IMG/VR virus record: IMGVR_UViG_2974538492_000001
Coordinates: 1-64,000 of that record
Reading direction: 5' to 3' (one strand)
From: a virus
Taxonomy: Duplodnaviria > Heunggongvirae > Uroviricota > Caudoviricetes
Length of the DNA stretch: 64,000 nt
Shown here: piece after piece, positions 1 through 64,000 of the stretch
Numbering within the stretch: the first letter of the stretch is position 1
Layout of the letters: every line of letters begins with the position of its first letter
Notes under the pieces: model-generated
Database searches by the model: none
What the model was told of the DNA's origin: nothing
Seen by the model: only the letters and a program-made list of their open reading frames with translations
Made by a program: the position numbers and the translations under genes

Positions 1-80
1 CTATAGATGGATAGACTTCTGGCAGTAAAGATGTTCAGATGGATAGACGTATAGACCTCCATACATCTAGATGGATATGT
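1..80 (+). repeat. Three iteron-like direct repeats of (c)agATGGATAGAC/ATGGATATG spaced about 33 nt apart at the window edge
   Basis: gATGGATAGAC at ~6-16 and ~39-49, gATGGATATG at ~71-80; regular ~3-helical-turn spacing; the array may continue upstream of the window. Confidence 0.4.
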
Positions 81-248
81 GTCTGGACGTTTAGACGGCT
101 AAACCGATTTTAGTCTCGATTTTCCATTAGTTCCCCTTCCGCGTCTAGAAAGTTCTAGGCAGAATCGAAAGTCGTCTTTTCGTGTTGACAGAGCTATATT
201 ATCAAATGGGGTTAATGATTGCAAGGACTTTTTTCAATAAAAATAAAT

Positions 249-278
249 TTGACATCTGATTATATAATGTAGTACTAT
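249..278 (+). promoter_or_regulatory. sigma70-like promoter TTGACA-N18-TACTAT feeding the inverted-repeat (IR) element
   Basis: tttGACAtctgattatataatgtagTACTATag; -35 and -10 hexamers with 18-nt spacer. Confidence 0.45.
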
Positions 279-280
279 AG

Positions 281-410
281 TATCAATCCAGCGAAATGGA
301 CTAACCCTATAGGGTGCCGAGATCCGCCTATTAATATATAAAAGCGAATGAGAATCATTACTAATTATAGTTATATTCCCGCACCCTCTAGGGTATCCGA
401 TTTCTCTCGT
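281..410 (+). repeat. IR-flanked structured leader element, copy 1 (left arm CCAGCGAAATGGACTAACCCTATAGGGTGCCGAGATCC, variable AT-rich core, right arm CCGCACCCTCTAGGGTATCCGATTTCTC)
   Basis: Near-identical to the element at 3284-3392; the arms are reverse complements of each other (outer gcgaaat/atttctc, inner ccctatagggtgc/gcaccctctaggg, 1 mismatch each); no plausible ORF. Confidence 0.6.
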
Positions 411-654
411 CTGAAATAATAATATCAAAGTACCGAATAGAATACAAGGATTATTTTTGATTTTTATGAAAATAGTTCAAATCGATTTATACGTATAAAG
501 GAAAGGATTTAAAAGGCGTACAAAAAAGCGGGGTGAATGTATAGCAGTACTATAGAAACGCCGTGTAATGGTTCCTATGCATTGTGGTGGTATGAATACG
601 CATATAAAGGAAAGAAACTTATATAAGGAAAGTATTTGCAATGAATGAAAGAAA

Positions 655-1035
655 GTACTTGCAAAGGTTTAAGGTTATGATACTATCTATTTCGCCAACA
701 AGGAAACGCTCTTTAACAACTTACCGGATGATTACTTGATAGTGATTCTTTACTTTAGAAATAAAGAAAAAGAAAAACGATAAAGTACTTGACGGCAAGA
801 AAGGAAAGTGTAGAATGTTGGTTATCGAAAGGCGGTCAGGTTCGCCGTATGATAGGTAAGGGTAACAGGGCAGAATACAGTACTGTTACAGAGTAGCCAG
901 AAGTGCTACTACAGCCTTATAAAAAGCTAACTAACAGTTAGTGACCTATTTACCGCCTAACGATATAACGAAAAAAGTTTCTAAGAAGTTGAAAAAAGTA
1001 CTTGACTGATAGAAGCAAAACATAGTACGATGTAT
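655..1035 (+). promoter_or_regulatory. Cluster of three tandem sigma70-like promoters upstream of the first gene
   Basis: aaagtacTTGCAAaggtttaaggttaTGATACT (~659-687); gtacTTGACGgcaagaaaggaaagtgTAGAAT (~789-816); gtacTTGACTgatagaagcaaaacatagTACGAT (~1002-1031); all share a GTACTTG extended -35. Confidence 0.45.
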
Positions 1036-1082
1036 CCAAGCCAAACGGCTAATATAACCTAAACTTTTAAGAGGAATTACAA

Positions 1083-1736
1083 ATGACTACTACTAACACT
1101 GCAAAAGTATCTCGTGTAACTTTGAACTCAATCATTTTCGCCACTGCTCCAGTACTGGCAGCACCAGCCGAAGGTGAGACTCACAGTAAAGAAGTAATTG
1201 CACAACACAAATCGTCAATTGCTGAATTTGTATCAAATCAGGGTAAAGAGTTGGCTGGTTTTATTTTGGGTAAAGTTGAAACGCCTGATTTGATTATCGC
1301 GATTATCAAAGAAGCGGCGAAACAAATTCCAGCAGTACAAAAGCAACTGGCAGATGAAGCGGCAGTAATTGCACTTCAAGCAGAAGAACAGCGTGTTAAA
1401 GATGCTGAAGCGGCTGAATTGAAGCGGAAACAGGATGAAGCAGCATTGCAAGCTGAAAAAGACAAAATGCTTAAATTGTTAACTGACGGCGGTTTAGATT
1501 TGGCAATCGCTCAAACAATGGTAGCGGCTGGCCTTAAAGCAAAAGCTCCAGCTAATTCACCAAAAAACAGTTATGAGCGTGTCGCGGTAACCGTTGACGG
1601 TAAAGGCTACGATGTTCCAGTGCGGGGCAACATGAGCGAAGAATTGAAAGCTCTGGTAGCTAAAGATGGCGGGGATCGTGATGCATTTATCGCAAAATAC
1701 CGCAACGAACCAGCCGCACAAGAAGTTACTGAATAA
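1083..1736 (+). CDS. Hypothetical Ala/Glu/Lys-rich protein, 217 aa; GC-richer than its neighbours
   Basis: Strong RBS aagaggaattacaaATG; long ORF with no recognisable catalytic motifs. Confidence 0.8.
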   Translation: MTTTNTAKVSRVTLNSIIFATAPVLAAPAEGETHSKEVIAQHKSSIAEFVSNQGKELAGFILGKVETPDLIIAIIKEAAKQIPAVQKQLADEAAVIALQAEEQRVKDAEAAELKRKQDEAALQAEKDKMLKLLTDGGLDLAIAQTMVAAGLKAKAPANSPKNSYERVAVTVDGKGYDVPVRGNMSEELKALVAKDGGDRDAFIAKYRNEPAAQEVTE

Positions 1737-1884
1737 TATCTCAGTACTGTAATAATAGGGGGCAAACCAGCCCCCTAAGCCGTTCTAATAGTATTTTAAT
1801 ACTAACGTGTTATAGTACTATTAGAAACGCTTAAAAGTCTTTATAGAGCGTTTTATCTTATATCTTAAGTAAGGATAAACGCTT

Positions 1885-2154
1885 ATGCAATTAACCCCAA
1901 TATCTAATTTAATTGATAAAAATACTCGCATCGCTAAAACGATGACAGCCATTAGCAGAACAACATCGGTTTTTAATGGTTATCTTGCTTTTGTTGTTAA
2001 TGGTGAATTAGTACAACGTAGGATCTATGACATGGCATATAATAGTTTATATGATTCGTGTATGTATATAGTTCACAAGAAAGTTAATTATGCCGTTAAT
2101 CTTCCCTGTAAGCCTATTAGCGGAGCGTTTAACGCTGAATCACTAAAGGCATAA
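1885..2154 (+). CDS. Hypothetical protein, 89 aa
   Basis: RBS taaggataaacgcttATG; followed by a rho-independent terminator. Confidence 0.4.
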   Translation: MQLTPISNLIDKNTRIAKTMTAISRTTSVFNGYLAFVVNGELVQRRIYDMAYNSLYDSCMYIVHKKVNYAVNLPCKPISGAFNAESLKA

Positions 2155-2165
2155 GGTAACATAAA

Positions 2166-2199
2166 AAGCCCGTTAGAATAGCTCTGACGGGCTTTTTTT
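2166..2199 (+). terminator. Rho-independent terminator
   Basis: aaaaAGCCCGTtagaatagctctgACGGGCTttttttat. Confidence 0.7.
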
Positions 2200-2213
2200 A
2201 TTTGTTGAAAGTA

Positions 2214-2242
2214 CTTGTATTATAATCTCAGTACTGTATAGT
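2214..2242 (+). promoter_or_regulatory. Early promoter of the GTACTTGTATTATAATCTCAGTACTGTATAGT type
   Basis: CTTGTA -35, 17-nt spacer, TATAGT -10; the same cassette recurs at ~3485 and ~4601. Confidence 0.5.
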
Positions 2243-2276
2243 AACCGTTATCGAAACAACTGACGGACACAACAAA

Positions 2277-2939
2277 ATGAATGCATTTAAGTTAGAGCAG
2301 TATAGAATGACTTTGGAAGTACTGGAACAAATGAAAGATTGTTTAGACCGTGGCGAGACTTATACCACTGTTAAAGGCAAGCCGTTCAACGTTACAAGGC
2401 AATTCGGTATTTGCTGGCACGTGTACGCTCATACGCCTAACCAGAACGTGACAGGGATCGGCACTGACTTTATGTGTCCTGCTTTTGCTGATATGGGCTT
2501 AGATATAGCGTATCCGGTGGAGTGTCAAACAACTGGCAGCCGCGATCAAATGCGTCAGGCATTCAGTGTACAGCGTAACATGTATGACGACAACACGATC
2601 CACGGTGCAAACCGGATCAAGCTGGTGGATTCACTGATCCAGTACTACCGCGAAAAGATGGAAACGCCGATCACTGTTACCATGTATGAACATTATTACA
2701 ATCAAGCCTTGACAGAAATGAAAAGGCGTGATTCAGCTAATGAAGCCGTATGGGATGTTTTGGATTTTGAGAACAATCAGATCTGGCGTGAACTGGCGTT
2801 AAAGATTGTTGACGAAGATCCTACACTGTCAGAAGTGGATCACGCTGCTGGTATTAACTACCCTGATGATCTAACGTTGGAAAATGTAGTTACTACTAAC
2901 TTACAGGAACGAATCCGCGAAGCATTAGAAAAGTTATAA
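2277..2939 (+). CDS. Hypothetical protein, 220 aa
   Basis: Long ORF downstream of a promoter; no motif recognised. Confidence 0.8.
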   Translation: MNAFKLEQYRMTLEVLEQMKDCLDRGETYTTVKGKPFNVTRQFGICWHVYAHTPNQNVTGIGTDFMCPAFADMGLDIAYPVECQTTGSRDQMRQAFSVQRNMYDDNTIHGANRIKLVDSLIQYYREKMETPITVTMYEHYYNQALTEMKRRDSANEAVWDVLDFENNQIWRELALKIVDEDPTLSEVDHAAGINYPDDLTLENVVTTNLQERIREALEKL

Positions 2940-2950
2940 TCTTTACAAAT

Positions 2951-2986
2951 AAGGGGTTGACGGTTCAATCCCTTTTATAGTACTAT
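2951..2986 (+). promoter_or_regulatory. PeSL-like cassette (imperfect hairpin aGGGGTTGAcggtTCAATCCCtttt containing a TTGAC -35, then a TATAGTACTAT -10 region)
   Basis: Matches the recurring hairpin-plus-promoter pattern seen at 4481, 9137, 9751, 11188, 11597 and 12111. Confidence 0.45.
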
Positions 2987-3017
2987 GTAATCACACCAAA
3001 CGAAAGGGGTTACATAA

Positions 3018-3233
3018 ATGAGATTAAGTGAGATTAGAAAAGTACTGAAGGAACTTAACAAGCTGGCGAAAGAATCGGGGAACCTCGATCCAGATATTAA
3101 GTTTTGGAGTGATGATATGGACACTGATTTACTATTAGAACTTTGTCCTGCTGATGATCTCAGTGATTCAGTACTGAAAAGCGGTAATATTCAAATAAGA
3201 TTGAATGAAGTACTTAACCCAAAAGTTAGATAA
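3018..3233 (+). CDS. Hypothetical protein, 71 aa
   Basis: RBS aaggggttacataaATG. Confidence 0.7.
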   Translation: MRLSEIRKVLKELNKLAKESGNLDPDIKFWSDDMDTDLLLELCPADDLSDSVLKSGNIQIRLNEVLNPKVR

Positions 3234-3246
3234 TCTTTACAATTGC

Positions 3247-3284
3247 GGGGGTTGACAGCCTCCGCTTTTTTATGGTACTATAAT
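3247..3284 (+). promoter_or_regulatory. Hairpin-embedded promoter TTGACA-N19-TACTATAAT upstream of IR element copy 2
   Basis: gcggggGTTGACAgcctccgcttttttatggTACTATAAT. Confidence 0.45.
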
Positions 3285-3392
3285 ATCAATCCAGAGAAAT
3301 GGACTAACCCTAGAGGGTGCCGAGATCCATCTATAGAAAATTTAGTCCTTAATAGATATAGTTCCGCACCCTCTAGGGTATCCAATTTCTCT
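3284..3392 (+). repeat. IR-flanked structured leader element, copy 2 (left arm CCAGAGAAATGGACTAACCCTAGAGGGTGCCGAGATCC, right arm CCGCACCCTCTAGGGTATCCAATTTCTC)
   Basis: Outer 7-bp stem (gagaaat/atttctc) and inner 13-bp stem (ccctagagggtgc/gcaccctctaggg) pair perfectly; the ~40-nt core differs from copy 1. Confidence 0.6.
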
Positions 3393-3444
3393 TGTATATA
3401 AGTATTGTACAGTACTGAGATTATAATTACAAGGGGTAAACAGA

Positions 3445-3514
3445 AATAAAAATTAAAATTAAAACGAAAAAAGAACTTGTATTATAATCTCAGTACTGTA
3501 CAATTCTCTATATC
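3445..3514 (+). promoter_or_regulatory. Early promoter module: UP-like tract AAAATTAAAATTAAAACGAAAAAAG, -35 AACTTGT, -10 TACAAT
   Basis: aaaattaaaattaaaacgaaaaaagaaCTTGTAttataatctcagtactgTACAATtctctatatcgaaaacgggag; a conserved module repeated across the window. Confidence 0.55.
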
Positions 3515-3532
3515 GAAAACGGGAGAAATGAT

Positions 3533-3988
3533 ATGAATTCAAAACAGTTCCAAGATGCAACAAGAGAAACATTTTTAAAGTACTTTCCTCATGGTCACAT
3601 AAGCATTTCTATGTTGGCAATAGGTGGTGGTTGTAATATCTTTTGTGGCTTGATTGGAGACATTAATGATGTAGGTGGTAAGATCCGCATGAATGATCCT
3701 GTAACGGTACGGGCTTATATTCATGATAACTTTTCATTTAATGATGAAAGTACTGAATTGGAAAACGTTGTTATTGAGTTCGATGGTTCGTGGATCTCAG
3801 TACTGCCAGACAATCCGCATCATTATTGTCAATCCCACAAGGTGCCAAGTCGCAAGATTAACGCAGAACCTAAAAAGGCATTAAGTAATTTGGATAAGTA
3901 CTTTAAACGATTAAAGGACTGTGTAACAGAGCAAGCAGGATTAAATCGCATTATTCAGCAGGATAAGATCCCAGCGAAATATCTATAA
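3533..3988 (+). CDS. Hypothetical protein, 151 aa
   Basis: RBS aacgggagaaatgatATG inside the conserved leader. Confidence 0.75.
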   Translation: MNSKQFQDATRETFLKYFPHGHISISMLAIGGGCNIFCGLIGDINDVGGKIRMNDPVTVRAYIHDNFSFNDESTELENVVIEFDGSWISVLPDNPHHYCQSHKVPSRKINAEPKKALSNLDKYFKRLKDCVTEQAGLNRIIQQDKIPAKYL

Positions 3989-3994
3989 TATATT

Positions 3995-4036
3995 GTCAAA
4001 AGTACTTGCATTGTATAAGCGAGTACTTTACAATAA
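3995..4036 (+). promoter_or_regulatory. Early promoter GTACTTGCAT-N17-TACAAT
   Basis: aaaagtacTTGCATtgtataagcgagtacttTACAATaag. Confidence 0.55.
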
Positions 4037-4063
4037 GTTATCGTTAATTGAGAGGATTCGAAT

Positions 4064-4474
4064 ATGTTACATGTTAAAGGTTTTTCTGAGGGTGGTTATT
4101 GCTTTATGATTGGTGATAAGCCTGTTTCTGTTGTTGAAGCATTGCAGAAAAATGGTAAGAAATTTAACAAGAATACATTAAACGCTTTAAATAGAAATAA
4201 TCTTGCTAATGAAAGCGATCTTGTGTCATTTGAGTTACAAGTACAATCATTACATAAAGGATTAACACCTGAATATGTAATTCAAATTTTACGCAATGAA
4301 TATAATATTGATTTTAATAATGATTTTCATGAGTTAAGTTCTGCCAGCGTACTGGATTTATTAACAGTATATCATATTGCACAATATCGAGCACCCTCAC
4401 CATGTAATCGTGATGGTTCGCCAATGCGTTATTTTTACCAGTACTTACAACGCTTCATAGAAAAGAAAAAATAA
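4064..4474 (+). CDS. Hypothetical protein, 136 aa
   Basis: RBS attgagaggattcgaatATG. Confidence 0.75.
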   Translation: MLHVKGFSEGGYCFMIGDKPVSVVEALQKNGKKFNKNTLNALNRNNLANESDLVSFELQVQSLHKGLTPEYVIQILRNEYNIDFNNDFHELSSASVLDLLTVYHIAQYRAPSPCNRDGSPMRYFYQYLQRFIEKKK

Positions 4475-4480
4475 TCAAAT

Positions 4481-4554
4481 AAGGGGTTGACTTCGGTTAA
4501 CCCTTTTTGCTATACTAATATTACTCCAGAGAAATGGACTAACCTTATAAGGTG
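4481..4554 (+). promoter_or_regulatory. PeSL-like cassette (hairpin aaGGGGTTGACttcGGTTAACCCCttttt with TTGACT -35, GCTATACT -10) followed by a solo left arm of the IR element (CCAGAGAAATGGACTAACCTTATAAGGTG)
   Basis: Hairpin plus 18-nt spacer plus TATACT; the arm lacks a partner right arm. Confidence 0.5.
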
Positions 4555-4566
4555 TATAAGTGTACC

Positions 4567-4629
4567 TATAATAAAATAATTAAAATTCATACAAAAAAGT
4601 ACTTGTATTATAATCTCAGTACTGTATAA
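4567..4629 (+). promoter_or_regulatory. Early promoter module (AATAATTAAAATTCATACAAAAAAGTACTTGTATTATAATCTCAGTACTGTATAAT)
   Basis: UP-like tract, CTTGTA -35, TATAAT -10. Confidence 0.55.
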
Positions 4630-4662
4630 TTCTTTATATCGAAAACAAACGAGGGTTTTTAA

Positions 4663-5085
4663 ATGAGAACATGTAAAGAGTGTGGGAACAATTGCAACGT
4701 ATTATCTAATGGTGTTGTCCATCATTACAACGAGGATGATAAAATTGATTATGATCTAGATGGGGATCATGTTGCAATACCTGAATTATCTGATTCTGAA
4801 AACAACATGTTAAATCCAATTCTTCAAAGTACTTTTAATTTTAATGGTGATGTTCCTTGTATTAACTACGCCGCGAATGGTGGAGGTTATGAAACTTACC
4901 AGTACTTCATTTGTGCTGATGGTGGATGTTTAGGAATTGGAACAGTAATTAATGAGTTTCATAAAGTAAACTTTAATGATCCTGATGATAAACAATGGCA
5001 CATTGTAGGGGTTGACGTGAATTATGAAAATACTAATCTGATAGATGATCACACAGGGGATTATATACCAGTAGCATATAGTTAA
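4663..5085 (+). CDS. Hypothetical Cys-containing protein, 140 aa
   Basis: Leader tatatcgaaaacaaacgagggtttttaaATG; CxxC at the N-terminus. Confidence 0.75.
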   Translation: MRTCKECGNNCNVLSNGVVHHYNEDDKIDYDLDGDHVAIPELSDSENNMLNPILQSTFNFNGDVPCINYAANGGGYETYQYFICADGGCLGIGTVINEFHKVNFNDPDDKQWHIVGVDVNYENTNLIDDHTGDYIPVAYS

Positions 5086-5093
5086 CACTACAA

Positions 5094-5117
5094 CGGGGAT
5101 CATTGATCCCCTTTTGA
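5094..5117 (+). terminator. Rho-independent terminator
   Basis: caacGGGGATCattGATCCCCttttgagg. Confidence 0.6.
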
Positions 5118-5123
5118 GGTTAT

Positions 5124-5384
5124 ATGAATTTGTTTTATAGTACTAGAAAATTAGTAGTTTCATTTGATTGTAATTCTGATAAAATACATTGTGTAATATA
5201 CAGAAAAGGAATTCCCCGTTCTGATAACTGGAAAGTACTACAATCCTATACAATCAAACGTAAAGGGTTTAAACAGTTAGATGACCGTACACAAAAGGCA
5301 TGTTTACGGCAAGTACTTAAAGCCATGCGTAACCGTATAACGCAAGCCTTACATGTTGCATTAACTACAAAAGATATTTTATAA
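5124..5384 (+). CDS. Hypothetical basic protein, 86 aa
   Basis: ORF directly after the terminator; RBS ttgaggttatATG. Confidence 0.6.
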   Translation: MNLFYSTRKLVVSFDCNSDKIHCVIYRKGIPRSDNWKVLQSYTIKRKGFKQLDDRTQKACLRQVLKAMRNRITQALHVALTTKDIL

Positions 5385-5400
5385 TATAATGAAAAAGTAC

Positions 5401-5429
5401 TGGACAATGCTCCGGTACTTTGTTATAGT
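5401..5429 (+). promoter_or_regulatory. sigma70-like promoter TGGACA-N17-TATAGT
   Basis: gtacTGGACAatgctccggtactttgtTATAGTact. Confidence 0.4.
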
Positions 5430-5477
5430 ACTTACATCGAAGAGAAATTCGAATAGCCCATAGGGTTCAGGGGTATA

Positions 5478-5542
5478 TCTATTAAAAATAATTAAAATTA
5501 AAATGAAAAAGAACTTGCATTATATTATGGTTATGGTAATAT
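5478..5542 (+). promoter_or_regulatory. Early promoter module (AATAATTAAAATTAAAATGAAAAAGAACTTGCAT-N17-TAATAT)
   Basis: UP-like tract, TTGCAT -35, then the conserved leader atcgaaacgggagg. Confidence 0.5.
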
Positions 5543-5570
5543 ATGTATATCGAAACGGGAGGTTAAAGAA

Positions 5571-5639
5571 ATGAAACTACGTTATCAATGGCTGTTGTTT
5601 GCTTTGTTTATCCTTATTACCTGCGTAAACTTTGATTAG
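5571..5639 (+). CDS. Tiny hydrophobic ORF (22 aa, MKLRYQWLLFALFILITCVNFD) directly behind the conserved leader
   Basis: Excellent RBS cgggaggttaaagaaATG; could be a leader peptide or a mini membrane protein. Confidence 0.3.
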   Translation: MKLRYQWLLFALFILITCVNFD

Positions 5640-5649
5640 GGGTTATATT

Positions 5650-5991
5650 ATGATGATTGTTAATTTTGGTGATGATATCAATTTCAATAGTATTAAGCAT
5701 ATTATTGAAAATAGTCAATCTGTATCTATTACTTTATGTTCTGGCGATGGTGATGATTTTACGGTGATAGAGCGTGAAAGAAGTAAATTTGCTGGTTTTC
5801 ATGAGGCTGATCTTATTGTTATTAGTACTGTACGGAATGCTAATGGTGATGGTATCTATGTATATCCTGAATACTTCACTATTGAACAGGCAGACACTGC
5901 TATTGAAGCCTTAAAAATAAGGGCGAGTGATACTAACATTAAATCATCTGAATTATCGGATTCATTAACTGATTTATTAGAATCGGAATAA
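5650..5991 (+). CDS. Hypothetical acidic protein, ~113 aa
   Basis: The ORF track starts at a TTG at 5632; the internal ATG ATG at 5650 follows ttaGGGGTtatatt. Confidence 0.55.
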   Translation: MMIVNFGDDINFNSIKHIIENSQSVSITLCSGDGDDFTVIERERSKFAGFHEADLIVISTVRNANGDGIYVYPEYFTIEQADTAIEALKIRASDTNIKSSELSDSLTDLLESE

Positions 5992-5994
5992 CAT

Positions 5995-6036
5995 ATTAAA
6001 AGTACTTGCATTATATTAGCGAGTACTTTATAATAA
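5995..6036 (+). promoter_or_regulatory. Early promoter GTACTTGCAT-N18-TATAAT
   Basis: aaaagtacTTGCATtatattagcgagtactttaTAATaag. Confidence 0.55.
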
Positions 6037-6056
6037 GTTATCAAGTGAGGTACACA

Positions 6057-6104
6057 ATGAAATGGTTAATTATAGCAGTACTGATTTACATTATCTTTTT
6101 TTAA
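6057..6104 (+). CDS. Tiny hydrophobic ORF (15 aa, MKWLIIAVLIYIIFF)
   Basis: RBS aagtgaggtacacaATG directly after the promoter; a second mini hydrophobic ORF like the one at 5571. Confidence 0.25.
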   Translation: MKWLIIAVLIYIIFF

Positions 6105-6123
6105 TCAAGAGGAAGTATTAAAA

Positions 6124-6333
6124 ATGGCACATAAAGATCGTCGTTACAATGTTAACCCTGAATTTACCGGACACGAATCAGGCAAGAAACAATTTGTTAT
6201 TCGTTTTTGTGGTGATTTTGTTTCTTCGCATTCAAAGCGTGATGAAGCAGAAAAAGAGATCGCCCGATGGAAAAGTACTGGAACCGTTCCACATATCGGA
6301 AAGCAATGGGATAATCTAGTTGAACCTGTTTAA
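6124..6333 (+). CDS. Hypothetical protein, 69 aa
   Basis: RBS caagaggaagtattaaaaATG. Confidence 0.7.
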   Translation: MAHKDRRYNVNPEFTGHESGKKQFVIRFCGDFVSSHSKRDEAEKEIARWKSTGTVPHIGKQWDNLVEPV

Positions 6334-6483
6334 TTAATCAATATTAATAGTACTGGATATTTCACCAGTACTGTTTTTTTATACAGCATAATATATAATA
6401 GATACATTTTCGCACCCTGTGGGTCAAAGACATTTCGCTGTCTATGAAGTAATAATACAGTATTTTGATATACGTGTCAAGGA

Positions 6484-6541
6484 TTAAATTAAAATTAAAA
6501 CAAAAGAAAGTACTTGCATTAAGTATGAAGTACTGTATAAT
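6484..6541 (+). promoter_or_regulatory. Early promoter module (AAATTAAAATTAAAACAAAAGAAAGTACTTGCAT-N16-TATAAT)
   Basis: UP-like tract, TTGCAT -35, TATAAT -10, then leader tatatcgaaacgggag. Confidence 0.55.
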
Positions 6542-6568
6542 CTTTTATATCGAAACGGGAGAATTAAA

Positions 6569-6835
6569 ATGAGTAACGCATTGAAAGCCATGATTTCGTT
6601 GGTAATTTCAGTACTGATAACCTTTATAATATTAACTGCGGCGAGAGATGATGTTCTGTGGCGGTTAACCATGTTAGGATATGAAATTGAAGATACATGG
6701 TATTCTTTTTTGACATATGGCCTTAATGGGATATATGCTATATTAATGGTAGGTTGTTTTTATATTTTGTTTTGTTTAATGTTTTATATTACAGGGGGCA
6801 GTAATGAGAGTACAACCAATCCAGCCAATCATTAA
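6569..6835 (+). CDS. Small membrane protein, 88 aa, 2-3 predicted TM helices
   Basis: Hydrophobic stretches LVISVLITFIILTAA and GIYAILMVGCFYILFCLMFYI. Confidence 0.6.
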   Translation: MSNALKAMISLVISVLITFIILTAARDDVLWRLTMLGYEIEDTWYSFLTYGLNGIYAILMVGCFYILFCLMFYITGGSNESTTNPANH

Positions 6836-6974
6836 GTTAGCGAATAGTACGGTCAAGAATGAATATTCAAAAATTGTTGTTGACATTCCGTGTAGTACTG
6901 TGGTATCATTAGGTTCTTACAAATCGTGTGATTTGTATAATTCAATTTATAAACAATAAAAGGTAAATTTAAAT

Positions 6975-7832
6975 ATGGGTAAGTTCATTAGTTATGGTAT
7001 TCTTGCGATTATTGTATTCGTTGGCTTGGGTGCATTGTTTGGTTCGTGGTACACGGTTGATCAGCAAGATCGTGGGGTAGTACTAACGAATGGTAAAATT
7101 ACCAGTATTGCAGAACCTGGTTTGAACTGGAAAATGCCATTTATGGATTCTGTTGTACAAATTCCAGTCACTGGACAAAATAAAAGTTATTCGAATCTAA
7201 AAGCATATAGCCGAGATCAACAACCGGCAGATATGACTATTTCTGTATCATTCTCAGTCCCAGCGGCTAAGGTAGGGGAATTATATAGTACTTTTGGTGA
7301 TATTGACAATCTAACTACTCGTGTTATTGATCGTCAAGTACCACAAGCTGTTGAAAATGTTTTTGGTCAGTTTAATGCGATTTCAGCAGTACAAGATCGT
7401 AATAAGTTAGTTACTAACTTAAACATTGCAATTAAAAAGGCAATGGAAAACTACCCAGTAGTAATTGAGAGTGTACAGGTTGAAAACCTATCATTCAGTC
7501 CAGCATATGAAAAATCAATTGAAGAACGTATGCAAGCAGAGATCGCAGTTACAAAGCGTGAACAGGACTATGCACAGGCTAAAATTTCAGCATCTATCAC
7601 AGTTGCGAATGCACAAGCTGACGCTGATAGCCAGTTAGCAAAGGCAACGGCAGCAGCTAAAGCAACACGCCTACAGGGTGAAGCTGATGCAGCAGCAATT
7701 AAGGCGAAGTCCGAAGCACTAAACAATAATCCACAACTTGTACAGTTGGCGGCGGTGGATAAATGGGATGGTGTACTACCTACTCAAATGGTTCCATCTG
7801 CTACAGTGCCGTTTGTGAATCTAAACAAATAA
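6975..7832 (+). CDS. SPFH/band-7 (prohibitin/HflKC-like) domain protein with N-terminal membrane anchor
   Basis: N-terminal TM (ILAIIVFVGLGALFG); ordered alternation of hydrophobic and charged residues typical of the SPFH fold; Ala/Gln-rich coiled-coil C-terminus (QAEIAVTKREQDYAQAKISASITVANAQADADSQLAKATAAAKA). Confidence 0.7.
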   Translation: MGKFISYGILAIIVFVGLGALFGSWYTVDQQDRGVVLTNGKITSIAEPGLNWKMPFMDSVVQIPVTGQNKSYSNLKAYSRDQQPADMTISVSFSVPAAKVGELYSTFGDIDNLTTRVIDRQVPQAVENVFGQFNAISAVQDRNKLVTNLNIAIKKAMENYPVVIESVQVENLSFSPAYEKSIEERMQAEIAVTKREQDYAQAKISASITVANAQADADSQLAKATAAAKATRLQGEADAAAIKAKSEALNNNPQLVQLAAVDKWDGVLPTQMVPSATVPFVNLNK

Positions 7833-7845
7833 GTACTATCACAAA

Positions 7846-7872
7846 AAGCCTCGCATTGTCGAGGCTTTTTAT
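7846..7872 (+). terminator. Rho-independent terminator
   Basis: aaaaAGCCTCGcattgtCGAGGCTttttatt. Confidence 0.7.
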
Positions 7873-7880
7873 TATCTGAA

Positions 7881-7937
7881 TAATTAAAATTAAAACGTAA
7901 AAAGTACTTGCATTGCATGAGCGAGTACTTTATAATA
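7881..7937 (+). promoter_or_regulatory. Early promoter module (AATAATTAAAATTAAAACGTAAAAAGTACTTGCAT-N18-TATAAT)
   Basis: Textbook copy of the recurring UP / -35 / -10 module. Confidence 0.6.
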
Positions 7938-7964
7938 CTTACATCAACCACAAGAGGCAACAAC

Positions 7965-8321
7965 ATGAAAACTGAATTTTTCGCGACAAGAACACTGGCA
8001 CGTAACGCGGTAGAAGCTCTTAATGGTAAGTTTAAAGATTTTGGTAAAGATGCTCCTACTGGTGAACGTTGGGGGGTGCTGGTGGATGAAGTACTACCAG
8101 TACAAAAGGAACAACCTGTACTTGCAGAAGAAAAAAGTAATCTTGACGTACACCTTGATTTTCTTAGTACTGTAGCAGAAGATGCAGCAAAAGCATTGAA
8201 TCAGCCAACTGGCATTCGTGGGGAACAAACGTTAACAACACCAAATAAGAAGCCTGTACGGGTTATGTGGCGTCGTTCAATTGTGGCGGTACGTTTGTCG
8301 GCACTACTGGCAAAATCGTAA
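7965..8321 (+). CDS. Hypothetical protein, ~118 aa
   Basis: The ORF track starts at 7908, inside the promoter; the internal ATG at 7965 follows RBS caagaggcaacaacATG and lies after the predicted transcription start. Confidence 0.65.
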   Translation: MKTEFFATRTLARNAVEALNGKFKDFGKDAPTGERWGVLVDEVLPVQKEQPVLAEEKSNLDVHLDFLSTVAEDAAKALNQPTGIRGEQTLTTPNKKPVRVMWRRSIVAVRLSALLAKS

Positions 8322-8332
8322 CACAAACCAGT

Positions 8333-8362
8333 GGGGGCGGTATAATGCCCCCTTTATTAATC
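8333..8362 (+). terminator. Hairpin terminator
   Basis: gtGGGGGCggtataatGCCCCCtttatt. Confidence 0.5.
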
Positions 8363-8370
8363 GAGATCAT

Positions 8371-8613
8371 ATGAAAAAAGTTAAAGTTGATAATACACAA
8401 TTACGCATACATTTCAAGGCACAAACAAAAGTACTTGATAAGGCTATTCGTATTGTGAAAGATTATAATAATGGAAGTGTTAGAGCTAGACGGTTAGGGT
8501 GTGGTTTATTTTCAGTAATAGATGTATCACATAACGAACGGATCGTTATTAAAAATAAAACACTTAATTTAATGACTCATGAACAATATAATAAATTCGT
8601 CGAACGACGTTGA
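8371..8613 (+). CDS. Hypothetical basic protein, ~80 aa
   Basis: The ORF track start at 8281 overlaps the previous gene and the terminator hairpin; internal ATG at 8371 (MKKVKVDN...). Confidence 0.45.
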   Translation: MKKVKVDNTQLRIHFKAQTKVLDKAIRIVKDYNNGSVRARRLGCGLFSVIDVSHNERIVIKNKTLNLMTHEQYNKFVERR

Positions 8614-8669
8614 CATAATCCCCTAAATATGTATAATAATAATTATACACGATTAGGGGATTTTTTATT

Positions 8670-9131
8670 ATGCCTGATAAATTTAAACATAAGAATGGTG
8701 CTACTATAGCAGGTCATGCCGATAAGTGGAGTGATGAAAATCGTTCAAGTACTAGCCATGATGCAGGTCAAGGCAGTAAAGGAAGTAGAAATCAAGGTAC
8801 AGGAATTAAAGGTAAACAAAACGCAATGCCATCACAAGGTATTGATACATCCAAAATGGATAAGTCCGAAAAATTAAAGTACTTTAATTCATTGGGTTTA
8901 CTTCAACCAAAACAAGAATTATCTATTAAAACATGGCCTGAAACATTACGCAAAGTGTTTAAAGATGAACCTGTATACATTAAAGATATTACTACAGCGA
9001 TAAAATCTATTGAACCAGCAAGATATCAACAAGCCATTCAATCAGCATTCAATGCTTATAACGAAATTACAAAACAATCAGATGATGTTTATGATATATA
9101 TGCCGCAATTATGCAAGCATTACAAGGTTAA
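8670..9131 (+). CDS. Hypothetical protein, 153 aa, Gly/Lys-rich N-terminal half
   Basis: ORF after the hairpin aatcccctaa...ttaggggatttttt. Confidence 0.65.
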   Translation: MPDKFKHKNGATIAGHADKWSDENRSSTSHDAGQGSKGSRNQGTGIKGKQNAMPSQGIDTSKMDKSEKLKYFNSLGLLQPKQELSIKTWPETLRKVFKDEPVYIKDITTAIKSIEPARYQQAIQSAFNAYNEITKQSDDVYDIYAAIMQALQG

Positions 9132-9136
9132 AAATA

Positions 9137-9170
9137 AGGGTTGACTTAGGTTAACCCTTTTGCTATTGTA
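9137..9170 (+). promoter_or_regulatory. PeSL-like cassette (aaGGGTTGACttaGGTTAACCCtttt GCTATTGT)
   Basis: Hairpin with embedded TTGACT -35 and an 18-nt spacer to a TATTGT -10-like hexamer. Confidence 0.45.
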
Positions 9171-9197
9171 TCAGTACACAAACATAAGGAATATATT

Positions 9198-9548
9198 ATG
9201 AAAAAGTTATTATTACTCGCTGCATTGTTTAGTACTACAGTTTCAGCTCAAACATTTACATGTGATAACTTTACTCTGTATCAAGGTATCGGGAATAATC
9301 AATACAGACAAGTAGATGATGCAGGTGTACAATCATCTTTGATTATTACTATTGAAAGTACTGAACCATTGATTACCGTTTCTGTACAAGGTGATAAAGA
9401 AGTAGTGCAATTCTGGAAAGATTATAATGTATACAGAAATGTAACTGGTGAAATTTCACAAGATGGTAATAATTTTATAATGAAAACAGCTATACAAGAT
9501 AGTACTGGATTTTATATACCTGTTAAAATTGAGTACCATTGTAAATGA
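9198..9548 (+). CDS. Secreted/periplasmic small protein, 116 aa, with signal peptide
   Basis: MKKLLLLAALFSTTVSA-QTF has the n-, h- and c-regions of a Sec signal; RBS cataaggaatatattATG. Confidence 0.7.
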   Translation: MKKLLLLAALFSTTVSAQTFTCDNFTLYQGIGNNQYRQVDDAGVQSSLIITIESTEPLITVSVQGDKEVVQFWKDYNVYRNVTGEISQDGNNFIMKTAIQDSTGFYIPVKIEYHCK

Positions 9549-9742
9549 AATTATCATTTCAATTTATGCAAAAACGTGTACAGTACTTAAGTACTAAACT
9601 TAAAGCATCATTTGAATTACAATATACTATTAACCAGAATTATCATTTAATGAAGAATGGAAGATTCATTGTTATGGATCAACCGCTTGAAGTACTGGAA
9701 ATAGTAGTAAGTGCATTATTAAGTAATAACATTAAAAAATAA
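9545..9742 (+). CDS. Hypothetical protein, 65 aa, overlapping the previous stop (ATGA)
   Basis: Translational coupling; modest coding signal. Confidence 0.45.
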   Translation: MKLSFQFMQKRVQYLSTKLKASFELQYTINQNYHLMKNGRFIVMDQPLEVLEIVVSALLSNNIKK

Positions 9743-9750
9743 TTAAATCA

Positions 9751-9822
9751 AGGGTTGACAGATGTTAACCCTTTTTGCTATACTACTATCAATCCAGCGA
9801 AATGGACTAACCCTATAGGGTG
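9751..9822 (+). promoter_or_regulatory. PeSL-like cassette (aGGGTTGACAgatGTTAACCCttttt GCTATACT) plus a solo left arm of the IR element (ATCAATCCAGCGAAATGGACTAACCCTATAGGGTG)
   Basis: TTGACA-N18-TATACT; the arm is identical to the 287-320 arm but has no partner. Confidence 0.5.
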
Positions 9823-9864
9823 TATAGTTATGTCAGTACTTTTATTATATGCATAGAAAAAAGA

Positions 9865-9917
9865 ATTTAAAATTAAAATGAAAAAGTACTTGTGTTAGAT
9901 GCTGGAACTGATAGAAT
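9865..9917 (+). promoter_or_regulatory. Early promoter module (AATTTAAAATTAAAATGAAAAAGTACTTGTGT-N17-TAGAAT)
   Basis: UP-like tract, TTGTGT -35, TAGAAT -10. Confidence 0.5.
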
Positions 9918-9947
9918 GTAGTTATTGAAACAACGGGAGTAAATGAA

Positions 9948-10187
9948 ATGGCTAATAAAGAAGTGGAATTTAAAATTAGAAAATGGTCAGATACTAACGG
10001 TCGTCCATTTGATGTAGTGCTGGTGGATCATTTAAAGAACAATCAGCATTTTCAGCCTAATGTTGAATTTAGTACTATCGAACATGCTGAAAAGCATATG
10101 GAAACTTTGAATACTTTAATTCAAAATCATCCTGACCGTATCAACTTTATTCGTGACCATTGGCCTGTTGATGCTGGTATAGAATAA
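9948..10187 (+). CDS. Hypothetical protein, 79 aa
   Basis: RBS aacgggagtaaatgaaATG. Confidence 0.75.
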   Translation: MANKEVEFKIRKWSDTNGRPFDVVLVDHLKNNQHFQPNVEFSTIEHAEKHMETLNTLIQNHPDRINFIRDHWPVDAGIE

Positions 10188-10237
10188 AAATTAAAACGTA
10201 AAAAGTACTTGACTATATCAGTTGAGTACTTTAAAAT
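10187..10237 (+). promoter_or_regulatory. Early promoter module (AAAAATTAAAACGTAAAAAGTACTTGACT-N17-TAAAAT)
   Basis: UP-like tract, TTGACT -35, TAAAAT -10. Confidence 0.5.
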
Positions 10238-10270
10238 AGAATCTTAATTAACGCAATAGGAAACTAAATC

Positions 10271-11164
10271 ATGAAAATGTACAAAGGCATCGCAGGTAAA
10301 GCAATCAAAGAAAACCGTCCACTGCTAAGATCAGAACTGGAATTAGTTGTTCCATCTATCTTTTCAAGTACTGGTCACGAATCACGTTCAGCCCGTTTTG
10401 CACCTGTTGCAACCATCGACGTTGTAGACCGTTTAGCAAAAGAAGGTTATCAACCATTCTTTGCTATTCAGTCCAATGTACGTGACGAATCTAAACGCGA
10501 ATTCACTAAGCATATGCTGCGTTTCCGTCAACATGATGGCAAAACATCCGGCGAATCTAATGAGATCATTCTCGTTAACGCAAATGATGGAACAAGTGCA
10601 TACCAATTAATGGCTGGTCAATTCCGTTTCGTTTGTGCTAATGGTCTGGTTATGGGTAACATGCAACATAACACAAAAATCTATCACAAAGGTAACAATA
10701 TCATGGATGACGTGATCGAAGGCGTCTATTCAGTAGTGAAAGATTTTGATAACATTGAACGTTATAAAGATGAAATGCAACTAATACAACTCAATGATAT
10801 CGAACGTAAAACGTTTGCAACTGCTGGTTATCTCATGAAAGAGGGTATGCCGGAATCAGGTTCAATGGATGACTTTGTATATAATCCATTACAACTATTA
10901 TCACGTTCAGGTCTAAACAGTCAAGACCAGTACGATAATAGTTTGTATAGTACTTTTAATACTGTACAACAACACTTAATCAACGGTGGTCAACGCTCAT
11001 TCATGGAAGATCGTAATGGTCGTACTCGCCGCCGGTCAAGCCGTAGCGTTACTAATATCAATAAGAACATTGATATCAATAGTAACTTATGGCAACTCGC
11101 TACCGCTCTGGTAGAGAAGAATACTAAGGTAGTGCATGATATCGTTGATGCACAATTAGCATAA
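10271..11164 (+). CDS. Hypothetical protein, 297 aa; a DUF932-type phage/plasmid protein is a possibility
   Basis: Long well-formed ORF with RBS aggaaactaaatcATG; family assignment is a guess from size and context only. Confidence 0.75.
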   Translation: MKMYKGIAGKAIKENRPLLRSELELVVPSIFSSTGHESRSARFAPVATIDVVDRLAKEGYQPFFAIQSNVRDESKREFTKHMLRFRQHDGKTSGESNEIILVNANDGTSAYQLMAGQFRFVCANGLVMGNMQHNTKIYHKGNNIMDDVIEGVYSVVKDFDNIERYKDEMQLIQLNDIERKTFATAGYLMKEGMPESGSMDDFVYNPLQLLSRSGLNSQDQYDNSLYSTFNTVQQHLINGGQRSFMEDRNGRTRRRSSRSVTNINKNIDINSNLWQLATALVEKNTKVVHDIVDAQLA

Positions 11165-11187
11165 AAAATAAGTACTAAAATCATATA

Positions 11188-11222
11188 AGGGGTTGACTTA
11201 GGTTAACCCCTTTTGCTATACT
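11188..11222 (+). promoter_or_regulatory. PeSL-like cassette (aaGGGGTTGACttaGGTTAACCCCtttt GCTATACT)
   Basis: The most canonical copy: 8-bp stem, TTGACT-N18-TATACT. Confidence 0.55.
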
Positions 11223-11252
11223 TATTTTATCGAAACAAACGAGGGTTAGTAA

Positions 11253-11588
11253 ATGTTAGATGTATATGTAAGTTCTGATTTAGTTTCAAATGGTAGAAAT
11301 GAATTCGGTACTGAACAAGAAAAAACAGAGTACTACATCATTGCAGAATCTCTAAATGGTCAACGTATTAGATTAGATAGTGTGTCAGTTGTTAATAGAG
11401 AATACACTGATACACAATGTACTGAGTACTTAGAACGTGTAGTTACAAAGATTAAAAATCATTTAGCTGGTGGCGGTAAGTTGAATCAAGATTGTTGGTA
11501 CGAAATAGATCCTTGCTATGGTTCACAACGTTATATCGATTTGGATAGTACTGGTTACTTTTATCAACGTGAGAAACTCGAAGATTAA
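11253..11588 (+). CDS. Hypothetical protein, 111 aa
   Basis: Leader tatcgaaacaaacgagggttagtaaATG. Confidence 0.75.
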   Translation: MLDVYVSSDLVSNGRNEFGTEQEKTEYYIIAESLNGQRIRLDSVSVVNREYTDTQCTEYLERVVTKIKNHLAGGGKLNQDCWYEIDPCYGSQRYIDLDSTGYFYQREKLED

Positions 11589-11596
11589 TAATAATG

Positions 11597-11630
11597 GGGT
11601 TGACTATAGTTAGCCCCTTTTGTTATAATT
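11597..11630 (+). promoter_or_regulatory. PeSL-like cassette (tGGGGTTGACtatagTTAGCCCCtttt GTTATAAT)
   Basis: Hairpin with TTGACT and a TGTTATAAT extended -10. Confidence 0.5.
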
Positions 11631-11659
11631 CTTATACACCATCACGAAAGGAAAGAAAC

Positions 11660-11857
11660 ATGACCAGAGAAGAAAGAATTGAAGCCGCTCATAAAGTACT
11701 GTCATACAAACATCTTGAAATGATGGAAGCTATGGAAAGAGTACTAGGCACGTTTGGCGAAGAAAATAAAGATAAATTCGCCGCCGTATATGATGAAGTT
11801 GAAAACATTCTTTATCCGCATGGTGCGGGTGAAGATGCAGTATACTGCGAAAATTAA
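11660..11857 (+). CDS. Hypothetical protein, ~65 aa
   Basis: The ORF track start at 11594 lies inside the PeSL hairpin; internal ATG at 11660 with RBS acgaaaggaaagaaacATG. Confidence 0.6.
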   Translation: MTREERIEAAHKVLSYKHLEMMEAMERVLGTFGEENKDKFAAVYDEVENILYPHGAGEDAVYCEN

Positions 11858-11869
11858 TAATTGACAAAC

Positions 11870-11898
11870 TCTGTCAGTACTGATATACTGGCAGAATA
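11870..11898 (+). promoter_or_regulatory. sigma70-like promoter TTGACA-N17-TATACT
   Basis: aaTTGACAaactctgtcagtactgaTATACTggc. Confidence 0.55.
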
Positions 11899-11918
11899 TT
11901 AAATCAGAGGATACAATC

Positions 11919-12101
11919 ATGGTTCAAGTAGATATGACTGAATTGCGGAAACGTTGGTATGATCTGGCACGTTCAGGTACTGCTATCACTGGTGATAATA
12001 GAACGCTTTTCAATACACTTGATGGCTGGCAACGTCAAGAATTAAAAAATGCATATCTTAAAGGTATGACAGATGAAGTGCAAGCATGGGATGAAGCATA
12101 A
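11919..12101 (+). CDS. Hypothetical protein, 60 aa
   Basis: RBS atcagaggatacaatcATG. Confidence 0.65.
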   Translation: MVQVDMTELRKRWYDLARSGTAITGDNRTLFNTLDGWQRQELKNAYLKGMTDEVQAWDEA

Positions 12102-12110
12102 TTAAAAATA

Positions 12111-12183
12111 AAGGCTTGACTTAGGTTAAGCCTTTTGCTATAGTACTATCAATGCAGCGAAATGCACTAACCCTATAGGGTGC
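12111..12183 (+). promoter_or_regulatory. PeSL-like cassette (aaGGCTTGACttaGGTTAAGCCtttt GCTATAGT) plus a variant solo left arm (ATCAATGCAGCGAAATGCACTAACCCTATAGGGTGCGG)
   Basis: Compensatory G-to-C changes preserve the stem (GGCTTgac / gtTAAGCC); the arm differs at 2 positions from the consensus. Confidence 0.5.
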
Positions 12184-12204
12184 GGAGCTATGTCTGTAAA
12201 AGAT

Positions 12205-12259
12205 ATTAAAATTCAAATGAAAAGTACTTGACCTATATAGCTGGTGGATGATATATTAT
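12205..12259 (+). promoter_or_regulatory. Early promoter (AAAATTCAAATGAAAAGTACTTGACC-N17-GATATAT)
   Basis: UP-like tract plus TTGACC -35; the -10 hexamer is ambiguous within gatgatatattat. Confidence 0.4.
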
Positions 12260-12288
12260 TAGTACTGGATGCAACCGAGGGCAATACT

Positions 12289-12561
12289 ATGAAAGTTACT
12301 ACACTGATTAAAAAGTTGTTTGGTCAAGACGCAATCGCTGATTATATGGAAGTACTGGAAGAAGATGAAAAACAATCAGTACTCCAGTACTATACAATTC
12401 AATCAGATGAAGATGCAAGTGAACCAGATTACTTTGTTAAGTTATGGCAGGATGGATTGTATACTGTCAAAAACATTAACGGTGAAGTTATCGTGAATAC
12501 ATATAATGTAAGATTACTAAAAGAAAAGTTAAAAGTACTTGCAAACAATCATAAGGTTTAG
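12289..12561 (+). CDS. Hypothetical acidic protein, ~90 aa
   Basis: The ORF track start at 12244 precedes the predicted transcript start; internal ATG at 12289 with RBS accgagggcaatactATG. Confidence 0.6.
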   Translation: MKVTTLIKKLFGQDAIADYMEVLEEDEKQSVLQYYTIQSDEDASEPDYFVKLWQDGLYTVKNINGEVIVNTYNVRLLKEKLKVLANNHKV

Positions 12562-12626
12562 TATTATATATACATCGAACGGGGACAGGGAACATAATGT
12601 TACCGCCTGATTCGGGAGATTCAATC

Positions 12627-13076
12627 ATGAGCGACTTAACTACTTCCCTGCTTTCACTGGCTAAAAACAACGGCGGCAACTTCAAATCAGAAAAGCAATC
12701 TGCTATGTTTAATAGTCTGGCAAGTAATGGTGTGTTAGTTCTCGCTGGTGGATCTGTATATGGTAACACATGGTCATATGAGTTTATCATTGATAGTACT
12801 GGTGTTGTATCAGTCAATAAACTATCTTATAGCAAAGCTGGTGTTGCCAGTACTGAAGCTATGTTCTCACGCGATGGTACTGTTCAGGCTGACCGTAAAG
12901 TTGCACAGGATGATAAGAATACTAAACGTATCAAGCGTGAGATTAAAGGGCTTGAGAAACGTATCAAGCAACGTCAAGCAGAGTATGATGCTGGTCAGTA
13001 TCCCGATGCTGAAATGTTTAATAAAGCTCAGAGAGAAGATAGAGATAATTTGGAAGAGTACCAAGCAATGTTATAA
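12627..13076 (+). CDS. Hypothetical protein, ~149 aa, charged coiled-coil-like C-terminus
   Basis: RBS cgggagattcaatcATG; GC-richer than its neighbours. Confidence 0.6.
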   Translation: MSDLTTSLLSLAKNNGGNFKSEKQSAMFNSLASNGVLVLAGGSVYGNTWSYEFIIDSTGVVSVNKLSYSKAGVASTEAMFSRDGTVQADRKVAQDDKNTKRIKREIKGLEKRIKQRQAEYDAGQYPDAEMFNKAQREDRDNLEEYQAML

Positions 13077-13081
13077 AGTAC

Positions 13082-13110
13082 TTGACATTTATTAAAGCCA
13101 CTGTCATAAT
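13082..13110 (+). promoter_or_regulatory. sigma70-like promoter TTGACA-N17-CATAAT overlapping a hairpin
   Basis: gtacTTGACAtttattaaagccactgtCATAATgtcggtggct. Confidence 0.5.
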
Positions 13111-13141
13111 GTCGGTGGCTTAGTCTATTGAGGAATAGCAT

Positions 13142-13342
13142 ATGTTTAATGTAGTAGGTTGTTTAGGGTGTACCATTGGTAGTGCAGCGTCAGTCGATGA
13201 AGCTATCACACTGGTACGTTCACAGGTGCCAGTAGGTAAGAAGAAGCAGAGCACCATGCGTAACGCTCTCTCTACGCTACGCCAAGGCCAGCAGTACCAT
13301 GTAGACTATGGTCATTCAGGGGTAACCGTAGAGCGGCTATAG
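13142..13342 (+). CDS. Hypothetical protein, 66 aa, GC-rich
   Basis: RBS attgaggaatagcatATG. Confidence 0.5.
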   Translation: MFNVVGCLGCTIGSAASVDEAITLVRSQVPVGKKKQSTMRNALSTLRQGQQYHVDYGHSGVTVERL

Positions 13343-13420
13343 GTAAGCTGTACGCTGTTATATGGCATTTTTAATTTAATTCAAAAAATATTTTATACAG
13401 AATAAAAGTACTTGACTTTT

Positions 13421-13450
13421 GAAATGAGTAAGGGATACCTTAACTTTTCT
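13421..13450 (+). promoter_or_regulatory. Candidate promoter for the paralog array (GTACTTGACT-N17-ATACCT, weak -10)
   Basis: aaaagtacTTGACTtttgaaatgagtaagggATACCTtaac. Confidence 0.3.
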
Positions 13451-13554
13451 GTATAAAATATGTTTGGACTATGCAAAATTTTTTTGCTTACTAAAGGCCA
13501 GTAACGCTTAGCACCCCTATAATCGGGGTATATGTATTACAATAGGAGTAAACT

Positions 13555-14211
13555 GTGGAAGAACCACACACATTACATTTGATCTGGAATAGGCGTAGAA
13601 ATGAAGCTATGCGAAAATATCACGGTGATGGTATAGACAAACCCGTACTTAAACATATCTTCCATGATGTACACCAATCTGATTACTATACTGAATTATT
13701 ACACTACGGGTCACAATTAATTAATTTAAGTACTATTATTATGCCACAGGTATCAATAGTAACAAGTTGGTTCGGAACGATAGGACAGATGGAAATTCCA
13801 TTAGAAAATGAAGTTACTTTTAGCATATACACTGATGGAAATGATGATGCATTAATACTTTCAAAAAAAAGCAATAGAATTTTTCAGTTATTCTTGAGGT
13901 CTAAGAATGCTCATCAGCATGAAATAATGTACGGTAACAACTTCATTGGTAATGACCTAATAGTACTACAAGGTGAACATGTCAATTACGCAGTGAATGT
14001 TAATATAGATACCGAGTTATCAAAAGCAGTTAAAATGGAAACCAAGAAACTCCCAATACAATACAGTACTTCTATAATATATGGTATAACGAATGAACTA
14101 TTATTTTTATATCATATGGATCATATGGATGATACAAATGTGTATTTTAATTTTATACATAGTGCATTATCATCATTAACAATAGAATGCACAAGAAGAG
14201 GTTATATGTAA
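13555..14211 (+). CDS. Paralog-array member 1, 218 aa, GTG start
   Basis: RBS aggagtaaactGTG; N/Y/I-rich; first of a run of tightly packed, overlapping ORFs. Confidence 0.6.
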   Translation: MEEPHTLHLIWNRRRNEAMRKYHGDGIDKPVLKHIFHDVHQSDYYTELLHYGSQLINLSTIIMPQVSIVTSWFGTIGQMEIPLENEVTFSIYTDGNDDALILSKKSNRIFQLFLRSKNAHQHEIMYGNNFIGNDLIVLQGEHVNYAVNVNIDTELSKAVKMETKKLPIQYSTSIIYGITNELLFLYHMDHMDDTNVYFNFIHSALSSLTIECTRRGYM

Positions 14212-14795
14212 TGGATTATAAAAAGATGAAAGATATGTTTTTAAAAACATGGCCTATACTAATACCACGAATGAAAACCACACGTTCATTTTATAAAAGG
14301 ATTAATGATGCATATTATATAGAATATAGAAACAGCAGTCCATATGATTCTAACTATATACTCAGAATATATGGAAATGGAGGAACACGTAATTCAGATA
14401 TATTATATGAACTTAGTTATAATACTATGTTGAAGTACTTTAGTACTTTTACTGATGACTCTATACGTATTGCACACTGGAAGAAAGAATTACCAAGATA
14501 CTATGCATTGAGAGATCCTGATAATGCGAAAGAGAGTGGTGATGGATATACATTCATTCAGTTCCCATGTGATTCTGATTATTTTTTCCAACGTATGACG
14601 GTACAGAATACATTAGACTATGAAGATTATGAATTATGGGATACAGAAGTACTGGTAATGCAAGAAGTACTTAAAGATCATCCAGCATTAAGTATAGGTT
14701 TAGTACTACGAGATGAGTACTTAACACCTGAAGATGTTATTGATATGTGTATAACATTCTTTGATAATTTGGAGAATGAAGATGGCAGTAATTGA
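14211..14795 (+). CDS. Paralog-array member 2 (motif YFFQRMTVQNTLDYEDYELWDTEVLVMQEVL)
   Basis: TAATG stop/start overlap with member 1; the ORF track start at 14187 is an upstream alternative. Confidence 0.6.
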   Translation: MDYKKMKDMFLKTWPILIPRMKTTRSFYKRINDAYYIEYRNSSPYDSNYILRIYGNGGTRNSDILYELSYNTMLKYFSTFTDDSIRIAHWKKELPRYYALRDPDNAKESGDGYTFIQFPCDSDYFFQRMTVQNTLDYEDYELWDTEVLVMQEVLKDHPALSIGLVLRDEYLTPEDVIDMCITFFDNLENEDGSN

Positions 14796-15405
14796 TAATG
14801 TATCATTTTTTACTACTATGTTATATGAATTGTCTTACAATTTTAGCAAAGTACATGGTAAATTACTTAAACAGTATTATTCAGGATATGACAGTTCATT
14901 TGTATACACAGGGGCTAAGTACAGTGATGTTTTTAATAATTACCTACGCTGCATGATAAAATGTACAGAATCGTTTAGTACTATAGAATTCACTATAGGG
15001 TCTAAGGTACATCCGTTATGTATTATCAGGCACAATAAAAGTATGTCTCTTGAATATTCATATACGAATGGTATTAAATTAAATCGTTCAAAAGGTACAG
15101 ATAATGATACAGTACTAAAGTTAATGAGTGCTGGTACTTCTGAATTGATACAATTACCTGGTTCATTAGATAATGATATATTAGAGCCTTGGGAATTTCA
15201 GATGCTTACTAAGTATGACATAGGAACATTTAATATATTTTTGTTAGATGCATGGATAGTTAATGAGTTACCTTTTTACACTGATATAGAAGTTAATTTT
15301 CTTCCTTTTGGAAGTGATACAACATCTGCTCAAAGGGCATGTTTAATAGAAATGTTTACCAGTACAGTACAAGGGTTGATACATGAAGCTTCTAAAGTTT
15401 ATTGA
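14782..15405 (+). CDS. Paralog-array member 3 (motif EPWEFQMLTKYDIGTFNIFLLDAWIV)
   Basis: RBS ggagaatgaagATG; the ORF track start at 14761 is a TTG. Confidence 0.6.
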   Translation: MAVIDNVSFFTTMLYELSYNFSKVHGKLLKQYYSGYDSSFVYTGAKYSDVFNNYLRCMIKCTESFSTIEFTIGSKVHPLCIIRHNKSMSLEYSYTNGIKLNRSKGTDNDTVLKLMSAGTSELIQLPGSLDNDILEPWEFQMLTKYDIGTFNIFLLDAWIVNELPFYTDIEVNFLPFGSDTTSAQRACLIEMFTSTVQGLIHEASKVY

Positions 15406-24518: not shown

Positions 24519-25192
24519 AATTGAGAAAAACTCTGGATGGCTTTGTTAAGCAAAGATGTTTAAAACCTGATCCTATCGAAAAGTAGATGGCAGATGAGTA
24601 TTCCATTCAGTACGAACAGCAAAAGAAACCCGTTAGAAGTACGTGCAGTCATACAAAGAGACATAAGACACTGAGATCACGGCAATGCGGCTGTATAAAG
24701 CATGACAGTACTACATAAGTTCATGCCTAGATAGACATATAGGATCGCACCTACCTAATGTATAAGGGAGTCAAAAAATGCGATTGATTTATTACAATAT
24801 AGATCCGTCCAGATTTTGACAAGTACTTAAGCTGTTCATGTAGCTTGAGTATTCAGTGTGGCAATGTATAAAACCACGACCGTTGTATAGAACCGCGATA
24901 GAAAGAAACAGGACAACCCGCTTTCACTCTTTTATAGAAATTCGTGACATGAAATTACTACGACTATCATCGTCAGTTTTTCTCCCCACCCGATGGGGGG
25001 ATGAAAATACATTAACAAATCTCGTCAGTATTATAAACAGAAGTACTATTCAGTACTATATTAATTAAGAAATTTAAATCACAAATGAACGTAGTGCAAA
25101 CGAAGTTCATAAGTGATTTACTGGAACATCGTAGATGTTCCTTGTATAAATGAGAATCGGCAAAGTACTGATTCTGTAACAGTGAGATATAA

Positions 25193-25720
25193 ATGAAGAT
25201 TGTATATAAATGCAAAGATACGGATCAAGTATTAACATCCGTAGATATGAGTACGTTTAATGGTTATATGATTCAAGTAGAAAACGGAAACAAAATTAGT
25301 AATATAACTGAATTAAGTAATAATTTTGTTCTTTCTAAAATTGAGTTAAGACCTACTAAAAAGCCACTCATACATAAAGTTGAATACAATGGTCATATAG
25401 AATACCGATACAACAATAATAATGTTAGTAGTGTTTATTATGAATTTAACAATAAAAAATACGGAGAGTATCAGAAGTATGATTTAAATGGAGTACTGTT
25501 GGATAGAATTTTTTATTTTGATGGTTTGGACATTACTACAGAAATTATGCAATTTATTGGTTATAAAAACGGGTTAACATCATTTAAAGATTATAAATTT
25601 AAAGAAGATGAACTGTTTAATATAATGATGAAGTACGGTTTTTATTTTAGATTTTGTAATGACTCGGAACGGGAAAGTTCTGATTTTGATCGTATTAATG
25701 AGTACTGTCAATACATATAA
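25193..25720 (+). CDS. Hypothetical protein, 175 aa
   Basis: First ORF after a ~670-nt ORF-poor stretch. Confidence 0.65.
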   Translation: MKIVYKCKDTDQVLTSVDMSTFNGYMIQVENGNKISNITELSNNFVLSKIELRPTKKPLIHKVEYNGHIEYRYNNNNVSSVYYEFNNKKYGEYQKYDLNGVLLDRIFYFDGLDITTEIMQFIGYKNGLTSFKDYKFKEDELFNIMMKYGFYFRFCNDSERESSDFDRINEYCQYI

Positions 25721-25728
25721 GGAAATAT

Positions 25729-26268
25729 ATGGAAGATAATGAAAAAGCTGCATCTGTTCATTTCAGTTCAGCTAGTAATACATGGGATACTCCTGATGAA
25801 TTTTATCAGAAGTTAAATGCTGCTTGGAATTTTACATTAGATCCAGCCGCAATGGATGAAACTGCAAAATGTAACAAGTACTACACTCCTGAAACTGATG
25901 GATTATCACATTCATGGAATGGTGAAACTGTATGGTGTAATCCTCCATATGGTAGAGAAATTAAAAATTGGTATAAGAAATTTGATGAAGAATTTAAGCA
26001 AAATGGTACTACTATTGTAGCACTACCACCAGCAAGAACTGACACTATCTATTTTCATAAGTATGTTAAAGATTCAGCTACTGCTATTTGTTTTGTTAAA
26101 GGTCGTTTGAAATTTGATAACAGAAATCTTCCATTATGGACAGAGGAAGGTTCTCATAAAAAGAATGGTGCACCTTTTCCTAGTATGATTGTAATATATG
26201 ATAATGATTTAACAAATGAAAAAATTAAAGTACTACAAGAACTAGGTTTAGTAGTACGTCCTTGGTAA
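25729..26268 (+). CDS. Phage-type DNA N6-adenine methyltransferase (Dam family, PF05869-like)
   Basis: WCNPPYG motif IV (NPPY); ALPPARTDTIYFHKYV and KGRLKFD segments typical of the phage Dam family. Confidence 0.8.
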   Translation: MEDNEKAASVHFSSASNTWDTPDEFYQKLNAAWNFTLDPAAMDETAKCNKYYTPETDGLSHSWNGETVWCNPPYGREIKNWYKKFDEEFKQNGTTIVALPPARTDTIYFHKYVKDSATAICFVKGRLKFDNRNLPLWTEEGSHKKNGAPFPSMIVIYDNDLTNEKIKVLQELGLVVRPW

Positions 26269-26828
26269 ATTTATATATGAAAAATACTTGTATAATGATG
26301 TACGGTAGAATGAATCCTGTACACTTAGGTCATAAAAACTTATTTGATCGCGGTAAGTACCTTATGGATTCAATACCTGATTCTGAATTTAGAATATACA
26401 TGAGTACTACACACGATAAAGATAAAAATCCAATTCCATATTATATTAAACGAAATATGTTAAATGATTATTTTCCTACTGTATTTCCATTTTTACAGGA
26501 TTCACAAGAAAGTACTTTATTTGGTACTTTAGAAAAGATTAATAAGGAATTTGATAATTTAATATTTTTATGTGGTAGTGATAGAGTTGAAAATTTTGAA
26601 AATATTATTTTCAAGTACAATCATTTACTATATGATTTTAATGTTATTAATATTGAATCGGTAGGTTGTGATAGAGAATATTGTAGGTATAGTTCTACTA
26701 ATATGAGACAAGCAATACGTGATAATAATTATGAAGATTTTTGTTCATTTCTTCCCAATCGTGGTGATGCATTGAATGAAAAATATTTTGAATATATTTC
26801 ACATTTTATAGGAGTAAACAACTATTGA
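26262..26828 (+). CDS. Cytidylyltransferase-like (HxGH) nucleotidyltransferase; possibly a NadM/NadR-type NMN adenylyltransferase paralog
   Basis: N-terminal MYGRMNPVHLGH matches the GRxxPxHxGH signature of the HIGH-family nucleotidyltransferases (compare GRFQMAHSGH in the gene at 50019). Confidence 0.55.
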   Translation: MVNLYMKNTCIMMYGRMNPVHLGHKNLFDRGKYLMDSIPDSEFRIYMSTTHDKDKNPIPYYIKRNMLNDYFPTVFPFLQDSQESTLFGTLEKINKEFDNLIFLCGSDRVENFENIIFKYNHLLYDFNVINIESVGCDREYCRYSSTNMRQAIRDNNYEDFCSFLPNRGDALNEKYFEYISHFIGVNNY

Positions 26829-27139
26829 TGATTTATAAATTAAACCAATTATTTTGGAATACTAATGAAAGTACTGGATATCGTCATGTAAGTATAGAAT
26901 ATAATAATCGTACATTAATGGCTGTAACGGCTCATAACGTGTCTGGAACGTGGACATCACGAGTGATACCTATGGGATTTTCTTTTGAACTGGATGAGGT
27001 ACAAGCGGTATCACGTGTGTTTGAATCACTACCATCATTGATGACATTTATGTGTTCAACCAATTTATCAGTTGAAGATATTCAAAATTTTCTGTTGACA
27101 ATACAACAAAACTACGATACACTCAGTAAACATATATAA
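26825..27139 (+). CDS. Hypothetical protein, 104 aa
   Basis: ATGA overlap. Confidence 0.6.
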   Translation: MMIYKLNQLFWNTNESTGYRHVSIEYNNRTLMAVTAHNVSGTWTSRVIPMGFSFELDEVQAVSRVFESLPSLMTFMCSTNLSVEDIQNFLLTIQQNYDTLSKHI

Positions 27140-27153
27140 AAAAAGAAGGTAAG

Positions 27154-27732
27154 TTGATGAGCAGTTTGATGACTAAAACATTTGCCAAGTACTTACGTTT
27201 AGGAATTACTCCTAGACCAGTGCGTGGTAATTGGAAAGATGGTGATTACATGTACAGTATCTATCATGATGAAGTACAGTACGCTATTGATGATATGGGC
27301 GATTACGAAATTGATTTAGATATTGAACATATATTAGAATGTTTAAATGCACGTGAAACCATAATTGATCGTAATCATGTAATTGTCAGAGAACTATATG
27401 AGCATTTTATGAGTGTATTTGACACTGATATTTGGGTTCGTGTCGGTATTGGGATGCAATTAAGTGTTGTGTTTGGTTCAGTACATGGTGAATTTGCAAC
27501 GTTCATGATGGATTTTGTTGATATGGATAAGTTCAATCAAATTGTTGCAGAAATAAGAGAAAAGATATTATCAGAAACTGATAAAGAACCTGAAATATTA
27601 CCATCTGAGTACTACACTTTAATTTTACACAATCGAGAAGACATTAAACTACTTGATGGGTATTTTAATTCTAAAGTACATGTGTACTTTATGGATGAAT
27701 TTGAAGATGATGATGATGATGATGACCAATAA
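27154..27732 (+). CDS. Hypothetical protein, 192 aa, with poly-Asp C-terminal tail (EDDDDDDDQ)
   Basis: RBS aaagaaggtaagttgATG. Confidence 0.7.
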   Translation: MMSSLMTKTFAKYLRLGITPRPVRGNWKDGDYMYSIYHDEVQYAIDDMGDYEIDLDIEHILECLNARETIIDRNHVIVRELYEHFMSVFDTDIWVRVGIGMQLSVVFGSVHGEFATFMMDFVDMDKFNQIVAEIREKILSETDKEPEILPSEYYTLILHNREDIKLLDGYFNSKVHVYFMDEFEDDDDDDDQ

Positions 27733-27749
27733 AAACTAAGGCAAATAAA

Positions 27750-28454
27750 ATGCAAAAAACTGATTATTCCAAATTACGTACTAAAATTTTAGGAATTATT
27801 GAAGGTTTAACAATGACAGATTCAAAGTACTTTGATTTACGAAAAGTACTTATTTATGCTGAAGGAATTCATCACTATACTCGTCGTGATGGTTCTCCTG
27901 AATTCTCTCATCAACTTGAGATGTTAAGCTTAGCACTTAGTTTACACAATTCATTGATTAAACCATTTGAAGTTTATATGGCAATTATTGTGCATGATAC
28001 TATTGAAGATTATCCTGAAAAATCTGAAGAACTTCATTCAATGTTTCCTGATATTGCTCAATATAGTCGTAAATTATCTAAGTTTGTTGATAGTGATAAT
28101 AATGAAGATGAAAAAACATATTATAGATATTTTGATAATATTAGTAAATGTGAAGTATGTTCAGTTGTAAAATTAATTGACCGTATTCATAATTTAAGTA
28201 CTGCACCTGGTGTATTCAGTAATACTAAGATTAGTGAATATTGTGATGAAGTTGATACTTATTTTCTTTGTATGATGCATATAGCAAAAAGTAATTTCAA
28301 TCAACGTGAAGTATATGAAGTACTTAAATTTATTCTTCAAAATGAAGTACGTACAATTCGTACATTTTTACGAATAGCAACAAATATAGAACAACAAAAA
28401 ACTATTTCTGCAAGTGAACTAGTTAATCGTTTAAAAGGAAATTCGAGTAAATGA
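27750..28454 (+). CDS. Small alarmone hydrolase: RelA/SpoT-type HD-domain (p)ppGpp/(p)ppApp pyrophosphohydrolase
   Basis: HQLEM...AIIVHDTIEDYPE resembles the SpoT/Mesh1 HD motif (H...LLHDvvEDT); KLIDRIHNLSTA resembles KLADRLHNMRTL. Confidence 0.8.
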   Translation: MQKTDYSKLRTKILGIIEGLTMTDSKYFDLRKVLIYAEGIHHYTRRDGSPEFSHQLEMLSLALSLHNSLIKPFEVYMAIIVHDTIEDYPEKSEELHSMFPDIAQYSRKLSKFVDSDNNEDEKTYYRYFDNISKCEVCSVVKLIDRIHNLSTAPGVFSNTKISEYCDEVDTYFLCMMHIAKSNFNQREVYEVLKFILQNEVRTIRTFLRIATNIEQQKTISASELVNRLKGNSSK

Positions 28455-29515
28455 GTTTTGAAAAACAACGTAATATAATTACCCGCACACTTGGTGAAGA
28501 CAATATTCGTCTATTAAAAATGACCAATGCTATTCTTGCTGGTGGAGCAATTACTTCTATTTTTAGTGGTAAAGAAATTAATGATTTTGACATTTACTTT
28601 CGTAAAGTAGAAGATTTGCTTGCTTTTGTTCGCAATGCTTATTGTGATGAAGAACATTTAACAGATGAATTATTTGCTGAATTAGCACCCTTCTCATTAA
28701 TATGCACGAGTTATACTACTCGTAGTATTACATTTAATAATGATAATAACTTAAAAATTCAATTAATTCATTTTGATTATTTTGACACCATTCAACAAAT
28801 TTTTGACAGTTATGATTTCCACCACAACATGGGTGCATATGATTTTAGTACTGATGAATTTGTACTAGATGACCATTTCTTAACTGATATTGCTCAACGT
28901 AGACTTACTTTTAATGATGGTACTAAGTATCCAATTATGAGTACTTTGAGAGTTTCAAAATATATTGATCGTGGTTATGTAATTTCAAAGAAAGAAATGT
29001 TTAAAATTGCATTATCTGTTTCTAGATTAGATATACAAACATGGGATGAACTTGAAGATCAGTTAAGTGGTTTTTATGGTGTTGATATTTCAAAAATGTT
29101 TGATAGAACTGAAGAGTTTAGTTTAGAAAGTGCTATTGGTATGTTAGATAAAGTGGAAGAAATTCCCGAACAAGAAAATAATATACATCCTACGTTAAAC
29201 GATCTATTGTTTAATATTATTGGATCACCTTATACTACACAACGTATTTTCTTTAAGACTGTCATTTTAGATGGTATTAATTATGTTTCTACTACTTCAA
29301 ACGACATATTTACATTAGATACAGTACTACAATGTAATAACATGTGTGTTAGTGGGACAATTAATGAAACTCGTAACAACAGATATTTGTTTGGAGCAAA
29401 TAGCCAAATTGCAATATTACAATTACTTGATGGTAATGTTTCAATGAGAGCTAATGATTTAGTACTAAATGGTACAGTTAAATTATTAGCTATAAAAGAT
29501 ATGAATGAGGTTTAA
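28451..29515 (+). CDS. Putative Pol-beta-fold nucleotidyltransferase, 354 aa, translationally coupled to the alarmone hydrolase
   Basis: ATGA overlap with 27750..28454; LAGGAITSIFSGKEINDFDIYF fits the G[GS]-x9-13-DxD minimal nucleotidyltransferase signature; the rest is unrecognised. Confidence 0.45.
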   Translation: MSFEKQRNIITRTLGEDNIRLLKMTNAILAGGAITSIFSGKEINDFDIYFRKVEDLLAFVRNAYCDEEHLTDELFAELAPFSLICTSYTTRSITFNNDNNLKIQLIHFDYFDTIQQIFDSYDFHHNMGAYDFSTDEFVLDDHFLTDIAQRRLTFNDGTKYPIMSTLRVSKYIDRGYVISKKEMFKIALSVSRLDIQTWDELEDQLSGFYGVDISKMFDRTEEFSLESAIGMLDKVEEIPEQENNIHPTLNDLLFNIIGSPYTTQRIFFKTVILDGINYVSTTSNDIFTLDTVLQCNNMCVSGTINETRNNRYLFGANSQIAILQLLDGNVSMRANDLVLNGTVKLLAIKDMNEV

Positions 29516-29517
29516 TA

Positions 29518-29676
29518 ATGTGGTATTTGGAAATAAGTATAGATAATTCTGAAACATCTTACGAAGTGGTGTTTACTGGATTATATCATACAGAACAGGA
29601 AGCAAAGAAAGAAAGTAGTGAATGGTTTAGGGGTTTAAAGATTATTAAATTCGTACCAATTTATACTAAAGAATGA
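29518..29676 (+). CDS. Small hypothetical protein, 52 aa (MWYLEISIDNSETSYEVVFTGLYHTEQEAKKESSEWFRGLKIIKFVPIYTKE)
   Basis: Not in the ORF track; TAATAATG coupling to the previous stop. Confidence 0.4.
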   Translation: MWYLEISIDNSETSYEVVFTGLYHTEQEAKKESSEWFRGLKIIKFVPIYTKE

Positions 29677-29725
29677 CAATTTAAGGGAGTAGTGTAGCAA
29701 GTTTATTCACAAGGAGTGTGGAGCG

Positions 29726-30457
29726 ATGGTAGATCGTATTAAATTTGCAACTGAAATGGCGAACGAATTGAACATGGCTAATTTTCAGTCTTTAACATCC
29801 GTAATGGCAGAATACGCAACTGCTGGTGCGGTCGATGGTGTTCAATGTGGTCAAGCTAATATGTTAGCTGATGTATACAGTACTTTAAATAGTACTCAAT
29901 ATTCAGTAAAAACATATAAAGATGATTTTGTTTCGTTATATATGAACGGTGTAGTTAAAGATGAACGTAGATATACTGATCCAATTATTGAACGTAGAGT
30001 AGCAGGTGTATCAGATCCTAACGGTGATCCGGTTATTGTACTTCAAGAAGTACTTCAAGATATTCGTGATAATGAAAATAAAAGTAAAAGTCATTATGGT
30101 GTTAATAACACTGAAACGATTTTACTAGGATATAGTGAAGATGAACAGTTTTATTACTTTAGATTATCTGAAATGCCTTATGTGTATGAACAACCTGTTA
30201 TAGTAGATGTGAAGTATTTCACGGATCGTAGCAAGAACTTTAATAAACATGATGGTAACCGTACATCAATTGTTGGTTTTAATGAGGATGGTATTCAAAT
30301 TTATGAATGGGTACATCCTAATAATCAAACATACACGAGATGTTTGAAGAAGCGTTATTGTTTAGAAGATGCTGATTCATTCTATTTCAAAATAGAAAAA
30401 CAATCATATTCACGTCCTGATAATTCAGTACTCATGGGTATGGTTCATATTTGTTAA
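29726..30457 (+). CDS. Hypothetical protein, 243 aa
   Basis: RBS caaggagtgtggagcgATG. Confidence 0.75.
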   Translation: MVDRIKFATEMANELNMANFQSLTSVMAEYATAGAVDGVQCGQANMLADVYSTLNSTQYSVKTYKDDFVSLYMNGVVKDERRYTDPIIERRVAGVSDPNGDPVIVLQEVLQDIRDNENKSKSHYGVNNTETILLGYSEDEQFYYFRLSEMPYVYEQPVIVDVKYFTDRSKNFNKHDGNRTSIVGFNEDGIQIYEWVHPNNQTYTRCLKKRYCLEDADSFYFKIEKQSYSRPDNSVLMGMVHIC

Positions 30458-30461
30458 CTAA

Positions 30462-30490
30462 ATTGCCCTGATTTTATCGGGGCATTATTT
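30462..30490 (+). terminator. Rho-independent terminator
   Basis: ttGCCCtGAttttaTCgGGGCattatttta. Confidence 0.5.
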
Positions 30491-30502
30491 TAAGGAAAGT
30501 TA

Positions 30503-30796
30503 ATGATAGATTTAAACAACACCGATTACGTTACGATATTAATAGAAGCTTCAAAAATTTTAGATGGAACTTTAGTACAGAAACCTACGGGTGAGGTAAT
30601 TTATACCTTAGAAACTAGAAAACCAAATAAAAATTACATTTACAATGATTGGGGAAGATATGATAAAGATAATGGTATGGTTTACTTGAAACATGACAAT
30701 GGGGTATACTATTCATATCCAAAGAATAGGATGTTAAAAGTGACGATTTACAAGTACGATTTACAAAAATATATTGATGAAACGTGTGAATATTGA
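30503..30796 (+). CDS. Hypothetical protein, 97 aa
   Basis: RBS ttaaggaaagttaATG. Confidence 0.65.
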   Translation: MIDLNNTDYVTILIEASKILDGTLVQKPTGEVIYTLETRKPNKNYIYNDWGRYDKDNGMVYLKHDNGVYYSYPKNRMLKVTIYKYDLQKYIDETCEY

Positions 30797-30855
30797 TTGA
30801 CATTATTAAAATCTTAAAGTACACTATCAATCTGATTAATTATGAGGTTAACTTT

Positions 30856-31122
30856 ATGTATGCAATATATAGCTTTGAAGATTTGACTTATCATCATGAT
30901 TTTAGCTTGATCAAAAAGGGATTTAGTGATATGGAAACGGCAGAATCATTCAAAGCTGAACTTGAGTCTGGACGTTTTTCATCTGAATATCTAGCTGAAT
31001 TAGTTGTATGCAAAGAACTAAAAACTCATGATAACGAAGAATCTAACATCGGATTTGATAAAGAAGATATGATGGAAGATTATATTGAATTGGTTCACAA
31101 ATATTTTGGAGATGTAAAATGA
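30856..31122 (+). CDS. Hypothetical acidic protein, ~88 aa
   Basis: Internal ATG at 30856 with RBS ttatgaggttaactttATG, preferred over the ORF track start at 30793. Confidence 0.55.
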   Translation: MYAIYSFEDLTYHHDFSLIKKGFSDMETAESFKAELESGRFSSEYLAELVVCKELKTHDNEESNIGFDKEDMMEDYIELVHKYFGDVK

Positions 31123-32279
31123 ATACTGAAGTTATTTTTAATGATCTAATGAACTTAACGGCAACAAATGATGCCTTTATGTGGAAGGATTTTAAATCTG
31201 TTGGTGGTGGAAACTTCCGTATTTTTACATACCGCCTTGCAAGTTATACTGATTTTTTATCACCAAGTGCATTAGAATGTCGTGGTACAATGTTTGAGAT
31301 TTCTAAACATGATCATGATACTGGTTCATATCTTCGTGTAGCATCAAGAACTCCACAAAAGTTCTTTAATGCTTATGAAAACCCATTTACTATGTATGAT
31401 AAAACTACATTGAGTTCAGAAATTTCGGTTGTAATGGATAAACTTGATGGTTCTATTATTAGTACTTTTATGGATGTTGATTTTGTAGTACGTACTAAAT
31501 CACATGGATCGTTAGATTCTGAACATGCATATAATAGTACTGCACTGTTACATAAAGATAAAGAATTCTATGAAGAAGTATTTCAAGCAGAAATGTTCGG
31601 ATATACAGTAAACATGGAATATACTTCACCGGAATTTCGTATTGTTCTTCCTTATCAAGAAGATGATTTAACGGTATTGAATTTACGGCATCGTGCTAAT
31701 GGATCTTTGTTGATTGGTAAAGAATTAGAGGCTCAATTCCCATTACTTTATGCACGTTCTGTATTTGCAAAGTACGGTGAAATTGATAGTACTTTTCCAA
31801 TGCATGAAACATTATATGATAGTATTGAAGCTGTTCGTACTATGACTGATATTGAGGGTTATGTATTGATCCTTAATGATGGTCGTATGTGTAAGATTAA
31901 GACTGACTGGTATAGTGCATTACATTTTACAAAAGATAGTATTAATGTTGATTCACGTTTATATGAAGCAGTTATTGCTGGTGGTTCAGATGATTTAAAA
32001 CAATTATTTGGTACTGATCCTTATAGTCTTAAAAAGATCGAAAAAATGGAACAGCTTGTTTTTTCTTGCTATAATAAGTTAGTACATGATGTTGAAACGT
32101 TCGTAGAAGCGAACAAACACATGGAACGAAAAGACTATGCGTTAAAAGTTCAGGCTGAATTGCCTAATGAACTTGGTAAACCAGGTCTAGCATTTAATCT
32201 TTATAATTCTAAGCCCGTAGATTATAAAAACACTATGCTAAAATATATGAAGGATGTTCTTAAAGAATTCGAAGTTTAA
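31119..32279 (+). CDS. rnlA: RNA ligase 1 (T4 gp63/RnlA family)
   Basis: RIFTYRLASYTDFLSPSALECRGTMFE matches the T4 RnlA segment [27 protein letters not shown]; the lysine-containing segment MDKLDGSIIST sits where the adenylation nucleotidyltransferase motif is expected; GYVLILNDGRMCKIKTDWY matches GYVAVMKDGSHFKIKSDWY. Confidence 0.9.
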   Translation: MNTEVIFNDLMNLTATNDAFMWKDFKSVGGGNFRIFTYRLASYTDFLSPSALECRGTMFEISKHDHDTGSYLRVASRTPQKFFNAYENPFTMYDKTTLSSEISVVMDKLDGSIISTFMDVDFVVRTKSHGSLDSEHAYNSTALLHKDKEFYEEVFQAEMFGYTVNMEYTSPEFRIVLPYQEDDLTVLNLRHRANGSLLIGKELEAQFPLLYARSVFAKYGEIDSTFPMHETLYDSIEAVRTMTDIEGYVLILNDGRMCKIKTDWYSALHFTKDSINVDSRLYEAVIAGGSDDLKQLFGTDPYSLKKIEKMEQLVFSCYNKLVHDVETFVEANKHMERKDYALKVQAELPNELGKPGLAFNLYNSKPVDYKNTMLKYMKDVLKEFEV

Positions 32280-32308
32280 GGACATTTATAGCCTAACAAG
32301 GAGTAGTG

Positions 32309-32545
32309 ATGGCTAAACCGAAATATAATTCAAAAAAGGGCGATGTACGAACACCTGAAGAACATAGAAAAATACTACAAGAAATAGACGCTGTGCAAAG
32401 TGAACGCTCAAGGAAAGGGGTTGCTAAAAGTGCAAAGCGTCTAAAAAATACTTTAGGTATTAGCAGTACTATGTATAAAAAGGAACGTAAGCCTAAAAAT
32501 ACCAAACCAAAGATTTATGATTTAGGAAGATACGCACGTGAGTAA
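32309..32545 (+). CDS. Small Lys/Arg-rich basic protein, ~78 aa
   Basis: RBS caaggagtagtgATG (the ORF track starts at the GTG at 32306). Confidence 0.55.
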   Translation: MAKPKYNSKKGDVRTPEEHRKILQEIDAVQSERSRKGVAKSAKRLKNTLGISSTMYKKERKPKNTKPKIYDLGRYARE

Positions 32546-32765
32546 TATCCAAACAATAGAACTAGTTAAAGTTGTATATAAAGATCGTGAGTTTTTTCTT
32601 ATACCTGCATCAGCACCGCTTTCCTATTCAGAAAAAAATGAAATGGTAAGTTATGTTAGAGATATTGGTGATGTTGCATTTATTGTTGATGATGAAGTGT
32701 ACTTCGATGAAGGAGCTAACTTCAACTTAACAATGAAGTACTGTAACAAATACGTTTTCATTTAA
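32538..32765 (+). CDS. Hypothetical protein, 75 aa
   Basis: Overlapping start. Confidence 0.55.
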   Translation: MSNIQTIELVKVVYKDREFFLIPASAPLSYSEKNEMVSYVRDIGDVAFIVDDEVYFDEGANFNLTMKYCNKYVFI

Positions 32766-32777
32766 AAGGAGATTTCC

Positions 32778-33002
32778 ATGAAAGTAGAAGTTCAACACAG
32801 TATTGTACAAGACATGTCGGTAGTTAAGTTTTTATCTTTAAAAGATTATCACCGAGCACTTGACTTTTTAGACAAGAATGGGTTATCATGGACACCTCTT
32901 AAATATAGTTCTCGATTAGACACGGCGAGTATTCGTGTATCAGAGCATGTATTAACAATAATCACTGATAAATTTGGAATAGGAAAATCATGCCAACATT
33001 AA
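32778..33002 (+). CDS. Hypothetical protein, 74 aa
   Basis: RBS aaaggagatttccATG. Confidence 0.65.
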   Translation: MKVEVQHSIVQDMSVVKFLSLKDYHRALDFLDKNGLSWTPLKYSSRLDTASIRVSEHVLTIITDKFGIGKSCQH

Positions 33003-33916
33003 CATTAACAGTTGGATTACCAGGATGTGGTAAAACCACATGGGCGAATGAGCAAGTTCGAACATCACGGTCTAAAACCGTGAATGTAAACCTTGATGAT
33101 GTTCGCCAAACAATGGCAGGTTCACATAGTAATTACAAGTTCCGCAAAGACAACGAACAGTACGTGCAAAACGCTCAGTACAGTGCAGCAGAACATGCAG
33201 CAGTTAATGGTTGGAATATCATTGTATCAGATACAAATTTAAACCCAACTGTTCGCAATAAGTGGAAAGAATTTGCTAAAAAATATAATTACACTTACAA
33301 AGAACATAGCTTCTTAGAAGAATATAAAAAAGATAAAACTTTCGAACATAATTTCTTTGCAGTGAAAGGGTTTGTTAAACAATGTAAAGAACGTAACCTT
33401 TTGCGTGAAAAATCAGTACCAGAAGATGTAATTGATGGAATGGCTGAAAAGTACTTCTATAATACAATGAAAGTTGAAACTTCAACGGTATTTGATTTGG
33501 AAGACGTAATCATTGTTGATATCGATGGTACTCTTGCACATATGGATGGTAAACGTGGTCCATATGAAGAAAACAAAGTACTATTAGATACTCCAGATTC
33601 TGAAGTAATTCTTTCAGTACTGGCTGAAAAGAACTATCTAGGTCGTAAAGTAATCGTCATGAGTGGTCGTCATGTAACTTGCCAAGAAGATACAGAAGCA
33701 TGGTTACAGAAGTACGGAGTACCATATGATCATATCTTCATGCGTAAAGCTGATGACAATCGTTCTGATGATATTGTGAAGTACGAGCTTTACATGGAAC
33801 ACGTACACAACAAATACAACGTTGCGAAAATCTATGATGATCGTGATCAAGTATGTTTCATGTGGCGGCATCTATTAGGTCTTAAAGTATTACAAGTTGC
33901 TGAAGGTAACTTTTAA
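32990..33916 (+). CDS. pseT: Polynucleotide 5'-kinase/3'-phosphatase (T4 PseT/Pnk family)
   Basis: P-loop GLPGCGKTTWA; phosphatase-domain DIDGTLAHMDGKRGPYE (DxDGT) and C-terminal DDRDQVCFMWRHLLGLKVLQVAEGNF, co-linear with T4 Pnk. Confidence 0.9.
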   Translation: MPTLTLTVGLPGCGKTTWANEQVRTSRSKTVNVNLDDVRQTMAGSHSNYKFRKDNEQYVQNAQYSAAEHAAVNGWNIIVSDTNLNPTVRNKWKEFAKKYNYTYKEHSFLEEYKKDKTFEHNFFAVKGFVKQCKERNLLREKSVPEDVIDGMAEKYFYNTMKVETSTVFDLEDVIIVDIDGTLAHMDGKRGPYEENKVLLDTPDSEVILSVLAEKNYLGRKVIVMSGRHVTCQEDTEAWLQKYGVPYDHIFMRKADDNRSDDIVKYELYMEHVHNKYNVAKIYDDRDQVCFMWRHLLGLKVLQVAEGNF

Positions 33917-33944
33917 TAATCAGTAGGGGATATAAAAATATCCC
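33915..33944 (+). terminator. Rho-independent terminator
   Basis: gtAGGGGATATaaaaATATCCCCTatttttaa. Confidence 0.7.
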
Positions 33945-33976
33945 CTATTTTTAATTAATAAAATAAGGAGTTTAAC

Positions 33977-34159
33977 ATGGCTTGTGTTGTATATAAAATT
34001 ATTAAAAAAGGTCAAACATCAATATATGATATTATTATTCATGATGATGAATATTGGTTTGGAACAGCTTTAATTCATGGTGGTGGAATTAGAGAAACGT
34101 TAGAAAAGAGATATCCAGATGATGAGTACAGAATAGACGTACACTTTAGGGTTGATTAA
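33977..34159 (+). CDS. Hypothetical protein, 60 aa
   Basis: RBS aaataaggagtttaacATG. Confidence 0.65.
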   Translation: MACVVYKIIKKGQTSIYDIIIHDDEYWFGTALIHGGGIRETLEKRYPDDEYRIDVHFRVD

Positions 34160-34425
34160 TGTATACTATACACGATAAAATGCTTATTAGAAATATTGCT
34201 GACTTGATTATTGAAGATCCTTCAATGTTTAAAACTATTGGTATTGGTGAAAATGTAACTATAATATTTCCACCAATGAAAGATTTGGTAGAGTACTTAT
34301 ATAGTACTGATTATGTTGATTTAAGTACTATTAAAAGTTTAGTTGCTGATATTTCTGATATATCTGTTCGTAATATATTCCAATCAGCTATAGGACAATG
34401 GAATAATTTAAGAACTTATGAATAA
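34159..34425 (+). CDS. Hypothetical protein, 88 aa
   Basis: TAATG coupling. Confidence 0.6.
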   Translation: MYTIHDKMLIRNIADLIIEDPSMFKTIGIGENVTIIFPPMKDLVEYLYSTDYVDLSTIKSLVADISDISVRNIFQSAIGQWNNLRTYE

Positions 34426-34446
34426 AAAATTCGATTGGGGTTAATA

Positions 34447-34641
34447 ATGGAAAAAACAATATATCTATTTTACTATACAAGTAATGAAATTGTAGACCAT
34501 GATCATGAATACAATTCTGTATATGAAGATGTACATTATAATTTAGGTTCATTTTCAGATTTACAAAACGGATTAGAGTACTATCAAAGTAAGTACCCTG
34601 ATAAAGAAATAAAATATCAAACTGTTCGTCTTAATGATTGA
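34447..34641 (+). CDS. Hypothetical protein, ~64 aa
   Basis: Internal ATG with RBS gattggggttaataATG. Confidence 0.5.
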   Translation: MEKTIYLFYYTSNEIVDHDHEYNSVYEDVHYNLGSFSDLQNGLEYYQSKYPDKEIKYQTVRLND

Positions 34642-34655
34642 ATTGAGGATTAAAC

Positions 34656-34823
34656 ATGAGCTTTGTTGCTTTTCTTATTTGGCTTTTCTTGATGGTAATT
34701 ACCTTCATTAAAGCACGTGACTATGGTCGTTCTAAACTATTATGGGTTGTTATTGGTTTAGTACTATCACCTATTCTTTCACTTATTGGCTTACTAATTT
34801 TGGGGAAATCTTATGACCGTTGA
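34656..34823 (+). CDS. Small membrane protein, 55 aa (MSFVAFLIWLFLMVITFIKARDYGRSKLLWVVIGLVLSPILSLIGLLILGKSYDR)
   Basis: Not in the ORF track; RBS attgaggattaaacATG; two hydrophobic helices; its stop overlaps the next start (ATGACCGTTGA). Confidence 0.55.
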   Translation: MSFVAFLIWLFLMVITFIKARDYGRSKLLWVVIGLVLSPILSLIGLLILGKSYDR

Positions 34824-35238
34824 AATTAAATTAAATGGTAAAACTTATGAATTACCAGATGATATTGATATCATGGATAATCCTAGTGATGACCGTGTTA
34901 TTAAATTAAACTTATCTCGCTCTGATCTGAGTGAAGGTATTTGGATTGTGATTCATGAAAAAGATTTAGAAGATTATAAAAATGGTGTTTTTGATGAAGA
35001 ATACACTCGTGTATGTTCTTTATCAAATCATGCAGTTTGTGGTATTCCGTGGGGTGCATATGTACCATATAAATTACAAGGTACAGAACGTCCAATCTCC
35101 GTATTTGAAGATGTTATTAATACTGAAACCGATGAAGTATATTTTCCGTTTAAAGTACGAGTAGCATACGAAGAAGCTAATTTTGTCGAAGAAGAATTCT
35201 TAGATGAAGAAGCTGACGATCAAGATCTTAAAGATTAA
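34813..35238 (+). CDS. Hypothetical acidic protein, 141 aa
   Basis: Coupled start; followed by a terminator. Confidence 0.7.
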   Translation: MTVEIKLNGKTYELPDDIDIMDNPSDDRVIKLNLSRSDLSEGIWIVIHEKDLEDYKNGVFDEEYTRVCSLSNHAVCGIPWGAYVPYKLQGTERPISVFEDVINTETDEVYFPFKVRVAYEEANFVEEEFLDEEADDQDLKD

Positions 35239-35249
35239 ATTTAATCAAT

Positions 35250-35272
35250 AGCCGAAGAGATTCGGCTTTTTA
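35250..35272 (+). terminator. Rho-independent terminator
   Basis: atAGCCGAAgagattTTCGGCTttttaat. Confidence 0.7.
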
Positions 35273-35284
35273 ATAGGTAATATT

Positions 35285-35638
35285 ATGAGTGAAAGACAAT
35301 TTGGTGAATACCAGCATGAGTTAGAACTGAATGGTAGAATTGATGATATTGATTCACGTCAATCATTTTACAGCAACTTAATTATAATTTATAATCTTGT
35401 AGTAGCTTTCGATGATGATTATTGGTCTGATGATGAAGATGTAGACCCTAACGAACTTTTTAGAAATTATACAACATTAACTCTTGAAGTACTACAAAAT
35501 ATTAAAGATGGTATTAGTATTGATGGTGGTAGTGCTAGTTATGAAATTAATTTTATGTTTGATGTTCTTGAAGGTGGTGATATGAATGATTCATTTGGCA
35601 CTGAAGGTTGGCGTCATAATTTAGGATGGGGAGAATGA
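35285..35638 (+). CDS. Hypothetical acidic protein, 117 aa
   Basis: ORF after the terminator. Confidence 0.65.
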   Translation: MSERQFGEYQHELELNGRIDDIDSRQSFYSNLIIIYNLVVAFDDDYWSDDEDVDPNELFRNYTTLTLEVLQNIKDGISIDGGSASYEINFMFDVLEGGDMNDSFGTEGWRHNLGWGE

Positions 35639-35838
35639 TGGCTATTTTTGGATTAGTTTGTATTATCTATTTTTCAATAGCATTTATTGTATTTTTGCAT
35701 TTTGTATTAACTGAAACATCAGGTAATATATTTGATGGAATTGTATTAATTATTGCGGTAGGTATTGCATGTTTATGGCCTGTATTTTCTGTATATTATA
35801 TATTAGAATGGTATAACAATAAAAAGAGAAAAAAATGA
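35626..35838 (+). CDS. Small membrane protein, 70 aa, 2 TM helices
   Basis: IFGLVCIIYFSIAFIVFLHFVL and IVLIIAVGIACLWPVFSVYYIL; the start may instead be the ATGATG at 35635. Confidence 0.6.
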   Translation: MGRMMAIFGLVCIIYFSIAFIVFLHFVLTETSGNIFDGIVLIIAVGIACLWPVFSVYYILEWYNNKKRKK

Positions 35839-36074
35839 AAAAAATATTGACAGTATTGTTGATTTCTTTTATACTTTCTGGATGTGATGGTAAATCCGAG
35901 AATCGTACTGAAAAATATGATTTACCAACTGAATTAAAAGATTGTCAGATATATAAACTCACTTCTAATAGTACAAGTAAGACGTTGTATGTAGTACGCT
36001 GCCCTAATTCATCTACACAAACAACATTTAATTCTGGCAAAAATAACAGTACTTCAACTTCTTATAATGAGTGA
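35835..36074 (+). CDS. Lipoprotein, 79 aa
   Basis: MKKILTVLLISFILSGC: signal peptide with LSGC lipobox. Confidence 0.7.
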   Translation: MKKILTVLLISFILSGCDGKSENRTEKYDLPTELKDCQIYKLTSNSTSKTLYVVRCPNSSTQTTFNSGKNNSTSTSYNE

Positions 36075-36441
36075 TAAAAATATGGAAAAAGTATATGTAT
36101 CGGTAGATGGAATTGAATTTAGTTCTAAAGAAGATTTATTAGAATATCAAAAGTTAGCAGAGTTAGCAGGTAATGACTTTGCTGAAAAACGTAGACAGTA
36201 CTTAATACTTAAAGAAATTTCTAATAATGCGTTAAATGAACTATTGAAATTTCAAGAAGAATGTACGCATGAATATGTTCAAATACGAGCACGTTCAAAC
36301 ACTGGTAACTATGACCCTTCACAAAATTCATATTGGTATGAAATAAAATGTAAGTGTTGTAATAAACGGTGGGACGAAGATCAATCTGATTCTCAATACA
36401 GAGGAAAATTAGATGATAAAAAAGTTGAAAGGATACGATAA
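36067..36441 (+). CDS. Hypothetical protein, 124 aa, C-terminal Cys pairs (CTHEY...CKCCNKRW)
   Basis: Possible Zn-binding protein. Confidence 0.6.
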   Translation: MSDKNMEKVYVSVDGIEFSSKEDLLEYQKLAELAGNDFAEKRRQYLILKEISNNALNELLKFQEECTHEYVQIRARSNTGNYDPSQNSYWYEIKCKCCNKRWDEDQSDSQYRGKLDDKKVERIR

Positions 36442-36671
36442 TGATAGTAGCAATGAGTATTACTAGTGAATCAAGTGATCACTATTTGGAATTATTTGTT
36501 GATAAAACAGTAGAACAAATCAAAGAAGAATTATATGACAATATGGAAATGTATGAACCAGTTAGTGATTATGCAGTAACCTTTGATGATAATACTACAC
36601 CATCTGAAAAAACGCAAGTTGAAACCATGTTATCAGATTGGTATAACCACTCGTGGGGGAATGATGAATAA
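36441..36671 (+). CDS. Hypothetical acidic protein, 76 aa
   Basis: TAATG coupling. Confidence 0.55.
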   Translation: MIVAMSITSESSDHYLELFVDKTVEQIKEELYDNMEMYEPVSDYAVTFDDNTTPSEKTQVETMLSDWYNHSWGNDE

Positions 36672-36918
36672 CGAAAAATCAGGAATTGAATACACTTTAC
36701 TTGAAAGTTGGGAAGGGTGGGACGAATATGGTATATCAGATTTATATTTTTATAATGTAAAGCTTAACGTTGAAATATTTGGTGAAGATTTCATTAAACA
36801 ATATGTAGGACGTACATTAAATTTAGGTATGTATCTTTCAACTAGTACTATTGAAGTTTATGTTTCTGGTGAAGATGATCCAGTATTGATTAAAAATGTG
36901 AAATTATGTTTAGTCTGA
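36661..36918 (+). CDS. Hypothetical protein, ~85 aa
   Basis: Internal ATGATG with RBS tcgtgggggaATG, preferred over the ORF track start at 36583. Confidence 0.5.
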   Translation: MMNNEKSGIEYTLLESWEGWDEYGISDLYFYNVKLNVEIFGEDFIKQYVGRTLNLGMYLSTSTIEVYVSGEDDPVLIKNVKLCLV

Positions 36919-36951
36919 GTCTTTGACTCAGTTTTAATTAAGGAAACTTAT

Positions 36952-37203
36952 ATGGCAATTTTTATTGTATTATATTTGGTTGGATTTATTTCAACTATTA
37001 TGTATTATATTATGTATAAAATTAAATGTGTTGAAAATGGTTCAGTTTCATTTGGTGATATTATTTTTTGTTTTATATTATCATCATTTGGGTGGATGTT
37101 AGTACCACTAATTGTATGTGCTGAAATTATTGAGAACAATTATGGTTCAAGAATTAATAAATTTTTTAGTACTCCATTATTTAAAGCTAAAGGTGATTTG
37201 TGA
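36952..37203 (+). CDS. Small membrane protein, 83 aa, 2 TM helices
   Basis: IFIVLYLVGFISTIMYYIMY and IIFCFILSSFGWMLVPLIVCAEII. Confidence 0.6.
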   Translation: MAIFIVLYLVGFISTIMYYIMYKIKCVENGSVSFGDIIFCFILSSFGWMLVPLIVCAEIIENNYGSRINKFFSTPLFKAKGDL

Positions 37204-37979
37204 AATATGTAAAAGTACTGGATATTCCAGATGAAAAAAATGTTTATATAATTGGTGATATTCATGGTAATTTTGAACTATTTCAAAAGACGTTACATGA
37301 ATTAGGAATTACTGATGATGATGTATTAATTAGTGTAGGTGATTTAGTTGATCGTGGTAGAAATAATTCTAAAATGTTATTTGAATTTTTGAATAAAGAA
37401 AACCGATATATGGTATTAGGTAATCACGAAGATATGATGATGCGTGGTCGTACTAGCCGTGAATGGTATTTCAACTGGTTACAAAATGGTGGACAAACTA
37501 CATTAGATGAAATAGGTTCACCTGGAATTAACCATTTTTGTACTTTACTTGAAGATGTACCTCATATTATTGAAGTTAATCATCGTGGGTATAAATTGGG
37601 AATTGCACATGCTGGGATTCCAAATTATCCAAACGTAAGTGATTGGGAAACTATAAAGAAATGGACAGAAGAACATGGTGATTATAGACATCAACTTCTT
37701 TGGGATAGAGATGCTATTCAAATGGCTCGATATGACTTTGAATTACCAGATAATGAAAAATTAGAAAGAATTATTTCTGGTGTTGACTATGTTATTCATG
37801 GACATACAGGTGTTCCTCATAAGTTTGCATTTGGTAATAGAGTATGGATTGATACCCAATTCCGTAGTGGTCAATTTACTATTGCAACAATTGATGATGA
37901 CCATTTAATGAAGTACTACACGGTTGTACCCGATGAATGGGGTGCAGAAGTTGGTTATGAAATAAAGGAAACAAAATAA
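37200..37979 (+). CDS. Ser/Thr protein phosphatase, lambda-PPase/PrpA family (calcineurin-like metallophosphoesterase)
   Basis: GDIHG, GDLVDRG, GNHE and a later GH motif, co-linear with lambda phosphatase. Confidence 0.85.
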   Translation: MKYVKVLDIPDEKNVYIIGDIHGNFELFQKTLHELGITDDDVLISVGDLVDRGRNNSKMLFEFLNKENRYMVLGNHEDMMMRGRTSREWYFNWLQNGGQTTLDEIGSPGINHFCTLLEDVPHIIEVNHRGYKLGIAHAGIPNYPNVSDWETIKKWTEEHGDYRHQLLWDRDAIQMARYDFELPDNEKLERIISGVDYVIHGHTGVPHKFAFGNRVWIDTQFRSGQFTIATIDDDHLMKYYTVVPDEWGAEVGYEIKETK

Positions 37980-38461
37980 TGCGTTTATATAGTATTACAA
38001 ATATGTACACTGATGGTATTCATGCAGGTATACAAACACAACATAGTACTGTTCGTTTATTCGTGAAGTATGATAAATCTCGTGGGGATTCTTTTCCACA
38101 AGAAGATATGTTATATGAATGGGCATACAATCATGAAACCACTGTAGTACTTAATGGTGGTATGCATGATTCACTTAAATCAGTACTTACAATTTTGGAA
38201 GAATGGGAACGACATAATGTAAATGAAGTACTTCCATTTGCACAGTTTTGGGAACCAGGTATTAACAATGCATTGACTAGTATTTGTATTATTATGCCAC
38301 AAGATGCTATTGATTTTATGTCTGAAATTCGTGCAAAGAAACCACGTAATGATATTATGACTCCTGAATATACAGAGTTATATCATAATATTCGAGTAGC
38401 ATATGGAAATCATGCTTTCAAATTATTTGAAACAGTTGCATTCTTACCACTAGCAAAATAA
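37979..38461 (+). CDS. Hypothetical protein, 160 aa
   Basis: TAATG coupling to the phosphatase gene. Confidence 0.65.
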   Translation: MRLYSITNMYTDGIHAGIQTQHSTVRLFVKYDKSRGDSFPQEDMLYEWAYNHETTVVLNGGMHDSLKSVLTILEEWERHNVNEVLPFAQFWEPGINNALTSICIIMPQDAIDFMSEIRAKKPRNDIMTPEYTELYHNIRVAYGNHAFKLFETVAFLPLAK

Positions 38462-38470
38462 GGTAAATTT

Positions 38471-39700
38471 ATGAGTACTAAAATCCCTGAGAAGTTTTAT
38501 GTTTCACGTGTATACCGTAGTACAGAAGAAATTCTAGGTTTCATGGTAGTTGCTGATAATGAAAGTACTAAGACATTTCAAAAAGCCAAAGAACGTGCTG
38601 ATAGTTGGACACATAATTCTTCTAATCCATTGTCCCCACTTTATGTTGATAACACTCCACGTTCTGGTTTCCGTTTAGTTACAAATGTAAGTCGTTATAG
38701 TACTTCCAATGTGGTATGGCGTATTATGCACCCTGAAGGTTTTGAATTTGAAATCACTTCTGATAACATGTGTGACCTTTTAGAAACTAATACTATTGTT
38801 GAAGGTGAATTCCAAGATGAATTATTCTTCACACACAATCGTAAATTAGTTAATCAGAAGACTAAACTCTTTGCTGAAATGATTCGTCAAGAAGAAAAGA
38901 AAAAAGAAACTATTGAAAAAGTTAAAGAATTAGAACCTGGATGTATTATTGCTGTACCTAATCAGTACAGTTATCGTAATCCACCACCTCCACCTGATAA
39001 GTATGTGTACTGTGGTAAGTTCCATTCTATTAATGTTAATAGTAATAACCCGATGGTTCTTGGAGCAAAGAGTTCTTTGCGTTATGTAGTTCGTGAAGTA
39101 AGTACTGGTAACTATTATTGCCTATCTAAAATTTCTAGTGAATTTACTGCGTTGAATATACATGAAGATATTGACCGTGAAAAGGTTATACGAGAATTCA
39201 ATGAGCAGATTCGTAGTGATAAGGTACATGTTGTACGTTATTATCAAACTGGATATGTGAAAAATGCAGTTGACCCAGTTCTTATTAATGAAAAACCATT
39301 TACTAAAGATAAATTAAAAATGGAATTCATTAAACAACCTATGAAAGATATTTCAGTAATTGATGATACAAAAATCTATGTTTATAATGAACAACGAGTT
39401 TTTGGATTCGGACTTATGAATAATGGTGGTCATTTGTATGTTAACACAGATAAAAATGCGTACAGTAATCATAGCATGGTAGCTTCTAAACTATTAGTAT
39501 ATCCAATTTCATCTATTGATGAATGTAATGTTCCTCAAATTAATGTTGATTTGTCTAAACATAAAGGAATTGATAATTATAATTCTAGTAGTTCTGCATT
39601 CGGAACACGAGATCGATATGGTCGTGTTGGTAATAATAAACCAGAATTGCGTTATGTAGATATTCCAGAAAACATTGAAGTAGGATATTACACTTTATAA
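38471..39700 (+). CDS. Hypothetical protein, 409 aa, with a poly-Pro segment (NPPPPPD)
   Basis: Large ORF, no motif recognised. Confidence 0.75.
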   Translation: MSTKIPEKFYVSRVYRSTEEILGFMVVADNESTKTFQKAKERADSWTHNSSNPLSPLYVDNTPRSGFRLVTNVSRYSTSNVVWRIMHPEGFEFEITSDNMCDLLETNTIVEGEFQDELFFTHNRKLVNQKTKLFAEMIRQEEKKKETIEKVKELEPGCIIAVPNQYSYRNPPPPPDKYVYCGKFHSINVNSNNPMVLGAKSSLRYVVREVSTGNYYCLSKISSEFTALNIHEDIDREKVIREFNEQIRSDKVHVVRYYQTGYVKNAVDPVLINEKPFTKDKLKMEFIKQPMKDISVIDDTKIYVYNEQRVFGFGLMNNGGHLYVNTDKNAYSNHSMVASKLLVYPISSIDECNVPQINVDLSKHKGIDNYNSSSSAFGTRDRYGRVGNNKPELRYVDIPENIEVGYYTL

Positions 39701-39745
39701 AATAAATGACGTATTAAATATAGCATTGGGATAGGGAGATCTAAA

Positions 39746-40591
39746 ATGCCAAGGAAACAAATTATAAAAAAAGAACTCAATGATAAATTTTATACAAATC
39801 CAAAAATAGCAGAATATTATTTTAATGAATTGAAAAATATTTTACAACAATTTAATATTAATGTTGACTATTTCGTCGAGCCTAGTGCGGGTTCGGGGTC
39901 TTTTTCATCATTATTATCAGAAAATGATTTTGCATTTGATCTAATTCCTGAGCAACTATATGATGGAATTTTAATAAAAGAGCAAGATTGGTTTACTGTA
40001 ACTGAAAATGATTTAAAAGATGGTAAAATGTGTATTATTGGAAATCCACCATTTGGAAATAGAAATGATTTATCAAAAGGTTTTATTAAACATGCTTGTA
40101 AATTAAGTACTTGCAAAGTTATCGCATTTGTGCTACCATCTGTTTTTGATAAATTAACTATGCAAAAAGTATTTAATGATGAATGGAAATTAATCTATAA
40201 TAATTCGTTACCAGAAAATTCTTTCATTTTAGATAGTGATCCTTATCATGTACCGTGTGTATTTCATGTATGGGTGAGAGATACCGAAGATGAAATTTCA
40301 ACAAATTTGCGTGAAAAAGAAATTCCATTAGAAAATGGCATCATTGAATTTTGTTCAAAAGATGAAGCTACACATTTTGTTTTTGGGGCTGCACCACATA
40401 AAGTCATTGACAAAGATGCAGTACTAAGTAATAATAGAGGGTATTATTTCAAGTGTATAATGAATGAAGATAATGTAGTTGATTTATTTCGTACTATTTC
40501 TTGGAAAGACTACGGAAAAAGTTCAGTAAACGGTGGCGTATTTTGGGTCACTAAACAACAAATCGTAAAAATTATAACCAATATAGGATAA
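39746..40591 (+). CDS. gamma-class N6-adenine DNA methyltransferase (TaqI/Eco57I-like)
   Basis: FYTNPK (like the ETPP motif X), FVEPSAGSGSF (motif I, SAM binding), IIGNPPFG (motif IV), in the gamma-class order. Confidence 0.75.
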   Translation: MPRKQIIKKELNDKFYTNPKIAEYYFNELKNILQQFNINVDYFVEPSAGSGSFSSLLSENDFAFDLIPEQLYDGILIKEQDWFTVTENDLKDGKMCIIGNPPFGNRNDLSKGFIKHACKLSTCKVIAFVLPSVFDKLTMQKVFNDEWKLIYNNSLPENSFILDSDPYHVPCVFHVWVRDTEDEISTNLREKEIPLENGIIEFCSKDEATHFVFGAAPHKVIDKDAVLSNNRGYYFKCIMNEDNVVDLFRTISWKDYGKSSVNGGVFWVTKQQIVKIITNIG

Positions 40592-40596
40592 AATAT

Positions 40597-41031
40597 ATGT
40601 TTCATAATTTCGCAGAAATTCAGACAGCACAACTAAATGGTTTAGGAATGAATAACGTAAGTCGGAGTATTTTTCCACAATTTAAATCATTAAACAATCT
40701 ATCTCAAGATACATCACGTGGTTCTAATATCATTCAAGCAGTTGAATTTGGTAATAAAGTATATGGATTTTCTGTTATTAATAATTTATCCGATATTAAA
40801 ACCATTTCAATTCGTCAAAATTACAAATATGATGGTATGTTTATTGCAGAATTAAAAACTGGTAATGTTTATTCTGTAACTAATAATAACTTTATTATGG
40901 GAAGCATCACCCGCAAAACCGCTAAAAGTGGTGTGAATGCTTTGAATACAATTATTAATACTGATAGTTTACTTAAGGTTAATCTAAATCTATATCCAGC
41001 GGTTTCTGATAAACTTCTTGAGGAAATTTAA
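40597..41031 (+). CDS. Hypothetical protein, 144 aa
   Basis: Follows the methyltransferase directly; its stop overlaps the ligase start (TAATG). Confidence 0.65.
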   Translation: MFHNFAEIQTAQLNGLGMNNVSRSIFPQFKSLNNLSQDTSRGSNIIQAVEFGNKVYGFSVINNLSDIKTISIRQNYKYDGMFIAELKTGNVYSVTNNNFIMGSITRKTAKSGVNALNTIINTDSLLKVNLNLYPAVSDKLLEEI

Positions 41032-42446
41032 TGAATATTTTAGATATTCTTTTAAAAATTAAAGAAACTGCAAGTACTAATTCAAAGAAAGATATTCTTA
41101 AAGAACACATTGATAATGAAGATTTGCGTCGGGTAATTAAACTTGCACTTGAACCTTCTATTGTTAGTGGTATTAAGAAAATACCTGAACCAATTAGTAC
41201 TGACAAAAGTCTTACATTATCAGAAGCACTAACATCATTAGACGCACTTTATACTCGTACTGTAACGGGTAACGCTGCTCGGACATATCTTGGAGAATTA
41301 TTAGGTTCAGTTAATGAGTTTGATGCAGATATTATCCGTCGTGTAGTACTAAAGAACTTAGATTGTGGTATTCAAGAAAAAAATGCTAATGATGTATTTG
41401 GTAAGCAATTTATCAAAGATGAACCGTATATGCGTTGTTCATTGGTAGATGAAAAAACAGTTAAAAATATTACATCTTTTAAAACTCATGGTTATGCAGT
41501 TGTTGAAACCAAGATGGATGGACAATATCTTAACAGTACTGTAGTAAATGATTCACTACTTTGTACATCACGTAATGGTAAGATTTATGATTTTCTTGGT
41601 ATGAAAGATGCTGATATGCTTCGTTTAGCTAAGAATGTTCAAGAATTAGATTCACGATTTAGTTCTGGTGTAGTATTCAATGGTGAATGCTTAGTCATGG
41701 GTGATGATGGTAACGTAGTTAATCGTGAAACTGGTAATGGTATTATTCAAAAAGCTGGTAAAGATACTATGTCTGATTCAGAAGCAATGCGTGTAGTATT
41801 TGTATTGTGGGATATTATACCGTATGATGCATTCTGTGATGGTATATGGGAAGTTGAAAGAAAAGAACGTCGTGAAATATTAGAACAAGCAATTAGTACT
41901 TTAGAATCTGAATTTGTTCGTCTAGTACAATATCGTAAAGTAAAAGATATTGGAGAAGCATTTGATTTCAATACTGAAATGATTGATTCTGGTGAAGAAG
42001 GTTCAGTACTTAAATGTGAAAGTGGTATTTGGAAATCTCATACATCACCAAAGCAATTGAAAATGAAATTGAAGATGCAATTTGATTTGCGTATTGTTGG
42101 TTTCACTGAAGGTGAAGGTAAGCGTAAGGGGATGGTAGGTGCTATTTTGCTTGAATCTGAAGATGGCATTATCACTGTAGGTTGTGGTACTGGTATTAAG
42201 GAAAAAGATCATGAATGGACATTCCAAACAATTTGGGATAAACGGGATGAACTTATTGGTAAAATTGTTATGGTTGAAAGTAATTCATTGACCAAAGAAA
42301 AACGTACTGGTAAAATGAGTATCTTCTTACCATCATTCCAAGAATTCCGTTTTGATAAAGATGTAGCTGATACATATGAACGTATTCTTGAAATTCGGGA
42401 ATCCGCAGTTCATGTTCTTCGTGAAAAGTTGGCACGGTTAGAATGA
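41031..42446 (+). CDS. 30: ATP-dependent DNA ligase (T4 gp30 family)
   Basis: MNILDILLKIKETASTNSKKDILKEH resembles the T4 ligase MILKILNEIASIGSTKQKQAILEKN; adenylation motif ETKMDGQ (KxDG); co-linear over ~470 aa. Confidence 0.9.
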   Translation: MNILDILLKIKETASTNSKKDILKEHIDNEDLRRVIKLALEPSIVSGIKKIPEPISTDKSLTLSEALTSLDALYTRTVTGNAARTYLGELLGSVNEFDADIIRRVVLKNLDCGIQEKNANDVFGKQFIKDEPYMRCSLVDEKTVKNITSFKTHGYAVVETKMDGQYLNSTVVNDSLLCTSRNGKIYDFLGMKDADMLRLAKNVQELDSRFSSGVVFNGECLVMGDDGNVVNRETGNGIIQKAGKDTMSDSEAMRVVFVLWDIIPYDAFCDGIWEVERKERREILEQAISTLESEFVRLVQYRKVKDIGEAFDFNTEMIDSGEEGSVLKCESGIWKSHTSPKQLKMKLKMQFDLRIVGFTEGEGKRKGMVGAILLESEDGIITVGCGTGIKEKDHEWTFQTIWDKRDELIGKIVMVESNSLTKEKRTGKMSIFLPSFQEFRFDKDVADTYERILEIRESAVHVLREKLARLE

Positions 42447-42820
42447 TAATTTATACTAAAAGTTCTTTTATGGAGCCTAAACAGGTTCTATATTTTGTAC
42501 CATATTTGGACAAACATAGTTCATGGAACGGAATTATTGATTTTAAATTAATTCTCCAAAGCGAATTTATTTCAATTATTGATGTGGATACAAATGAAAA
42601 TTATATTATAAAAAATCGATACGAACGTATTGACAATACTTGGAATTCTGGTACACTATTATCATTAATGCGAGATGAGATTCAAATTGGTTCTGAAACT
42701 GAAGGGACTCGACATTCCTACAGTACTAAATTTAGATACAGTCCAAAATTGAATATTTCATCTTGTGAAAACTTTGAAGAATATATAAAGGCTCTATATG
42801 AAATTCACAGAAATTTCTGA
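42443..42820 (+). CDS. Hypothetical protein, 125 aa
   Basis: ATGA overlap with the ligase stop. Confidence 0.55.
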   Translation: MIIYTKSSFMEPKQVLYFVPYLDKHSSWNGIIDFKLILQSEFISIIDVDTNENYIIKNRYERIDNTWNSGTLLSLMRDEIQIGSETEGTRHSYSTKFRYSPKLNISSCENFEEYIKALYEIHRNF

Positions 42821-43601
42821 TATTCATGGTGAAATTGATTTCATAAAAGATATACCAGATCAAAAAGATACAATTCTTCTTATCCCTGGTGATATACATG
42901 AAGTAAAAACATTTTCAGCTTATAGAACAATAATTGAAATACTTGTTAACAAGTATAAAGAAGTTGTTATGGTTCCTGGAAATCATGAATATTATAAAAG
43001 TAATGTAACAAAAGTACATCGCAAATTAAAAGAACTTGATGATGAGTTCAGTACTTTTCATTTCTTGCAAGATGATTTTAGAATTTTCGAAGAAGGTGAT
43101 GAAAAGGTTCTAGTACTTGGTGGAACATTATGGACTGACTTTGAAAATGGAAATCCCTTGACAAAGTTGATGGCAAAGAGTATGATGAATGATTACCGAT
43201 ACATTAGGCATGGAACACCAGAATATTATTGGGGTCGTAAATTGATTCCTGATGATGTTGAATTTTTTCATTACAAAACTAAAAATTTTATTAAAAAATG
43301 TATTGACGAACATCGTGTTTTGTGCGATAATATAAAAACAATTGTAATGACGCATCATGCTCCATCATATCAAAGCGTTTCTGCACAATATCAAGATAGT
43401 AGTGCAAATGCATTTTATTGTTCAAATATGGATTATTATATTGGAGATATAAATCCAAATATATGGATTCATGGACATACTCATACTTCCCATGATTATA
43501 TGATTGGGAATACTCGTATTATTTGTAATCCAAGAGGATATGGTACTGGAAATGCTTATGAGAATAAAAAATTTAACAGTACTCTAACGTTTGAGGTATA
43601 A
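42798..43601 (+). CDS. Calcineurin-like metallophosphoesterase, 267 aa
   Basis: SDIHGE, PGDIHE, PGNHEYY and a later HGHTH motif. Confidence 0.75.
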   Translation: MKFTEISDIHGEIDFIKDIPDQKDTILLIPGDIHEVKTFSAYRTIIEILVNKYKEVVMVPGNHEYYKSNVTKVHRKLKELDDEFSTFHFLQDDFRIFEEGDEKVLVLGGTLWTDFENGNPLTKLMAKSMMNDYRYIRHGTPEYYWGRKLIPDDVEFFHYKTKNFIKKCIDEHRVLCDNIKTIVMTHHAPSYQSVSAQYQDSSANAFYCSNMDYYIGDINPNIWIHGHTHTSHDYMIGNTRIICNPRGYGTGNAYENKKFNSTLTFEV

Positions 43602-43603
43602 TC

Positions 43604-44029
43604 ATGGGTAGTTCAGACTCATTAATCAAATTAATGTCAATGGTTACTAATAATGCAAAAGTAACTATCAATAACCAAACAATGTCATTTAGCGAAATGA
43701 TTGTGAAAAAAACTTCTGATGGTGGAACCGTGGTAATGATTGACGGTGTACCTGCTGTTGGTGATGATGTAATTATCAACATTGAAGTTAACGGTGATGT
43801 TCAATCTATAACATTAGGTTCTGGTACTGTAAAATGTGCTAATGTTACAAATGGTATTAAAACAGTCTCAGGTGATATATTCTGTGAAAATGTTTATGGA
43901 AATATTACCAGTACATCAGGTGATGTACAATGTGATGACGTAGCTGGAAATATAAGTACAGTTTCGGGAGATATAAATTGTGATGATATTGGCGGGAACG
44001 CAAGTACAATATCTGGAAACATTTACTAA
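43604..44029 (+). CDS. Repeat protein with ~18-aa beta-strand-type repeats (SGDIxCxxVxGNIST), DUF4097/putative-adhesin-like
   Basis: VSGDIFCENVYGNITSTSGDVQCDDVAGNISTVSGDINCDDIGGNASTISGNIY. Confidence 0.6.
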   Translation: MGSSDSLIKLMSMVTNNAKVTINNQTMSFSEMIVKKTSDGGTVVMIDGVPAVGDDVIINIEVNGDVQSITLGSGTVKCANVTNGIKTVSGDIFCENVYGNITSTSGDVQCDDVAGNISTVSGDINCDDIGGNASTISGNIY

Positions 44030-44041
44030 TAAGGATAAATT

Positions 44042-44701
44042 ATGACTACTAATACTATTTCTATTCCATATGTTCTAGAACGTTCTAGTGAAGGTGAACG
44101 TTCTTATGATCTAGCATCGCGTATGATGCAAGACCGCATTATCATGATTGATCATCAATTTGATGAAGCGATGGCACACGTTGTTAAAATGCAGTTAATG
44201 TATCTTGATGCACGTAGTAATAACCCTATCTCTATCTATATCTCAAGTCCTGGTGGTTCCGTACATGATGGATTGGGTATTCGTGATGTAATTGGTAACT
44301 GTCGTTCACCTATTAAAACAATTGTAATGGGTTATGCTGCAAGTATGGGTTGCTATCTACAATCAGTTTGCGGTACATCCGGTCAACGTCTAGCTGGACA
44401 AAATGCTTATATTATGGCACACCAAGTTTCCAGTGGGACTAAGGGATTAGTAACTGACCAAGAAATTGCATTAAATCATACTAAGTCTTTGAATAAATTA
44501 TTAACATCACAAATTGCTGCCGCAGTTGGTGTTACGCATGAACAATTCTTATTTGATTGTGACCGTGACCTATGGTTAAACGCCGAAGAAGCTCTTAACT
44601 ATGGTGAATTAGGATTCATTGATGGTATTCTTGTTGGCGAACGTAATGACAAAGGTCAATACAAAGTTAAACGCCGTGGTGGTTCGTTCGATTGGGTATA
44701 A
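44042..44701 (+). CDS. clpP: ClpP-family serine protease (ATP-dependent Clp protease proteolytic subunit homolog)
   Basis: IYISSPGGSV and GYAASMGCYL (catalytic Ser) resemble E. coli ClpP IYINSPGG and GQAASMGAFL; MAHQ (His) and DCDRD (Asp) are in the expected order. Confidence 0.85.
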   Translation: MTTNTISIPYVLERSSEGERSYDLASRMMQDRIIMIDHQFDEAMAHVVKMQLMYLDARSNNPISIYISSPGGSVHDGLGIRDVIGNCRSPIKTIVMGYAASMGCYLQSVCGTSGQRLAGQNAYIMAHQVSSGTKGLVTDQEIALNHTKSLNKLLTSQIAAAVGVTHEQFLFDCDRDLWLNAEEALNYGELGFIDGILVGERNDKGQYKVKRRGGSFDWV

Positions 44702-44707
44702 TGAACA

Positions 44708-44995
44708 ATGACTAAACAACTAATTCGGGGGAGTGAACTTCCCCTTAATTCAGAAGTACTTAGTACTTCTGAGTTTATTACTGTAGCACTTGAACAGATT
44801 TCAAGTACTGCATTGGCAGTAAAGGGTTCCGATGAAGCTGAGCCAGTTCTTACAGCTATGTCAGATATTTTAGAATTAATGTGCAGTTTGTTAAAAGCAA
44901 AAAATATTGCACCAGAATTTTTATTTGAACATGCAGAAGTACTACGAAATACAGAAGGAACTTTCGAACCGAAAGTAGCAGTAACTAAGGAGTAA
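44708..44995 (+). CDS. Hypothetical protein, 95 aa
   Basis: Closely follows clpP. Confidence 0.55.
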   Translation: MTKQLIRGSELPLNSEVLSTSEFITVALEQISSTALAVKGSDEAEPVLTAMSDILELMCSLLKAKNIAPEFLFEHAEVLRNTEGTFEPKVAVTKE

Positions 44996-44999
44996 TACA

Positions 45000-45446
45000 A
45001 TGGCTAATAATGATCAATACAAACTAGGGTATAGTTACTTTCAAGAAAGTACTGAGTTACTATCTCCTGAGCAATTAAAACAAATGCATCCACTATATCG
45101 TCGTGGATATAGAACTGCACAAGAAGATTTGATGAAAAAAACTCATAAAAACTTCCCAACAGTTCTAAGTGATATACCTCGTATTCCAGTTGCATTTGTT
45201 CCTGAATATTCTGATATTTTAGCGGCAACTCGTCGCCCTCGTATGAATAAGTTACATCTTCCACAAATGGAGCCAGTACTTAATTTACTAATTACCTCTG
45301 TTGAAAAGAAAAAAGATCAAATTAAGCGTTATGCTGATGTTGTTCGATTGGTTGATGAAGGATTTGATGTAATTCTACAGTACGGTTATAATTGTGGGAT
45401 TTTAACTGAATACGATTTATCACAATATAATTACGAACCAAAATAA
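45000..45446 (+). CDS. Hypothetical protein, 148 aa
   Basis: RBS taaggagtaatacaATG. Confidence 0.7.
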   Translation: MANNDQYKLGYSYFQESTELLSPEQLKQMHPLYRRGYRTAQEDLMKKTHKNFPTVLSDIPRIPVAFVPEYSDILAATRRPRMNKLHLPQMEPVLNLLITSVEKKKDQIKRYADVVRLVDEGFDVILQYGYNCGILTEYDLSQYNYEPK

Positions 45447-45452
45447 CTAATC

Positions 45453-45480
45453 TAGGCCACTTAATTGTGGCCTTATACAT
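45453..45480 (+). terminator. Hairpin terminator
   Basis: ctAGGCCACttaattGTGGCCTtatacatttt. Confidence 0.55.
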
Positions 45481-45493
45481 TTTAGGATTCATC

Positions 45494-46057
45494 ATGAGAT
45501 TAAAGGCATTCACTTCAGAAGAAACTGATAAACTATTAGAAGATATTGAATTCATTGCAACTAATGCATATACTATTAATAAAAAAGCAGTAATTATATT
45601 AGAACTAAAACATATCCAGTACTTGGAACATTTTAAATGGACTTTTTTTCAATGGAATCCATATACTCAATCAGAGTTTATTAAATCGTTGTACACATAT
45701 AATTCTTATATTATAGAAAATATTCCAGATGACGGATTTAGTAGAAGTGTTTTTGAAGAGCATTTTATGAGTGAATACGGTAAATTTTACCGTGGAGAAA
45801 CTTTCCATTTTCGTTTATATCAACATCAATTGGAAAAATATGGAGTCCCACTAATTACTGATGAAGAATTGGAAACTATTAAGATTGCATCGACACTAAC
45901 TAGTTTTATGTACAATTATGAATTCAGAAAAACATACACCATATTAGTAAATTATGCACATAGACCATTTGAATTTGATGAAAAAGATATTGTGTGGATA
46001 GAATTGATTAATAGATATAAAAATATAGTGGAGAAACATTTATGCAATATAAATTAA
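45494..46057 (+). CDS. Hypothetical protein, ~187 aa
   Basis: The ORF track GTG start at 45467 lies inside the terminator hairpin; the ATG at 45494 has RBS tttaggattcatcATG. Confidence 0.6.
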   Translation: MRLKAFTSEETDKLLEDIEFIATNAYTINKKAVIILELKHIQYLEHFKWTFFQWNPYTQSEFIKSLYTYNSYIIENIPDDGFSRSVFEEHFMSEYGKFYRGETFHFRLYQHQLEKYGVPLITDEELETIKIASTLTSFMYNYEFRKTYTILVNYAHRPFEFDEKDIVWIELINRYKNIVEKHLCNIN

Positions 46058-46566
46058 CCGAAGAACAAAGTGCAGATTTATTACTTCAATTAGAAAATTA
46101 TATTCCTATCATTTATAAAATTAATGAAGTAGCATATGAATTTATGATGAAGTACTATAAAACTTATATATCTAATGGACAATATTTTTTTATTCCTATG
46201 AATGAAAAAAAATTCTTTAGAAAGATGGGTTCTGGTTCTGAAATATTTGGTGTATATAATGATGAAATACCTTTAGTACGTGCAAGTACTAACTATATGG
46301 GATTCAATACAAAATTTCTACGAAAGCATGGAATAATTATCGAACCAATTAATGGGGAATTAATTTTTGAAGCAACTGGATGTCCAAGTATAGAGTATTC
46401 AAAAACAGTTTATGATGTTACTCAACTATTACAGTTTTTAACTGAATATAGTAATGTACCATTTACATTAGGAACTGAAGAATTGAAATTATACGAACGT
46501 GTTAAAAATGTAAATAATAAACGAATTCAAACTTTGATTAATGTGGGGATTACATATGATATATAA
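46042..46566 (+). CDS. Hypothetical protein, 174 aa
   Basis: Overlapping start. Confidence 0.6.
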   Translation: MQYKLTEEQSADLLLQLENYIPIIYKINEVAYEFMMKYYKTYISNGQYFFIPMNEKKFFRKMGSGSEIFGVYNDEIPLVRASTNYMGFNTKFLRKHGIIIEPINGELIFEATGCPSIEYSKTVYDVTQLLQFLTEYSNVPFTLGTEELKLYERVKNVNNKRIQTLINVGITYDI

Positions 46567-47044
46567 GGAATTAACACAAAATCAAACTAATATTTGGATA
46601 AAGAATATCAATAAAAGTATAGAACTAAATGAATTTTTATTGGAAAAAATTAGAAATCGTTATAACTTTATGAATGATGAATATAACGAAAAATATTTAA
46701 CTGGTTGGACTAGATTTTTTTTTGAAAAAACCTGTTATGCATCACCATATAATGGATATATATATGAATATGGTCATGGTATTTTTAAATTAAGAAATAT
46801 GACGCCATTTACAAATGAAGAATTGTTGTTAGATTATCATTCCACCTTATATTTTGAAAAATGGAAAAGAAAATTAGCTTTAACACAAGAACGCTGGCTT
46901 AAATATGCTGACCAGCCATTTAAAATAGATGAAAATGATGTTATCTTTTATCAAGAATTGATAGAATTTCATTATAAGTCAATTGTAATTATAAAAAACT
47001 TAGGAATAGATAATGAAAAATTCAACTTGGATGAAGATTGCTAA
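46556..47044 (+). CDS. Hypothetical protein, ~162 aa
   Basis: Internal ATG with RBS gtggggattacatATG. Confidence 0.55.
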   Translation: MIYKELTQNQTNIWIKNINKSIELNEFLLEKIRNRYNFMNDEYNEKYLTGWTRFFFEKTCYASPYNGYIYEYGHGIFKLRNMTPFTNEELLLDYHSTLYFEKWKRKLALTQERWLKYADQPFKIDENDVIFYQELIEFHYKSIVIIKNLGIDNEKFNLDEDC

Positions 47045-47489
47045 AATTGTAGCAGAAGAAAGTAAATGTATTTCACAACATGTTGGTGCCGTTATTGTAA
47101 AAAATGACCGTATTGTCAGTACTGGATATAATGGTACTCCATCTAAACAACAAAATTGTTGTGATGCAAATTCACATTTAGTTAATAATGGTTATCAGGA
47201 TTGGATTTCGGATGAAGCACGTCATGAACATCATTTATGGAGTCAACTACATGAGTTACATGCAGAGCATAATGCACTCTTATTTGCAAATCCTCTTGAC
47301 AGAGAAGGAGCAACATTGTATTGTACCTTACAGCCATGTTTCGTGTGTTCATTGTTAATTGCTGGTTCTGGCATTAAGAGAGTGATTTATGAAACTGAAT
47401 ATCATAGAACACCAAAAGAAGCTCTTGACGTTTTGAAAAATGCTGGTATAATTGTTGAAAGACTATCGGACATTGAGGAAGAAAAATGA
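47013..47489 (+). CDS. cd: dCMP deaminase (T4 cd family)
   Basis: HAEHNALLFA (zinc-binding HAE) and LQPCFVCSLLIAGSGIKRVIY (PCxxC), co-linear with T4 Cd. Confidence 0.9.
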   Translation: MKNSTWMKIAKIVAEESKCISQHVGAVIVKNDRIVSTGYNGTPSKQQNCCDANSHLVNNGYQDWISDEARHEHHLWSQLHELHAEHNALLFANPLDREGATLYCTLQPCFVCSLLIAGSGIKRVIYETEYHRTPKEALDVLKNAGIIVERLSDIEEEK

Positions 47490-47758
47490 AAATGCTAGTT
47501 GTTATTGTACTTGCTATTATTTTATTGGTTGCGTTAATTGCAATTTTCAAATCATTACTTGATATAAAAACTAATGAAACTAATAGTAAAAAGAACACTC
47601 GTAACTATAAAGTACGCTTTGATGCCGCAGCAGAAAAGTACTATATTGTTAATGAATTACAAACACATGATGAGCCAGTAGTTAATTGGACTGGTCGACG
47701 AGTTATGTATAAAGAAAAGCCTAAAGCAGAATTTGTAACTGAAAAATTAAATTCGTAA
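47486..47758 (+). CDS. Small membrane-anchored protein, 90 aa, N-terminal TM
   Basis: ATGAAAATG overlap with the cd stop; MKMLVVIVLAIILLVALIAIF. Confidence 0.6.
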   Translation: MKMLVVIVLAIILLVALIAIFKSLLDIKTNETNSKKNTRNYKVRFDAAAEKYYIVNELQTHDEPVVNWTGRRVMYKEKPKAEFVTEKLNS

Positions 47759-47767
47759 AATCATAAA

Positions 47768-47793
47768 AAAGGAGCCAATTGGCTCCTTTTTTG
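47768..47793. terminator. Bidirectional rho-independent terminator between convergent genes
   Basis: aaaaaaGGAGCCAATTGGCTCCttttttg; perfect palindrome flanked by A-run and T-run. Confidence 0.8.
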
Positions 47794-47805
47794 TTATATA
47801 AAATA

Positions 47806-48711
47806 TTAAGCAGTAACAGTAACTTGAACAGTTCTAGACCATGCAGAACCTTCAGAAATAGTTAAAGTTGCATTACCGGCGGCAACACCAGTGATGACAG
47901 CAGACGTACCACTACCAGAAACGGTGAATATTAATGGATCTGAACTAACGAATGAAGCTTCCATTGGATACCCTTCACCATTTTTTGAACCAGAAACTGA
48001 TATATTTGCTGTTCCAGAAACTGCAACTGTTGCAGGATTTGGAGTAATATCAATTACATATACATCACTTACAGTTATAACACTCGTATCGGTATGTGAA
48101 CCATCTACAGTACTTGCAGTTATTGTCGCAGAACCACGTAGTAATGCAGAAACTAATCCGCTATCACTTACTGATGCAATAGTAGGTGCAGATGATGTCC
48201 ATCCTACTGATTTATTAGTAGCATTTACTGGATCAATAACAGCCGATAGCTGTTGAGTTTGTCCTACATTTAGTGCAGCAGTTGCAGGAGTAACACTAAC
48301 ACCAATAACTGATACTGGATCTTCACCTTGTCCTTGATAATTATTCAAGAATAAAGTACTACCATCTTGTAAAATAACTTTATTTAGAAGTAAGCGGATT
48401 GCAAATCCAACTACTACATCTGACGTATTTTTAATACTAATGCAGAAAGTTCCATTAGCTAATTTATCTGCGATTTCCGCACCTGTATCAGCAACATCTA
48501 GATCTGCTCCGGTTTTATCTACACCGGTAATTTGTACGAAAGGATAAACGGTTGCACCGTCAGCAGAAAGCAAATCAAACATATTGATTGAACGTTGCTT
48601 ACTGATTCGTATATTTGTTAACTTAGTACCATCTTCAAGCACAGCAGCATCAATATTGATACCATCTACACCGAATGGTGACTTGTTACGACCAGCAATT
48701 GGTTTTCCCAT
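47806..48711 (-). CDS. Ig-like (bacterial Ig-like group 2) domain protein, 301 aa; candidate virion surface or decoration protein
   Basis: C-terminal half holds two Ig-like segments (VSVTPATAALNVGQTQQLSAVIDPVNATNKSVGWTSSAPTIASV... and ITPNPATVAVSGTANISVSG...); the N-terminus is paralogous to 48753..49790. Confidence 0.7.
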   Translation of the reverse strand: MGKPIAGRNKSPFGVDGINIDAAVLEDGTKLTNIRISKQRSINMFDLLSADGATVYPFVQITGVDKTGADLDVADTGAEIADKLANGTFCISIKNTSDVVVGFAIRLLLNKVILQDGSTLFLNNYQGQGEDPVSVIGVSVTPATAALNVGQTQQLSAVIDPVNATNKSVGWTSSAPTIASVSDSGLVSALLRGSATITASTVDGSHTDTSVITVSDVYVIDITPNPATVAVSGTANISVSGSKNGEGYPMEASFVSSDPLIFTVSGSGTSAVITGVAAGNATLTISEGSAWSRTVQVTVTA

Positions 48712-48752
48712 AATTAAAATCTCCTTAAAGGATTATACTTTATAACTATTTA

Positions 48753-49790
48753 TTACAAATATGTCGTATCAAGCATTACTTTAAGTTCTAAAACATCTCC
48801 AGTAATTAAATGTTTAGCGACAATTGTACCAACAAATAATCCAGTTGGTATTCTTCCTGGTGGTGGGTTTTGTTCTAAGAAATTATTTAGATAAAATTTA
48901 TAACGTTGAATATTTTGAGCTACTGTTAATCCTGGAGTAACTGCATTATCTTTAATATTACGACCAAAGCGATAATCAATAAATTCTAAAGTCCCATCAC
49001 GTACTTCCAAGTGCCAAGAAATATTATCTGCTGTCATTTGACCATCTGGATTTCCATAAAAAGTCATAGTAACATCATATAAATCTGTAATTCTACCAAT
49101 AAATTCACTTGAGAGAATACCAATACTAAAAGGAATAGTAAATTCTTGTCCTTTAGTTGCATCCAATTTAATAGTATAAGTACTATCAACTGGAACAACG
49201 ACTGAGTTGTATGATCCTGTTCCAGCAGGTTGCCATAAACGAGCAGCCATTGCTAATTGAATGATCCCATCAGTCGCAGTAACCATTGAAGCAGCCGAGT
49301 TTCCATTACCTATTAAAAGTGTATTTGGACTTGACGCTTTTACAAAAGCAGCCTTCTCACCATTCGGAACATAAACAGGTGCAGATGGTTCAGGTGAAGG
49401 TGCATAAAAAATATTATAATTTGGCACAAAGAACGTTTCAGAATTTGACATATGAACTAAATTATTGTATAATTTTGTACAATACCCAACAGTATCATCA
49501 TCTTCATTGAGAACTCGTATGAAAAATGAACCTGTTGGTATTGCAGCAAGTGCATCATCATCATCTAAAGTCGGGTCTAAAATAACACCAGTACTGGTAG
49601 TACCAGTAATTGATACTTTACGGTGAATAGCTAAATTACTTACATCAATTAAGTCGAAGCGTGTACTTGAACGTTGTTTAAGAATTCTTAAATTTTTAAT
49701 AAGTGTACCGTTCTGTAGCTTAGCTCCATGAACGATGATCCCCGTTGTGCCAAACGGTAATCTATATACACCAGCAATAGGTTTACCCAT
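48753..49790 (-). CDS. Paralog of the previous gene, 345 aa, without clear Ig-like repeats
   Basis: N-terminus MGKPIAGVYRLPFGTTGIIVHGAKLQNGTLIKNLRILKQRSSTRFDL versus MGKPIAGRNKSPFGVDGINIDAAVLEDGTKLTNIRISKQRSINMFDL; RBS aggag on the minus strand. Confidence 0.7.
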   Translation of the reverse strand: MGKPIAGVYRLPFGTTGIIVHGAKLQNGTLIKNLRILKQRSSTRFDLIDVSNLAIHRKVSITGTTSTGVILDPTLDDDDALAAIPTGSFFIRVLNEDDDTVGYCTKLYNNLVHMSNSETFFVPNYNIFYAPSPEPSAPVYVPNGEKAAFVKASSPNTLLIGNGNSAASMVTATDGIIQLAMAARLWQPAGTGSYNSVVVPVDSTYTIKLDATKGQEFTIPFSIGILSSEFIGRITDLYDVTMTFYGNPDGQMTADNISWHLEVRDGTLEFIDYRFGRNIKDNAVTPGLTVAQNIQRYKFYLNNFLEQNPPPGRIPTGLFVGTIVAKHLITGDVLELKVMLDTTYL

Positions 49791-49842
49791 ATCAAATCTC
49801 CTATAAAAGTATGATATTTTTAATTATCATTCCAATTTTGTC

Positions 49843-49871
49843 TTGACACAGGAATGAACACGTGATACATT
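49843..49871 (+). promoter_or_regulatory. sigma70-like promoter TTGACA-N17-TACATT in the divergent intergenic region
   Basis: gtcTTGACAcaggaatgaacacgtgaTACATTgta; a second TGTTATAAT extended -10 lies at ~49957. Confidence 0.45.
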
Positions 49872-50018
49872 GTATCTTGTACTGAGTTATTTATTTTAGG
49901 GTGTTTCTAAATGCATAATTTATATTCATTAAAAAAATGGAACATCAAAAAAAATTATGTTATAATATAAGCATCAAAGCGTTGTAGCTTTGAATAATAG
50001 ACTAAGGGAGTCTTAGAT

Positions 50019-51092
50019 ATGAAAAATGAAAAAGTATATGTATATATTGGTCGTTTTCAAATGGCACATTCAGGCCATGAACAAACAATTAAACATGCGT
50101 TAGAAAATTCAGACCGTTTGGTAATTCTTGTTGGTTCATCTGACCTTGCACGTGATCCTAAAAATCCGTTCACGTTCGATGAACGCAATCAGGTACTGGA
50201 TGCTATGAGTACTCGTTTAGCACAAGAAGAATGGGCTAAAGGGCGTTCGGTTAAGATTAATATCTTACCAATCCACGATTACGTTTATAACAACAGCAAA
50301 TGGTTAATGGAAGTACATGAACAAGTCAAATCAGTAACATCAAGTACTGATATTACTATTACTGGCTGTCAGAAAGAAGCAGATGAAAGTACTTTCTATT
50401 TGAATTTCTTCCCACAGTGGAAACCAGATTTCATTCCAGAGCATAAAATTTCTGAAGGTAATTATACTGTAAACAGTACTGAAATTCGTAATCAATTCTT
50501 CAGTACTAAACAAGTTCCTACAAGTCTTCCAGAAGAAACAAAAGAATTTCTTGCGAAATTTATGCATACTAAACCAATGGTATTCGATAATTTAATTGGT
50601 GAATTCAATTTCATTAATCGTTATCGTTCAGAAATGATTGAAAAATTACCATTTAAAACTATACCATTTATTACTGGCGATGCATTGGTAATTTGTGCTG
50701 GTCATGTACTATTGGTTAAACGTAGGACTTTCCCAGGAAAAGGTCTATATGCACTTCCTGGTGGTTTCTTCGATTCTGAACAAGATGGAACTCAAATTGA
50801 TTCCGCTATTCGTGAATTAAAAGAAGAAACTAAGATTGATGTCCCATTAAAAGTACTTTATGGTTCTATTCGGGAAAGTATGGAATTCGGGGATAAACAC
50901 CGTTCTCTACGTTGGCGTATTATTACCAAATGTGCTTATATCCAATTACAAGACAGTACTTTACCAAAAGTAAAAGGTGCTGATGATGCGGAAAAAGCAT
51001 TTTGGATGCCTCTTGGTGAATTAGTTAATAATCGTGATAAATTCTTTGAAGACCATTTAAGTATTATTGATACTTTCTTAGGTATTTTATAA
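50019..51092 (+). CDS. natV: Bifunctional NMN adenylyltransferase / Nudix hydrolase (NadM-Nudix, NatV-like)
   Basis: N-terminal IGRFQMAHSGH (NadM-type GRFQPxHxGH); C-terminal Nudix box GGFFDSEQDGTQIDSAIRELKEETKI. Confidence 0.85.
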   Translation: MKNEKVYVYIGRFQMAHSGHEQTIKHALENSDRLVILVGSSDLARDPKNPFTFDERNQVLDAMSTRLAQEEWAKGRSVKINILPIHDYVYNNSKWLMEVHEQVKSVTSSTDITITGCQKEADESTFYLNFFPQWKPDFIPEHKISEGNYTVNSTEIRNQFFSTKQVPTSLPEETKEFLAKFMHTKPMVFDNLIGEFNFINRYRSEMIEKLPFKTIPFITGDALVICAGHVLLVKRRTFPGKGLYALPGGFFDSEQDGTQIDSAIRELKEETKIDVPLKVLYGSIRESMEFGDKHRSLRWRIITKCAYIQLQDSTLPKVKGADDAEKAFWMPLGELVNNRDKFFEDHLSIIDTFLGIL

Positions 51093-51097
51093 TAATA

Positions 51098-51126
51098 TTG
51101 GAGTACACTATATAGTACTCCATTTT
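51098..51126 (+). terminator. Hairpin terminator
   Basis: ttGGAGTACactatataGTACTCCatttta. Confidence 0.55.
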
Positions 51127-51140
51127 AAGCGAGTGAACAT

Positions 51141-51659
51141 ATGTTATATTGCCAACCAAATAGTTTTTATGATGAAATGCTATATATTTCTAAAGCTAAT
51201 GATAAATTTTTAAAGAAGTTATCATTGCCACAATATAATATTTCAAATTCTATATTAATGATAGAACCAATAAGTTATATTATTAAAATAGTACTCAATG
51301 AACCTAATTTTAGTGGTACTGGAAATATAATTGCATTACGAACTTTCGGAGTTAATAACTCATTAACAATGACTGCCGATTGCACTTATATGAGTGTATA
51401 TTACGCAATAGTTGTTAATGGAACATTATTGATTTCCAAAGGATCTATATCAGATGTTTATATGAATGATGATGGTGATACAATATATACCACATCAGAT
51501 GGATATGGTGATGAATATCATTATAGTATTCAAGATATAGCTAATGCTGGAAATGATTTATATGCGTTGTATGCATATGTATATTATAATGATAATATAT
51601 TTCGACCAGATAATTTATTAGCAAAAATTCCAGTAATTTTATTAAAGAATTTGGTATAA
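51141..51659 (+). CDS. Hypothetical protein, 172 aa
   Basis: Lies between natV and nadV. Confidence 0.6.
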   Translation: MLYCQPNSFYDEMLYISKANDKFLKKLSLPQYNISNSILMIEPISYIIKIVLNEPNFSGTGNIIALRTFGVNNSLTMTADCTYMSVYYAIVVNGTLLISKGSISDVYMNDDGDTIYTTSDGYGDEYHYSIQDIANAGNDLYALYAYVYYNDNIFRPDNLLAKIPVILLKNLV

Positions 51660-51714
51660 GCCAAAATAACCGAAAGCGTGTAGCTTTCACACCTATACTA
51701 AGGGAGTCTTAGAT

Positions 51715-53193
51715 ATGAAAAATTTAAAAGTAAACTTTATTCTTAATGTTGATTCATACAAAACTGGTCACGGTTTTATGATGAAAGATGGCGTTGTAGC
51801 ACTCGAATCAAACATAATTGCCCGTAAACCATCCAAATTTGCTACTCATGTAGTGATGATGGGTATTCAGTACTATCTACAAGAGTATTTGGATATTAAT
51901 ATTACTGTAGATGATATCAACGAAGCAGAACATGAAACTAGTCAACGTGGTGATGACTTTGACCGCGAATTTTGGGAACATATTGTAGAAGTACATGGTG
52001 GTAAAATTCCATTACATATTCGTGCTATTCCTGAAGGTACGTTGGTTCCTGTTGGTTGTCCTTTGGTACGTACATTTAGTACTGATGAACGTGTGGCAGT
52101 AATTGAAAGTTACATTGAAACTCAGTTACAACGTGCAATTTGGTTCCCAACAACTGTGGCAAGTAATGCTCGTAGCATTAAAGAATTTTTAGCAGATACA
52201 ATGGAACGTCATGCAGGTCATCGTTTTGTAGATTATCATCTTCATAACTTTGGTGATCGTGGTGCATCAAGTTACGAATCAGCCATGATTGCTGGTATGG
52301 CACATGCAACTGTTTTTAATGGTTCTGACTGTTTATCTGCTAATCGGTTCATTAAATATTACTATAATACTGACAAAGCATATTTGACCAGTGTCACTGC
52401 TAGTGAACATAGTGCAACTTGTTCAAACTCAGACGCAGACAAACGCGACGACTTTAATATGGCGTTGAAGATGGTTCGTTTGTGGGAGAAAAAAGTTGAT
52501 CGGTTCATTGCAAATGGTTCTGTTGGTGTTCCACCAATTGTATCAATAGTTATTGATACTTATGATGCATATCGTTTTGTTCGTGAATTTATTGGTACAC
52601 GTTTAAAAGATATGATTATTGAAATTGCAAAACGTTGCCCTGGTGCTAAACTTGTTATGCGTCCAGATAGTGGTGATCCAACAACCATGCCAATTGAAAT
52701 CATTGAACTTCTGATGGAAAAATTTGGCAGTACTGTAAATGGTTATGGGTACAAAGTACTTCCACCATTTATTGGTGTAATTCAAGGTGATGGTATTAAT
52801 GAAACTAGTATTCGTCAAATTGTTTCTAATCTTGATGATAAAAAACTTTGCATTGAAAATATAGTTTTTGGTATGGGTGGTAAATTAGTTCATCCTGCTG
52901 ATGGTCGCGATACTTTTTCTTTTGCAATGAAAGGATCTGCACAAAAACTTGAAGATGCTACTTGGGAAGATTTATTCAAAGATCCAATTACTGATGTAGG
53001 TAAACGTTCTTTGCGTGGTCGTGTAACAACTTATGAATGCACTAATACTCATAAAATTATTGCAGAACGTATAGAATTACAAGAAATCAATCCATTCTTA
53101 CGAGATATGATGGTTGATATGTATATTGATGGTGTTATCATGAATCTCTGTTCTTTTGATGAAGTTCGTGAACGTGCCAACAAAGGGTTATAA
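51715..53193 (+). CDS. nadV: Nicotinamide phosphoribosyltransferase (Nampt / NadV)
   Basis: DSYKTGH, IRAIPEGTLVPVGCPL, LHNFGDRG, RPDSGDP and GYKVLPPFIGVIQGDGI are co-linear with human NAMPT ATDSYKVTH, IKAVPEGFVIPRG, LHDFGYRG, RPDSGNP, GYKLLPPYLRVIQGDGV. Confidence 0.92.
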   Translation: MKNLKVNFILNVDSYKTGHGFMMKDGVVALESNIIARKPSKFATHVVMMGIQYYLQEYLDINITVDDINEAEHETSQRGDDFDREFWEHIVEVHGGKIPLHIRAIPEGTLVPVGCPLVRTFSTDERVAVIESYIETQLQRAIWFPTTVASNARSIKEFLADTMERHAGHRFVDYHLHNFGDRGASSYESAMIAGMAHATVFNGSDCLSANRFIKYYYNTDKAYLTSVTASEHSATCSNSDADKRDDFNMALKMVRLWEKKVDRFIANGSVGVPPIVSIVIDTYDAYRFVREFIGTRLKDMIIEIAKRCPGAKLVMRPDSGDPTTMPIEIIELLMEKFGSTVNGYGYKVLPPFIGVIQGDGINETSIRQIVSNLDDKKLCIENIVFGMGGKLVHPADGRDTFSFAMKGSAQKLEDATWEDLFKDPITDVGKRSLRGRVTTYECTNTHKIIAERIELQEINPFLRDMMVDMYIDGVIMNLCSFDEVRERANKGL

Positions 53194-53198
53194 TATTT

Positions 53199-53225
53199 TA
53201 GGGGGCGTTTTGCCCCCTTATTTTT
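53199..53225 (+). terminator. Rho-independent terminator
   Basis: ttaGGGGGCgttttGCCCCCttattttta. Confidence 0.75.
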
Positions 53226-53235
53226 AAGGTTTAAT

Positions 53236-53469
53236 ATGATCGAAATTTTAAAAAATGTTGCATTATCAATTGCCGTAGTTGGCTTTGGATTATCCGTAAT
53301 GTTTCCATTTTTAGTACAAGCATATGCAATGACAGGGTTAGGTATGTTAGTAAGAACCACAACAATAAAAGAAAAAATAAGTAAAATGTTATTATTATTA
53401 ATGTCAGTGATTGCGACTATATTAGTTATTGCATATTTTATTATTACATTACATTATATTTGGAGATAG
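53236..53469 (+). CDS. Small membrane protein, 77 aa, 2-3 TM helices
   Basis: VALSIAVVGFGLSVMFPFLV and LLLLMSVIATILVIAYFIITL. Confidence 0.6.
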   Translation: MIEILKNVALSIAVVGFGLSVMFPFLVQAYAMTGLGMLVRTTTIKEKISKMLLLLMSVIATILVIAYFIITLHYIWR

Positions 53470-53471
53470 TT

Positions 53472-54404
53472 ATGGGTTCGTTTAATACAACATGTTCAAT
53501 ATCAAGATTACCAATTGGTATAGGTGATGAAGTAAAGTTATTCTTTATTGTTAAAAATCCTTATAATGACAGTATTAATTGTTATACAAATAATAGTTGG
53601 AATATTTTTGGATTACCATTGGATGCTGTATATGATGATTATGGTCGATATAAATTAATTGAAACTGAACAAAATATTTCAATTTGGGAAGTATATAAAA
53701 GAAATTTTGAAGAACGAATTTTAGAAGTTTCTAAAGGTGAACGTTATCGTGAGTGTGGTGTTTCTAAAACTAATATTACTTTTGACAATCTTCAAGATGC
53801 AATTTGGGAAAATCATGCTAAATTGGTACATACATTCTTTGATGATCCAGAAAAACATTTAACTATACAAGTAATGGCAGTACATAAAACTGTATATGAA
53901 CATATGTCTACATCATATACGTACTGGAATGGTACTATTGATGCTAACGAAACAACAGAAAAAGTATTATCCCATGAATTGTGTGAATCCTTTTTAACGT
54001 ATAAAGATATAATTGAATCATATAATGAAGATAGTTTAGAAGTTGATGAAAATGGAGAATTAACTAAAGAATCTGAAAATATTTGTGATCTTTACTATAG
54101 AATTCTATGGATGGTTGATTTTTACGAAACACCAGAAATGTATGAAAAAAATGGTATTTCATTAAACTGTAATAAATCAATTTATCATTTGGTAAAATAT
54201 GAATTAAATGAATATATTACATTTTGTTCAGAGTTAATTAGAAAATATATTTTCGAGTGCAATATGCAACAATTAAATATACAAGTACAACCAATTATGA
54301 CATCTGGACAAGACTATCATTTTCAAACACATATACAGTTACATGAAATGATTGTCGAATTATCAAAAGAAAAACATAACGAACATGATAATTGGGATGA
54401 ATAA
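53472..54404 (+). CDS. Hypothetical protein, ~310 aa
   Basis: Internal ATG with RBS ttggagatagttATG (the ORF track starts at 53460). Confidence 0.65.
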   Translation: MGSFNTTCSISRLPIGIGDEVKLFFIVKNPYNDSINCYTNNSWNIFGLPLDAVYDDYGRYKLIETEQNISIWEVYKRNFEERILEVSKGERYRECGVSKTNITFDNLQDAIWENHAKLVHTFFDDPEKHLTIQVMAVHKTVYEHMSTSYTYWNGTIDANETTEKVLSHELCESFLTYKDIIESYNEDSLEVDENGELTKESENICDLYYRILWMVDFYETPEMYEKNGISLNCNKSIYHLVKYELNEYITFCSELIRKYIFECNMQQLNIQVQPIMTSGQDYHFQTHIQLHEMIVELSKEKHNEHDNWDE

Positions 54405-54407
54405 AAT

Positions 54408-54608
54408 ATGAATATTTTTATGGGAGTATTGACAGTAATAGTCTATTTGTTTATAGGGTATCTGGCATATCATGACCACAAACAAAAATTTAAAGAAGAA
54501 CCACAAAAGAAAGTAAAAAGTATAATTTATGCAATAACAGCGGTGGTATTATATGCCCTTATTGGTTTTTTCTTAGCAGTACTTTTATACTTGATTTTAA
54601 CAATGTAA
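54408..54608 (+). CDS. Small membrane protein, 66 aa, 2 TM helices
   Basis: IFMGVLTVIVYLFIGYLAY and IIYAITAVVLYALIGFFLAVLLYLIL. Confidence 0.6.
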   Translation: MNIFMGVLTVIVYLFIGYLAYHDHKQKFKEEPQKKVKSIIYAITAVVLYALIGFFLAVLLYLILTM

Positions 54609-54617
54609 GGATATATA

Positions 54618-55064
54618 ATGGCTGGAAAGGGATTTGCATGTTTGACGTTGGATATTGAACAGGCTAAAGAAATACATAAAATTTTTAAGATTGCTGGAAT
54701 TGAATGCTTGACACCAACTAAATTTCATGTTACCGTTATGCAAGATGAAAGCAATCCTGATATTGATATTTTAGTAAATGATGCAACATACACAGCAACA
54801 ATAACTGGTGTAGAAAGATTAGGAAAACCTGGTGGTGAATGGGAAGCAATAGTACTGTTATTAAAATCACCAGAAATTGAAAATCGACATAAGGAATTAA
54901 AAAATGCAGGATTCAATCACAAATTTCCTGATTATACTTGTCATATGAGTATTGTTTATAAACCAAAAGATACAGATTTAGATTTAATTGAACTAGTTTT
55001 TAAACTTGGGGTTCTTCCAGAAGAATTAACTTTTGGTAATGAATATATGGAAACATCAACGTGA
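54618..55064 (+). CDS. 2H-phosphoesterase superfamily protein (LigT / cyclic phosphodiesterase fold); candidate Acb1-like anti-CBASS nuclease or RNA 2',3'-cyclic phosphodiesterase
   Basis: Two H-x-[TS] motifs (FHVTV and CHMSI) about 70 residues apart in a 148-aa protein, the hallmark of 2H phosphoesterases. Confidence 0.65.
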   Translation: MAGKGFACLTLDIEQAKEIHKIFKIAGIECLTPTKFHVTVMQDESNPDIDILVNDATYTATITGVERLGKPGGEWEAIVLLLKSPEIENRHKELKNAGFNHKFPDYTCHMSIVYKPKDTDLDLIELVFKLGVLPEELTFGNEYMETST

Positions 55065-55074
55065 GATAACTGCC

Positions 55075-55293
55075 ATGAAAGCAGATCAGTACTTAAATGA
55101 ATATCAAAAAAGTTTATATAGTGGGGCGTGGGTTGATTCACATCCAGCCTCAGATAAAATGGTAACATGTATCAGATGTTTTAATTCATATAATTTGAAA
55201 TTAGCACCAAGAACTGTACCTAAGACTGATGGATATTATACTAAAGAACCAAAATGTCCAACATGTGGATGTCGATTATATTTTTCACAATAA
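55075..55293 (+). CDS. Small zinc-ribbon protein, ~72 aa
   Basis: CIRC...CPTCGC forms two Cys pairs; start chosen at the internal ATG because the ORF track start at 55033 overlaps the previous gene by 32 nt; the start is uncertain. Confidence 0.45.
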   Translation: MKADQYLNEYQKSLYSGAWVDSHPASDKMVTCIRCFNSYNLKLAPRTVPKTDGYYTKEPKCPTCGCRLYFSQ

Positions 55294-55324
55294 CTATAAT
55301 TTATTATTTTAAGAAGTAATTGAA

Positions 55325-55735
55325 ATGCTAATTAATGATAAAAATCATTTATACCATCTTATAAAGTATGGTGTATATTTTGGATACAGCAATGACAGTA
55401 TTATAGAATTTATCCAAAATTTTGGAACTGCATATGAAGAAATTAACGGAAAGTTTTTTGATTATCGTATTAAAGGTGAAACTGCTGGAACTGGTCATAT
55501 GTGCTCATGGTATGAAGCTATAACACTTTCCTATAAAGAATTAACTAACCGGATTAATTCTAATAGATATTGTGATATTATTTTTCCGTGGGATAATGAT
55601 AAACCATTTAACAAAACACTAACAGATAGCTATGTAACCAATTTGTATAGTACTAATTTTATGTATAGATATAAAGTAGAACAATTATTTAATTACATAA
55701 CAACTAATTTTGATATAACATTTCAACAGGAATAA
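55325..55735 (+). CDS. Hypothetical protein, 136 aa
   Basis: RBS ttttaagaagtaattgaaATG is weak; the ORF is compact. Confidence 0.55.
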   Translation: MLINDKNHLYHLIKYGVYFGYSNDSIIEFIQNFGTAYEEINGKFFDYRIKGETAGTGHMCSWYEAITLSYKELTNRINSNRYCDIIFPWDNDKPFNKTLTDSYVTNLYSTNFMYRYKVEQLFNYITTNFDITFQQE

Positions 55736-55737
55736 AA

Positions 55738-56529
55738 ATGAATCTCAATAACTTTATTGCAAATAAAGGTGTTCCACGGTTAGTATTTGCTACAGGTGCA
55801 GGATTATCACAAGAATCTGGAATTAGTACTTTTCGTGATGCTGATAATGAAGGTTTATGGGATCAGTACAATATTGATGAAATTTGTAATTTTGCAACTT
55901 TTCATATTAATTATCAAAAAGTACATAATTTTTACAACCAGCTACGAGAAAACTTAAAACATGTTGAACCAAATATTGGTCATCATATTATTGCTGAATT
56001 TCAAAAAATGTACGGGGATGATAGGGTAATACATATCACGGCTAATGTTGATGATTTATCAGAACGTGCAGGTGGAACAGCAATGCATGTTCATGGTAAA
56101 CTAACTGAAGTAGTAGAACCTTTTAGTATTAATTCTAACAATTATGAAGTAAAAGATATTGGATATGAAAGTTTCACACCAACTGATGGGGTAATTTCTA
56201 AACCAAATATTGTTATGTTTGGTGAAGGATTTTGGTTCACTGATGGTGTACGTAAACCAATTTACGATGATATGTATCTAGTACTAGATAGTTTAACTGA
56301 ACAAGATACTGTAATTGTTATTGGTTCATCTGATACAGTAATTCCTTGGTCAGTATATGCTGGGTTAGCAACTCCAGCCCAAACATTAAATGTGAATCCA
56401 GAATCACACGAAAAAGATGAATATTTTACATATAATATGTATCAACCAATCAGCAATGCAATATCTATGATTGACCAATATATTCACATGCGTATGGATA
56501 AACAAGATTTTAGCTCAGTAGAATATTAA
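55738..56529 (+). CDS. Sir2-family NAD-dependent protein deacylase / ADP-ribosyltransferase (CobB-like)
   Basis: FATGAGLSQESGISTFRDADNEGLW matches the sirtuin GAGISAESGIPTFR Rossmann motif; the catalytic His is plausibly in GHHIIAEF. Confidence 0.8.
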   Translation: MNLNNFIANKGVPRLVFATGAGLSQESGISTFRDADNEGLWDQYNIDEICNFATFHINYQKVHNFYNQLRENLKHVEPNIGHHIIAEFQKMYGDDRVIHITANVDDLSERAGGTAMHVHGKLTEVVEPFSINSNNYEVKDIGYESFTPTDGVISKPNIVMFGEGFWFTDGVRKPIYDDMYLVLDSLTEQDTVIVIGSSDTVIPWSVYAGLATPAQTLNVNPESHEKDEYFTYNMYQPISNAISMIDQYIHMRMDKQDFSSVEY

Positions 56530-56538
56530 GGTTATATT

Positions 56539-57447
56539 ATGATAGGTTATGAAGAAATTGAATTCGGAACACGTTCAAATCGATTTGACTGTGTTTTTGT
56601 ATGGATATATGCACGTAACTGTACACCATATGCTGGTTATCCATATAATGATATTCCTAATGTAAGTTTAGTACTTACTGAATTACGATGGGATGGGTTA
56701 TTTGGTGCAGTTGGTGGTGCAGTAGAAGATGATGATTTAAATTTAGAAGTTGCTATCCATCGTGAATCAATGGAAGAAATTGCGTATGATTTACCGATTG
56801 AACGACTTGAACCGTTGGCAACATATAAAAATACGATAAGTGGTTCTCATATTCATAGTTATTCATTGGAAGTAACTTATGAAGAACTATTAGAAATTCG
56901 TAAGAATGCATATGATGGTGTACATTTTAATCCTGAAAATGCAGGTATTAACTTACTACATATTTGCCGATATTTAAAATCTGGTAAAATTGAATGTGGT
57001 TGGAATACAGTACTTGAACAAAATTTTGTCAGTACTTCTAAACTGGAATTAATGAAATTAGTTCGTACTAAAAATTTACTTATTGATTATGTAGATGATA
57101 GTGCTGGAACTAAAGGTTCATATAAGATGTTTATTGATGATATACGTGATGTTAATATGTATTATCCATATGATGAATTTGTGGTAGTACGTTCATATAA
57201 AGATGCAGTTCAATATGTAACTGAACATGGACTACCATCATTTGTATCATTTGATCATGATTTGGGCGATACTGAAAGTGAAAATGAAGAAACAGGATAT
57301 ACATTTGCTAAGTACTTAGTAGAGTATATGATGGATAATCAAATTGCAGTCCCTTTTGAATATCATGTTCATAGTGCTAATCCAGTAGGGGCAATGAATA
57401 TCATGTCCTACTTGGAAAATGCATTTAAATTTATTCGGAGTTTATAA
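56539..57447 (+). CDS. Fusion protein: N-terminal Nudix-like hydrolase domain plus C-terminal cyclic-phosphate-processing receiver-like (CPR) domain
   Basis: N-terminal GGAVEDDDLNLEVAIHRESMEEIAYD is a degenerate Nudix box (RE..EE); C-terminal MFIDDIRDV...EFVVVRSYKDAVQYV...SFVSFDHDLGD...GYTFAKYLVE follows the CPR signature (DD.R, SFDHDLG, G...A.WL) described in nucleotide-centric conflict systems. Confidence 0.55.
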   Translation: MIGYEEIEFGTRSNRFDCVFVWIYARNCTPYAGYPYNDIPNVSLVLTELRWDGLFGAVGGAVEDDDLNLEVAIHRESMEEIAYDLPIERLEPLATYKNTISGSHIHSYSLEVTYEELLEIRKNAYDGVHFNPENAGINLLHICRYLKSGKIECGWNTVLEQNFVSTSKLELMKLVRTKNLLIDYVDDSAGTKGSYKMFIDDIRDVNMYYPYDEFVVVRSYKDAVQYVTEHGLPSFVSFDHDLGDTESENEETGYTFAKYLVEYMMDNQIAVPFEYHVHSANPVGAMNIMSYLENAFKFIRSL

Positions 57448-57749
57448 TGAAACGTTTTGTTTGGTCAATTATTTTATCTTTTCTTATTGTATATGCAATG
57501 TCATGGGCAGTAAGTTCATCTAAAGGTACTGAAAAACAGCGGATTTATTCTAATACCGGAGTTGTTGTTGCATTAGGTCAGTGTAAGAATGGTGAGTGTT
57601 CGTTTCAATACACTGATAAGAATAATTCATTACAGTATGCAACATCATCAACACCAGTTAGTATAGGACAACTGGTGTATCAACAATGTTGGTATGAAGA
57701 AGTGAAGGGAAATCTATGCTATACTGAATATCAACCTAGCAAAAACTAG
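57447..57749 (+). CDS. Small secreted protein, 100 aa, with signal peptide
   Basis: MKRFVWSIILSFLIVYAMSWAVSS; TAATG coupling. Confidence 0.6.
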   Translation: MKRFVWSIILSFLIVYAMSWAVSSSKGTEKQRIYSNTGVVVALGQCKNGECSFQYTDKNNSLQYATSSTPVSIGQLVYQQCWYEEVKGNLCYTEYQPSKN

Positions 57750-57821
57750 TTGTATTTTGTAATATTAAATACAATTAGTTAATAAAAAGTGTTACGCACA
57801 CAAACTAAAAAAAGGATGTTT

Positions 57822-59276
57822 ATGAAACGATATGTTCTTGACACAAACGTGATTCTTAGTGACCCAAATGCTATTCTTGCCTTTGAAGGTTCACATGTTA
57901 TTCTTCCATTCACAGTACTAGAAGAATTAGATTCCATTAAGAGTCGCAAAGTTGACATTAGTAGAGATGCACGTGTTGCAGTTCGCAATATTAGTGCAAT
58001 TCTTGAAGGTGCAACTCATGAAGAAATTGCAACTACAGGTGTTCCAATTTCACGTACTCACACCAATATTCACGAGGATACCCGTCTTTTTGTTCTAACC
58101 ATTGAAGAACTCGATGCAATTAAAGCATTATCTGGCTCTGCTACGTATGATGTGGACTATGCAAAGAATGAAACTCTACGTAATAGCACTGTACCAGATG
58201 ACAAAATTATTCTAGTTGCTAAGCTAAGTAATTCTGTACTAGTAACTCGTGATATTAATATGCGAATTAAAGCACTAGCATATGGTGTTGAAGTTCAAGA
58301 TTATCGTCACGATATAACAATTGAAGATTCTGATTTGATTCATACAGGTCATCATGCAATCGAAGGTTCAATTTGGGATCGCATTGGAACTGTTTATTCA
58401 GAACAACACGGAATCAAATTATTACACTTCGTACCAAAAGATCAAGTAGATTTCTTACCAGCAAATATTTGTGTTGGTGATTTTGTTTATGACGAAGCTG
58501 ATGTACTGTTCGTTTATGAAGGTGAAGGTGCACGTTTAGATGAAAATGATGAGCCAATTGATGATGAACAATATATTGCATTTATTGATGTTGGACAATC
58601 TTCTTCATTAAATCGTAAAGTATGGCATATCAAAGCTAAAAATATCCAACAGGCTATGGCAATTAATAGTATTATGGATAGTGATGTTCATATTACAGTA
58701 CTATTAGGATCAGCCGGTACTGGTAAAACACTAATTACTATGGCATGTGCTTTAGAATTAGTAATGGAATTGAAGCATAAAAACAAACGTTACGAGCGTA
58801 TTATTTTCTCTAAAACTCAGGATTCTCAATTTGAAGACATTGGTTTTTTACCAGGAACTGAGATGGAAAAAGTGATGCCATTCTGTGGTGCAGCAGTTGA
58901 TGCCTTGGAATATTTACATAAAGATGATGTGAATCCACAAGGTTCAATTGATGAAACTTTGAAACGTAATAAGTTCCAATTCAAAGCATTAAATTTTGTT
59001 CGTGGTCGTAGTTTCATTAATACAATTCTAATTGTGGATGAATTCCAAAATATTACACCAGCACAAGCAAAAACAATTTTGACTCGTGCAGGTGAGAACT
59101 GTAAAGTAATCATTATGGGTAACTTATCTCAGATTGATAATAAGTTTGTAAGTCCAACTAATAGTGGATTAACTTATGTTACTGAGAAATTTAAAGATTG
59201 GGAAGGTTGCCGAATTATTGAATTAGAAGGTGTAGTACGTTCACCACTAGCTGCTTTCGCAGAAGAAAATCTATAA
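57822..59276 (+). CDS. phoH: PIN-PhoH fusion ATPase (PhoH2-like)
   Basis: N-terminal PIN domain (YVLDTNVILSDP); C-terminal PhoH domain with Walker A GSAGTGKT and Walker B IVDEFQN; start at the ATG with RBS aaaaaggatgtttATG (the ORF track starts at the GTG at 57789). Confidence 0.85.
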   Translation: MKRYVLDTNVILSDPNAILAFEGSHVILPFTVLEELDSIKSRKVDISRDARVAVRNISAILEGATHEEIATTGVPISRTHTNIHEDTRLFVLTIEELDAIKALSGSATYDVDYAKNETLRNSTVPDDKIILVAKLSNSVLVTRDINMRIKALAYGVEVQDYRHDITIEDSDLIHTGHHAIEGSIWDRIGTVYSEQHGIKLLHFVPKDQVDFLPANICVGDFVYDEADVLFVYEGEGARLDENDEPIDDEQYIAFIDVGQSSSLNRKVWHIKAKNIQQAMAINSIMDSDVHITVLLGSAGTGKTLITMACALELVMELKHKNKRYERIIFSKTQDSQFEDIGFLPGTEMEKVMPFCGAAVDALEYLHKDDVNPQGSIDETLKRNKFQFKALNFVRGRSFINTILIVDEFQNITPAQAKTILTRAGENCKVIIMGNLSQIDNKFVSPTNSGLTYVTEKFKDWEGCRIIELEGVVRSPLAAFAEENL

Positions 59277-59282
59277 TTATAA

Positions 59283-59308
59283 AAGGGGATATTTCGGTAT
59301 CCCTTTTT
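59283..59308 (+). terminator. Rho-independent terminator
   Basis: aaaaGGGGATAtttcgGTATCCCtttttcc. Confidence 0.75.
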
Positions 59309-59323
59309 CCATAAGGCTAATAA

Positions 59324-59758
59324 ATGGAAATTTATTTAACAGGAATAGTACTGAAATTAGATGAAGCAAATTTAAACGGTAGAATTTATTCATTAAAAGA
59401 TGTAGAAAAATCTATATTAAATTTGCAAAATACTATTATACATGGTAACCTATTATCTGAAATTGACCCTTTGGAACGAACAGCAACGATTAATTTAGAT
59501 AATGTTGGTGCTATTGTTGAAAAATTAGAAATAGTTGATAACAATTTAGTTAGTACTGTTCGAGTACTACCTACGGTTAGGGGTCAACAATTAACTCGTG
59601 TATTAGAAAATAATGGAAATGTCTTTCTAAGCTCACGAGGATATGGTACAATTGATATTGATGGAAATATTGCCGATTTTAAATTAATTACGGTTGACAT
59701 ATTACCAGCACATGCATGTGATGATCCTGATAAAATTTGCAGGATTGATATAAAATAA
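59324..59758 (+). CDS. Hypothetical protein, 144 aa
   Basis: RBS ataaggctaataaATG. Confidence 0.65.
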   Translation: MEIYLTGIVLKLDEANLNGRIYSLKDVEKSILNLQNTIIHGNLLSEIDPLERTATINLDNVGAIVEKLEIVDNNLVSTVRVLPTVRGQQLTRVLENNGNVFLSSRGYGTIDIDGNIADFKLITVDILPAHACDDPDKICRIDIK

Positions 59759-59779
59759 ATGAAACAGCTTTAAAAATTA

Positions 59780-59788
59780 TGGTATAAT
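59780..59788 (+). promoter_or_regulatory. Extended -10 promoter element TGGTATAAT
   Basis: aaaaattaTGgTATAATctaaacataact about 30 nt upstream of the ATG at 59819. Confidence 0.45.
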
Positions 59789-59818
59789 CTAAACATAACT
59801 ACAATGAAGGAAATAAAA

Positions 59819-60076
59819 ATGGCTAAGCAAGATGATAAAGCACTAAAATCTACACGTAAAGATCGTCTATATAAAAATGAGCAGCTAGACGCTCTATTAG
59901 ACCTTCGTCGTAAAGGTGTTCTCACCCGTCAGCAGTTCCGTTTACAGACCTTTGATAAGGGTCTACAGGGCAGCACTAAGGGTTCTCCAATGTATAACGC
60001 ATTTGAACTAGAAAAAGTGAATGGTAGTAAAAAAGCGATTCTAGTTGAGAAAACTAAGCAGTGGGTACGTATCTAA
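59819..60076 (+). CDS. Hypothetical basic protein, ~85 aa
   Basis: RBS tgaaggaaataaaaATG, preferred over the ORF track start at 59804. Confidence 0.6.
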   Translation: MAKQDDKALKSTRKDRLYKNEQLDALLDLRRKGVLTRQQFRLQTFDKGLQGSTKGSPMYNAFELEKVNGSKKAILVEKTKQWVRI

Positions 60077-60165
60077 TTTCTGGCCTGTTTTGATATAAAC
60101 AACATAAATAAGTTTACAATAATAAAAATATTTTTGACTCCATGTTGTTTATATTACATTCTTTA

Positions 60166-60191
60166 AGGCCAACGTAAGTTGGCCTTTTTTA
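60166..60191 (+). terminator. Rho-independent terminator
   Basis: ttaaGGCCAACgtaaGTTGGCCttttttatt. Confidence 0.8.
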
Positions 60192-60204
60192 TTGGAAAAA
60201 TAAA

Positions 60205-60924
60205 ATGATTAATGAAAACAACGAACAAATAGATGTTGAATTAGAGAATCATAATATGATAGAAGAAATTTATACATATTTCTCTAATATCGGAACTCCT
60301 GATGTAATAATCTATGGTTCATTTATTGAAAAAACATGTGGGTTTGATGTTATTCCAAATGATATTGATATATCAGTAATTATTAAAGATGAATTGCCTG
60401 AAAATCATTATAGTACTTTTTTCTTAAATTCTTCTAAATTACCAATAAATGTTGAATACTTAAGTATGGAATCATTTAAACAAGAACTTAATTCATTCCA
60501 GCCAAAGTATTTTTTATGTACAGCAACTCCAGAATTAAGTGAACTGATAGATTCAGTTTGGAAAAATAAAGAATTGCATGAGATTCGTGCTGGTATCAGT
60601 TCTATAACTTCTAAAGCATTTGATAAAGGCCGAAAAAAACTGTTAGTTCATGAAGATTATGATGAAGTACTAGGTCTTAAAAATTTATATCATGCATTTA
60701 AATTTCCGTTATATGCAAAATGGTATTACTATCCTGAACTTGCATGTGAATGCTACTTAGATGATATCGAGTATTTGAATGATATTCATAAAAACATTTA
60801 TGAAATTTATAAAAATAGCAATGGAACACTTGATGAGCGGTGTGATATTGTAGTATCATATGCTAAACCACTTTATAATAAGTTGTTAACAGACTTCCGT
60901 AAATTATTTCCTAAAAAGGTATAG
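60205..60924 (+). CDS. Pol-beta-superfamily minimal nucleotidyltransferase, 239 aa
   Basis: IYGSFIEKTCGFDVIPNDIDISVI fits [GS]-x9-13-DxD. Confidence 0.6.
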   Translation: MINENNEQIDVELENHNMIEEIYTYFSNIGTPDVIIYGSFIEKTCGFDVIPNDIDISVIIKDELPENHYSTFFLNSSKLPINVEYLSMESFKQELNSFQPKYFLCTATPELSELIDSVWKNKELHEIRAGISSITSKAFDKGRKKLLVHEDYDEVLGLKNLYHAFKFPLYAKWYYYPELACECYLDDIEYLNDIHKNIYEIYKNSNGTLDERCDIVVSYAKPLYNKLLTDFRKLFPKKV

Positions 60925-60928
60925 CATA

Positions 60929-61144
60929 ATGACAATATTTGTAATTCTTGGAATGTTATTGCTGTTTTTATTTGGTTTGGCAGCGACTGTTGGAAGTATA
61001 GTTTTGATATTCTTCTCATCAATGTTTGGTGGTAAAGTTAGTACTGGTGAATTATTATTTGGTATATTTTGGATCTGCGTTGGTTCATATTGTTTGTACT
61101 ATGTATTTTCAAATATAAATTTTAGTATTAATATAACGGGATGA
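60929..61144 (+). CDS. Small membrane protein, 71 aa, 2 TM helices
   Basis: IFVILGMLLLFLFGLAATVGSIVLIFF and LLFGIFWICVGSYCLYYVF. Confidence 0.6.
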   Translation: MTIFVILGMLLLFLFGLAATVGSIVLIFFSSMFGGKVSTGELLFGIFWICVGSYCLYYVFSNINFSINITG

Positions 61145-61148
61145 TAAA

Positions 61149-61283
61149 ATGGGCGAATTGATTTTTGCATTAGTAGAATGCTTAATTGAAATATTGTGTA
61201 TGGGTGCCTCAGTTCGTTGGTTTTTTGGATTACTATTATTATCTATAGCTATTTGTGTTGGTTATTATACCTATATTATGTAA
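61149..61283 (+). CDS. Small membrane protein, 44 aa (MGELIFALVECLIEILCMGASVRWFFGLLLLSIAICVGYYTYIM)
   Basis: Not in the ORF track; starts 5 nt after the previous stop; hydrophobic. Confidence 0.4.
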   Translation: MGELIFALVECLIEILCMGASVRWFFGLLLLSIAICVGYYTYIM

Positions 61284-61360
61284 GGATTAAAAATGAAACT
61301 ATTTACAAAAGGACGTATGTCATTTCGATTATGAATTTTAAATCATAATAAGGAGGACAT

Positions 61361-61903
61361 ATGTTCTTTAATCAGAAATTTAAAATCTTCTATGATAACG
61401 GAAATGTAGTTGAAGTAGATGATTTGTTAGAATACATTGGTAATGCATATGGTGCTGCTGAAACATTCTACTTACGTATGAAGTTTACTATAAAAGTTGA
61501 TAAATCAAGTTTTTGGAGTTCTTTATGCTTTAACGAAAATTGGCATGTAAAAGATTTGTTCTTATACACTGAAAACAATATCATGATTTCTCCTGAGTTG
61601 TTTAAAGGTGAATATTTAAAACATCGTACCGATTATATGAATATATGGTACAGAAATCGTAAGTATTCCATGATGCAATGGAGGCATTTTCATTTCAAAC
61701 GTGGTCATACATCAACGTATGAACGTAAAATGGAAACGATAGCTGAACGTAGGGCAATTGCTGGTGTAGTAAAAGAAGAAGGTGAACCAGAGTTTCGTGG
61801 TCGCCGCCGTTGTATCCCACATCCGTGGGATGACATAATGGCTCGTCGCAGTCTTTCTTGGAAAGATTGTACTAAAAGAAAACGTCAACATAAAGGAAGC
61901 TAA
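61361..61903 (+). CDS. Hypothetical protein, 180 aa, basic C-terminus
   Basis: RBS aataaggaggacatATG. Confidence 0.7.
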   Translation: MFFNQKFKIFYDNGNVVEVDDLLEYIGNAYGAAETFYLRMKFTIKVDKSSFWSSLCFNENWHVKDLFLYTENNIMISPELFKGEYLKHRTDYMNIWYRNRKYSMMQWRHFHFKRGHTSTYERKMETIAERRAIAGVVKEEGEPEFRGRRRCIPHPWDDIMARRSLSWKDCTKRKRQHKGS

Positions 61904-61917
61904 TGCTTCCTTTTTTC
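61895..61917 (+). terminator. Rho-independent terminator overlapping the stop codon
   Basis: aaGGAAGCtaatGCTTCCttttttcat. Confidence 0.7.
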
Positions 61918-61931
61918 ATAGAAGATATATA

Positions 61932-62756
61932 ATGAATTCAGATGAACTACTACTAGCTCGTAAACTTTTAAACAATTTAACTATTGAAAATAGAAATTTT
62001 ATTGTAACTCGTGACCTATCACGCGATATCCCTTCTTATGAAGATTGTAGATATCCATCACATTTAATTAGTTGGCTACATTTAAATAATTTATTAGTAC
62101 TGTTAAGTAGCTACCCAATTGATGATGATGAACGTTATTTTATTGAAATTTTTAAAATTACTGATTTGGGTAGTACTATTACATGGTTTACTGAATTACT
62201 TGAACAATACAATAAAGGAATGGATGGGGAACACGAATTTAGATATACAGGAAAATTATTGTATACTATATTACATAACTTCAATGAACTAGAAGTAGAC
62301 CCTGTTATTCAATTAATAACTGATGAAGAAAAAGAAGCATATCAACATTTTTACCGTACCCAAGTTTGGGATTCGACCGTTAAAGAAACAAAGACTTATA
62401 CACGTGAAGAAGCATTACAAACAATTGAATTTAATAAAGGTTTACTTTCTATGTTTGAAATGTCAGTACTTTTAGGTGCACGTGGTACAGATCCTACCCG
62501 TACAAATAATTATGTTTTCAAAAAATGTATGGAAGAATTGGGTGAAATGGCAGTAGAAGATCAAATTGAAAATGGTCTTTCATATAAAGATGCTGGCAGT
62601 GATGGTGTTGCTGGTGAAGCTGTAGATCTTGCAATTTGTGCAATGGATATGTTTGCCTTGCAGTATGGACATTTAAATCCAGAAGAAATTCAAGAGAAGT
62701 TTATCATTTATATGAATAAAAAATTAAACAAATGGAAAAATACTTTAGGAAAATAA
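61932..62756 (+). CDS. Protein with C-terminal MazG-like NTP pyrophosphohydrolase domain, 274 aa
   Basis: MEELGEMAVEDQIENG...EAVDLAICAMDMFALQYG resembles the MazG EExxE / ExxD metal-binding helices. Confidence 0.6.
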   Translation: MNSDELLLARKLLNNLTIENRNFIVTRDLSRDIPSYEDCRYPSHLISWLHLNNLLVLLSSYPIDDDERYFIEIFKITDLGSTITWFTELLEQYNKGMDGEHEFRYTGKLLYTILHNFNELEVDPVIQLITDEEKEAYQHFYRTQVWDSTVKETKTYTREEALQTIEFNKGLLSMFEMSVLLGARGTDPTRTNNYVFKKCMEELGEMAVEDQIENGLSYKDAGSDGVAGEAVDLAICAMDMFALQYGHLNPEEIQEKFIIYMNKKLNKWKNTLGK

Positions 62757-62757
62757 T

Positions 62758-63033
62758 ATGACGGATCATACAACAACAAAAGCATTAACTGATGTTTTAG
62801 CAGAAATGAATTCCCAAGATGAAAAATGGGGGGCTGACAGAAATCAACATCCATTTTTATGGCACGTAATTCTAAGTGAAGAAGTAGGGGAAGTTGCTCA
62901 AGCGATTTTACATGATGAATTTGGTGGTGACCATGCTGGTACTGCACGAGAAGAACTTGTTCAAGTCGCTGCTGTGGCCTTGCAAATCATTGAACAGTAT
63001 GATAGACTACAAAAAGAAAATGAGGAAAAATAA
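62758..63033 (+). CDS. MazG-like nucleotide pyrophosphohydrolase, 91 aa
   Basis: LSEEVGEVAQAILHDEFGGDH...ELVQVAAVALQIIE; all-alpha NTP-PPase signature. Confidence 0.7.
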   Translation: MTDHTTTKALTDVLAEMNSQDEKWGADRNQHPFLWHVILSEEVGEVAQAILHDEFGGDHAGTAREELVQVAAVALQIIEQYDRLQKENEEK

Positions 63034-63302
63034 TGATAATTCGTCCAGTACATAATCATATAATTGCAAAAAAACATATAAATGAACCTAAAAGTGCTGG
63101 CGGGATTTTATTAACTGCAAGTGGTGAAGATGAATCAACCCATGCTGAAGTGTTAGCAATTGGTTCTGCATTTAAAGGTAATGTAAAAGTTGGTGATATT
63201 ATCACATATAGTGATGATAAACGTGTTCATACTGAAAAAATTGAGAATGAATATCTATTAATTATGCCAGAAGATTGTGTACTGGCAGTTATTGAAAAAT
63301 AA
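63033..63302 (+). CDS. GroES-type co-chaperonin (T4 gp31 functional analog or GroES homolog)
   Basis: IRPVHNHIIAKK...SAGGILLTASGEDESTHAEVLAIGS...VKVGDIITYSD...EYLLIMPEDCVLAVIEK follows the GroES pattern (GGIvl...geVvAvG...VkvGD.V...yl.l.e.DilAv.e). Confidence 0.8.
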   Translation: MIIRPVHNHIIAKKHINEPKSAGGILLTASGEDESTHAEVLAIGSAFKGNVKVGDIITYSDDKRVHTEKIENEYLLIMPEDCVLAVIEK

Positions 63303-63311
63303 GGTTATACA

Positions 63312-64000
63312 ATGCATCCAGTACTAGTAGAATTACAAAATCGTGGTCTAATTAATCAAAGTACTGATATTTCAGTACTATCTTCTTTACTTGACAATGG
63401 CTCATCAGTGTATTGTGGATTCGACCCAACTGCTGATTCATTGCATATTGGCAGTCTATTACCACTAATGACTATGAAAGTACTAAAAGAATATGGTGTT
63501 AATGTTATTGCACTAGTTGGTGGAGCAACAGGTCGTATTGGCGATCCAAGTTTTAAAGCTCAAGAAAGAAAATTGCTTGATGAAGCTATGGTAGAACATA
63601 ATATTGCAGGTATTACAACACTAATTCGAAGTTTTCTTGGTTCTGATACAGTTATTGTTAATAATTTTGATTGGACTAAAGATCTTTCAGTACTTGACTT
63701 TTTACGTATCTATGGTAAATGTTTTTCTGTTAATACTATGATTTCAAAAGAATCAGTTCGTTCTCGTATCGAACGACCAGATCAAGGTATTTCTTTTACC
63801 GAATTTACTTATCCAATTTTACAAGGTATGGATTTTGAACATCTATATAATGGTGGATGTGCCATTCAGATTGGTGGGTCAGATCAGTGGGGTAATATGA
63901 TTGCCGGAACAGATCTTATTCACAAAATGCATGGAAATGACAAGCAATGTGGTGTTATAACACTTCCATTATTACTAAAATCTGATGGTACTAAATTTGG
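63312..64000 (+). CDS. tyrS: Tyrosyl-tRNA synthetase, N-terminal catalytic domain; truncated at the window end
   Basis: YCGFDPTADSLHIGSL (HIGH motif), VIALVGGATGRIGDPSFKAQERKLL, GISFTEFTYPILQGMDF, IQIGGSDQWGNM and LLLKSDGTKFG are near-identical in pattern to E. coli TyrRS; RBS ataaggttatacaATG. Confidence 0.9.
   Translation, partial: MHPVLVELQNRGLINQSTDISVLSSLLDNGSSVYCGFDPTADSLHIGSLLPLMTMKVLKEYGVNVIALVGGATGRIGDPSFKAQERKLLDEAMVEHNIAGITTLIRSFLGSDTVIVNNFDWTKDLSVLDFLRIYGKCFSVNTMISKESVRSRIERPDQGISFTEFTYPILQGMDFEHLYNGGCAIQIGGSDQWGNMIAGTDLIHKMHGNDKQCGVITLPLLLKSDGTKF

Follow-up and report, generated by a model that had tools for sequence, protein, structure and literature searches.

AGTACT, the most frequent hexamer in a giant Yersinia phage and related phages, as a possible sequence-encoded mark of the viral chromosome

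The window analyzed here comprises bases 1-64000 (64,000 nucleotides) of the 349-kb genome of the Yersinia jumbo phage fHe-Yen9-04. It includes an early-gene region (1-20000), a series of early promoters, and two genes of DNA methyltransferases, namely, g050 (25729-26268, plus strand), a phage Dam-family N6-adenine methyltransferase (PF05869, TIGR01712), and g080 (39746-40591, plus strand), a putative DNA methyltransferase. Dispersed across the entire window (1-64000) are 254 copies of the palindrome AGTACT, the recognition site of ScaI, at a mean density of 4.0 per kb; 209 of these are located within genes, 44 are intergenic and 1 spans a gene boundary. AGTACT ranks first among the hexamers of the window, ahead of AAAAAT (147 copies), and is the commonest six-letter word in this giant phage and its relatives, an excess for which we found no report in the searched literature. 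The large over-representation originally estimated from a few sampled kilobases is borne out (254 copies against about 17 expected), and the sampled counts themselves hold (9 in 3001-4000 with one more at 4001, 5 in 12241-12600 and 4 in 57001-58000).

Dinucleotide-preserving shuffles of the window yielded 16.7 copies on average (sd 4.2, maximum 28), and Markov models of order 0, 1, 2 and 3 predicted 21, 16.5, 34 and 90 copies, respectively; the count amounts to a 15-fold enrichment over the order-1 value. In the complete 349-kb genome, there are 968 copies against 83 expected (11.6-fold). The order-4 expectation is much closer, at 207, but this is an unfair null because the hexamer itself makes the pentamer counts, with T following 254 of the 342 AGTAC pentamers in the window. 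A general excess of words containing GTAC, raised in the original prediction as a possible refutation, is not observed, given that every other NGTACN word is present in 0 to 48 copies in the window, with the near variants AGTACA and TGTACT found 48 and 20 times, respectively. The second most enriched of the 64 palindromic hexamers is only 2-fold over-represented.

As originally predicted, AGTACT occurs in all three reading frames (96 as AGT-ACT, 77 as xxA-GTA-CTx and 37 as xAG-TAC-Txx) as well as between genes, where it is about twice as dense as in coding DNA (7.0 versus 3.6 per kb). Codon-shuffled controls leave most of the genic copies unexplained: synonymous shuffling within each gene retained 46.5 sites (sd 6.2, maximum 62), and codon permutation 21.5, compared with 210 observed in genes. 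The site is spelled by 96 of the 140 Ser-Thr dipeptides (69%; 22.6 expected), by 77 of the 116 x-Val-Leu contexts (10.1 expected) and by 37 of the 88 [KQE]-Tyr-x contexts (3.2 expected), and the dipeptides ST, VL and QY are themselves enriched relative to their reversed or expected counts. Thus, selection is strong, with two thirds of the synonymous opportunities fixed and the dipeptide content skewed, and AGTACT is kept even at a cost to protein sequence. Together with the intergenic excess and a conservation of sites twice that of controls (see below), these results uphold selection at the DNA level over an artefact of codon usage.

The motif is sharply delimited. Single-mismatch variants are at background when the change is at the inner positions (0.5-1.6-fold) and reach 0.9-3.2-fold at the outer positions, and the flanks are almost uninformative, the weak preferences present being mirror-symmetric. 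A sharp, contiguous 6-bp palindrome, when only 64 of the 4096 hexamers are palindromic, points to symmetric recognition of duplex DNA. Phages are known to avoid short palindromes. In contrast to AGTACT, most of the G+C-rich palindromes have been purged from the same genome: 14 of the 24 palindromic hexamers with four G+C, all 8 of those with six, and the tetramer GCGC are represented by zero copies in 349 kb.

Across the genome, AGTACT is distributed roughly uniformly, at 2-3 per kb, with equal density in gene blocks of either orientation, an even spread along gene bodies with no within-gene bias, a spacing CV of 0.87, and no helical periodicity found among the sites. The suggested polarity signal is ruled out, since a palindrome reads the same in both orientations; likewise, a polar guide motif of the Chi or KOPS type was rejected given that AGTACT is its own reverse complement and shows no gene-orientation bias. 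The densest zone is 1-20000, with 119 sites (6 per kb), which corresponds to the 22.5-kb terminal repeat annotated in the relative CBB. The fractions of synonymous opportunities used were 0.74, 0.74 and 0.62 in 1-20 kb, versus 0.66, 0.63 and 0.34 in 20-64 kb, and the greater site density near the genome end could be due simply to coding constraint being weaker in that region. A single 50-kb sample of E. coli, compared here although the natural host is Yersinia, contains 3 sites (0.06 per kb), about 50-fold below the phage density.

The sites are also built into recurrent early promoters, and the contexts quoted in the original prediction are present. Seven early promoters, all on the plus strand, carry two AGTACT each at fixed positions 20-21 bp apart, such that one site abuts the -35 hexamer and the other, two helical turns farther on, falls within the spacer immediately before the -10 hexamer. 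These are located at 2210-2242 (sites 20 bp apart; AGTACTTGTATT at -35 and AGTACTgTATAGT at -10), 4001-4034 (sites 21 bp apart, with a 17-bp spacer between -35 and -10; AGTACTTGCAT...AGTACTtTACAAT), 4598-4630 (AGTACTTGTATT...AGTACTgTATAAT), 6001-6034 (AGTACTTGCAT...AGTACTtTATAAT), 6509-6541 (AGTACTTGCAT...AGTACTgTATAAT), 7903-7936 (again AGTACTTGCAT...AGTACTtTATAAT) and 10204-10237 (AGTACTTGACT...AGTACTtTAAAAT). Other promoters contain one site beside the -35 hexamer, as exemplified by 997-1006 (plus strand; aaaAGTACTTGAC), where AGTACT abuts and overlaps it; further single-site promoters are found at 654, 784, 9885, 12223, 13077 and 13407. In total, about 30 sites hold a fixed position of the sigma-70 type (23 AGTACTTG and 8 AGTACT-n-TAnAAT), and about 88% of the sites are intragenic, without promoter context.

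Comparison with related phage genomes showed that the excess is shared by the RaK2-like genera tested, that is, Eneladusvirus, Mimasvirus (CBB, XbC2), Alcyoneusvirus (RaK2) and Asteriusvirus (phAPEC6), and by the unclassified XaC1. PA5oct, Atu_ph07 and some 60 related environmental phage contigs, whose composition is similar, lack it. AGTACT became abundant in the ancestor that the RaK2-like jumbo phages share. XaC1 displays the excess without palindrome avoidance. Within the genus, at 82% nucleotide identity, 72% of the AGTACT sites are kept, compared with 36% for control words, which included anagrams of AGTACT, making it the most conserved of 175 frequent hexamers; at the same time, 47 sites were lost and 46 gained, that is, purifying selection is accompanied by balanced turnover. 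Between genera, 35-69% of the sites are kept, against 17-25% for control words. Such conservation and turnover fit many weakly selected, interchangeable sites. XbC2 and XaC1, which according to database records infect Xanthomonas, retain the excess; a trait that follows the phage phylogeny and persists in these phages favors a phage-encoded reader. As a k-mer signature, AGTACT is compact enough to recognize the clade in metagenomes.

Selection at the level of double-stranded DNA maintains this highly iterated palindrome at some 1,000 copies per genome. Most likely, with a probability of roughly 40%, AGTACT is bound by a phage protein specific to the clade, which both marks the chromosome of the phage and functions at early promoters. 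Under this interpretation, each copy would be recognized by a protein with two-fold symmetry that the phage clade encodes and that binds the DNA rather than modifying it. With a site every 250-400 bp, compared with about one per 16 kb in the sampled E. coli stretch, such a protein could selectively occupy the phage chromosome. This occupancy would confer a sequence-encoded identity on unmodified phage DNA, possibly for protection, compaction or the distinction of self from host, and the same protein might be an operator-binding regulator at the early promoters with sites by the -35 and -10 hexamers. A factor that binds or modifies the sites, as the original prediction proposed, is still the best reading; no such factor was identified, in particular, no candidate binding protein was found, the scanned early-region proteins being devoid of recognizable DNA-binding domains. 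There is a functional analogy for the proposed mechanism in p6 of phi29 and TF1 of SPO1, abundant phage proteins that coat the genome, prefer phage DNA and repress early promoters near the genome end, although p6 reads bendability and TF1 reads hydroxymethyluracil DNA, and neither reads a defined hexamer.

The main rival to the binding protein, and nearly as good a reading, because a strict, flank-free 6-bp palindrome is more typical of restriction and modification enzymes than of transcription factors, is that a phage enzyme modifies the DNA at AGTACT, through Type II-like methylation or a bulkier modification, and that the dense modified sites have a function, such as a self mark or a nuclease block. 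We consider this possible, if somewhat unlikely. AGTACT looks like a typical Type II restriction-modification target, sharing with ScaI and its isoschizomers both the sequence and the strict contiguous 6-bp palindromic specificity, and, because palindromes are purged elsewhere in the genome, carrying about 1,000 such known restriction sites would presumably harm the phage if nothing protected them. Such sites are normally avoided by phages, like other palindromes here, whereas AGTACT is 12- to 15-fold enriched, and protection accounts for tolerance of the sites but not for enrichment on this scale; no cognate enzyme was identified in this analysis. According to a published report (PMC3622015), only methylation-insensitive enzymes cut RaK2 DNA, an observation that counts in favor of modification. 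The phage encodes at least six DNA methyltransferases. Among these, g050, which we weighed as a potential modifier, was the one methylase for which homologues were found in all AGTACT-rich genera tested; its family, however, is widespread and includes members from small Gram-positive phages at equal similarity, and no solved-structure relative of g050 was found. Known members of this family are GATC-specific or non-specific. The other methyltransferase of the window, g080, is represented only by three fHe-Yen9-04 records at 99% or more, with all other matches below 60%, and was ruled out as the cause of the excess because the trait is common to five genera and g080 is found in this phage only. 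Similarly, g147 is lineage-specific. Homologues of g241 are present in Atu_ph07, which lacks the enrichment, and no match was found in one phAPEC6 region, the syntenic one of 41 kb. Thus, of the two methyltransferases originally put forward as possibly targeting AGTACT, one is excluded, and the other is common to all the rich genera but nothing links it to this sequence.

The remaining explanations are less probable than either of these two. It is unlikely that the sites are used by a replication, recombination or DNA-processing enzyme that must be able to enter or stop often, whichever strand it works on; such a role might be that of an orientation-independent Chi-like attenuator of a helicase-nuclease, a type II topoisomerase cleavage site (A/GTAC/T, with a 4-base stagger) or a primase start. 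The uniform, slightly over-regular spacing across the chromosome, whatever the gene orientation, is compatible with this possibility, as is the gene repertoire of the phage, which includes a T4-type replisome, gp46/47, topoisomerase II and a RecB-family exonuclease. Canonical Chi sites (GCTGGTGG; 8 on the plus strand and 1 on the minus strand of the window) also cluster in the AGTACT-densest terminal 20 kb, with 6 within 2621-12744. Nevertheless, the fixed promoter positions would be left unexplained, the Chi sequences known lack symmetry and are recognized in single-stranded form, known primases recognize trinucleotides, and we know of no enzyme of the Chi-nuclease, topoisomerase or primase classes that needs a strict hexamer. 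Even less likely, the sites might bind a host protein, either nucleoid-associated or controlling division, that is titrated or exploited by the phage. One candidate is SlmA, whose 12-bp consensus GTGAGTACTCAC contains an AGTACT core, and the well-characterized carriers all infect Enterobacterales, with relatives on Pseudomonas and Agrobacterium lacking the trait. However, the flanks are unlike those of SlmA sites, given that no AGTACT has fewer than 2 flank mismatches to this consensus, the distribution of mismatches is no better than chance, and G at -1 or C at +1 is disfavored (0.36-fold); furthermore, the excess persists in the two phages recorded on Xanthomonas. An action of the motif in RNA (AGUACU), through processing, stability, antitermination or pairing between copies, seems highly improbable. 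Nearly all of the DNA is transcribed, with more than 90% of the genes on one strand, and transcripts of both directions would contain the palindrome, so strand counts are uninformative. Nothing, however, requires an RNA signal to be palindromic, many of the intergenic copies precede the -35 and -10 hexamers and are thus outside the transcript from that promoter, the density is unchanged in minus-strand gene blocks, positions within genes are unbiased, and no Rfam families were found in the window. Finally, a by-product of codon usage, of mutation or repair bias, or of an amplified repeat containing the hexamer is already contradicted by the tests run and hardly credible, even though AGT, ACT and GTA are common codons (fractions 0.33, 0.48 and 0.47) and the maximal-order Markov model nearly absorbs the count (207 of 254). 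A shuffle that keeps the codon usage of each gene does not reproduce the genic count (46 versus 210), one-mismatch neighbors are undepleted, hence no sign of directed conversion, flanks vary from copy to copy, sites are conserved twice as well as the anagram controls, dipeptides are skewed, and the roughly 60 related contigs of similar composition show no excess.

Among known systems, the closest analogue of AGTACT is the cyanobacterial HIP1 (Highly Iterated Palindrome 1, GCGATCGC) described by Xu, Lawrence and Durand in 2018 (PMC5861425). Both are short perfect palindromes over-represented 15-fold or more (for AGTACT, 15-fold in the window and 11.6-fold in the genome), are found in every frame of genes as well as in intergenic DNA, and show conservation between genomes that exceeds the background, which implies maintenance by selection rather than neutral replenishment; for both, a chromosome-level role is suspected, no gene-level role having been found. 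The differences are also substantial: AGTACT is 6 bp long and A+T-rich, compared with 8 bp and G+C-rich for HIP1, its carrier is a virulent jumbo phage rather than a cellular chromosome, and it is much denser, with one site per 250-400 bp. Unlike HIP1, AGTACT sits in promoters at fixed positions and coexists with strong avoidance of other palindromes. Given that the motif is not GCGATCGC and the carrier is not cyanobacterial, we regard AGTACT as an analogue of HIP1, not a member. Chi, KOPS and DNA uptake sequences share with AGTACT the many weakly selected, interchangeable genome-wide copies but differ in being asymmetric, longer (8-12 bases), strand-biased and much sparser.

Thus, a palindromic restriction site is the commonest hexamer in a genome that strongly avoids palindromes, which implies an unrecognized genome-wide DNA-reading system in a well-sampled phage group, some members of which, on Klebsiella, E. 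coli, Cronobacter, Erwinia and Yersinia, are candidates for therapy. AGTACT matters for the engineering or recoding of these phages. With a small genome, a clear phylogenetic on/off boundary and simple assays, it is also a convenient model of highly iterated palindromes, the role of which in cyanobacteria has been unsolved for decades. It is conceivable, albeit rather doubtful, that RaK2-like jumbo phages, which lack hypermodified bases, mark self purely by sequence, through about 1,000 AGTACT sites read by a dedicated phage protein. If so, this would be a sequence-encoded counterpart of the hydroxymethylcytosine of T4, and host-DNA destruction, nuclease protection, transcription switching and packaging could all tell phage DNA from host DNA.

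The window matches bases 1-64,000 of the Yersinia phage fHe-Yen9-04 (NC_042116.1, 354,378 bp, genus Eneladusvirus) at 100% identity. This RaK2-like jumbo myovirus has a G+C content of 32% and carries nearly all genes on the + strand; its first ~20 kb contain short early genes preceded by strong promoters of the sigma-70 type, and the counterpart of this early region in the relative CBB is an annotated 22,456-bp terminal repeat. The palindrome AGTACT outnumbers every other hexamer in the window (254 copies; AAAAAT ranks second with 147), and dinucleotide-preserving shuffles yield 16.7 copies (sd 4.2, maximum 28). It is also the commonest hexamer of the genome, with 818 copies in the first 300 kb and, in 349 kb, 968 copies against 83 expected. 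The per-kb counts sampled in the original prediction proved correct on recount, and the large excess it reported is strengthened by the complete tally: Markov models of order 0, 1, 2 and 3 predict 21, 16.5, 34 and 90 copies in the window, whereas the 207 copies predicted at order 4 carry no information because the hexamer itself produces the AGTAC pentamer counts, T following 74% of all these pentamers in the window. A general excess of GTAC-containing words is ruled out by the counts of the other NGTACN hexamers (AGTACA 48, AGTACG 28, TGTACT 20, the remaining words 0-34). Variants of AGTACT changed at inner positions occur at the background level and those changed at outer positions at 0.9 to 3.2-fold, and the palindromic hexamer ranking next exceeds its expectation only 2-fold.

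The proposal that this excess reflects selection on the DNA rather than a codon usage artefact is supported by several codon-aware comparisons. AGTACT is found in all three reading frames (96, 37 and 77 copies) and is twice as dense between genes as within them (7.0 and 3.6 per kb, respectively). Synonymous shuffling within each gene, which preserves all proteins and the per-gene codon usage (200 trials), yielded 46.5 copies (maximum 62), and codon permutation 21.5, against the 210 observed in genes. AGTACT encodes 96 of the 140 Ser-Thr dipeptides (22.6 expected), and occupies 77 of the 116 x-Val-Leu contexts (10.1 expected) and 37 of the 88 [Lys/Gln/Glu]-Tyr-x contexts (3.2 expected). The dipeptides themselves are skewed, with 140 ST against 78 expected (reversed TS, 80), 149 VL against 103 (reversed LV, 100) and 58 QY against 31.5. 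Therefore, about two thirds of the opportunities permitted by the proteins are used, and the proteins are shifted to permit more of them; taken together, the shuffling, permutation and dipeptide results rule out a codon usage artefact. Vsr-like directed repair and a deamination sink can be dismissed as well, given that no depletion is seen in neighbouring words, AGTATT and AATACT among them. Neutral and RNA-level explanations of the excess are poorly supported.

The flanks of AGTACT carry almost no information, which excludes a hidden longer repeat. The weak preferences detected across 832 sites are mirror-symmetric, with C favoured and G disfavoured at position -1, T at -3 and -4, and A at -8 and -9; a shortage of GAG/CTC across the genome may account for the effect at -1. 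Beyond the early region, gaps between sites are near-random, if slightly regular (mean 403 bp, CV 0.87), and there is no positional bias along gene bodies. Sites occur at 2-3 per kb throughout, the blocks of structural genes on the minus strand included; over the first 20 kb their density reaches 6 per kb, and a somewhat larger share of the opportunities is used there as well. Apart from pairs of sites in promoters, no helical or other short-range periodicity was detected. In seven early promoters, paired AGTACT sites lie 20-21 bp apart, such that one shares the first T of the -35 hexamer (AGTACTTGCAT) and the other stops one base short of the -10 hexamer (AGTACTnTATAAT); additional promoters contain a single site adjoining the -35 hexamer. 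Promoter-associated sites comprise ~12% of the total, and the remainder are located in ordinary coding sequence. Outside the window, the phage encodes a sigma-70-family factor resembling RpoD/RpoS (g498, genome positions 332070-333062), a DksA-like protein (g501) and a late sigma factor similar to T4 gp55 (g237). The promoters flanked by AGTACT may be served by the sigma factor of the host or by that of the phage.

The E. coli Chi octamer GCTGGTGG is present in eight copies on the + strand of the window (positions 2621, 8078, 10019, 11466, 12240, 12744, 28538 and 31977) and one on the - strand (26026), against ~0.2 expected; six of these lie close together within the first 13 kb, which is probably the terminal repeat. 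The predominant orientation would meet RecBCD that comes in from the right-hand end. Downstream of promoter-like sequences, a repeated element of ~55 nt occurs five times on the + strand (255-350, 3258-3353, 4493-4588, 9761-9856 and 12121-12216). It holds a hairpin, ACCCTATAGGGT, and compensatory changes in the copy at 4539 (ACCTTATAAGGT) suggest a conserved RNA or DNA stem-loop; no match to an Rfam family was found anywhere in the window. About eleven genes that overlap or abut one another, encoding proteins of 140-220 aa, form a tandem array at 13555-19786; by size and arrangement, these look like paralogues, and syntenic arrays are found in CBB, XbC2 and pEa_SNUABM_49. Two annotated genes, g024 (12597-13076) and g025 (12760-13095), overlap almost completely in different frames, and one annotation is probably spurious.

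Conservation of individual sites was assessed within the genus by comparison with Erwinia phage pEa_SNUABM_49 (43.9 kb aligned, 81.8% identity). AGTACT is conserved at 118 of 165 sites (72%), compared to 36% for both all hexamers and AGTACT anagrams, and is the best conserved among 175 frequent hexamers; turnover is balanced, with 47 sites lost and 46 gained. Between genera, 35-69% of the sites are conserved, compared to 17-25% for all hexamers, and many sites are lineage-specific. Such conservation combined with turnover is the signature of purifying selection acting on many interchangeable sites. The population-scaled selection coefficient, calculated from the odds ratio at synonymous opportunities, is ~2.5. 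The population-genetic picture suggests a function that relies on how densely the sites cover the whole chromosome.

The excess has a sharply delimited phyletic distribution. It is found in CBB (266 observed, 15 expected), XbC2 (147 and 9), RaK2 (92 and 8.8), phAPEC6 (70 and 12) and the unclassified phage XaC1 (123 and 12.4), as well as in two Eneladusvirus-like metagenomic contigs and a 371-kb Mimasvirus-like contig. Agrobacterium phage Atu_ph07 lacks it (3 and 5.2), and the ~60 environmental relatives with capsid proteins 64-70% identical show neither this excess nor any other hyper-abundant palindrome. This on/off distribution implies a single origin of the trait at the root of the RaK2-like clade. 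Pseudomonas phage PA5oct presents the opposite of that clade, AGTACT being strongly depleted at 100-140 kb (1 and 11.3). In a scan of IMG/VR for triple-AGTACT clusters, most matches were Ser-Thr tandem coding repeats, and a dispersed excess was found only in RaK2-like contigs and in bases 1-9082 of an unplaced 31.8-kb contig (L047, IMGVR_UViG_3300011833_000042; 28 observed, 3.5 expected). There, too, AGTACT is the commonest hexamer and is dispersed; this contig shares with fHe-Yen9-04 only a lysozyme/baseplate-hub domain (~48% identity), and none of the deposited phages is closely related to it. The trait may extend to an unsampled lineage.

AGTACT resembles a restriction-modification target and needs protection, and the main rival to a bound protein, ranked below it, is that the sites are targets of phage DNA modification. 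However, protection would leave the enrichment unexplained, and the phyletic patterns of three methyltransferases do not fit. The putative methyltransferase g080 (39746-40591), one of the candidates put forward originally, is excluded because the gene is unique to fHe-Yen9-04; g147 is confined to the genus, and g241 gave no match in one syntenic 41-kb region of phAPEC6 but has homologues in Atu_ph07, which is not enriched. The sole methylase shared by the enriched genera is the Dam-family g050 (25729-26268), for which we found neither structural nor named-family clues to specificity, this being unreadable from the sequence. The window lacks 27 of the 64 palindromic hexamers. Across 349 kb, there is no copy of 14 of the 24 palindromic hexamers that contain four G+C or of any of the eight that contain six, whereas only 1.5% of non-palindromic hexamers of the same composition are missing and these words are nearly normal (median observed/expected 0.80); GCGC is represented by 0 copies against 144 expected. 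This purge of G+C-rich palindromes implies heavy Type II restriction pressure on the phage. In both the window and the genome, the purged words include GCGC, CCATGG, TGGCCA, GCATGC, GGATCC and CTGCAG; A+T-rich palindromes are not avoided. Despite the purge, the phage carries ~1,000 copies of the ScaI site, and we infer that these are masked or modified during infection, or else that enzymes of this specificity are rare in the hosts. XaC1, where the purge of G+C-rich palindromes is missing, displays the AGTACT excess without palindrome avoidance, so the excess does not depend on the avoidance of restriction.

The closest described phenomenon is HIP1 of cyanobacteria, an element over-represented in all frames and between genes that is conserved by selection and whose function is still unknown (PMC5861425). 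The two share the order of over-representation, the presence in all frames and intergenic DNA, and conservation indicative of selection; they differ in sequence, carrier, density and the incorporation of AGTACT into promoters, which rules out AGTACT being HIP1 itself. In the searchable literature, including papers on CBB, RaK2, Sharanji and comparative analyses of jumbo phages, we found no description of the AGTACT excess; subscription-only papers, such as the description of GAP32, were outside this scope.

The strict palindrome with symmetric flanks, the indifference to gene orientation and the presence of sites upstream of transcription starts point to a symmetric factor that recognizes duplex DNA, and the phyletic pattern to one encoded by the phage. 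From these features we infer the function of the excess: tentatively, with a probability of about 0.4, a clade-specific phage protein binds AGTACT, marks or coats the phage chromosome and regulates early promoters as an operator binder. Of the mechanisms suggested originally, the recognition site thus stands as an unproven proposal, and the polarity signal is excluded together with methylation by g080. Models in which AGTACT serves an enzyme, as a Chi-like attenuator of palindromic form or as a site for topoisomerase II or primase, rank third; the terminal enrichment of AGTACT and the true Chi sites clustered in the same place are in their favour. A host factor is a poorly supported explanation: the trait is kept in two phages recorded on Xanthomonas, so it probably does not depend on a factor specific to Enterobacterales, and titration of SlmA is ruled out by the mismatch between the AGTACT flanks and the SlmA site. 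Among 20 early proteins scanned, no DNA-binding domain was detected; the only domains found were SPFH/Band-7 (g012, 6975-7832), whose CBB homologue is annotated as structural, ParE-like toxin (g014, 8371-8613) and DUF932 (g019, 10271-11164), and the remaining 17 proteins had no Pfam match. The phage-encoded binding protein that we favour would follow a logic similar to that of phi29 p6 and SPO1 TF1. A 50-kb sample of E. coli contains 3 AGTACT sites, making the phage ~50-fold denser, so that a factor reading this word would be strongly selective for phage DNA. Bound at AGTACT sites, such a protein would mark or coat the phage chromosome and, at the early promoters, could act as an operator-binding regulator.

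Follow-up and report, generated by a model that had tools for sequence, protein, structure and literature searches.

The closest described counterparts of the locus analysed here are the PeSL (promoter-early stem-loop) cassettes of T4-type phages (Arbiol et al., 2010, PMC2839356; Comeau et al., 2014, PMC4122927), in which a terminator hairpin is joined to a near-consensus sigma-70 early promoter and which are repeated in the intergenic spaces of a plastic early region. In the window, a stretch of 64,000 nt that corresponds to bases 1-64000 of the Yersinia jumbo phage fHe-Yen9-04, we found the same kind of cassette, a stem-loop fused to a sigma-70-like promoter, with the -35 inside the terminator stem. 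Here, too, the cassettes are associated with replacement boundaries between close relatives. Homology between fHe-Yen9-04 and fHe-Yen9-03 breaks off at 2260 and is restored at 3269, which is the -10 of one of these promoters (plus strand, pair 2 below), and duplicated promoter copies lie on either side of the additional fHe-Yen9-03 genes. The differences between the two phages are gene-cassette swaps bounded by promoter cassettes, as proposed for PeSLs, and not insertions of the unit described below. PeSLs as described lack a conserved transcribed module, whereas here the sequence downstream of the promoter includes a part that is conserved and covaries, and this part is also found behind promoters that are not PeSL-like and on the antisense strand. 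Recombination between cassettes could partly homogenise the copies of the unit.

The phage is Rak2-like and not T4-like in the narrow sense, as it had been labelled in the first-pass annotation. Rak2-like jumbo phages include phages of E. coli, Klebsiella, Salmonella and Yersinia that are considered for therapy, and no function is known for more than 80% of their genes. A literature search yielded no transcript map for this group, and the accessible genome papers of Rak2-like phages were not found to describe the motif.

Paired and solo units in the early region

The first-pass annotation reported two copies of an element bounded by inverted repeats and three solo left arms, and the sequence is as it described. 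The left arm, GAAATGGACTAACCCTAKAGGGTG, occurs on the plus strand at 293, 3296, 4531, 9799 and 12159 with at most two mismatches, while none is expected in shuffled sequence; the inner stem of copy 2 pairs throughout, and that of copy 1 is interrupted by a single mismatch. The three solo arms lie directly downstream of a terminator-hairpin/promoter cassette, and the motif occupies the 5′ end of the early transcripts predicted here. The count of arms was incomplete, as two units, one on each strand (units 6 and 7 in Table 1), had been missed. The minus-strand ORF at 234..428 does exist (64 aa, TTG start), but it spans both units and begins before the point (~412) at which minus-strand transcription is predicted to start, and we therefore agree that it is spurious.

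The interpretation of the arms as two ends of one element did not hold. What had been called right arms are further copies of the promoter-proximal module on the other strand, each behind a minus-strand promoter of its own whose -10 hexamer lies 14 nt upstream, and the "full copies" are therefore face-to-face promoter/unit pairs, with facing starts ~128 bp (pair 1) and ~110 bp (pair 2) apart. The cores, taken to be unrelated sequence, consist in their outer parts of the conserved tails of the units (GCCGAGATCC..CTAT), and their centre contains a small palindrome kept among relatives. Each arm is thus very probably a separate copy of a repeated early transcription unit, a strong host-type, sigma-70-like promoter followed by a transcribed structured RNA module of ~49 nt.

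The module begins about 2-3 nt past the predicted transcription start (~+3). Its first hairpin, HP1, which starts at ~+3/+4 in all units, has a stem of 3-4 bp whose sequence is free and a loop rich in A or purines (GNGAAA in the window phage). It is followed by HP2, RCCC-(3-4 nt loop)-GGGU, and by a conserved tail, GC GGAGAU NYRU CUAU, in which a YRYCY segment and GGGUG can form a helix that competes with HP2. This alternative helix is G-U rich and weak, and is favoured in 10 of 64 units, compared with 35 of 64 for HP2. A TTGACA-17/18-TAnnnT promoter precedes all nine units of the window and all 65 covariance-model matches in nine relatives. The -10 ends 20-28 nt before HP2 (~15 of 64 units, where the script anchored on HP1 instead, are left out of this range), and in the nine window units the -10 hexamer lies 14-15 nt before GAAAT. 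No terminator hairpin was found at the promoters of units 1 and 6 or at any minus-strand promoter.

Table 1. Promoters, cassettes and units in the first 12.2 kb of the window.
Feature	Position	Strand	Details and source
Promoter of unit 1 (plus unit of pair 1)	249..278	+	TTGACA-18-TACTAT, predicted start A285; consensus scan
Unit 1 (left arm, copy 1)	284..332	+	HP1 CCA-GCGAAA-TGG, HP2 ACCC-TATA-GGGT, tail GCCGAGATCCGCCTAT; covariance model, 67.8 bits, E ~1e-15
Unit 2 (right arm, copy 1)	366..413	-	HP1 CGA-GAGAAA-TCG, HP2 ACCC-TAGA-GGGT; covariance model, 59.5 bits
Promoter of unit 2	419..447	-	TTGTAT-17-TATTAT, predicted start ~412; read from sequence, scored
PeSL-like cassette driving unit 3	3245..3281	+	Terminator hairpin 3245-3265, -35 TTGACA in stem, -10 TACTAT 3276-3281; terminator and promoter scans
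Unit 3 (left arm, copy 2)	3287..3335	+	Covariance model, 69.8 bits
Unit 4 (right arm, copy 2)	3351..3398	-	HP1 CAA-GAGAAA-TTG; covariance model, 62.8 bits
Promoter of unit 4	3404..3432	-	TTGTAA-17-TACAAT; inverted copy of plus promoter 3481-3507 (27-nt inverted repeat, 96% complementary)
Terminator/promoter cassette and unit 5	4487..4570	+	TTGACT-18-TATACT at 4487-4516 (scan lists promoter only, hairpin read from sequence); unit 4522-4570, HP2 compensated variant ACCT-TATA-AGGT; promoter scan, covariance model
Promoter and diverged unit 6	5401..5483	+	TGGACA-17-TATAGT 5401-5429; unit 5435-5483, HP1 GAA-GAGAAA-TTC, HP2 GCCC-ATA-GGGT; covariance model, 47.8 bits
Putative minus-strand small RNA gene with unit 7	6349..6480	-	Promoter TTGACA-17-TATTAT 6480-6452; unit 6445-6397; terminator-like hairpin 6372-6349; predicted RNA ~100 nt; scan and covariance model
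Terminator/promoter cassette and unit 8	9755..9838	+	Cassette ~9750/9755-9784; unit 9790-9838; scan and covariance model
Terminator/promoter cassette and unit 9	12116..12198	+	Cassette 12116-12144 (scan lists promoter only, hairpin read from sequence); unit 12150-12198, HP1 GCA-GCGAAA-TGC; scan and covariance model

The nine units, six on the plus and three on the minus strand, all lie in the first 12.2 kb, and about a third of units are antisense to a gene block encoded entirely on the plus strand. A covariance-model scan gave no units in the rest of the window (12.2-64 kb), at 64-114 kb or at 304-354 kb. Several units per genome were obtained in all nine relatives scanned, restricted to the first 12-20 kb, and where the genome ends are known (CBB, fENko-Kae01, fEgEco12) they lie inside the ~20-kb terminal repeat. 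The pairs are syntenic in BF, pEa50, CBB, GAP32, XbC2 and Kae01, which represent four genera and ungrouped relatives, and the minus-strand promoter of unit 2 is conserved in BF and pEa50. No unit matched E. coli genomes, and Rfam 15 (cmscan of window positions 1-14000, E up to 1) gave no family overlapping any unit, only four weak leader-type matches outside them, at 2073-2202 and 7814-7953.

Multiple copies and imperfect 28-bp inverted ends had suggested a MITE-like mobile element with terminal inverted repeats, whose excision or recombination left the solo arms as scars. However, the flanks (GTATCAAT / TCGTCTGA for copy 1, ATATCAAT / TTGTATAT for copy 2) contain no direct repeat that could be a target-site duplication, each arm has a promoter of its own at a constant spacing, and the syntenic pairs diverge across genera together with their flanks. 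The solo arms are complete, covarying units, and we met no presence/absence polymorphism at varied sites, fHe-Yen9-03 and -04 differing by gene swaps. This explanation has practically no chance of being correct, and a transposon of this type is ruled out by the missing duplication, the fixed promoter linkage and the cross-genus synteny.

Covariation within the structured module

The arms are conserved in related phages and they covary, which marks the motif as an RNA-level element. All four HP1 pairs show double changes, and none of 500 shuffles reached the observed covariation; HP1 is 88% paired, compared with 12-49% in slid controls. The three inner pairs are 100% paired, with three pair types and 6-19 double changes each; in one orthologous unit, HP1 CCA/TGG of fHe-Yen9-04 is replaced by AAA/TTT in phage BF. 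In HP2, A-U and G-U pairs alternate and two compensated variants have arisen independently, and five tail positions vary by transitions only, keeping the pairing with GGGUG (97.6% paired versus 32-72% in slid controls). A pattern search blind to the stem returned 60 matches, of which 55 had all HP1 pairs, every one of them behind a promoter; the other five had none of the three HP1 pairs, and by eye their sequences resemble coding DNA. Compensatory changes across homologues are what generally identifies a structured RNA motif, and they are found here.

The changes also bear on whether the element could act as DNA, as a repressor operator or roadblock on the palindrome ACCCTATAGGGT, or as an R-loop replication origin in which a G cluster (GGGTGCGGAG) precedes AT-rich DNA. 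HP2 is indeed a DNA palindrome, AT-rich DNA follows many units, and such a function would not depend on orientation. Yet the HP2 loop has 3 or 4 nt, so that the spacing of the half-sites shifts, and the HP1 stem is free in sequence but complementary. The A-U/G-U alternation and the transition-only changes in the tail can be explained only by RNA of one strand, since a G-U wobble needs RNA of that strand, and we consider a DNA-level element quite improbable.

Another possibility was an RNA hairpin of 110-130 nt formed arm to arm and serving RNase III processing or stability, or else a convergent pair giving dsRNA or a transcription-interference switch like those of 186 and P2. The predicted folds are very stable on both strands (281-412, -34.2 kcal/mol, z = -3.2; 3284-3396, -46.4 kcal/mol, z = -7.6). 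Both the convergent layout and its spacing are conserved, with 111 +/- 1 bp in 8 of 13 pairs and 128-130 bp in three, and the minus unit of pair 1 faces the minus-strand operon g531c-g527c, so the pair could arbitrate between leftward and rightward transcription. Against this, variable HP1 positions pair locally in 64 of 64 cells but arm to arm in only 26 of 62 (11 convergent pairs), roughly the chance level, which makes the long hairpin a by-product of two facing copies and not a selected structure. In addition, five of the nine window units are solo. A bidirectional intrinsic terminator found no support either: two scans called no terminator-like site at either pair in the window, and no U-tract follows the long stem. 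The long hairpin fails as an explanation of the motif itself, and we judge this group of explanations unlikely overall; hairpin formation or interference may be a secondary property of the pairs.

Transcript context and proposed role

Downstream of all ten minus-strand solo units, which come from seven phages, a terminator-like hairpin lies at a distance of 18-25 nt, preceded by an AU-rich spacer, and no gene follows; the units are predicted to give RNAs of ~100 nt without a cargo gene. Five of the ten are orthologous and some of the terminators are the upstream gene's own, leaving about six independent cases. The 220 nt after most plus solo units contain no terminator; unless it is processed, the module is in physical terms a 5′ leader in these cases. 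Plus solo units lie upstream of a complete second promoter, comprising an UP element, -35/-10, the conserved leader ATATCGAAA and a ribosome-binding site.

These contexts can be weighed against a cis-acting elongation signal of the lambda nut or HK022 put type, in which RNA polymerase would become terminator-resistant through the newly made 5′ module, perhaps helped by an N-like protein of the phage or by host Nus factors, and would yield long delayed-early RNAs. The unit is directly promoter-proximal in early transcripts, the region is dense in intrinsic terminators, and HP1 with its purine-rich loop may resemble the lambda and P22 boxB hairpins. The phage also appears to use antitermination, as judged from an exact rrn-type boxA at 708-719. 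That boxA, the only one, is separate from the units, and unit alignments show none within them. The minus solo units speak against such a signal, as read-through of their terminators would give antisense RNA only, and so does the antisense orientation of about a third of units. Pfam and PHROGs searches of g001-g010 gave no functional match, and no N/Q/NusG-like protein was recognised among them; N proteins are small and divergent, and hence hard to recognise. We hold an elongation signal to be improbable, to about the same degree as the arm-to-arm hairpin.

A 5′ stabiliser or processing determinant seems slightly less probable still. A stem-loop 2-4 nt from the 5′ triphosphate would block attack by RppH and RNase E, as the protective 5′ hairpin of ompA does, and the position of HP1 in all units fits the established rule that an RNA with few unpaired nucleotides at its 5′ end is protected from RNase E. 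A 3-bp stem, however, protects weakly, and the invariant HP2/GGGUG/tail, the conserved A-rich loop, the cargo-less minus units and the restriction to the terminal repeat would be left unexplained.

The best reading is a new multicopy early small-RNA or leader module, whose function we infer. Tentatively, and at a little under an even chance, we propose that the module is an autonomous small RNA, neither half of a hairpin nor a mobile element nor merely an mRNA leader. Many copies would be transcribed from the terminal repeat, which by analogy with phages such as T5 would be part of the DNA that enters the cell first. The RNA, which may switch between two folds, could act in trans through its invariant HP2/GGGUG core and A-rich loop, most likely as a regulatory RNA or decoy bound by a conserved protein of the host or the phage. 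The domain searches of the neighbouring proteins and the comparison with E. coli genomes gave no candidate partner or target. The nearby terminator would release the minus solo units as ~100-nt RNAs, transcripts of paired units would end in, or collide over, each other's complement, and at plus solo units transcription would run on into a gene already served by a promoter of its own. A more specific version is possible but rather doubtful: a hitherto unrecognised class of ~50-nt, 5′-triphosphate phage small RNAs with two states (HP2 or the GGGUG/tail helix), made in the first minutes and acting in trans on an Enterobacterales-wide factor, with the pairs as an interference device. Conceivable targets would be an RNA-binding regulator, for which it would be a decoy, a nuclease or a defence sensor. 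With ~9 promoters per terminal repeat, a packaged genome would carry ~18.

The analysis newly defines an RNA motif supported by covariation, which every member examined carries and which, where the genome ends are known, is confined to the terminal repeat; it takes the place of an attractive but wrong transposon or long-hairpin reading. It predicts where transcription starts, antisense RNAs of ~100 nt and helices that exclude each other, and the E. coli phages that carry the motif offer a tractable host. For the PeSL-type cassettes of T4-like phages, it suggests that they can carry a transcribed module with a function of its own.

Comparison with known systems

The units share with lambda nut (boxA/boxB) and HK022 put a short structured RNA just past early promoters, a purine-rich loop and an rrn-type boxA nearby. 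They differ in having no boxA of their own, in their number (at least nine copies), in sending a third of them antisense into terminators without cargo, and in the absence of a recognised N-like protein; the combination of boxA and boxB with read-through to cargo genes was not found. Coliphage 186 (pR/pL) and P2 (Pe/Pc) likewise have convergent promoters ~110-130 bp apart with overlapping transcripts, in a conserved place near the start of the early region. Here, however, both promoters carry the same RNA module and the phage is virulent. Read-through RNA of a pair would form an imperfect duplex of more than 20 bp between early genes, as in the RNase III hairpins of T7 early mRNA, but solo units cannot form this duplex and, by the arm-to-arm and local counts above, it is not maintained in evolution by covariation. 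Like protein-sequestering or Hfq-type small RNAs such as CsrB, 6S and terminator-ended sRNAs, the units are structured, multicopy and strongly promoted and have no coding cargo, and in the minus solo units an AU-rich spacer leads to a terminator; they differ from these RNAs in matching no Rfam family and in having the module at the 5′ end, not a seed-plus-terminator body.

Anatomy and setting of the repeated unit

The window matches, without any difference, positions 1-64000 of Yersinia phage fHe-Yen9-04, a Rak2-like jumbo myovirus of the genus Eneladusvirus with a genome of 354,378 bp. The first 14 kb hold 27 short plus-strand genes, almost every one annotated as a hypothetical protein. In relatives with determined physical ends, DNA homologous to the window start is found some 1 kb in from the left end, within a direct terminal repeat (CBB, 22,456 bp; fENko-Kae01, 19,736 bp; fEgEco12, 20,993 bp). 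Judged from T5 and comparable phages, this repeat would belong to the DNA that enters the cell earliest. Near its presumed left end, at the start of the record (1-130), GATGGATAGAC is repeated at 6-16 and 38-48, with a variant at 46-56.

The repeats described in the first-pass annotation are real: a 24-nt left-arm pattern, not expected even once by chance, occurs on the plus strand at 293, 3296, 4531, 9799 and 12159, and the three "solo left arms" each stand directly behind a terminator-hairpin/promoter cassette. Its view of left and right arms as two ends of one element was not borne out. Inspection of the 60 nt upstream of each arm, in the arm's own orientation, revealed that the right arms are minus-strand copies of the left-arm motif, each with its own promoter, and that the two "full copies" (281-412 and 3284-3396) are face-to-face promoter/unit pairs. 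The unit is a transcribed module of about 49 nt behind a sigma-70-like promoter, and the window contains six on the plus and three on the minus strand, including two that had been overlooked (Table). The minus promoter of copy 2 and the plus promoter at 3481-3507 form an inverted repeat (I5) with 96% complementarity. In all nine units the end of the -10 hexamer lies 14-15 nt ahead of GAAAT, and a "CA" start motif lies 2-3 nt ahead of the first hairpin; transcription is therefore predicted to start at about 285(+) and 412(-) in copy 1 and 3288(+) and 3397(-) in copy 2, promoters and starts being consensus predictions throughout. We regard it as secure that the unit is a multicopy, promoter-coupled, structured RNA module and that the pairs are convergent copies of it.

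Table. Promoters, units and associated signals located in the window
Feature	Position	Strand	Sequence or remark
Minus promoter of copy 1 right arm	447-419	-	TTGTAT-17-TATTAT
Minus promoter of copy 2 right arm	3432-3404	-	TTGTAA-17-TACAAT
Diverged unit, found here	5435-5483	+	
Minus unit, found here	6397-6445	-	promoter TTGACA-17-TATTAT (6480-6452), also in independent scan
Second promoter class	3469-3520, 4595-4646, 5507-5556, 6506-6557		AT-rich upstream stretch, AAAGTACTTG...TATAAT
Compact terminator-promoter overlaps	4483-4516, 9750-9784, 11189-11222, 12110-12144		-35 hexamer TTGAC inside terminator stem
Exact rrn-type antitermination boxA	708-719		GCTCTTTAACAA, ~25 nt after a promoter (about 664-693) in the 1-kb gene-free left region

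Ten solo units on the minus strand (fHe-Yen9-04, BF, CBB, GAP32, XbC2, RaK2 (two), Kae01 (two) and fEgEco12 (one)), representing about six independent cases, are all followed 18-25 nt on by a terminator-like hairpin, often bidirectional, with no downstream gene, and would yield predicted RNAs of about 100 nt. For most plus solo units, the next 220 nt hold no terminator. Downstream of the plus solo units comes a complete second promoter, with an AT-rich UP-like stretch and -35 and -10 elements, followed by the conserved leader ATATCGAAA and then a ribosome-binding site, and the gene beyond does not depend on the promoter of the unit. Elsewhere, terminator/promoter cassettes without a unit stand directly 5′ of genes (for example, 2957-2986 and 11193-11222). 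Because of these contexts, the unit behaves as an optional, orientation-independent insert that brings its own promoter.

Several other features of this region were recorded. Promoters of the second class never carry the unit, and their conserved initial transcribed sequence, ATATCGAAA, is directly followed by the ribosome-binding site. In the compact overlaps the T-run of the terminator doubles as the spacer of the next promoter. Weak Rfam matches to the rimP and Leu leaders at 7814-7953, on both strands and below the gathering score (E 0.011-0.07), were rejected, as the site is a bidirectional terminator (AAAAAGCCTCG...CGAGGCTTTTT) and no leader. The 64 kb contain 254 copies of the hexamer AGTACT, roughly 12-fold above the approximately 21 expected, with an equal excess at 64-114 kb and 304-354 kb of the record, against 12-45 occurrences for each of nine other A/T-rich palindromic hexamers; AGTACT sites fall in promoters, in the stems of terminators and in coding DNA. 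The stretch 440-1082, about 640 bp in which no gene is annotated, contains at least three promoter-like sites (~664-693, 789-816, 1002-1031), one with a leader of ~180 nt, and possibly encodes further non-coding RNAs. The boxA located there is also exact in fHe-Yen9-03, BF and pEa50, and GAP32, CBB and XbC2 have GCTCTTTAAAAA at an equivalent site downstream of their first pair. This suggests that the phage recruits antitermination by host Nus factors when it transcribes its early region rightward. Immediately to the left of the record junction, five tandem paralogous genes annotated as "regulator of chromosome condensation" (RCC1-like) lie on the minus strand (record 347518-353255; 43140-48877 in locus L012, record 304-354 kb), and the minus unit of pair 1 points at them from ~1.5 kb.

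RNA structure of single units and of convergent pairs

The unit comprises a short hairpin with a free stem and an A-rich loop (HP1), a second hairpin of the form RCCC-loop-GGGU (HP2) and a tail. A stem-blind pattern, specifying only the loop G-N-R-AAA and CCY-N3-4-RGG, was searched in the window and eleven loci from relatives and gave 60 matches. All three HP1 pairs were present in 55, every one of which stands behind a promoter; the other five had none of the three, and by appearance their sequences resemble coding DNA. A covariance model was built from 45 units chosen with a pairing filter, and the alignment derived from it leans to the model's structure; the stem-blind search and divergent model matches support HP1 independently of this seed. 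The inner three HP1 pairs are formed in 100% of distinct sequences, with three pair types each and 6-19 double changes, a level of covariation reached by none of 500 shuffles, and sliding the partner lowered pairing from 80-88% to 12-49%. In the orthologous first unit the stem is CCA/TGG in fHe-Yen9-04 and AAA/TTT in BF, and a short stem persists in more distant copies, whose A-rich loops differ (AGAUAA, AGAACAA, GGAACAAA).

HP2 is nearly invariant, tolerates loops of 3 or 4 nt, has a closing pair that alternates between A-U and G-U, and occurs in two independent compensated variants, CCU/AGG (window 4526) and CUC/GAG (XbC2). RNAalifold proposed an alternative helix between GGGUG and the tail segment YRYCY, mutually exclusive with HP2. 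It is pairable in 97.6% of cells, compared with 32-72% in slid controls, and its five tail positions vary by transitions only, preserving wobble pairing; double compensation is absent because its 5′ strand is invariant. The predicted dominant fold contains HP2 in 35 of 64 units and the alternative helix in 10. Of two natural variants, one retains HP2 with the alternative helix disrupted, and the other shows the opposite. Such variation is strand-specific and can be understood for RNA only. A DNA-level operator or origin conflicts with this and seems very improbable. A third hairpin in the tail (CGG-AGAT-CCG) pairs in just 55% of cells, was discarded as a family-wide trait and forms in the "GATCCG" subtype only; a sigma-dependent pause or second promoter in the tail was dropped, as the putative -10-like positions are not conserved in the alignment.

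The long hairpins proposed in the first-pass annotation do form on folding of 281-412 and 3284-3396 (z = -3.2 and -7.6 against shuffled sequences), and on the minus strand too. As a selected structure they fared worse: in a comparison of 11 convergent pairs drawn from six phages, the variable columns of HP1 pair locally in 64 of 64 cells and arm-to-arm in 26 of 62, which is about chance. The complementarity of the arms therefore arises because one conserved motif is present in two facing copies. As an account of the motif, a functional long hairpin, double-stranded RNA or interference switch in the pairs fails, and it is unlikely overall, its place being at most that of a secondary property of the pairs. 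The pairing arrangement is itself conserved: a pair occupies the left end in six relatives (and, by eye only, in a seventh, XaC1), and of 13 pairs, eight have unit starts 111 +/- 1 bp apart and three have them 128-130 bp apart.

Distribution among phages

The covariance model, applied to 164 of the 354 kb, recovered exactly the nine window units (47.8-69.8 bits) and no further unit in window 12.2-64 kb or at 64-114 kb or 304-354 kb of the record. The other 190 kb were covered by consensus blastn alone, which hit five places in the whole record; the best, 284-331, is the sole one listed, and the other four are presumed to be known near-consensus plus-strand units of the first 12 kb. With the model, several units (up to ten) were found in early or terminal-repeat DNA of BF, GAP32, CBB, fENko-Kae01, RaK2, XbC2 and the E. 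coli phage fEgEco12, and one in XaC1; units of pEa50 and Munch came from the pattern search. A TTGACA-17/18-TAnnnT promoter precedes all 65 model matches. The copies are syntenic, each is promoter-linked and no duplication was found, so that the earlier suggestion of a MITE has almost nothing left to commend it.

Consensus blastn against 50,697 phage records matched Rak2-like jumbo phages only, besides a few weak partial matches (E 0.3-0.9) in other phages, and a scan of the first 14 kb against Rfam (E up to 1) matched no unit. One unit had no blastn match in 5,426 E. coli genomes, and hence there is no sign there of host mimicry or a host copy. Exact 16-mers in 596 Gb of bacterial genomes gave scattered single matches in unrelated high-GC genomes (~280 expected by chance). 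The CBB and fEgEco12 genome papers, examined for mentions of promoters, terminators, hairpins and stem-loops, yielded no passage on such a leader motif, and the literature on fHe-Yen9-04, fENko-Kae01 and phAPEC6 no transcriptome for the Rak2-like group.

Possible function and relation to known systems

Tentatively, and ahead of the alternatives, we favour an autonomous small RNA that would act via its invariant core, with protein binding as the probable mode, and may possibly switch as a two-state fold. We do so because there are terminated antisense copies without cargo, because the unit is orientation-independent, present in multiple copies with strong promoters and confined to the terminal repeat (by the T5 analogy, presumably part of the earliest-entering DNA), and because its structured positions are invariant in sequence. 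A nut/put-like antitermination signal is weakened by the terminators behind the minus units, and we consider it improbable. Slightly less probable still is a 5′ stabiliser, which leaves the invariant sequence and the cargo-less copies unexplained.

The ten nearest proteins matched only families of unknown function in Pfam and PHROGs. At record 100148-108346 (36148-44346 in locus L134, record 64-114 kb) lies a cluster of genes annotated as an RNA ligase (g174, domain confirmed by Pfam), an "RNA-binding protein" (g176, DUF2828 + DUF7788), a ribosome hibernation factor-like protein (g181, matching the S30AE family), a tRNA nucleotidyltransferase (g183) and a nudix hydrolase (g184), possibly an RNA repair module. 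The idea of g176 as a Ro-like partner of Y-RNA-like long hairpins was set aside, as neither sequence evidence nor supporting literature was found.

The likeness of the units to boxB hairpins, face-to-face promoter switches, RNase III sites and protein-sequestering small RNAs is one of analogy, and wherever the defining features of these systems could be tested, the units lacked them. The terminator/promoter cassettes upstream of the units correspond to the promoter-early stem-loop (PeSL) elements of T4-type phages (PMC2839356, PMC4122927), although PeSLs, unlike the unit-bearing cassettes, are described there without a conserved transcribed module. As with PeSLs, gene-cassette differences between fHe-Yen9-04 and the near-identical fHe-Yen9-03 start and stop at promoter cassettes: a cassette replacement and insertions lie at window 2261-3268 and 3467-3992, and homology picks up again at 3269, the -10 element of a unit promoter, in keeping with the modular shuffling described for PeSLs.

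Follow-up and report, generated by a model that had tools for sequence, protein, structure and literature searches.

The locus

We begin by considering the end of the window, by which we mean the whole stretch of DNA analysed here, the first 64,000 nucleotides of a Caudoviricetes virus record (IMGVR_UViG_2974538492_000001). The reading frame that begins with the ATG at 63312 continues without a stop up to the window end, and its product, g118, is a tyrosyl-tRNA synthetase (TyrRS). The features that surround it, and two RNA repair genes located far upstream, are collected in Table 1.

Table 1. Features at the TyrRS locus and the RNA repair genes of the window
Feature	Position	Strand	Description
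T4 Rnl1-type RNA ligase	31119..32279	+	PF09511, PF20819; phrog_562, E 2.6e-104
PseT-like polynucleotide kinase-phosphatase (PNKP)	32990..33916	+	PF25109, E 1.9e-44; PF13671; phrog_505, E 6.3e-99
Terminator-like hairpin with T run	60165..60186	+	Upstream of g111
g115, MazG-like C-terminal domain	61932-62756	+	phrog_1247, E 2.2e-19
g116	62758-63033	+	phrog_24212, E 2e-49; XbC2 orthologue annotated MazG-like
g117, GroES-like co-chaperonin, 89 aa	63033..63302	+	PF00166 (Cpn10), E 3.6e-13; phrog_3188, E 2.7e-22
Shine-Dalgarno-like TAAGG/AAGG	63300..63304	+	8 nt upstream of the TyrRS ATG; overlaps the GroES stop; annotated ribosome binding site in the record
g118, TyrRS gene, N-terminal part	63312..64000	+	229 codons and 2 nt inside the window; HIGS, GGSDQWGN and the residues that bind Tyr, all in the Rossmann-fold catalytic domain

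The TyrRS gene starts 9 nt past the stop of the GroES-like ORF, a gap too short to accommodate a leader or a T-box. The GroES-like gene is probably co-transcribed with the TyrRS gene, and g115 and g116 are part of the same tightly packed co-directional block (61932..63033). Between the terminator-like hairpin upstream of g111 and the TyrRS start there is no further hairpin of this kind and, judging only from this absent intervening site, g111 to g118 may form a single transcription unit. A promoter scan is uninformative, with 30 promoter-like matches against 33 +/- 6 in shuffles. There is no ORF of at least 40 aa on the opposite strand beneath the TyrRS frame, and there are no tRNA genes within the 64-kb window.

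The complete gene and its product

By megablast, positions 61000-64000 of the window are 100% identical to the genome of Yersinia phage fHe-Yen9-04 (LT960551 / NC_042116) at the same coordinates. This virus is a jumbo phage of the genus Eneladusvirus with a genome of 354,378 bp, of which the window is bases 1-64000. In the full record the gene occupies 63312-64577 and encodes an uninterrupted protein of 421 aa that is annotated as "tyrosyl-tRNA synthetase". A frameshift or stop shortly past the window end, which the earlier note had named as the sign of a pseudogene, is absent: the frame stays open to the stop at 64577, and this rules out the reading as a pseudogene or relic.

The 229-aa fragment in the window is already matched by PF00579 (tRNA-synt_1b, E 2.4e-53), by TIGR00234 (236.3 bits) and by solved structures of bacterial TyrRS (E 1e-67 to 1e-62), well past what chance would give. 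In the full-length protein, PF00579 covers residues 32-318 (E 1.4e-70), followed by the C-terminal domain PF22421 at 339-416 (E 2.4e-15) and an S4 domain, PF01479, at 349-382 (E 3.3e-5). The tyrS equivalog model TIGR00234 (EC 6.1.1.1), whose cut-off is 113.8 bits, gives 338.4 bits over model positions 7-404 of 406, and the PHROG family of tyrosyl-tRNA synthetases, phrog_9270, aligns its profile positions 3-420 of 421 with residues 2-419 (E 3.1e-167, 557.8 bits). The gene product is confirmed as an intact bacterial-type class I TyrRS that is cut solely by the window edge, in agreement with what the earlier note had read from the truncated frame.

The gene itself is already known: it is annotated for fHe-Yen9-04 in GenBank/RefSeq, it has a PHROG family, and it appears in papers on this phage group. 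The paper on phage CBB (2017) proposes a pairing of the TyrRS CBB_132 with a tRNA gene of the phage and a role in tRNA repair for rnlA (PMC5259590), the paper on Erwinia Eneladusviruses (2020) counts TyrRS among the features of Rak2-like phages (PMC7760394), and TyrRS is the only aminoacyl-tRNA synthetase (aaRS) that either paper lists for the group. In huge phages, Al-Shayeb et al. (2020, PMC7162821) describe as many as 15 aaRS and suggest that these charge the tRNAs of the phage. The view that such enzymes are rare in phages is right in general but does not extend to this jumbo group (PMC5259590, PMC7760394), and in huge phages aaRS are common (PMC7162821). The literature searched yielded no biochemical or genetic data on any phage TyrRS. 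What the present analysis adds is that the HIGS motif is normal, that the gene looks like part of an old clade of jumbo and huge phages, and that the phage over-uses tyrosine; otherwise there is nothing new.

Catalytic residues and the HIGS motif

The three motifs recognised in the window are located at aa 45-48 (HIGS), 70-79 (GGATGRIGDP) and 188-195 (GGSDQWGN). The KMSKS-type loop has the sequence KFGKS at aa 228-232, K228 and F229 being the last two residues inside the window, and in the full record both this loop and the S4-like C-terminal tRNA-binding domain are intact. The active site was aligned with a reference sequence of the Geobacillus stearothermophilus TyrRS, the numbering of which agrees with the published residue numbers. 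The residues of this enzyme that bind tyrosine and ATP (Y34, D78, K82, R86, Y169, Q173, D176, D194, Q195, K230 and K233) are conserved in g118, and those from Y34 to Q195 are identical in g118 and the five isolate orthologues. Across 26 phage-type sequences, with identities down to 44%, the columns Y34, D78, K82, R86, Y167, Q171, D174, D191, Q192, K228 and K231 are invariant, a pattern that would be expected under purifying selection on catalysis.

The HIGH signature of g118 is HIGS, with the first histidine kept and a serine at the fourth position. This serine is present in all six isolate orthologues, and H[IV]GS is found in 108 of 108 motif-matched members of the best 120 database clusters, the remaining 12 giving no match to the search pattern. 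To see whether the motif is a mark of an inactive or a phage-specific enzyme, one genome per bacterial species was scanned for stretches that code for PTADSLHxG(S)L. At least 120 matches were obtained; all 120 listed translate to H[IV]GS, and 118 of them align with g118 at E values no higher than 2e-10. Among the sources of the matches listed are Bacteroidota, Planctomycetota and Cellvibrionales, and they include the genera Chryseobacterium, Tenacibaculum, Mucilaginibacter, Pirellula, Cellvibrio, Vogesella, Chromobacterium and Paenibacillus. Going by these translations, HIGS is a common natural variant in the housekeeping TyrRS of many bacterial phyla. Two readings of the motif are rejected by the scan: as a mark of lost activity, since all the listed bacterial matches carry H[IV]GS, and as a phage-specific signature, since ordinary bacteria have the same motif.

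Phage DNA and the isolate orthologues

The next question is whether this stretch might be host DNA joined to a phage contig, which the earlier note had raised as a chimeric join. The gene has a GC content of 32.5% and a GC3 of 17.5% in surroundings of 30.4% GC; E. coli tyrS, with E. coli serving in all host comparisons as a stand-in for Yersinia, has 51.5% and 59.5%. The adjacency of a GroES-like gene and the TyrRS gene, in this order, is also seen in Serratia phage BF, Pectobacterium CBB, Cronobacter GAP32, Xanthomonas XbC2 and Erwinia Kaldavass, so that six isolate phages including fHe-Yen9-04 share it. The isolate orthologues are 72-87% identical over the window fragment and 60-76% identical over the full length, with synonymous sites already saturated at 76% protein identity, and close relatives in IMG/VR (at least 56% identity) occur only on contigs of 355-378 kb. 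Host DNA misassembled onto a phage contig is rejected, because at least six isolate phage genomes have this gene at the corresponding position and because the full-length identity to E. coli TyrS is only 41%; the GC3, the synteny and the viral contigs together exclude the chimeric join. Taken as a whole, an explanation by artefact or relic, whether as a pseudogene beyond the window or as misplaced host DNA, has nothing in its favour other than an ORF cut by the window; set against the intact frame, the phage-like GC3, the synteny in isolates, the length of the IMG/VR contigs and the distance from E. coli TyrS, its probability is practically nil.

The TyrRS of fHe-Yen9-04 and that of its sister phage fHe-Yen9-03 differ at 19 positions, and 18 of these are in aa 273-300. 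In tblastn searches no TyrRS match was found in Klebsiella or Escherichia phage records, where related RaK2-type phages are expected; TyrRS is thus not universal even among related jumbo phages and is dispensable for that lifestyle. This null result for Klebsiella phages is at odds with the CBB paper, according to which RaK2 shares the TyrRS (PMC5259590).

Origin of the phage TyrRS

The best 120 database clusters match g118 at 373-915 bits. E. coli TyrS reaches 311 bits against g118, to which it is 41% identical overall, the Rossmann fold having 52% and the C-terminal domain 20% identity. The 120 clusters are split in two. Clade A contains the isolates together with metagenomic contigs of 250-378 kb, and clade B contains "HVGS" relatives that are 44-49% identical to g118. 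The latter could be regarded as cellular donors of the phage gene, but the five genomic contexts sampled from clade B are phage-like, and one of these contigs is listed in IMG/VR. The sampled contigs are 57-800 kb long and carry mostly small ORFs without Pfam matches; two of them (P0055 and P0080) in addition encode a T4-type RNA ligase, a nucleoside deoxyribosyltransferase and a head maturation protease, which on P0055 matches phrog_53 at E 7.5e-34.

A neighbor-joining tree was constructed from 30 cellular sequences and 15 sequences each of clade A and clade B, with 100 bootstraps, the cellular sample being taken among the bacterial matches listed with the addition of E. coli and G. stearothermophilus. 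Clade A is recovered in 100, clade B in 99 and the union of the two in 100 of the 100 replicates, and the E. coli TyrRS groups with other Proteobacteria outside this union. As sister of the phage clade, a proteobacterial group appears in 49 of the replicates and a Bacteroidota/PVC group in 45. By a neighbor-joining tree with a small cellular sample, then, g118 looks like a member of an old lineage among jumbo and huge phages and not like a recent capture from an enterobacterial host.

The phage tRNA-Tyr and the demand for tyrosine

We turn our attention to the tRNAs that the enzyme could serve. The fHe-Yen9-04 genome has 33 annotated tRNA genes, 28 of which are called by ARAGORN, all of them at 271-322 kb. 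The 28 represent 19 amino acids together with a CUA tRNA, and no tRNA-His is called by ARAGORN among them. A phage tRNA-Tyr(GUA), for which the earlier note had proposed a search, is present at genome positions 318878-318959 (46.9 bits with the Rfam tRNA model). The identity elements of bacterial tRNA-Tyr are G1-C72, A73, the GUA anticodon and the long variable arm, and in the Rfam register all four are present in the phage tRNA. The alternative ARAGORN register (U1-A72, C73, encoded CCA) finds no support in the Rfam model and was set aside in favor of the Rfam/annotated register, which gives U8, G1-C72 and A73. The phage tRNA shares its anticodon loop, CUGUAAA, with E. coli tyrU; its variable arm reads GCC-UUCG-GGC, versus GUC-ACA-GAC in E. 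coli. A 95% identical counterpart is found in BF and the Erwinia Eneladusviruses. In the phi92-like phages, which lack a TyrRS, there is a tRNA-Tyr that shares this body and likewise has a variable arm capped by UUCG, so the host enzyme is evidently able to serve such a tRNA.

In 155 long phage ORFs tyrosine accounts for 5.28% of 32,264 residues, and in two samples of E. coli proteins for 2.48% and 2.67%. Among the 20 amino acids, this enrichment of about two-fold is the highest in one of the comparisons, and in the other it is exceeded only by that of asparagine. The phage tyrosine codons are TAT in 1226 and TAC in 361 instances. That tyrosine is among the two amino acids most over-used relative to the enterobacterial proteome offers a simple reason for carrying a TyrRS. 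Asparagine is as enriched as tyrosine (2.06x), however, and no AsnRS was noticed in the approximately 172 kb of the genome that was read, on either side of positions 72-260 kb; demand alone is therefore insufficient to explain the choice of tyrosine.

The function of the phage TyrRS

Combining the information on the enzyme, the tRNA and the proteome, we consider it probable that g118 is an active canonical TyrRS that raises the charging capacity for tRNA-Tyr during infection. According to this model, the phage enzyme would activate tyrosine with ATP in the infected cell and would charge tRNA-Tyr(GUA) with it, the host's as well as the copy encoded by the phage. Since an AT-rich phage that turns the cell over to the synthesis of phage proteins would approximately double the demand for Tyr-tRNA, a second synthetase and an extra tRNA-Tyr could meet this demand, and the additional charging capacity would serve an AT-rich, tyrosine-rich phage proteome. 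The activity of the enzyme, the tRNAs that are charged and charging capacity as the selective benefit are what we infer from the sequences. Observations against this model are that phi92, with a tRNA-Tyr of the same type, manages without a TyrRS, and that Klebsiella and Escherichia phage records gave no TyrRS match.

While it is possible that the protein has a non-canonical role, binding or sequestering tRNA-Tyr or moonlighting (in RNA chaperoning or splicing as does the fungal mitochondrial TyrRS CYT-18, or in the synthesis of dinucleotide polyphosphates) without contributing to aminoacylation, we find this very unlikely. The altered HIGH motif would point in this direction, but HIGS is normal in many housekeeping bacterial TyrRS. 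Likewise, chains of the CYT-18 type appear among the distant PDB matches (E about 1e-32), but ordinary bacterial TyrRS chains are matched far better (E 1e-67). The genome also holds several odd tRNA-like annotations of 114-126 nt and many HNH endonucleases, which could be read in favor of an RNA-related side activity. The residues that form Tyr-AMP and those of the KMSKS loop are invariant across the phage clade, and this conservation of all catalytic residues in a clade diverged to 44% identity contradicts the earlier suggestion of mimicry or sequestration of tRNA-Tyr. A different proposal, which brings the protective role suggested in the earlier note up to date, looks to tRNA-targeting defences: the phage TyrRS would keep a nuclease-resistant phage tRNA-Tyr charged while host defences destroy the tRNA-Tyr of the host, the candidate defences being PtuAB of Septu or retron-Eco7, with its cut in the variable loop, and anticodon nucleases like colicin E5. 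We regard this as unlikely, even though several features agree with it. The C-terminal domain, which in bacterial TyrRS binds the long variable arm (PDB 1H3E, the complex from T. thermophilus), shows the fastest evolution within the phage protein, with 57% identity between fHe-Yen9-04 and BF versus 86% in the catalytic domain, and with the low identity to E. coli given above. The phage variable arm differs from that of E. coli at the reported cleavage site. Experiments have shown that PtuAB of Septu and retron-Eco7 depletes E. coli tRNA-Tyr through cutting of the variable arm and that a phage tRNA-Tyr rescues infection (PMC11555353, PMC13096335), so tRNA-Tyr is a proven target. Against the proposal, the phages T5 and T6 evade PtuAB with the tRNA alone and without a TyrRS, phi92 has a near-identical tRNA-Tyr body and the UUCG variable arm without its own synthetase, and the phage tRNA keeps all the bacterial identity elements, so that the host TyrRS should charge it.

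The presence of Rnl1 and PNKP in the same genome might be added in support of a role in defence, and the earlier note had located both genes, correctly as the Pfam and PHROG matches show, and proposed that they act with the TyrRS to protect the tRNA family with QUN anticodons. This proposal is unsupported here. The repair genes are 30 kb distant in fHe-Yen9-04, and no linkage between TyrRS and repair genes is found, the conserved TyrRS neighbors being GroES and MazG-like genes; on one clade-B contig only is an Rnl1 gene located 3 kb from the TyrRS gene. A set of phage tRNAs that spans 19 amino acids and CUA but shows no called tRNA-His argues against a focus on QUN, and a cleaved tRNA is not something that a synthetase can mend. 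With the same anticodon loop as E. coli tyrU, the phage tRNA-Tyr is not shielded from a cut of the colicin-E5 type, and this also removes the anticodon nucleases from the list of defences that could be evaded. A more specific arrangement, in which the TyrRS and the phage tRNA-Tyr are a co-adapted pair that would sustain translation under variable-arm cutting by PtuAB, with a C-terminal domain tuned to the UUCG-capped arm, we hold to be more doubtful still; if true, it would be the first case of a synthetase as an anti-defence accessory. The reading that we retain is an active TyrRS that would add charging capacity for tRNA-Tyr.

Comparison with known synthetases

Compared with the bacterial housekeeping TyrS (E. 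coli, PDB accession code: 1X8X; G. stearothermophilus, PDB accession code: 2TS1), g118 agrees in its three-domain architecture and its catalytic residues, the Rossmann domain being 52% identical, and like these enzymes it should form Tyr-AMP and then transfer the tyrosine to A76 of a type II tRNA-Tyr. It differs from them in having HIGS where they have HLGH or HIGH, a variant that many bacteria also have, in a C-terminal domain that is just 20% identical to that of E. coli, and in being virus-encoded, in a strongly supported clade apart from the sampled cellular sequences. The TyrRS of Mimivirus, a giant virus of eukaryotes, is likewise virus-encoded; it is of the archaeal/eukaryal type and unrelated in origin.

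The TyrRS of the other jumbo phages (GAP32_131, CBB_132, BF gp125 and those of the Erwinia pEa_SNUABM phages, XbC2 and Kaldavass) have the same length, the same order of domains, the HIGS motif, a KFGK[ST] loop and the position after GroES, and g118 has no substantive difference from them. Like g118, the aaRS of huge phages (PMC7162821) are phage-borne synthetases that accompany large sets of phage tRNAs, and the sister clade of g118 is found on phage-like contigs of 220-800 kb. Whereas huge phages have up to 15 aaRS, the TyrRS is the sole aaRS in the approximately 172 kb read here.

Phage-encoded TyrRS and its carriers

We begin by comparing the tyrosyl-tRNA synthetase (TyrRS) of Yersinia phage fHe-Yen9-04 with that of the sister phage fHe-Yen9-03. 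Of the 19 positions at which the two proteins disagree, 18 lie in the helical domain, in the segment from residue 273 to 300 (coordinates of this and the other features are collected in the table). Both versions of this segment are similar to other orthologues, and judged from the sequences it looks like a short recombination patch rather than a frameshift. Of the two genes preceding the GroES-TyrRS pair, g115 resembles MazG in its C-terminal domain (phrog_1247, E 2e-19), while g116 is MazG-like by the annotation of its orthologue in Xanthomonas phage XbC2. In a huge-phage contig of clade B (TyrRS 44-49% identical to the query), TyrRS likewise has a MazG-like gene in its neighbourhood, at a distance of about 3 kb.

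Features of the TyrRS and tRNA analysis (L001, L002 and L003 are stretches of the fHe-Yen9-04 genome)
Feature	Location	Phage genome	Remarks
MazG-like genes g115 and g116	window 61932-63033		immediately upstream of GroES-TyrRS
TyrRS residues 273-300	L001:6129-6212	64128-64211	directly beyond window end
tRNA, CUA (amber-reading) anticodon	L002:32524-32596	292524-292596	73 nt
Four 'tRNA-Pseudo' / 'tRNA-Undet' annotations	L002:19229-19347, 37922-38035, 38745-38870, 39755-39875	279-300 kb	
tRNA-Tyr, fHe-Yen9-04	L003:8878-8963		
Five tandem paralogues, 'regulator of chromosome condensation' (RCC1-like)	L003:37518-43255	347518-353255	minus strand
tRNA-Tyr, Serratia phage BF	L195:11-95		
Clade-B TyrRS carrier, L190	ENA ERZ28635336 scaffold_1		801,531 bp
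Phage-collection records with TyrRS	OR847352, OR847353, OR851397, OR844993, OR846598, several MT83xxxx		MT83xxxx: 'Bacteriophage sp.'

Scaffold L190 encodes an R2K ATP-grasp protein, RdgC, MYG1 and SIR2 around its TyrRS, with most ORFs giving no Pfam matches, and this gene content looks phage-like from sequence. A phage of 735 kb was reportedly described in 2020, and L190 would exceed it if it is a single replicon; alternatively, the scaffold could be a misassembly or an element of another kind. Several short, unannotated entries in the phage collection, whose labels name Listeria, Salmonella, Staphylococcus or Enterococcus phages or gut 'Bacteriophage sp.', also contain TyrRS genes (40-52% identity to the query); these records look like host or bacterial DNA deposited under a phage label.

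The tRNA genes

We turn our attention to the tRNAs, among which HNH endonuclease genes are scattered. The phage nearly avoids TAG as a stop codon: in the window, L002 and L003, the 145 long plus-strand ORFs end in TAA (117), TGA (27) or TAG (1). The CUA tRNA has two acceptor-stem mismatches, its nearest phage tRNA being that for Trp (67% identity). It is a possible amber suppressor, and could read through host genes that end in TAG. The four 'tRNA-Pseudo' / 'tRNA-Undet' features are 114-126 nt long, and ARAGORN makes no call at any of them; they could be degenerate or intron-containing tRNAs, or tRNA-like elements. Close to the right end of the genome, the RCC1-like array is encoded on the strand opposite to nearly all other genes.

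For the tRNA-Tyr gene of fHe-Yen9-04, the register given by ARAGORN is at odds with that of Rfam and tRNAscan. The tRNA carries an A7xC66 mismatch and ends in A-CCCA, without a cleanly encoded CCA, whereas its orthologue in phage BF has a G7-C66 pair and ACCA.
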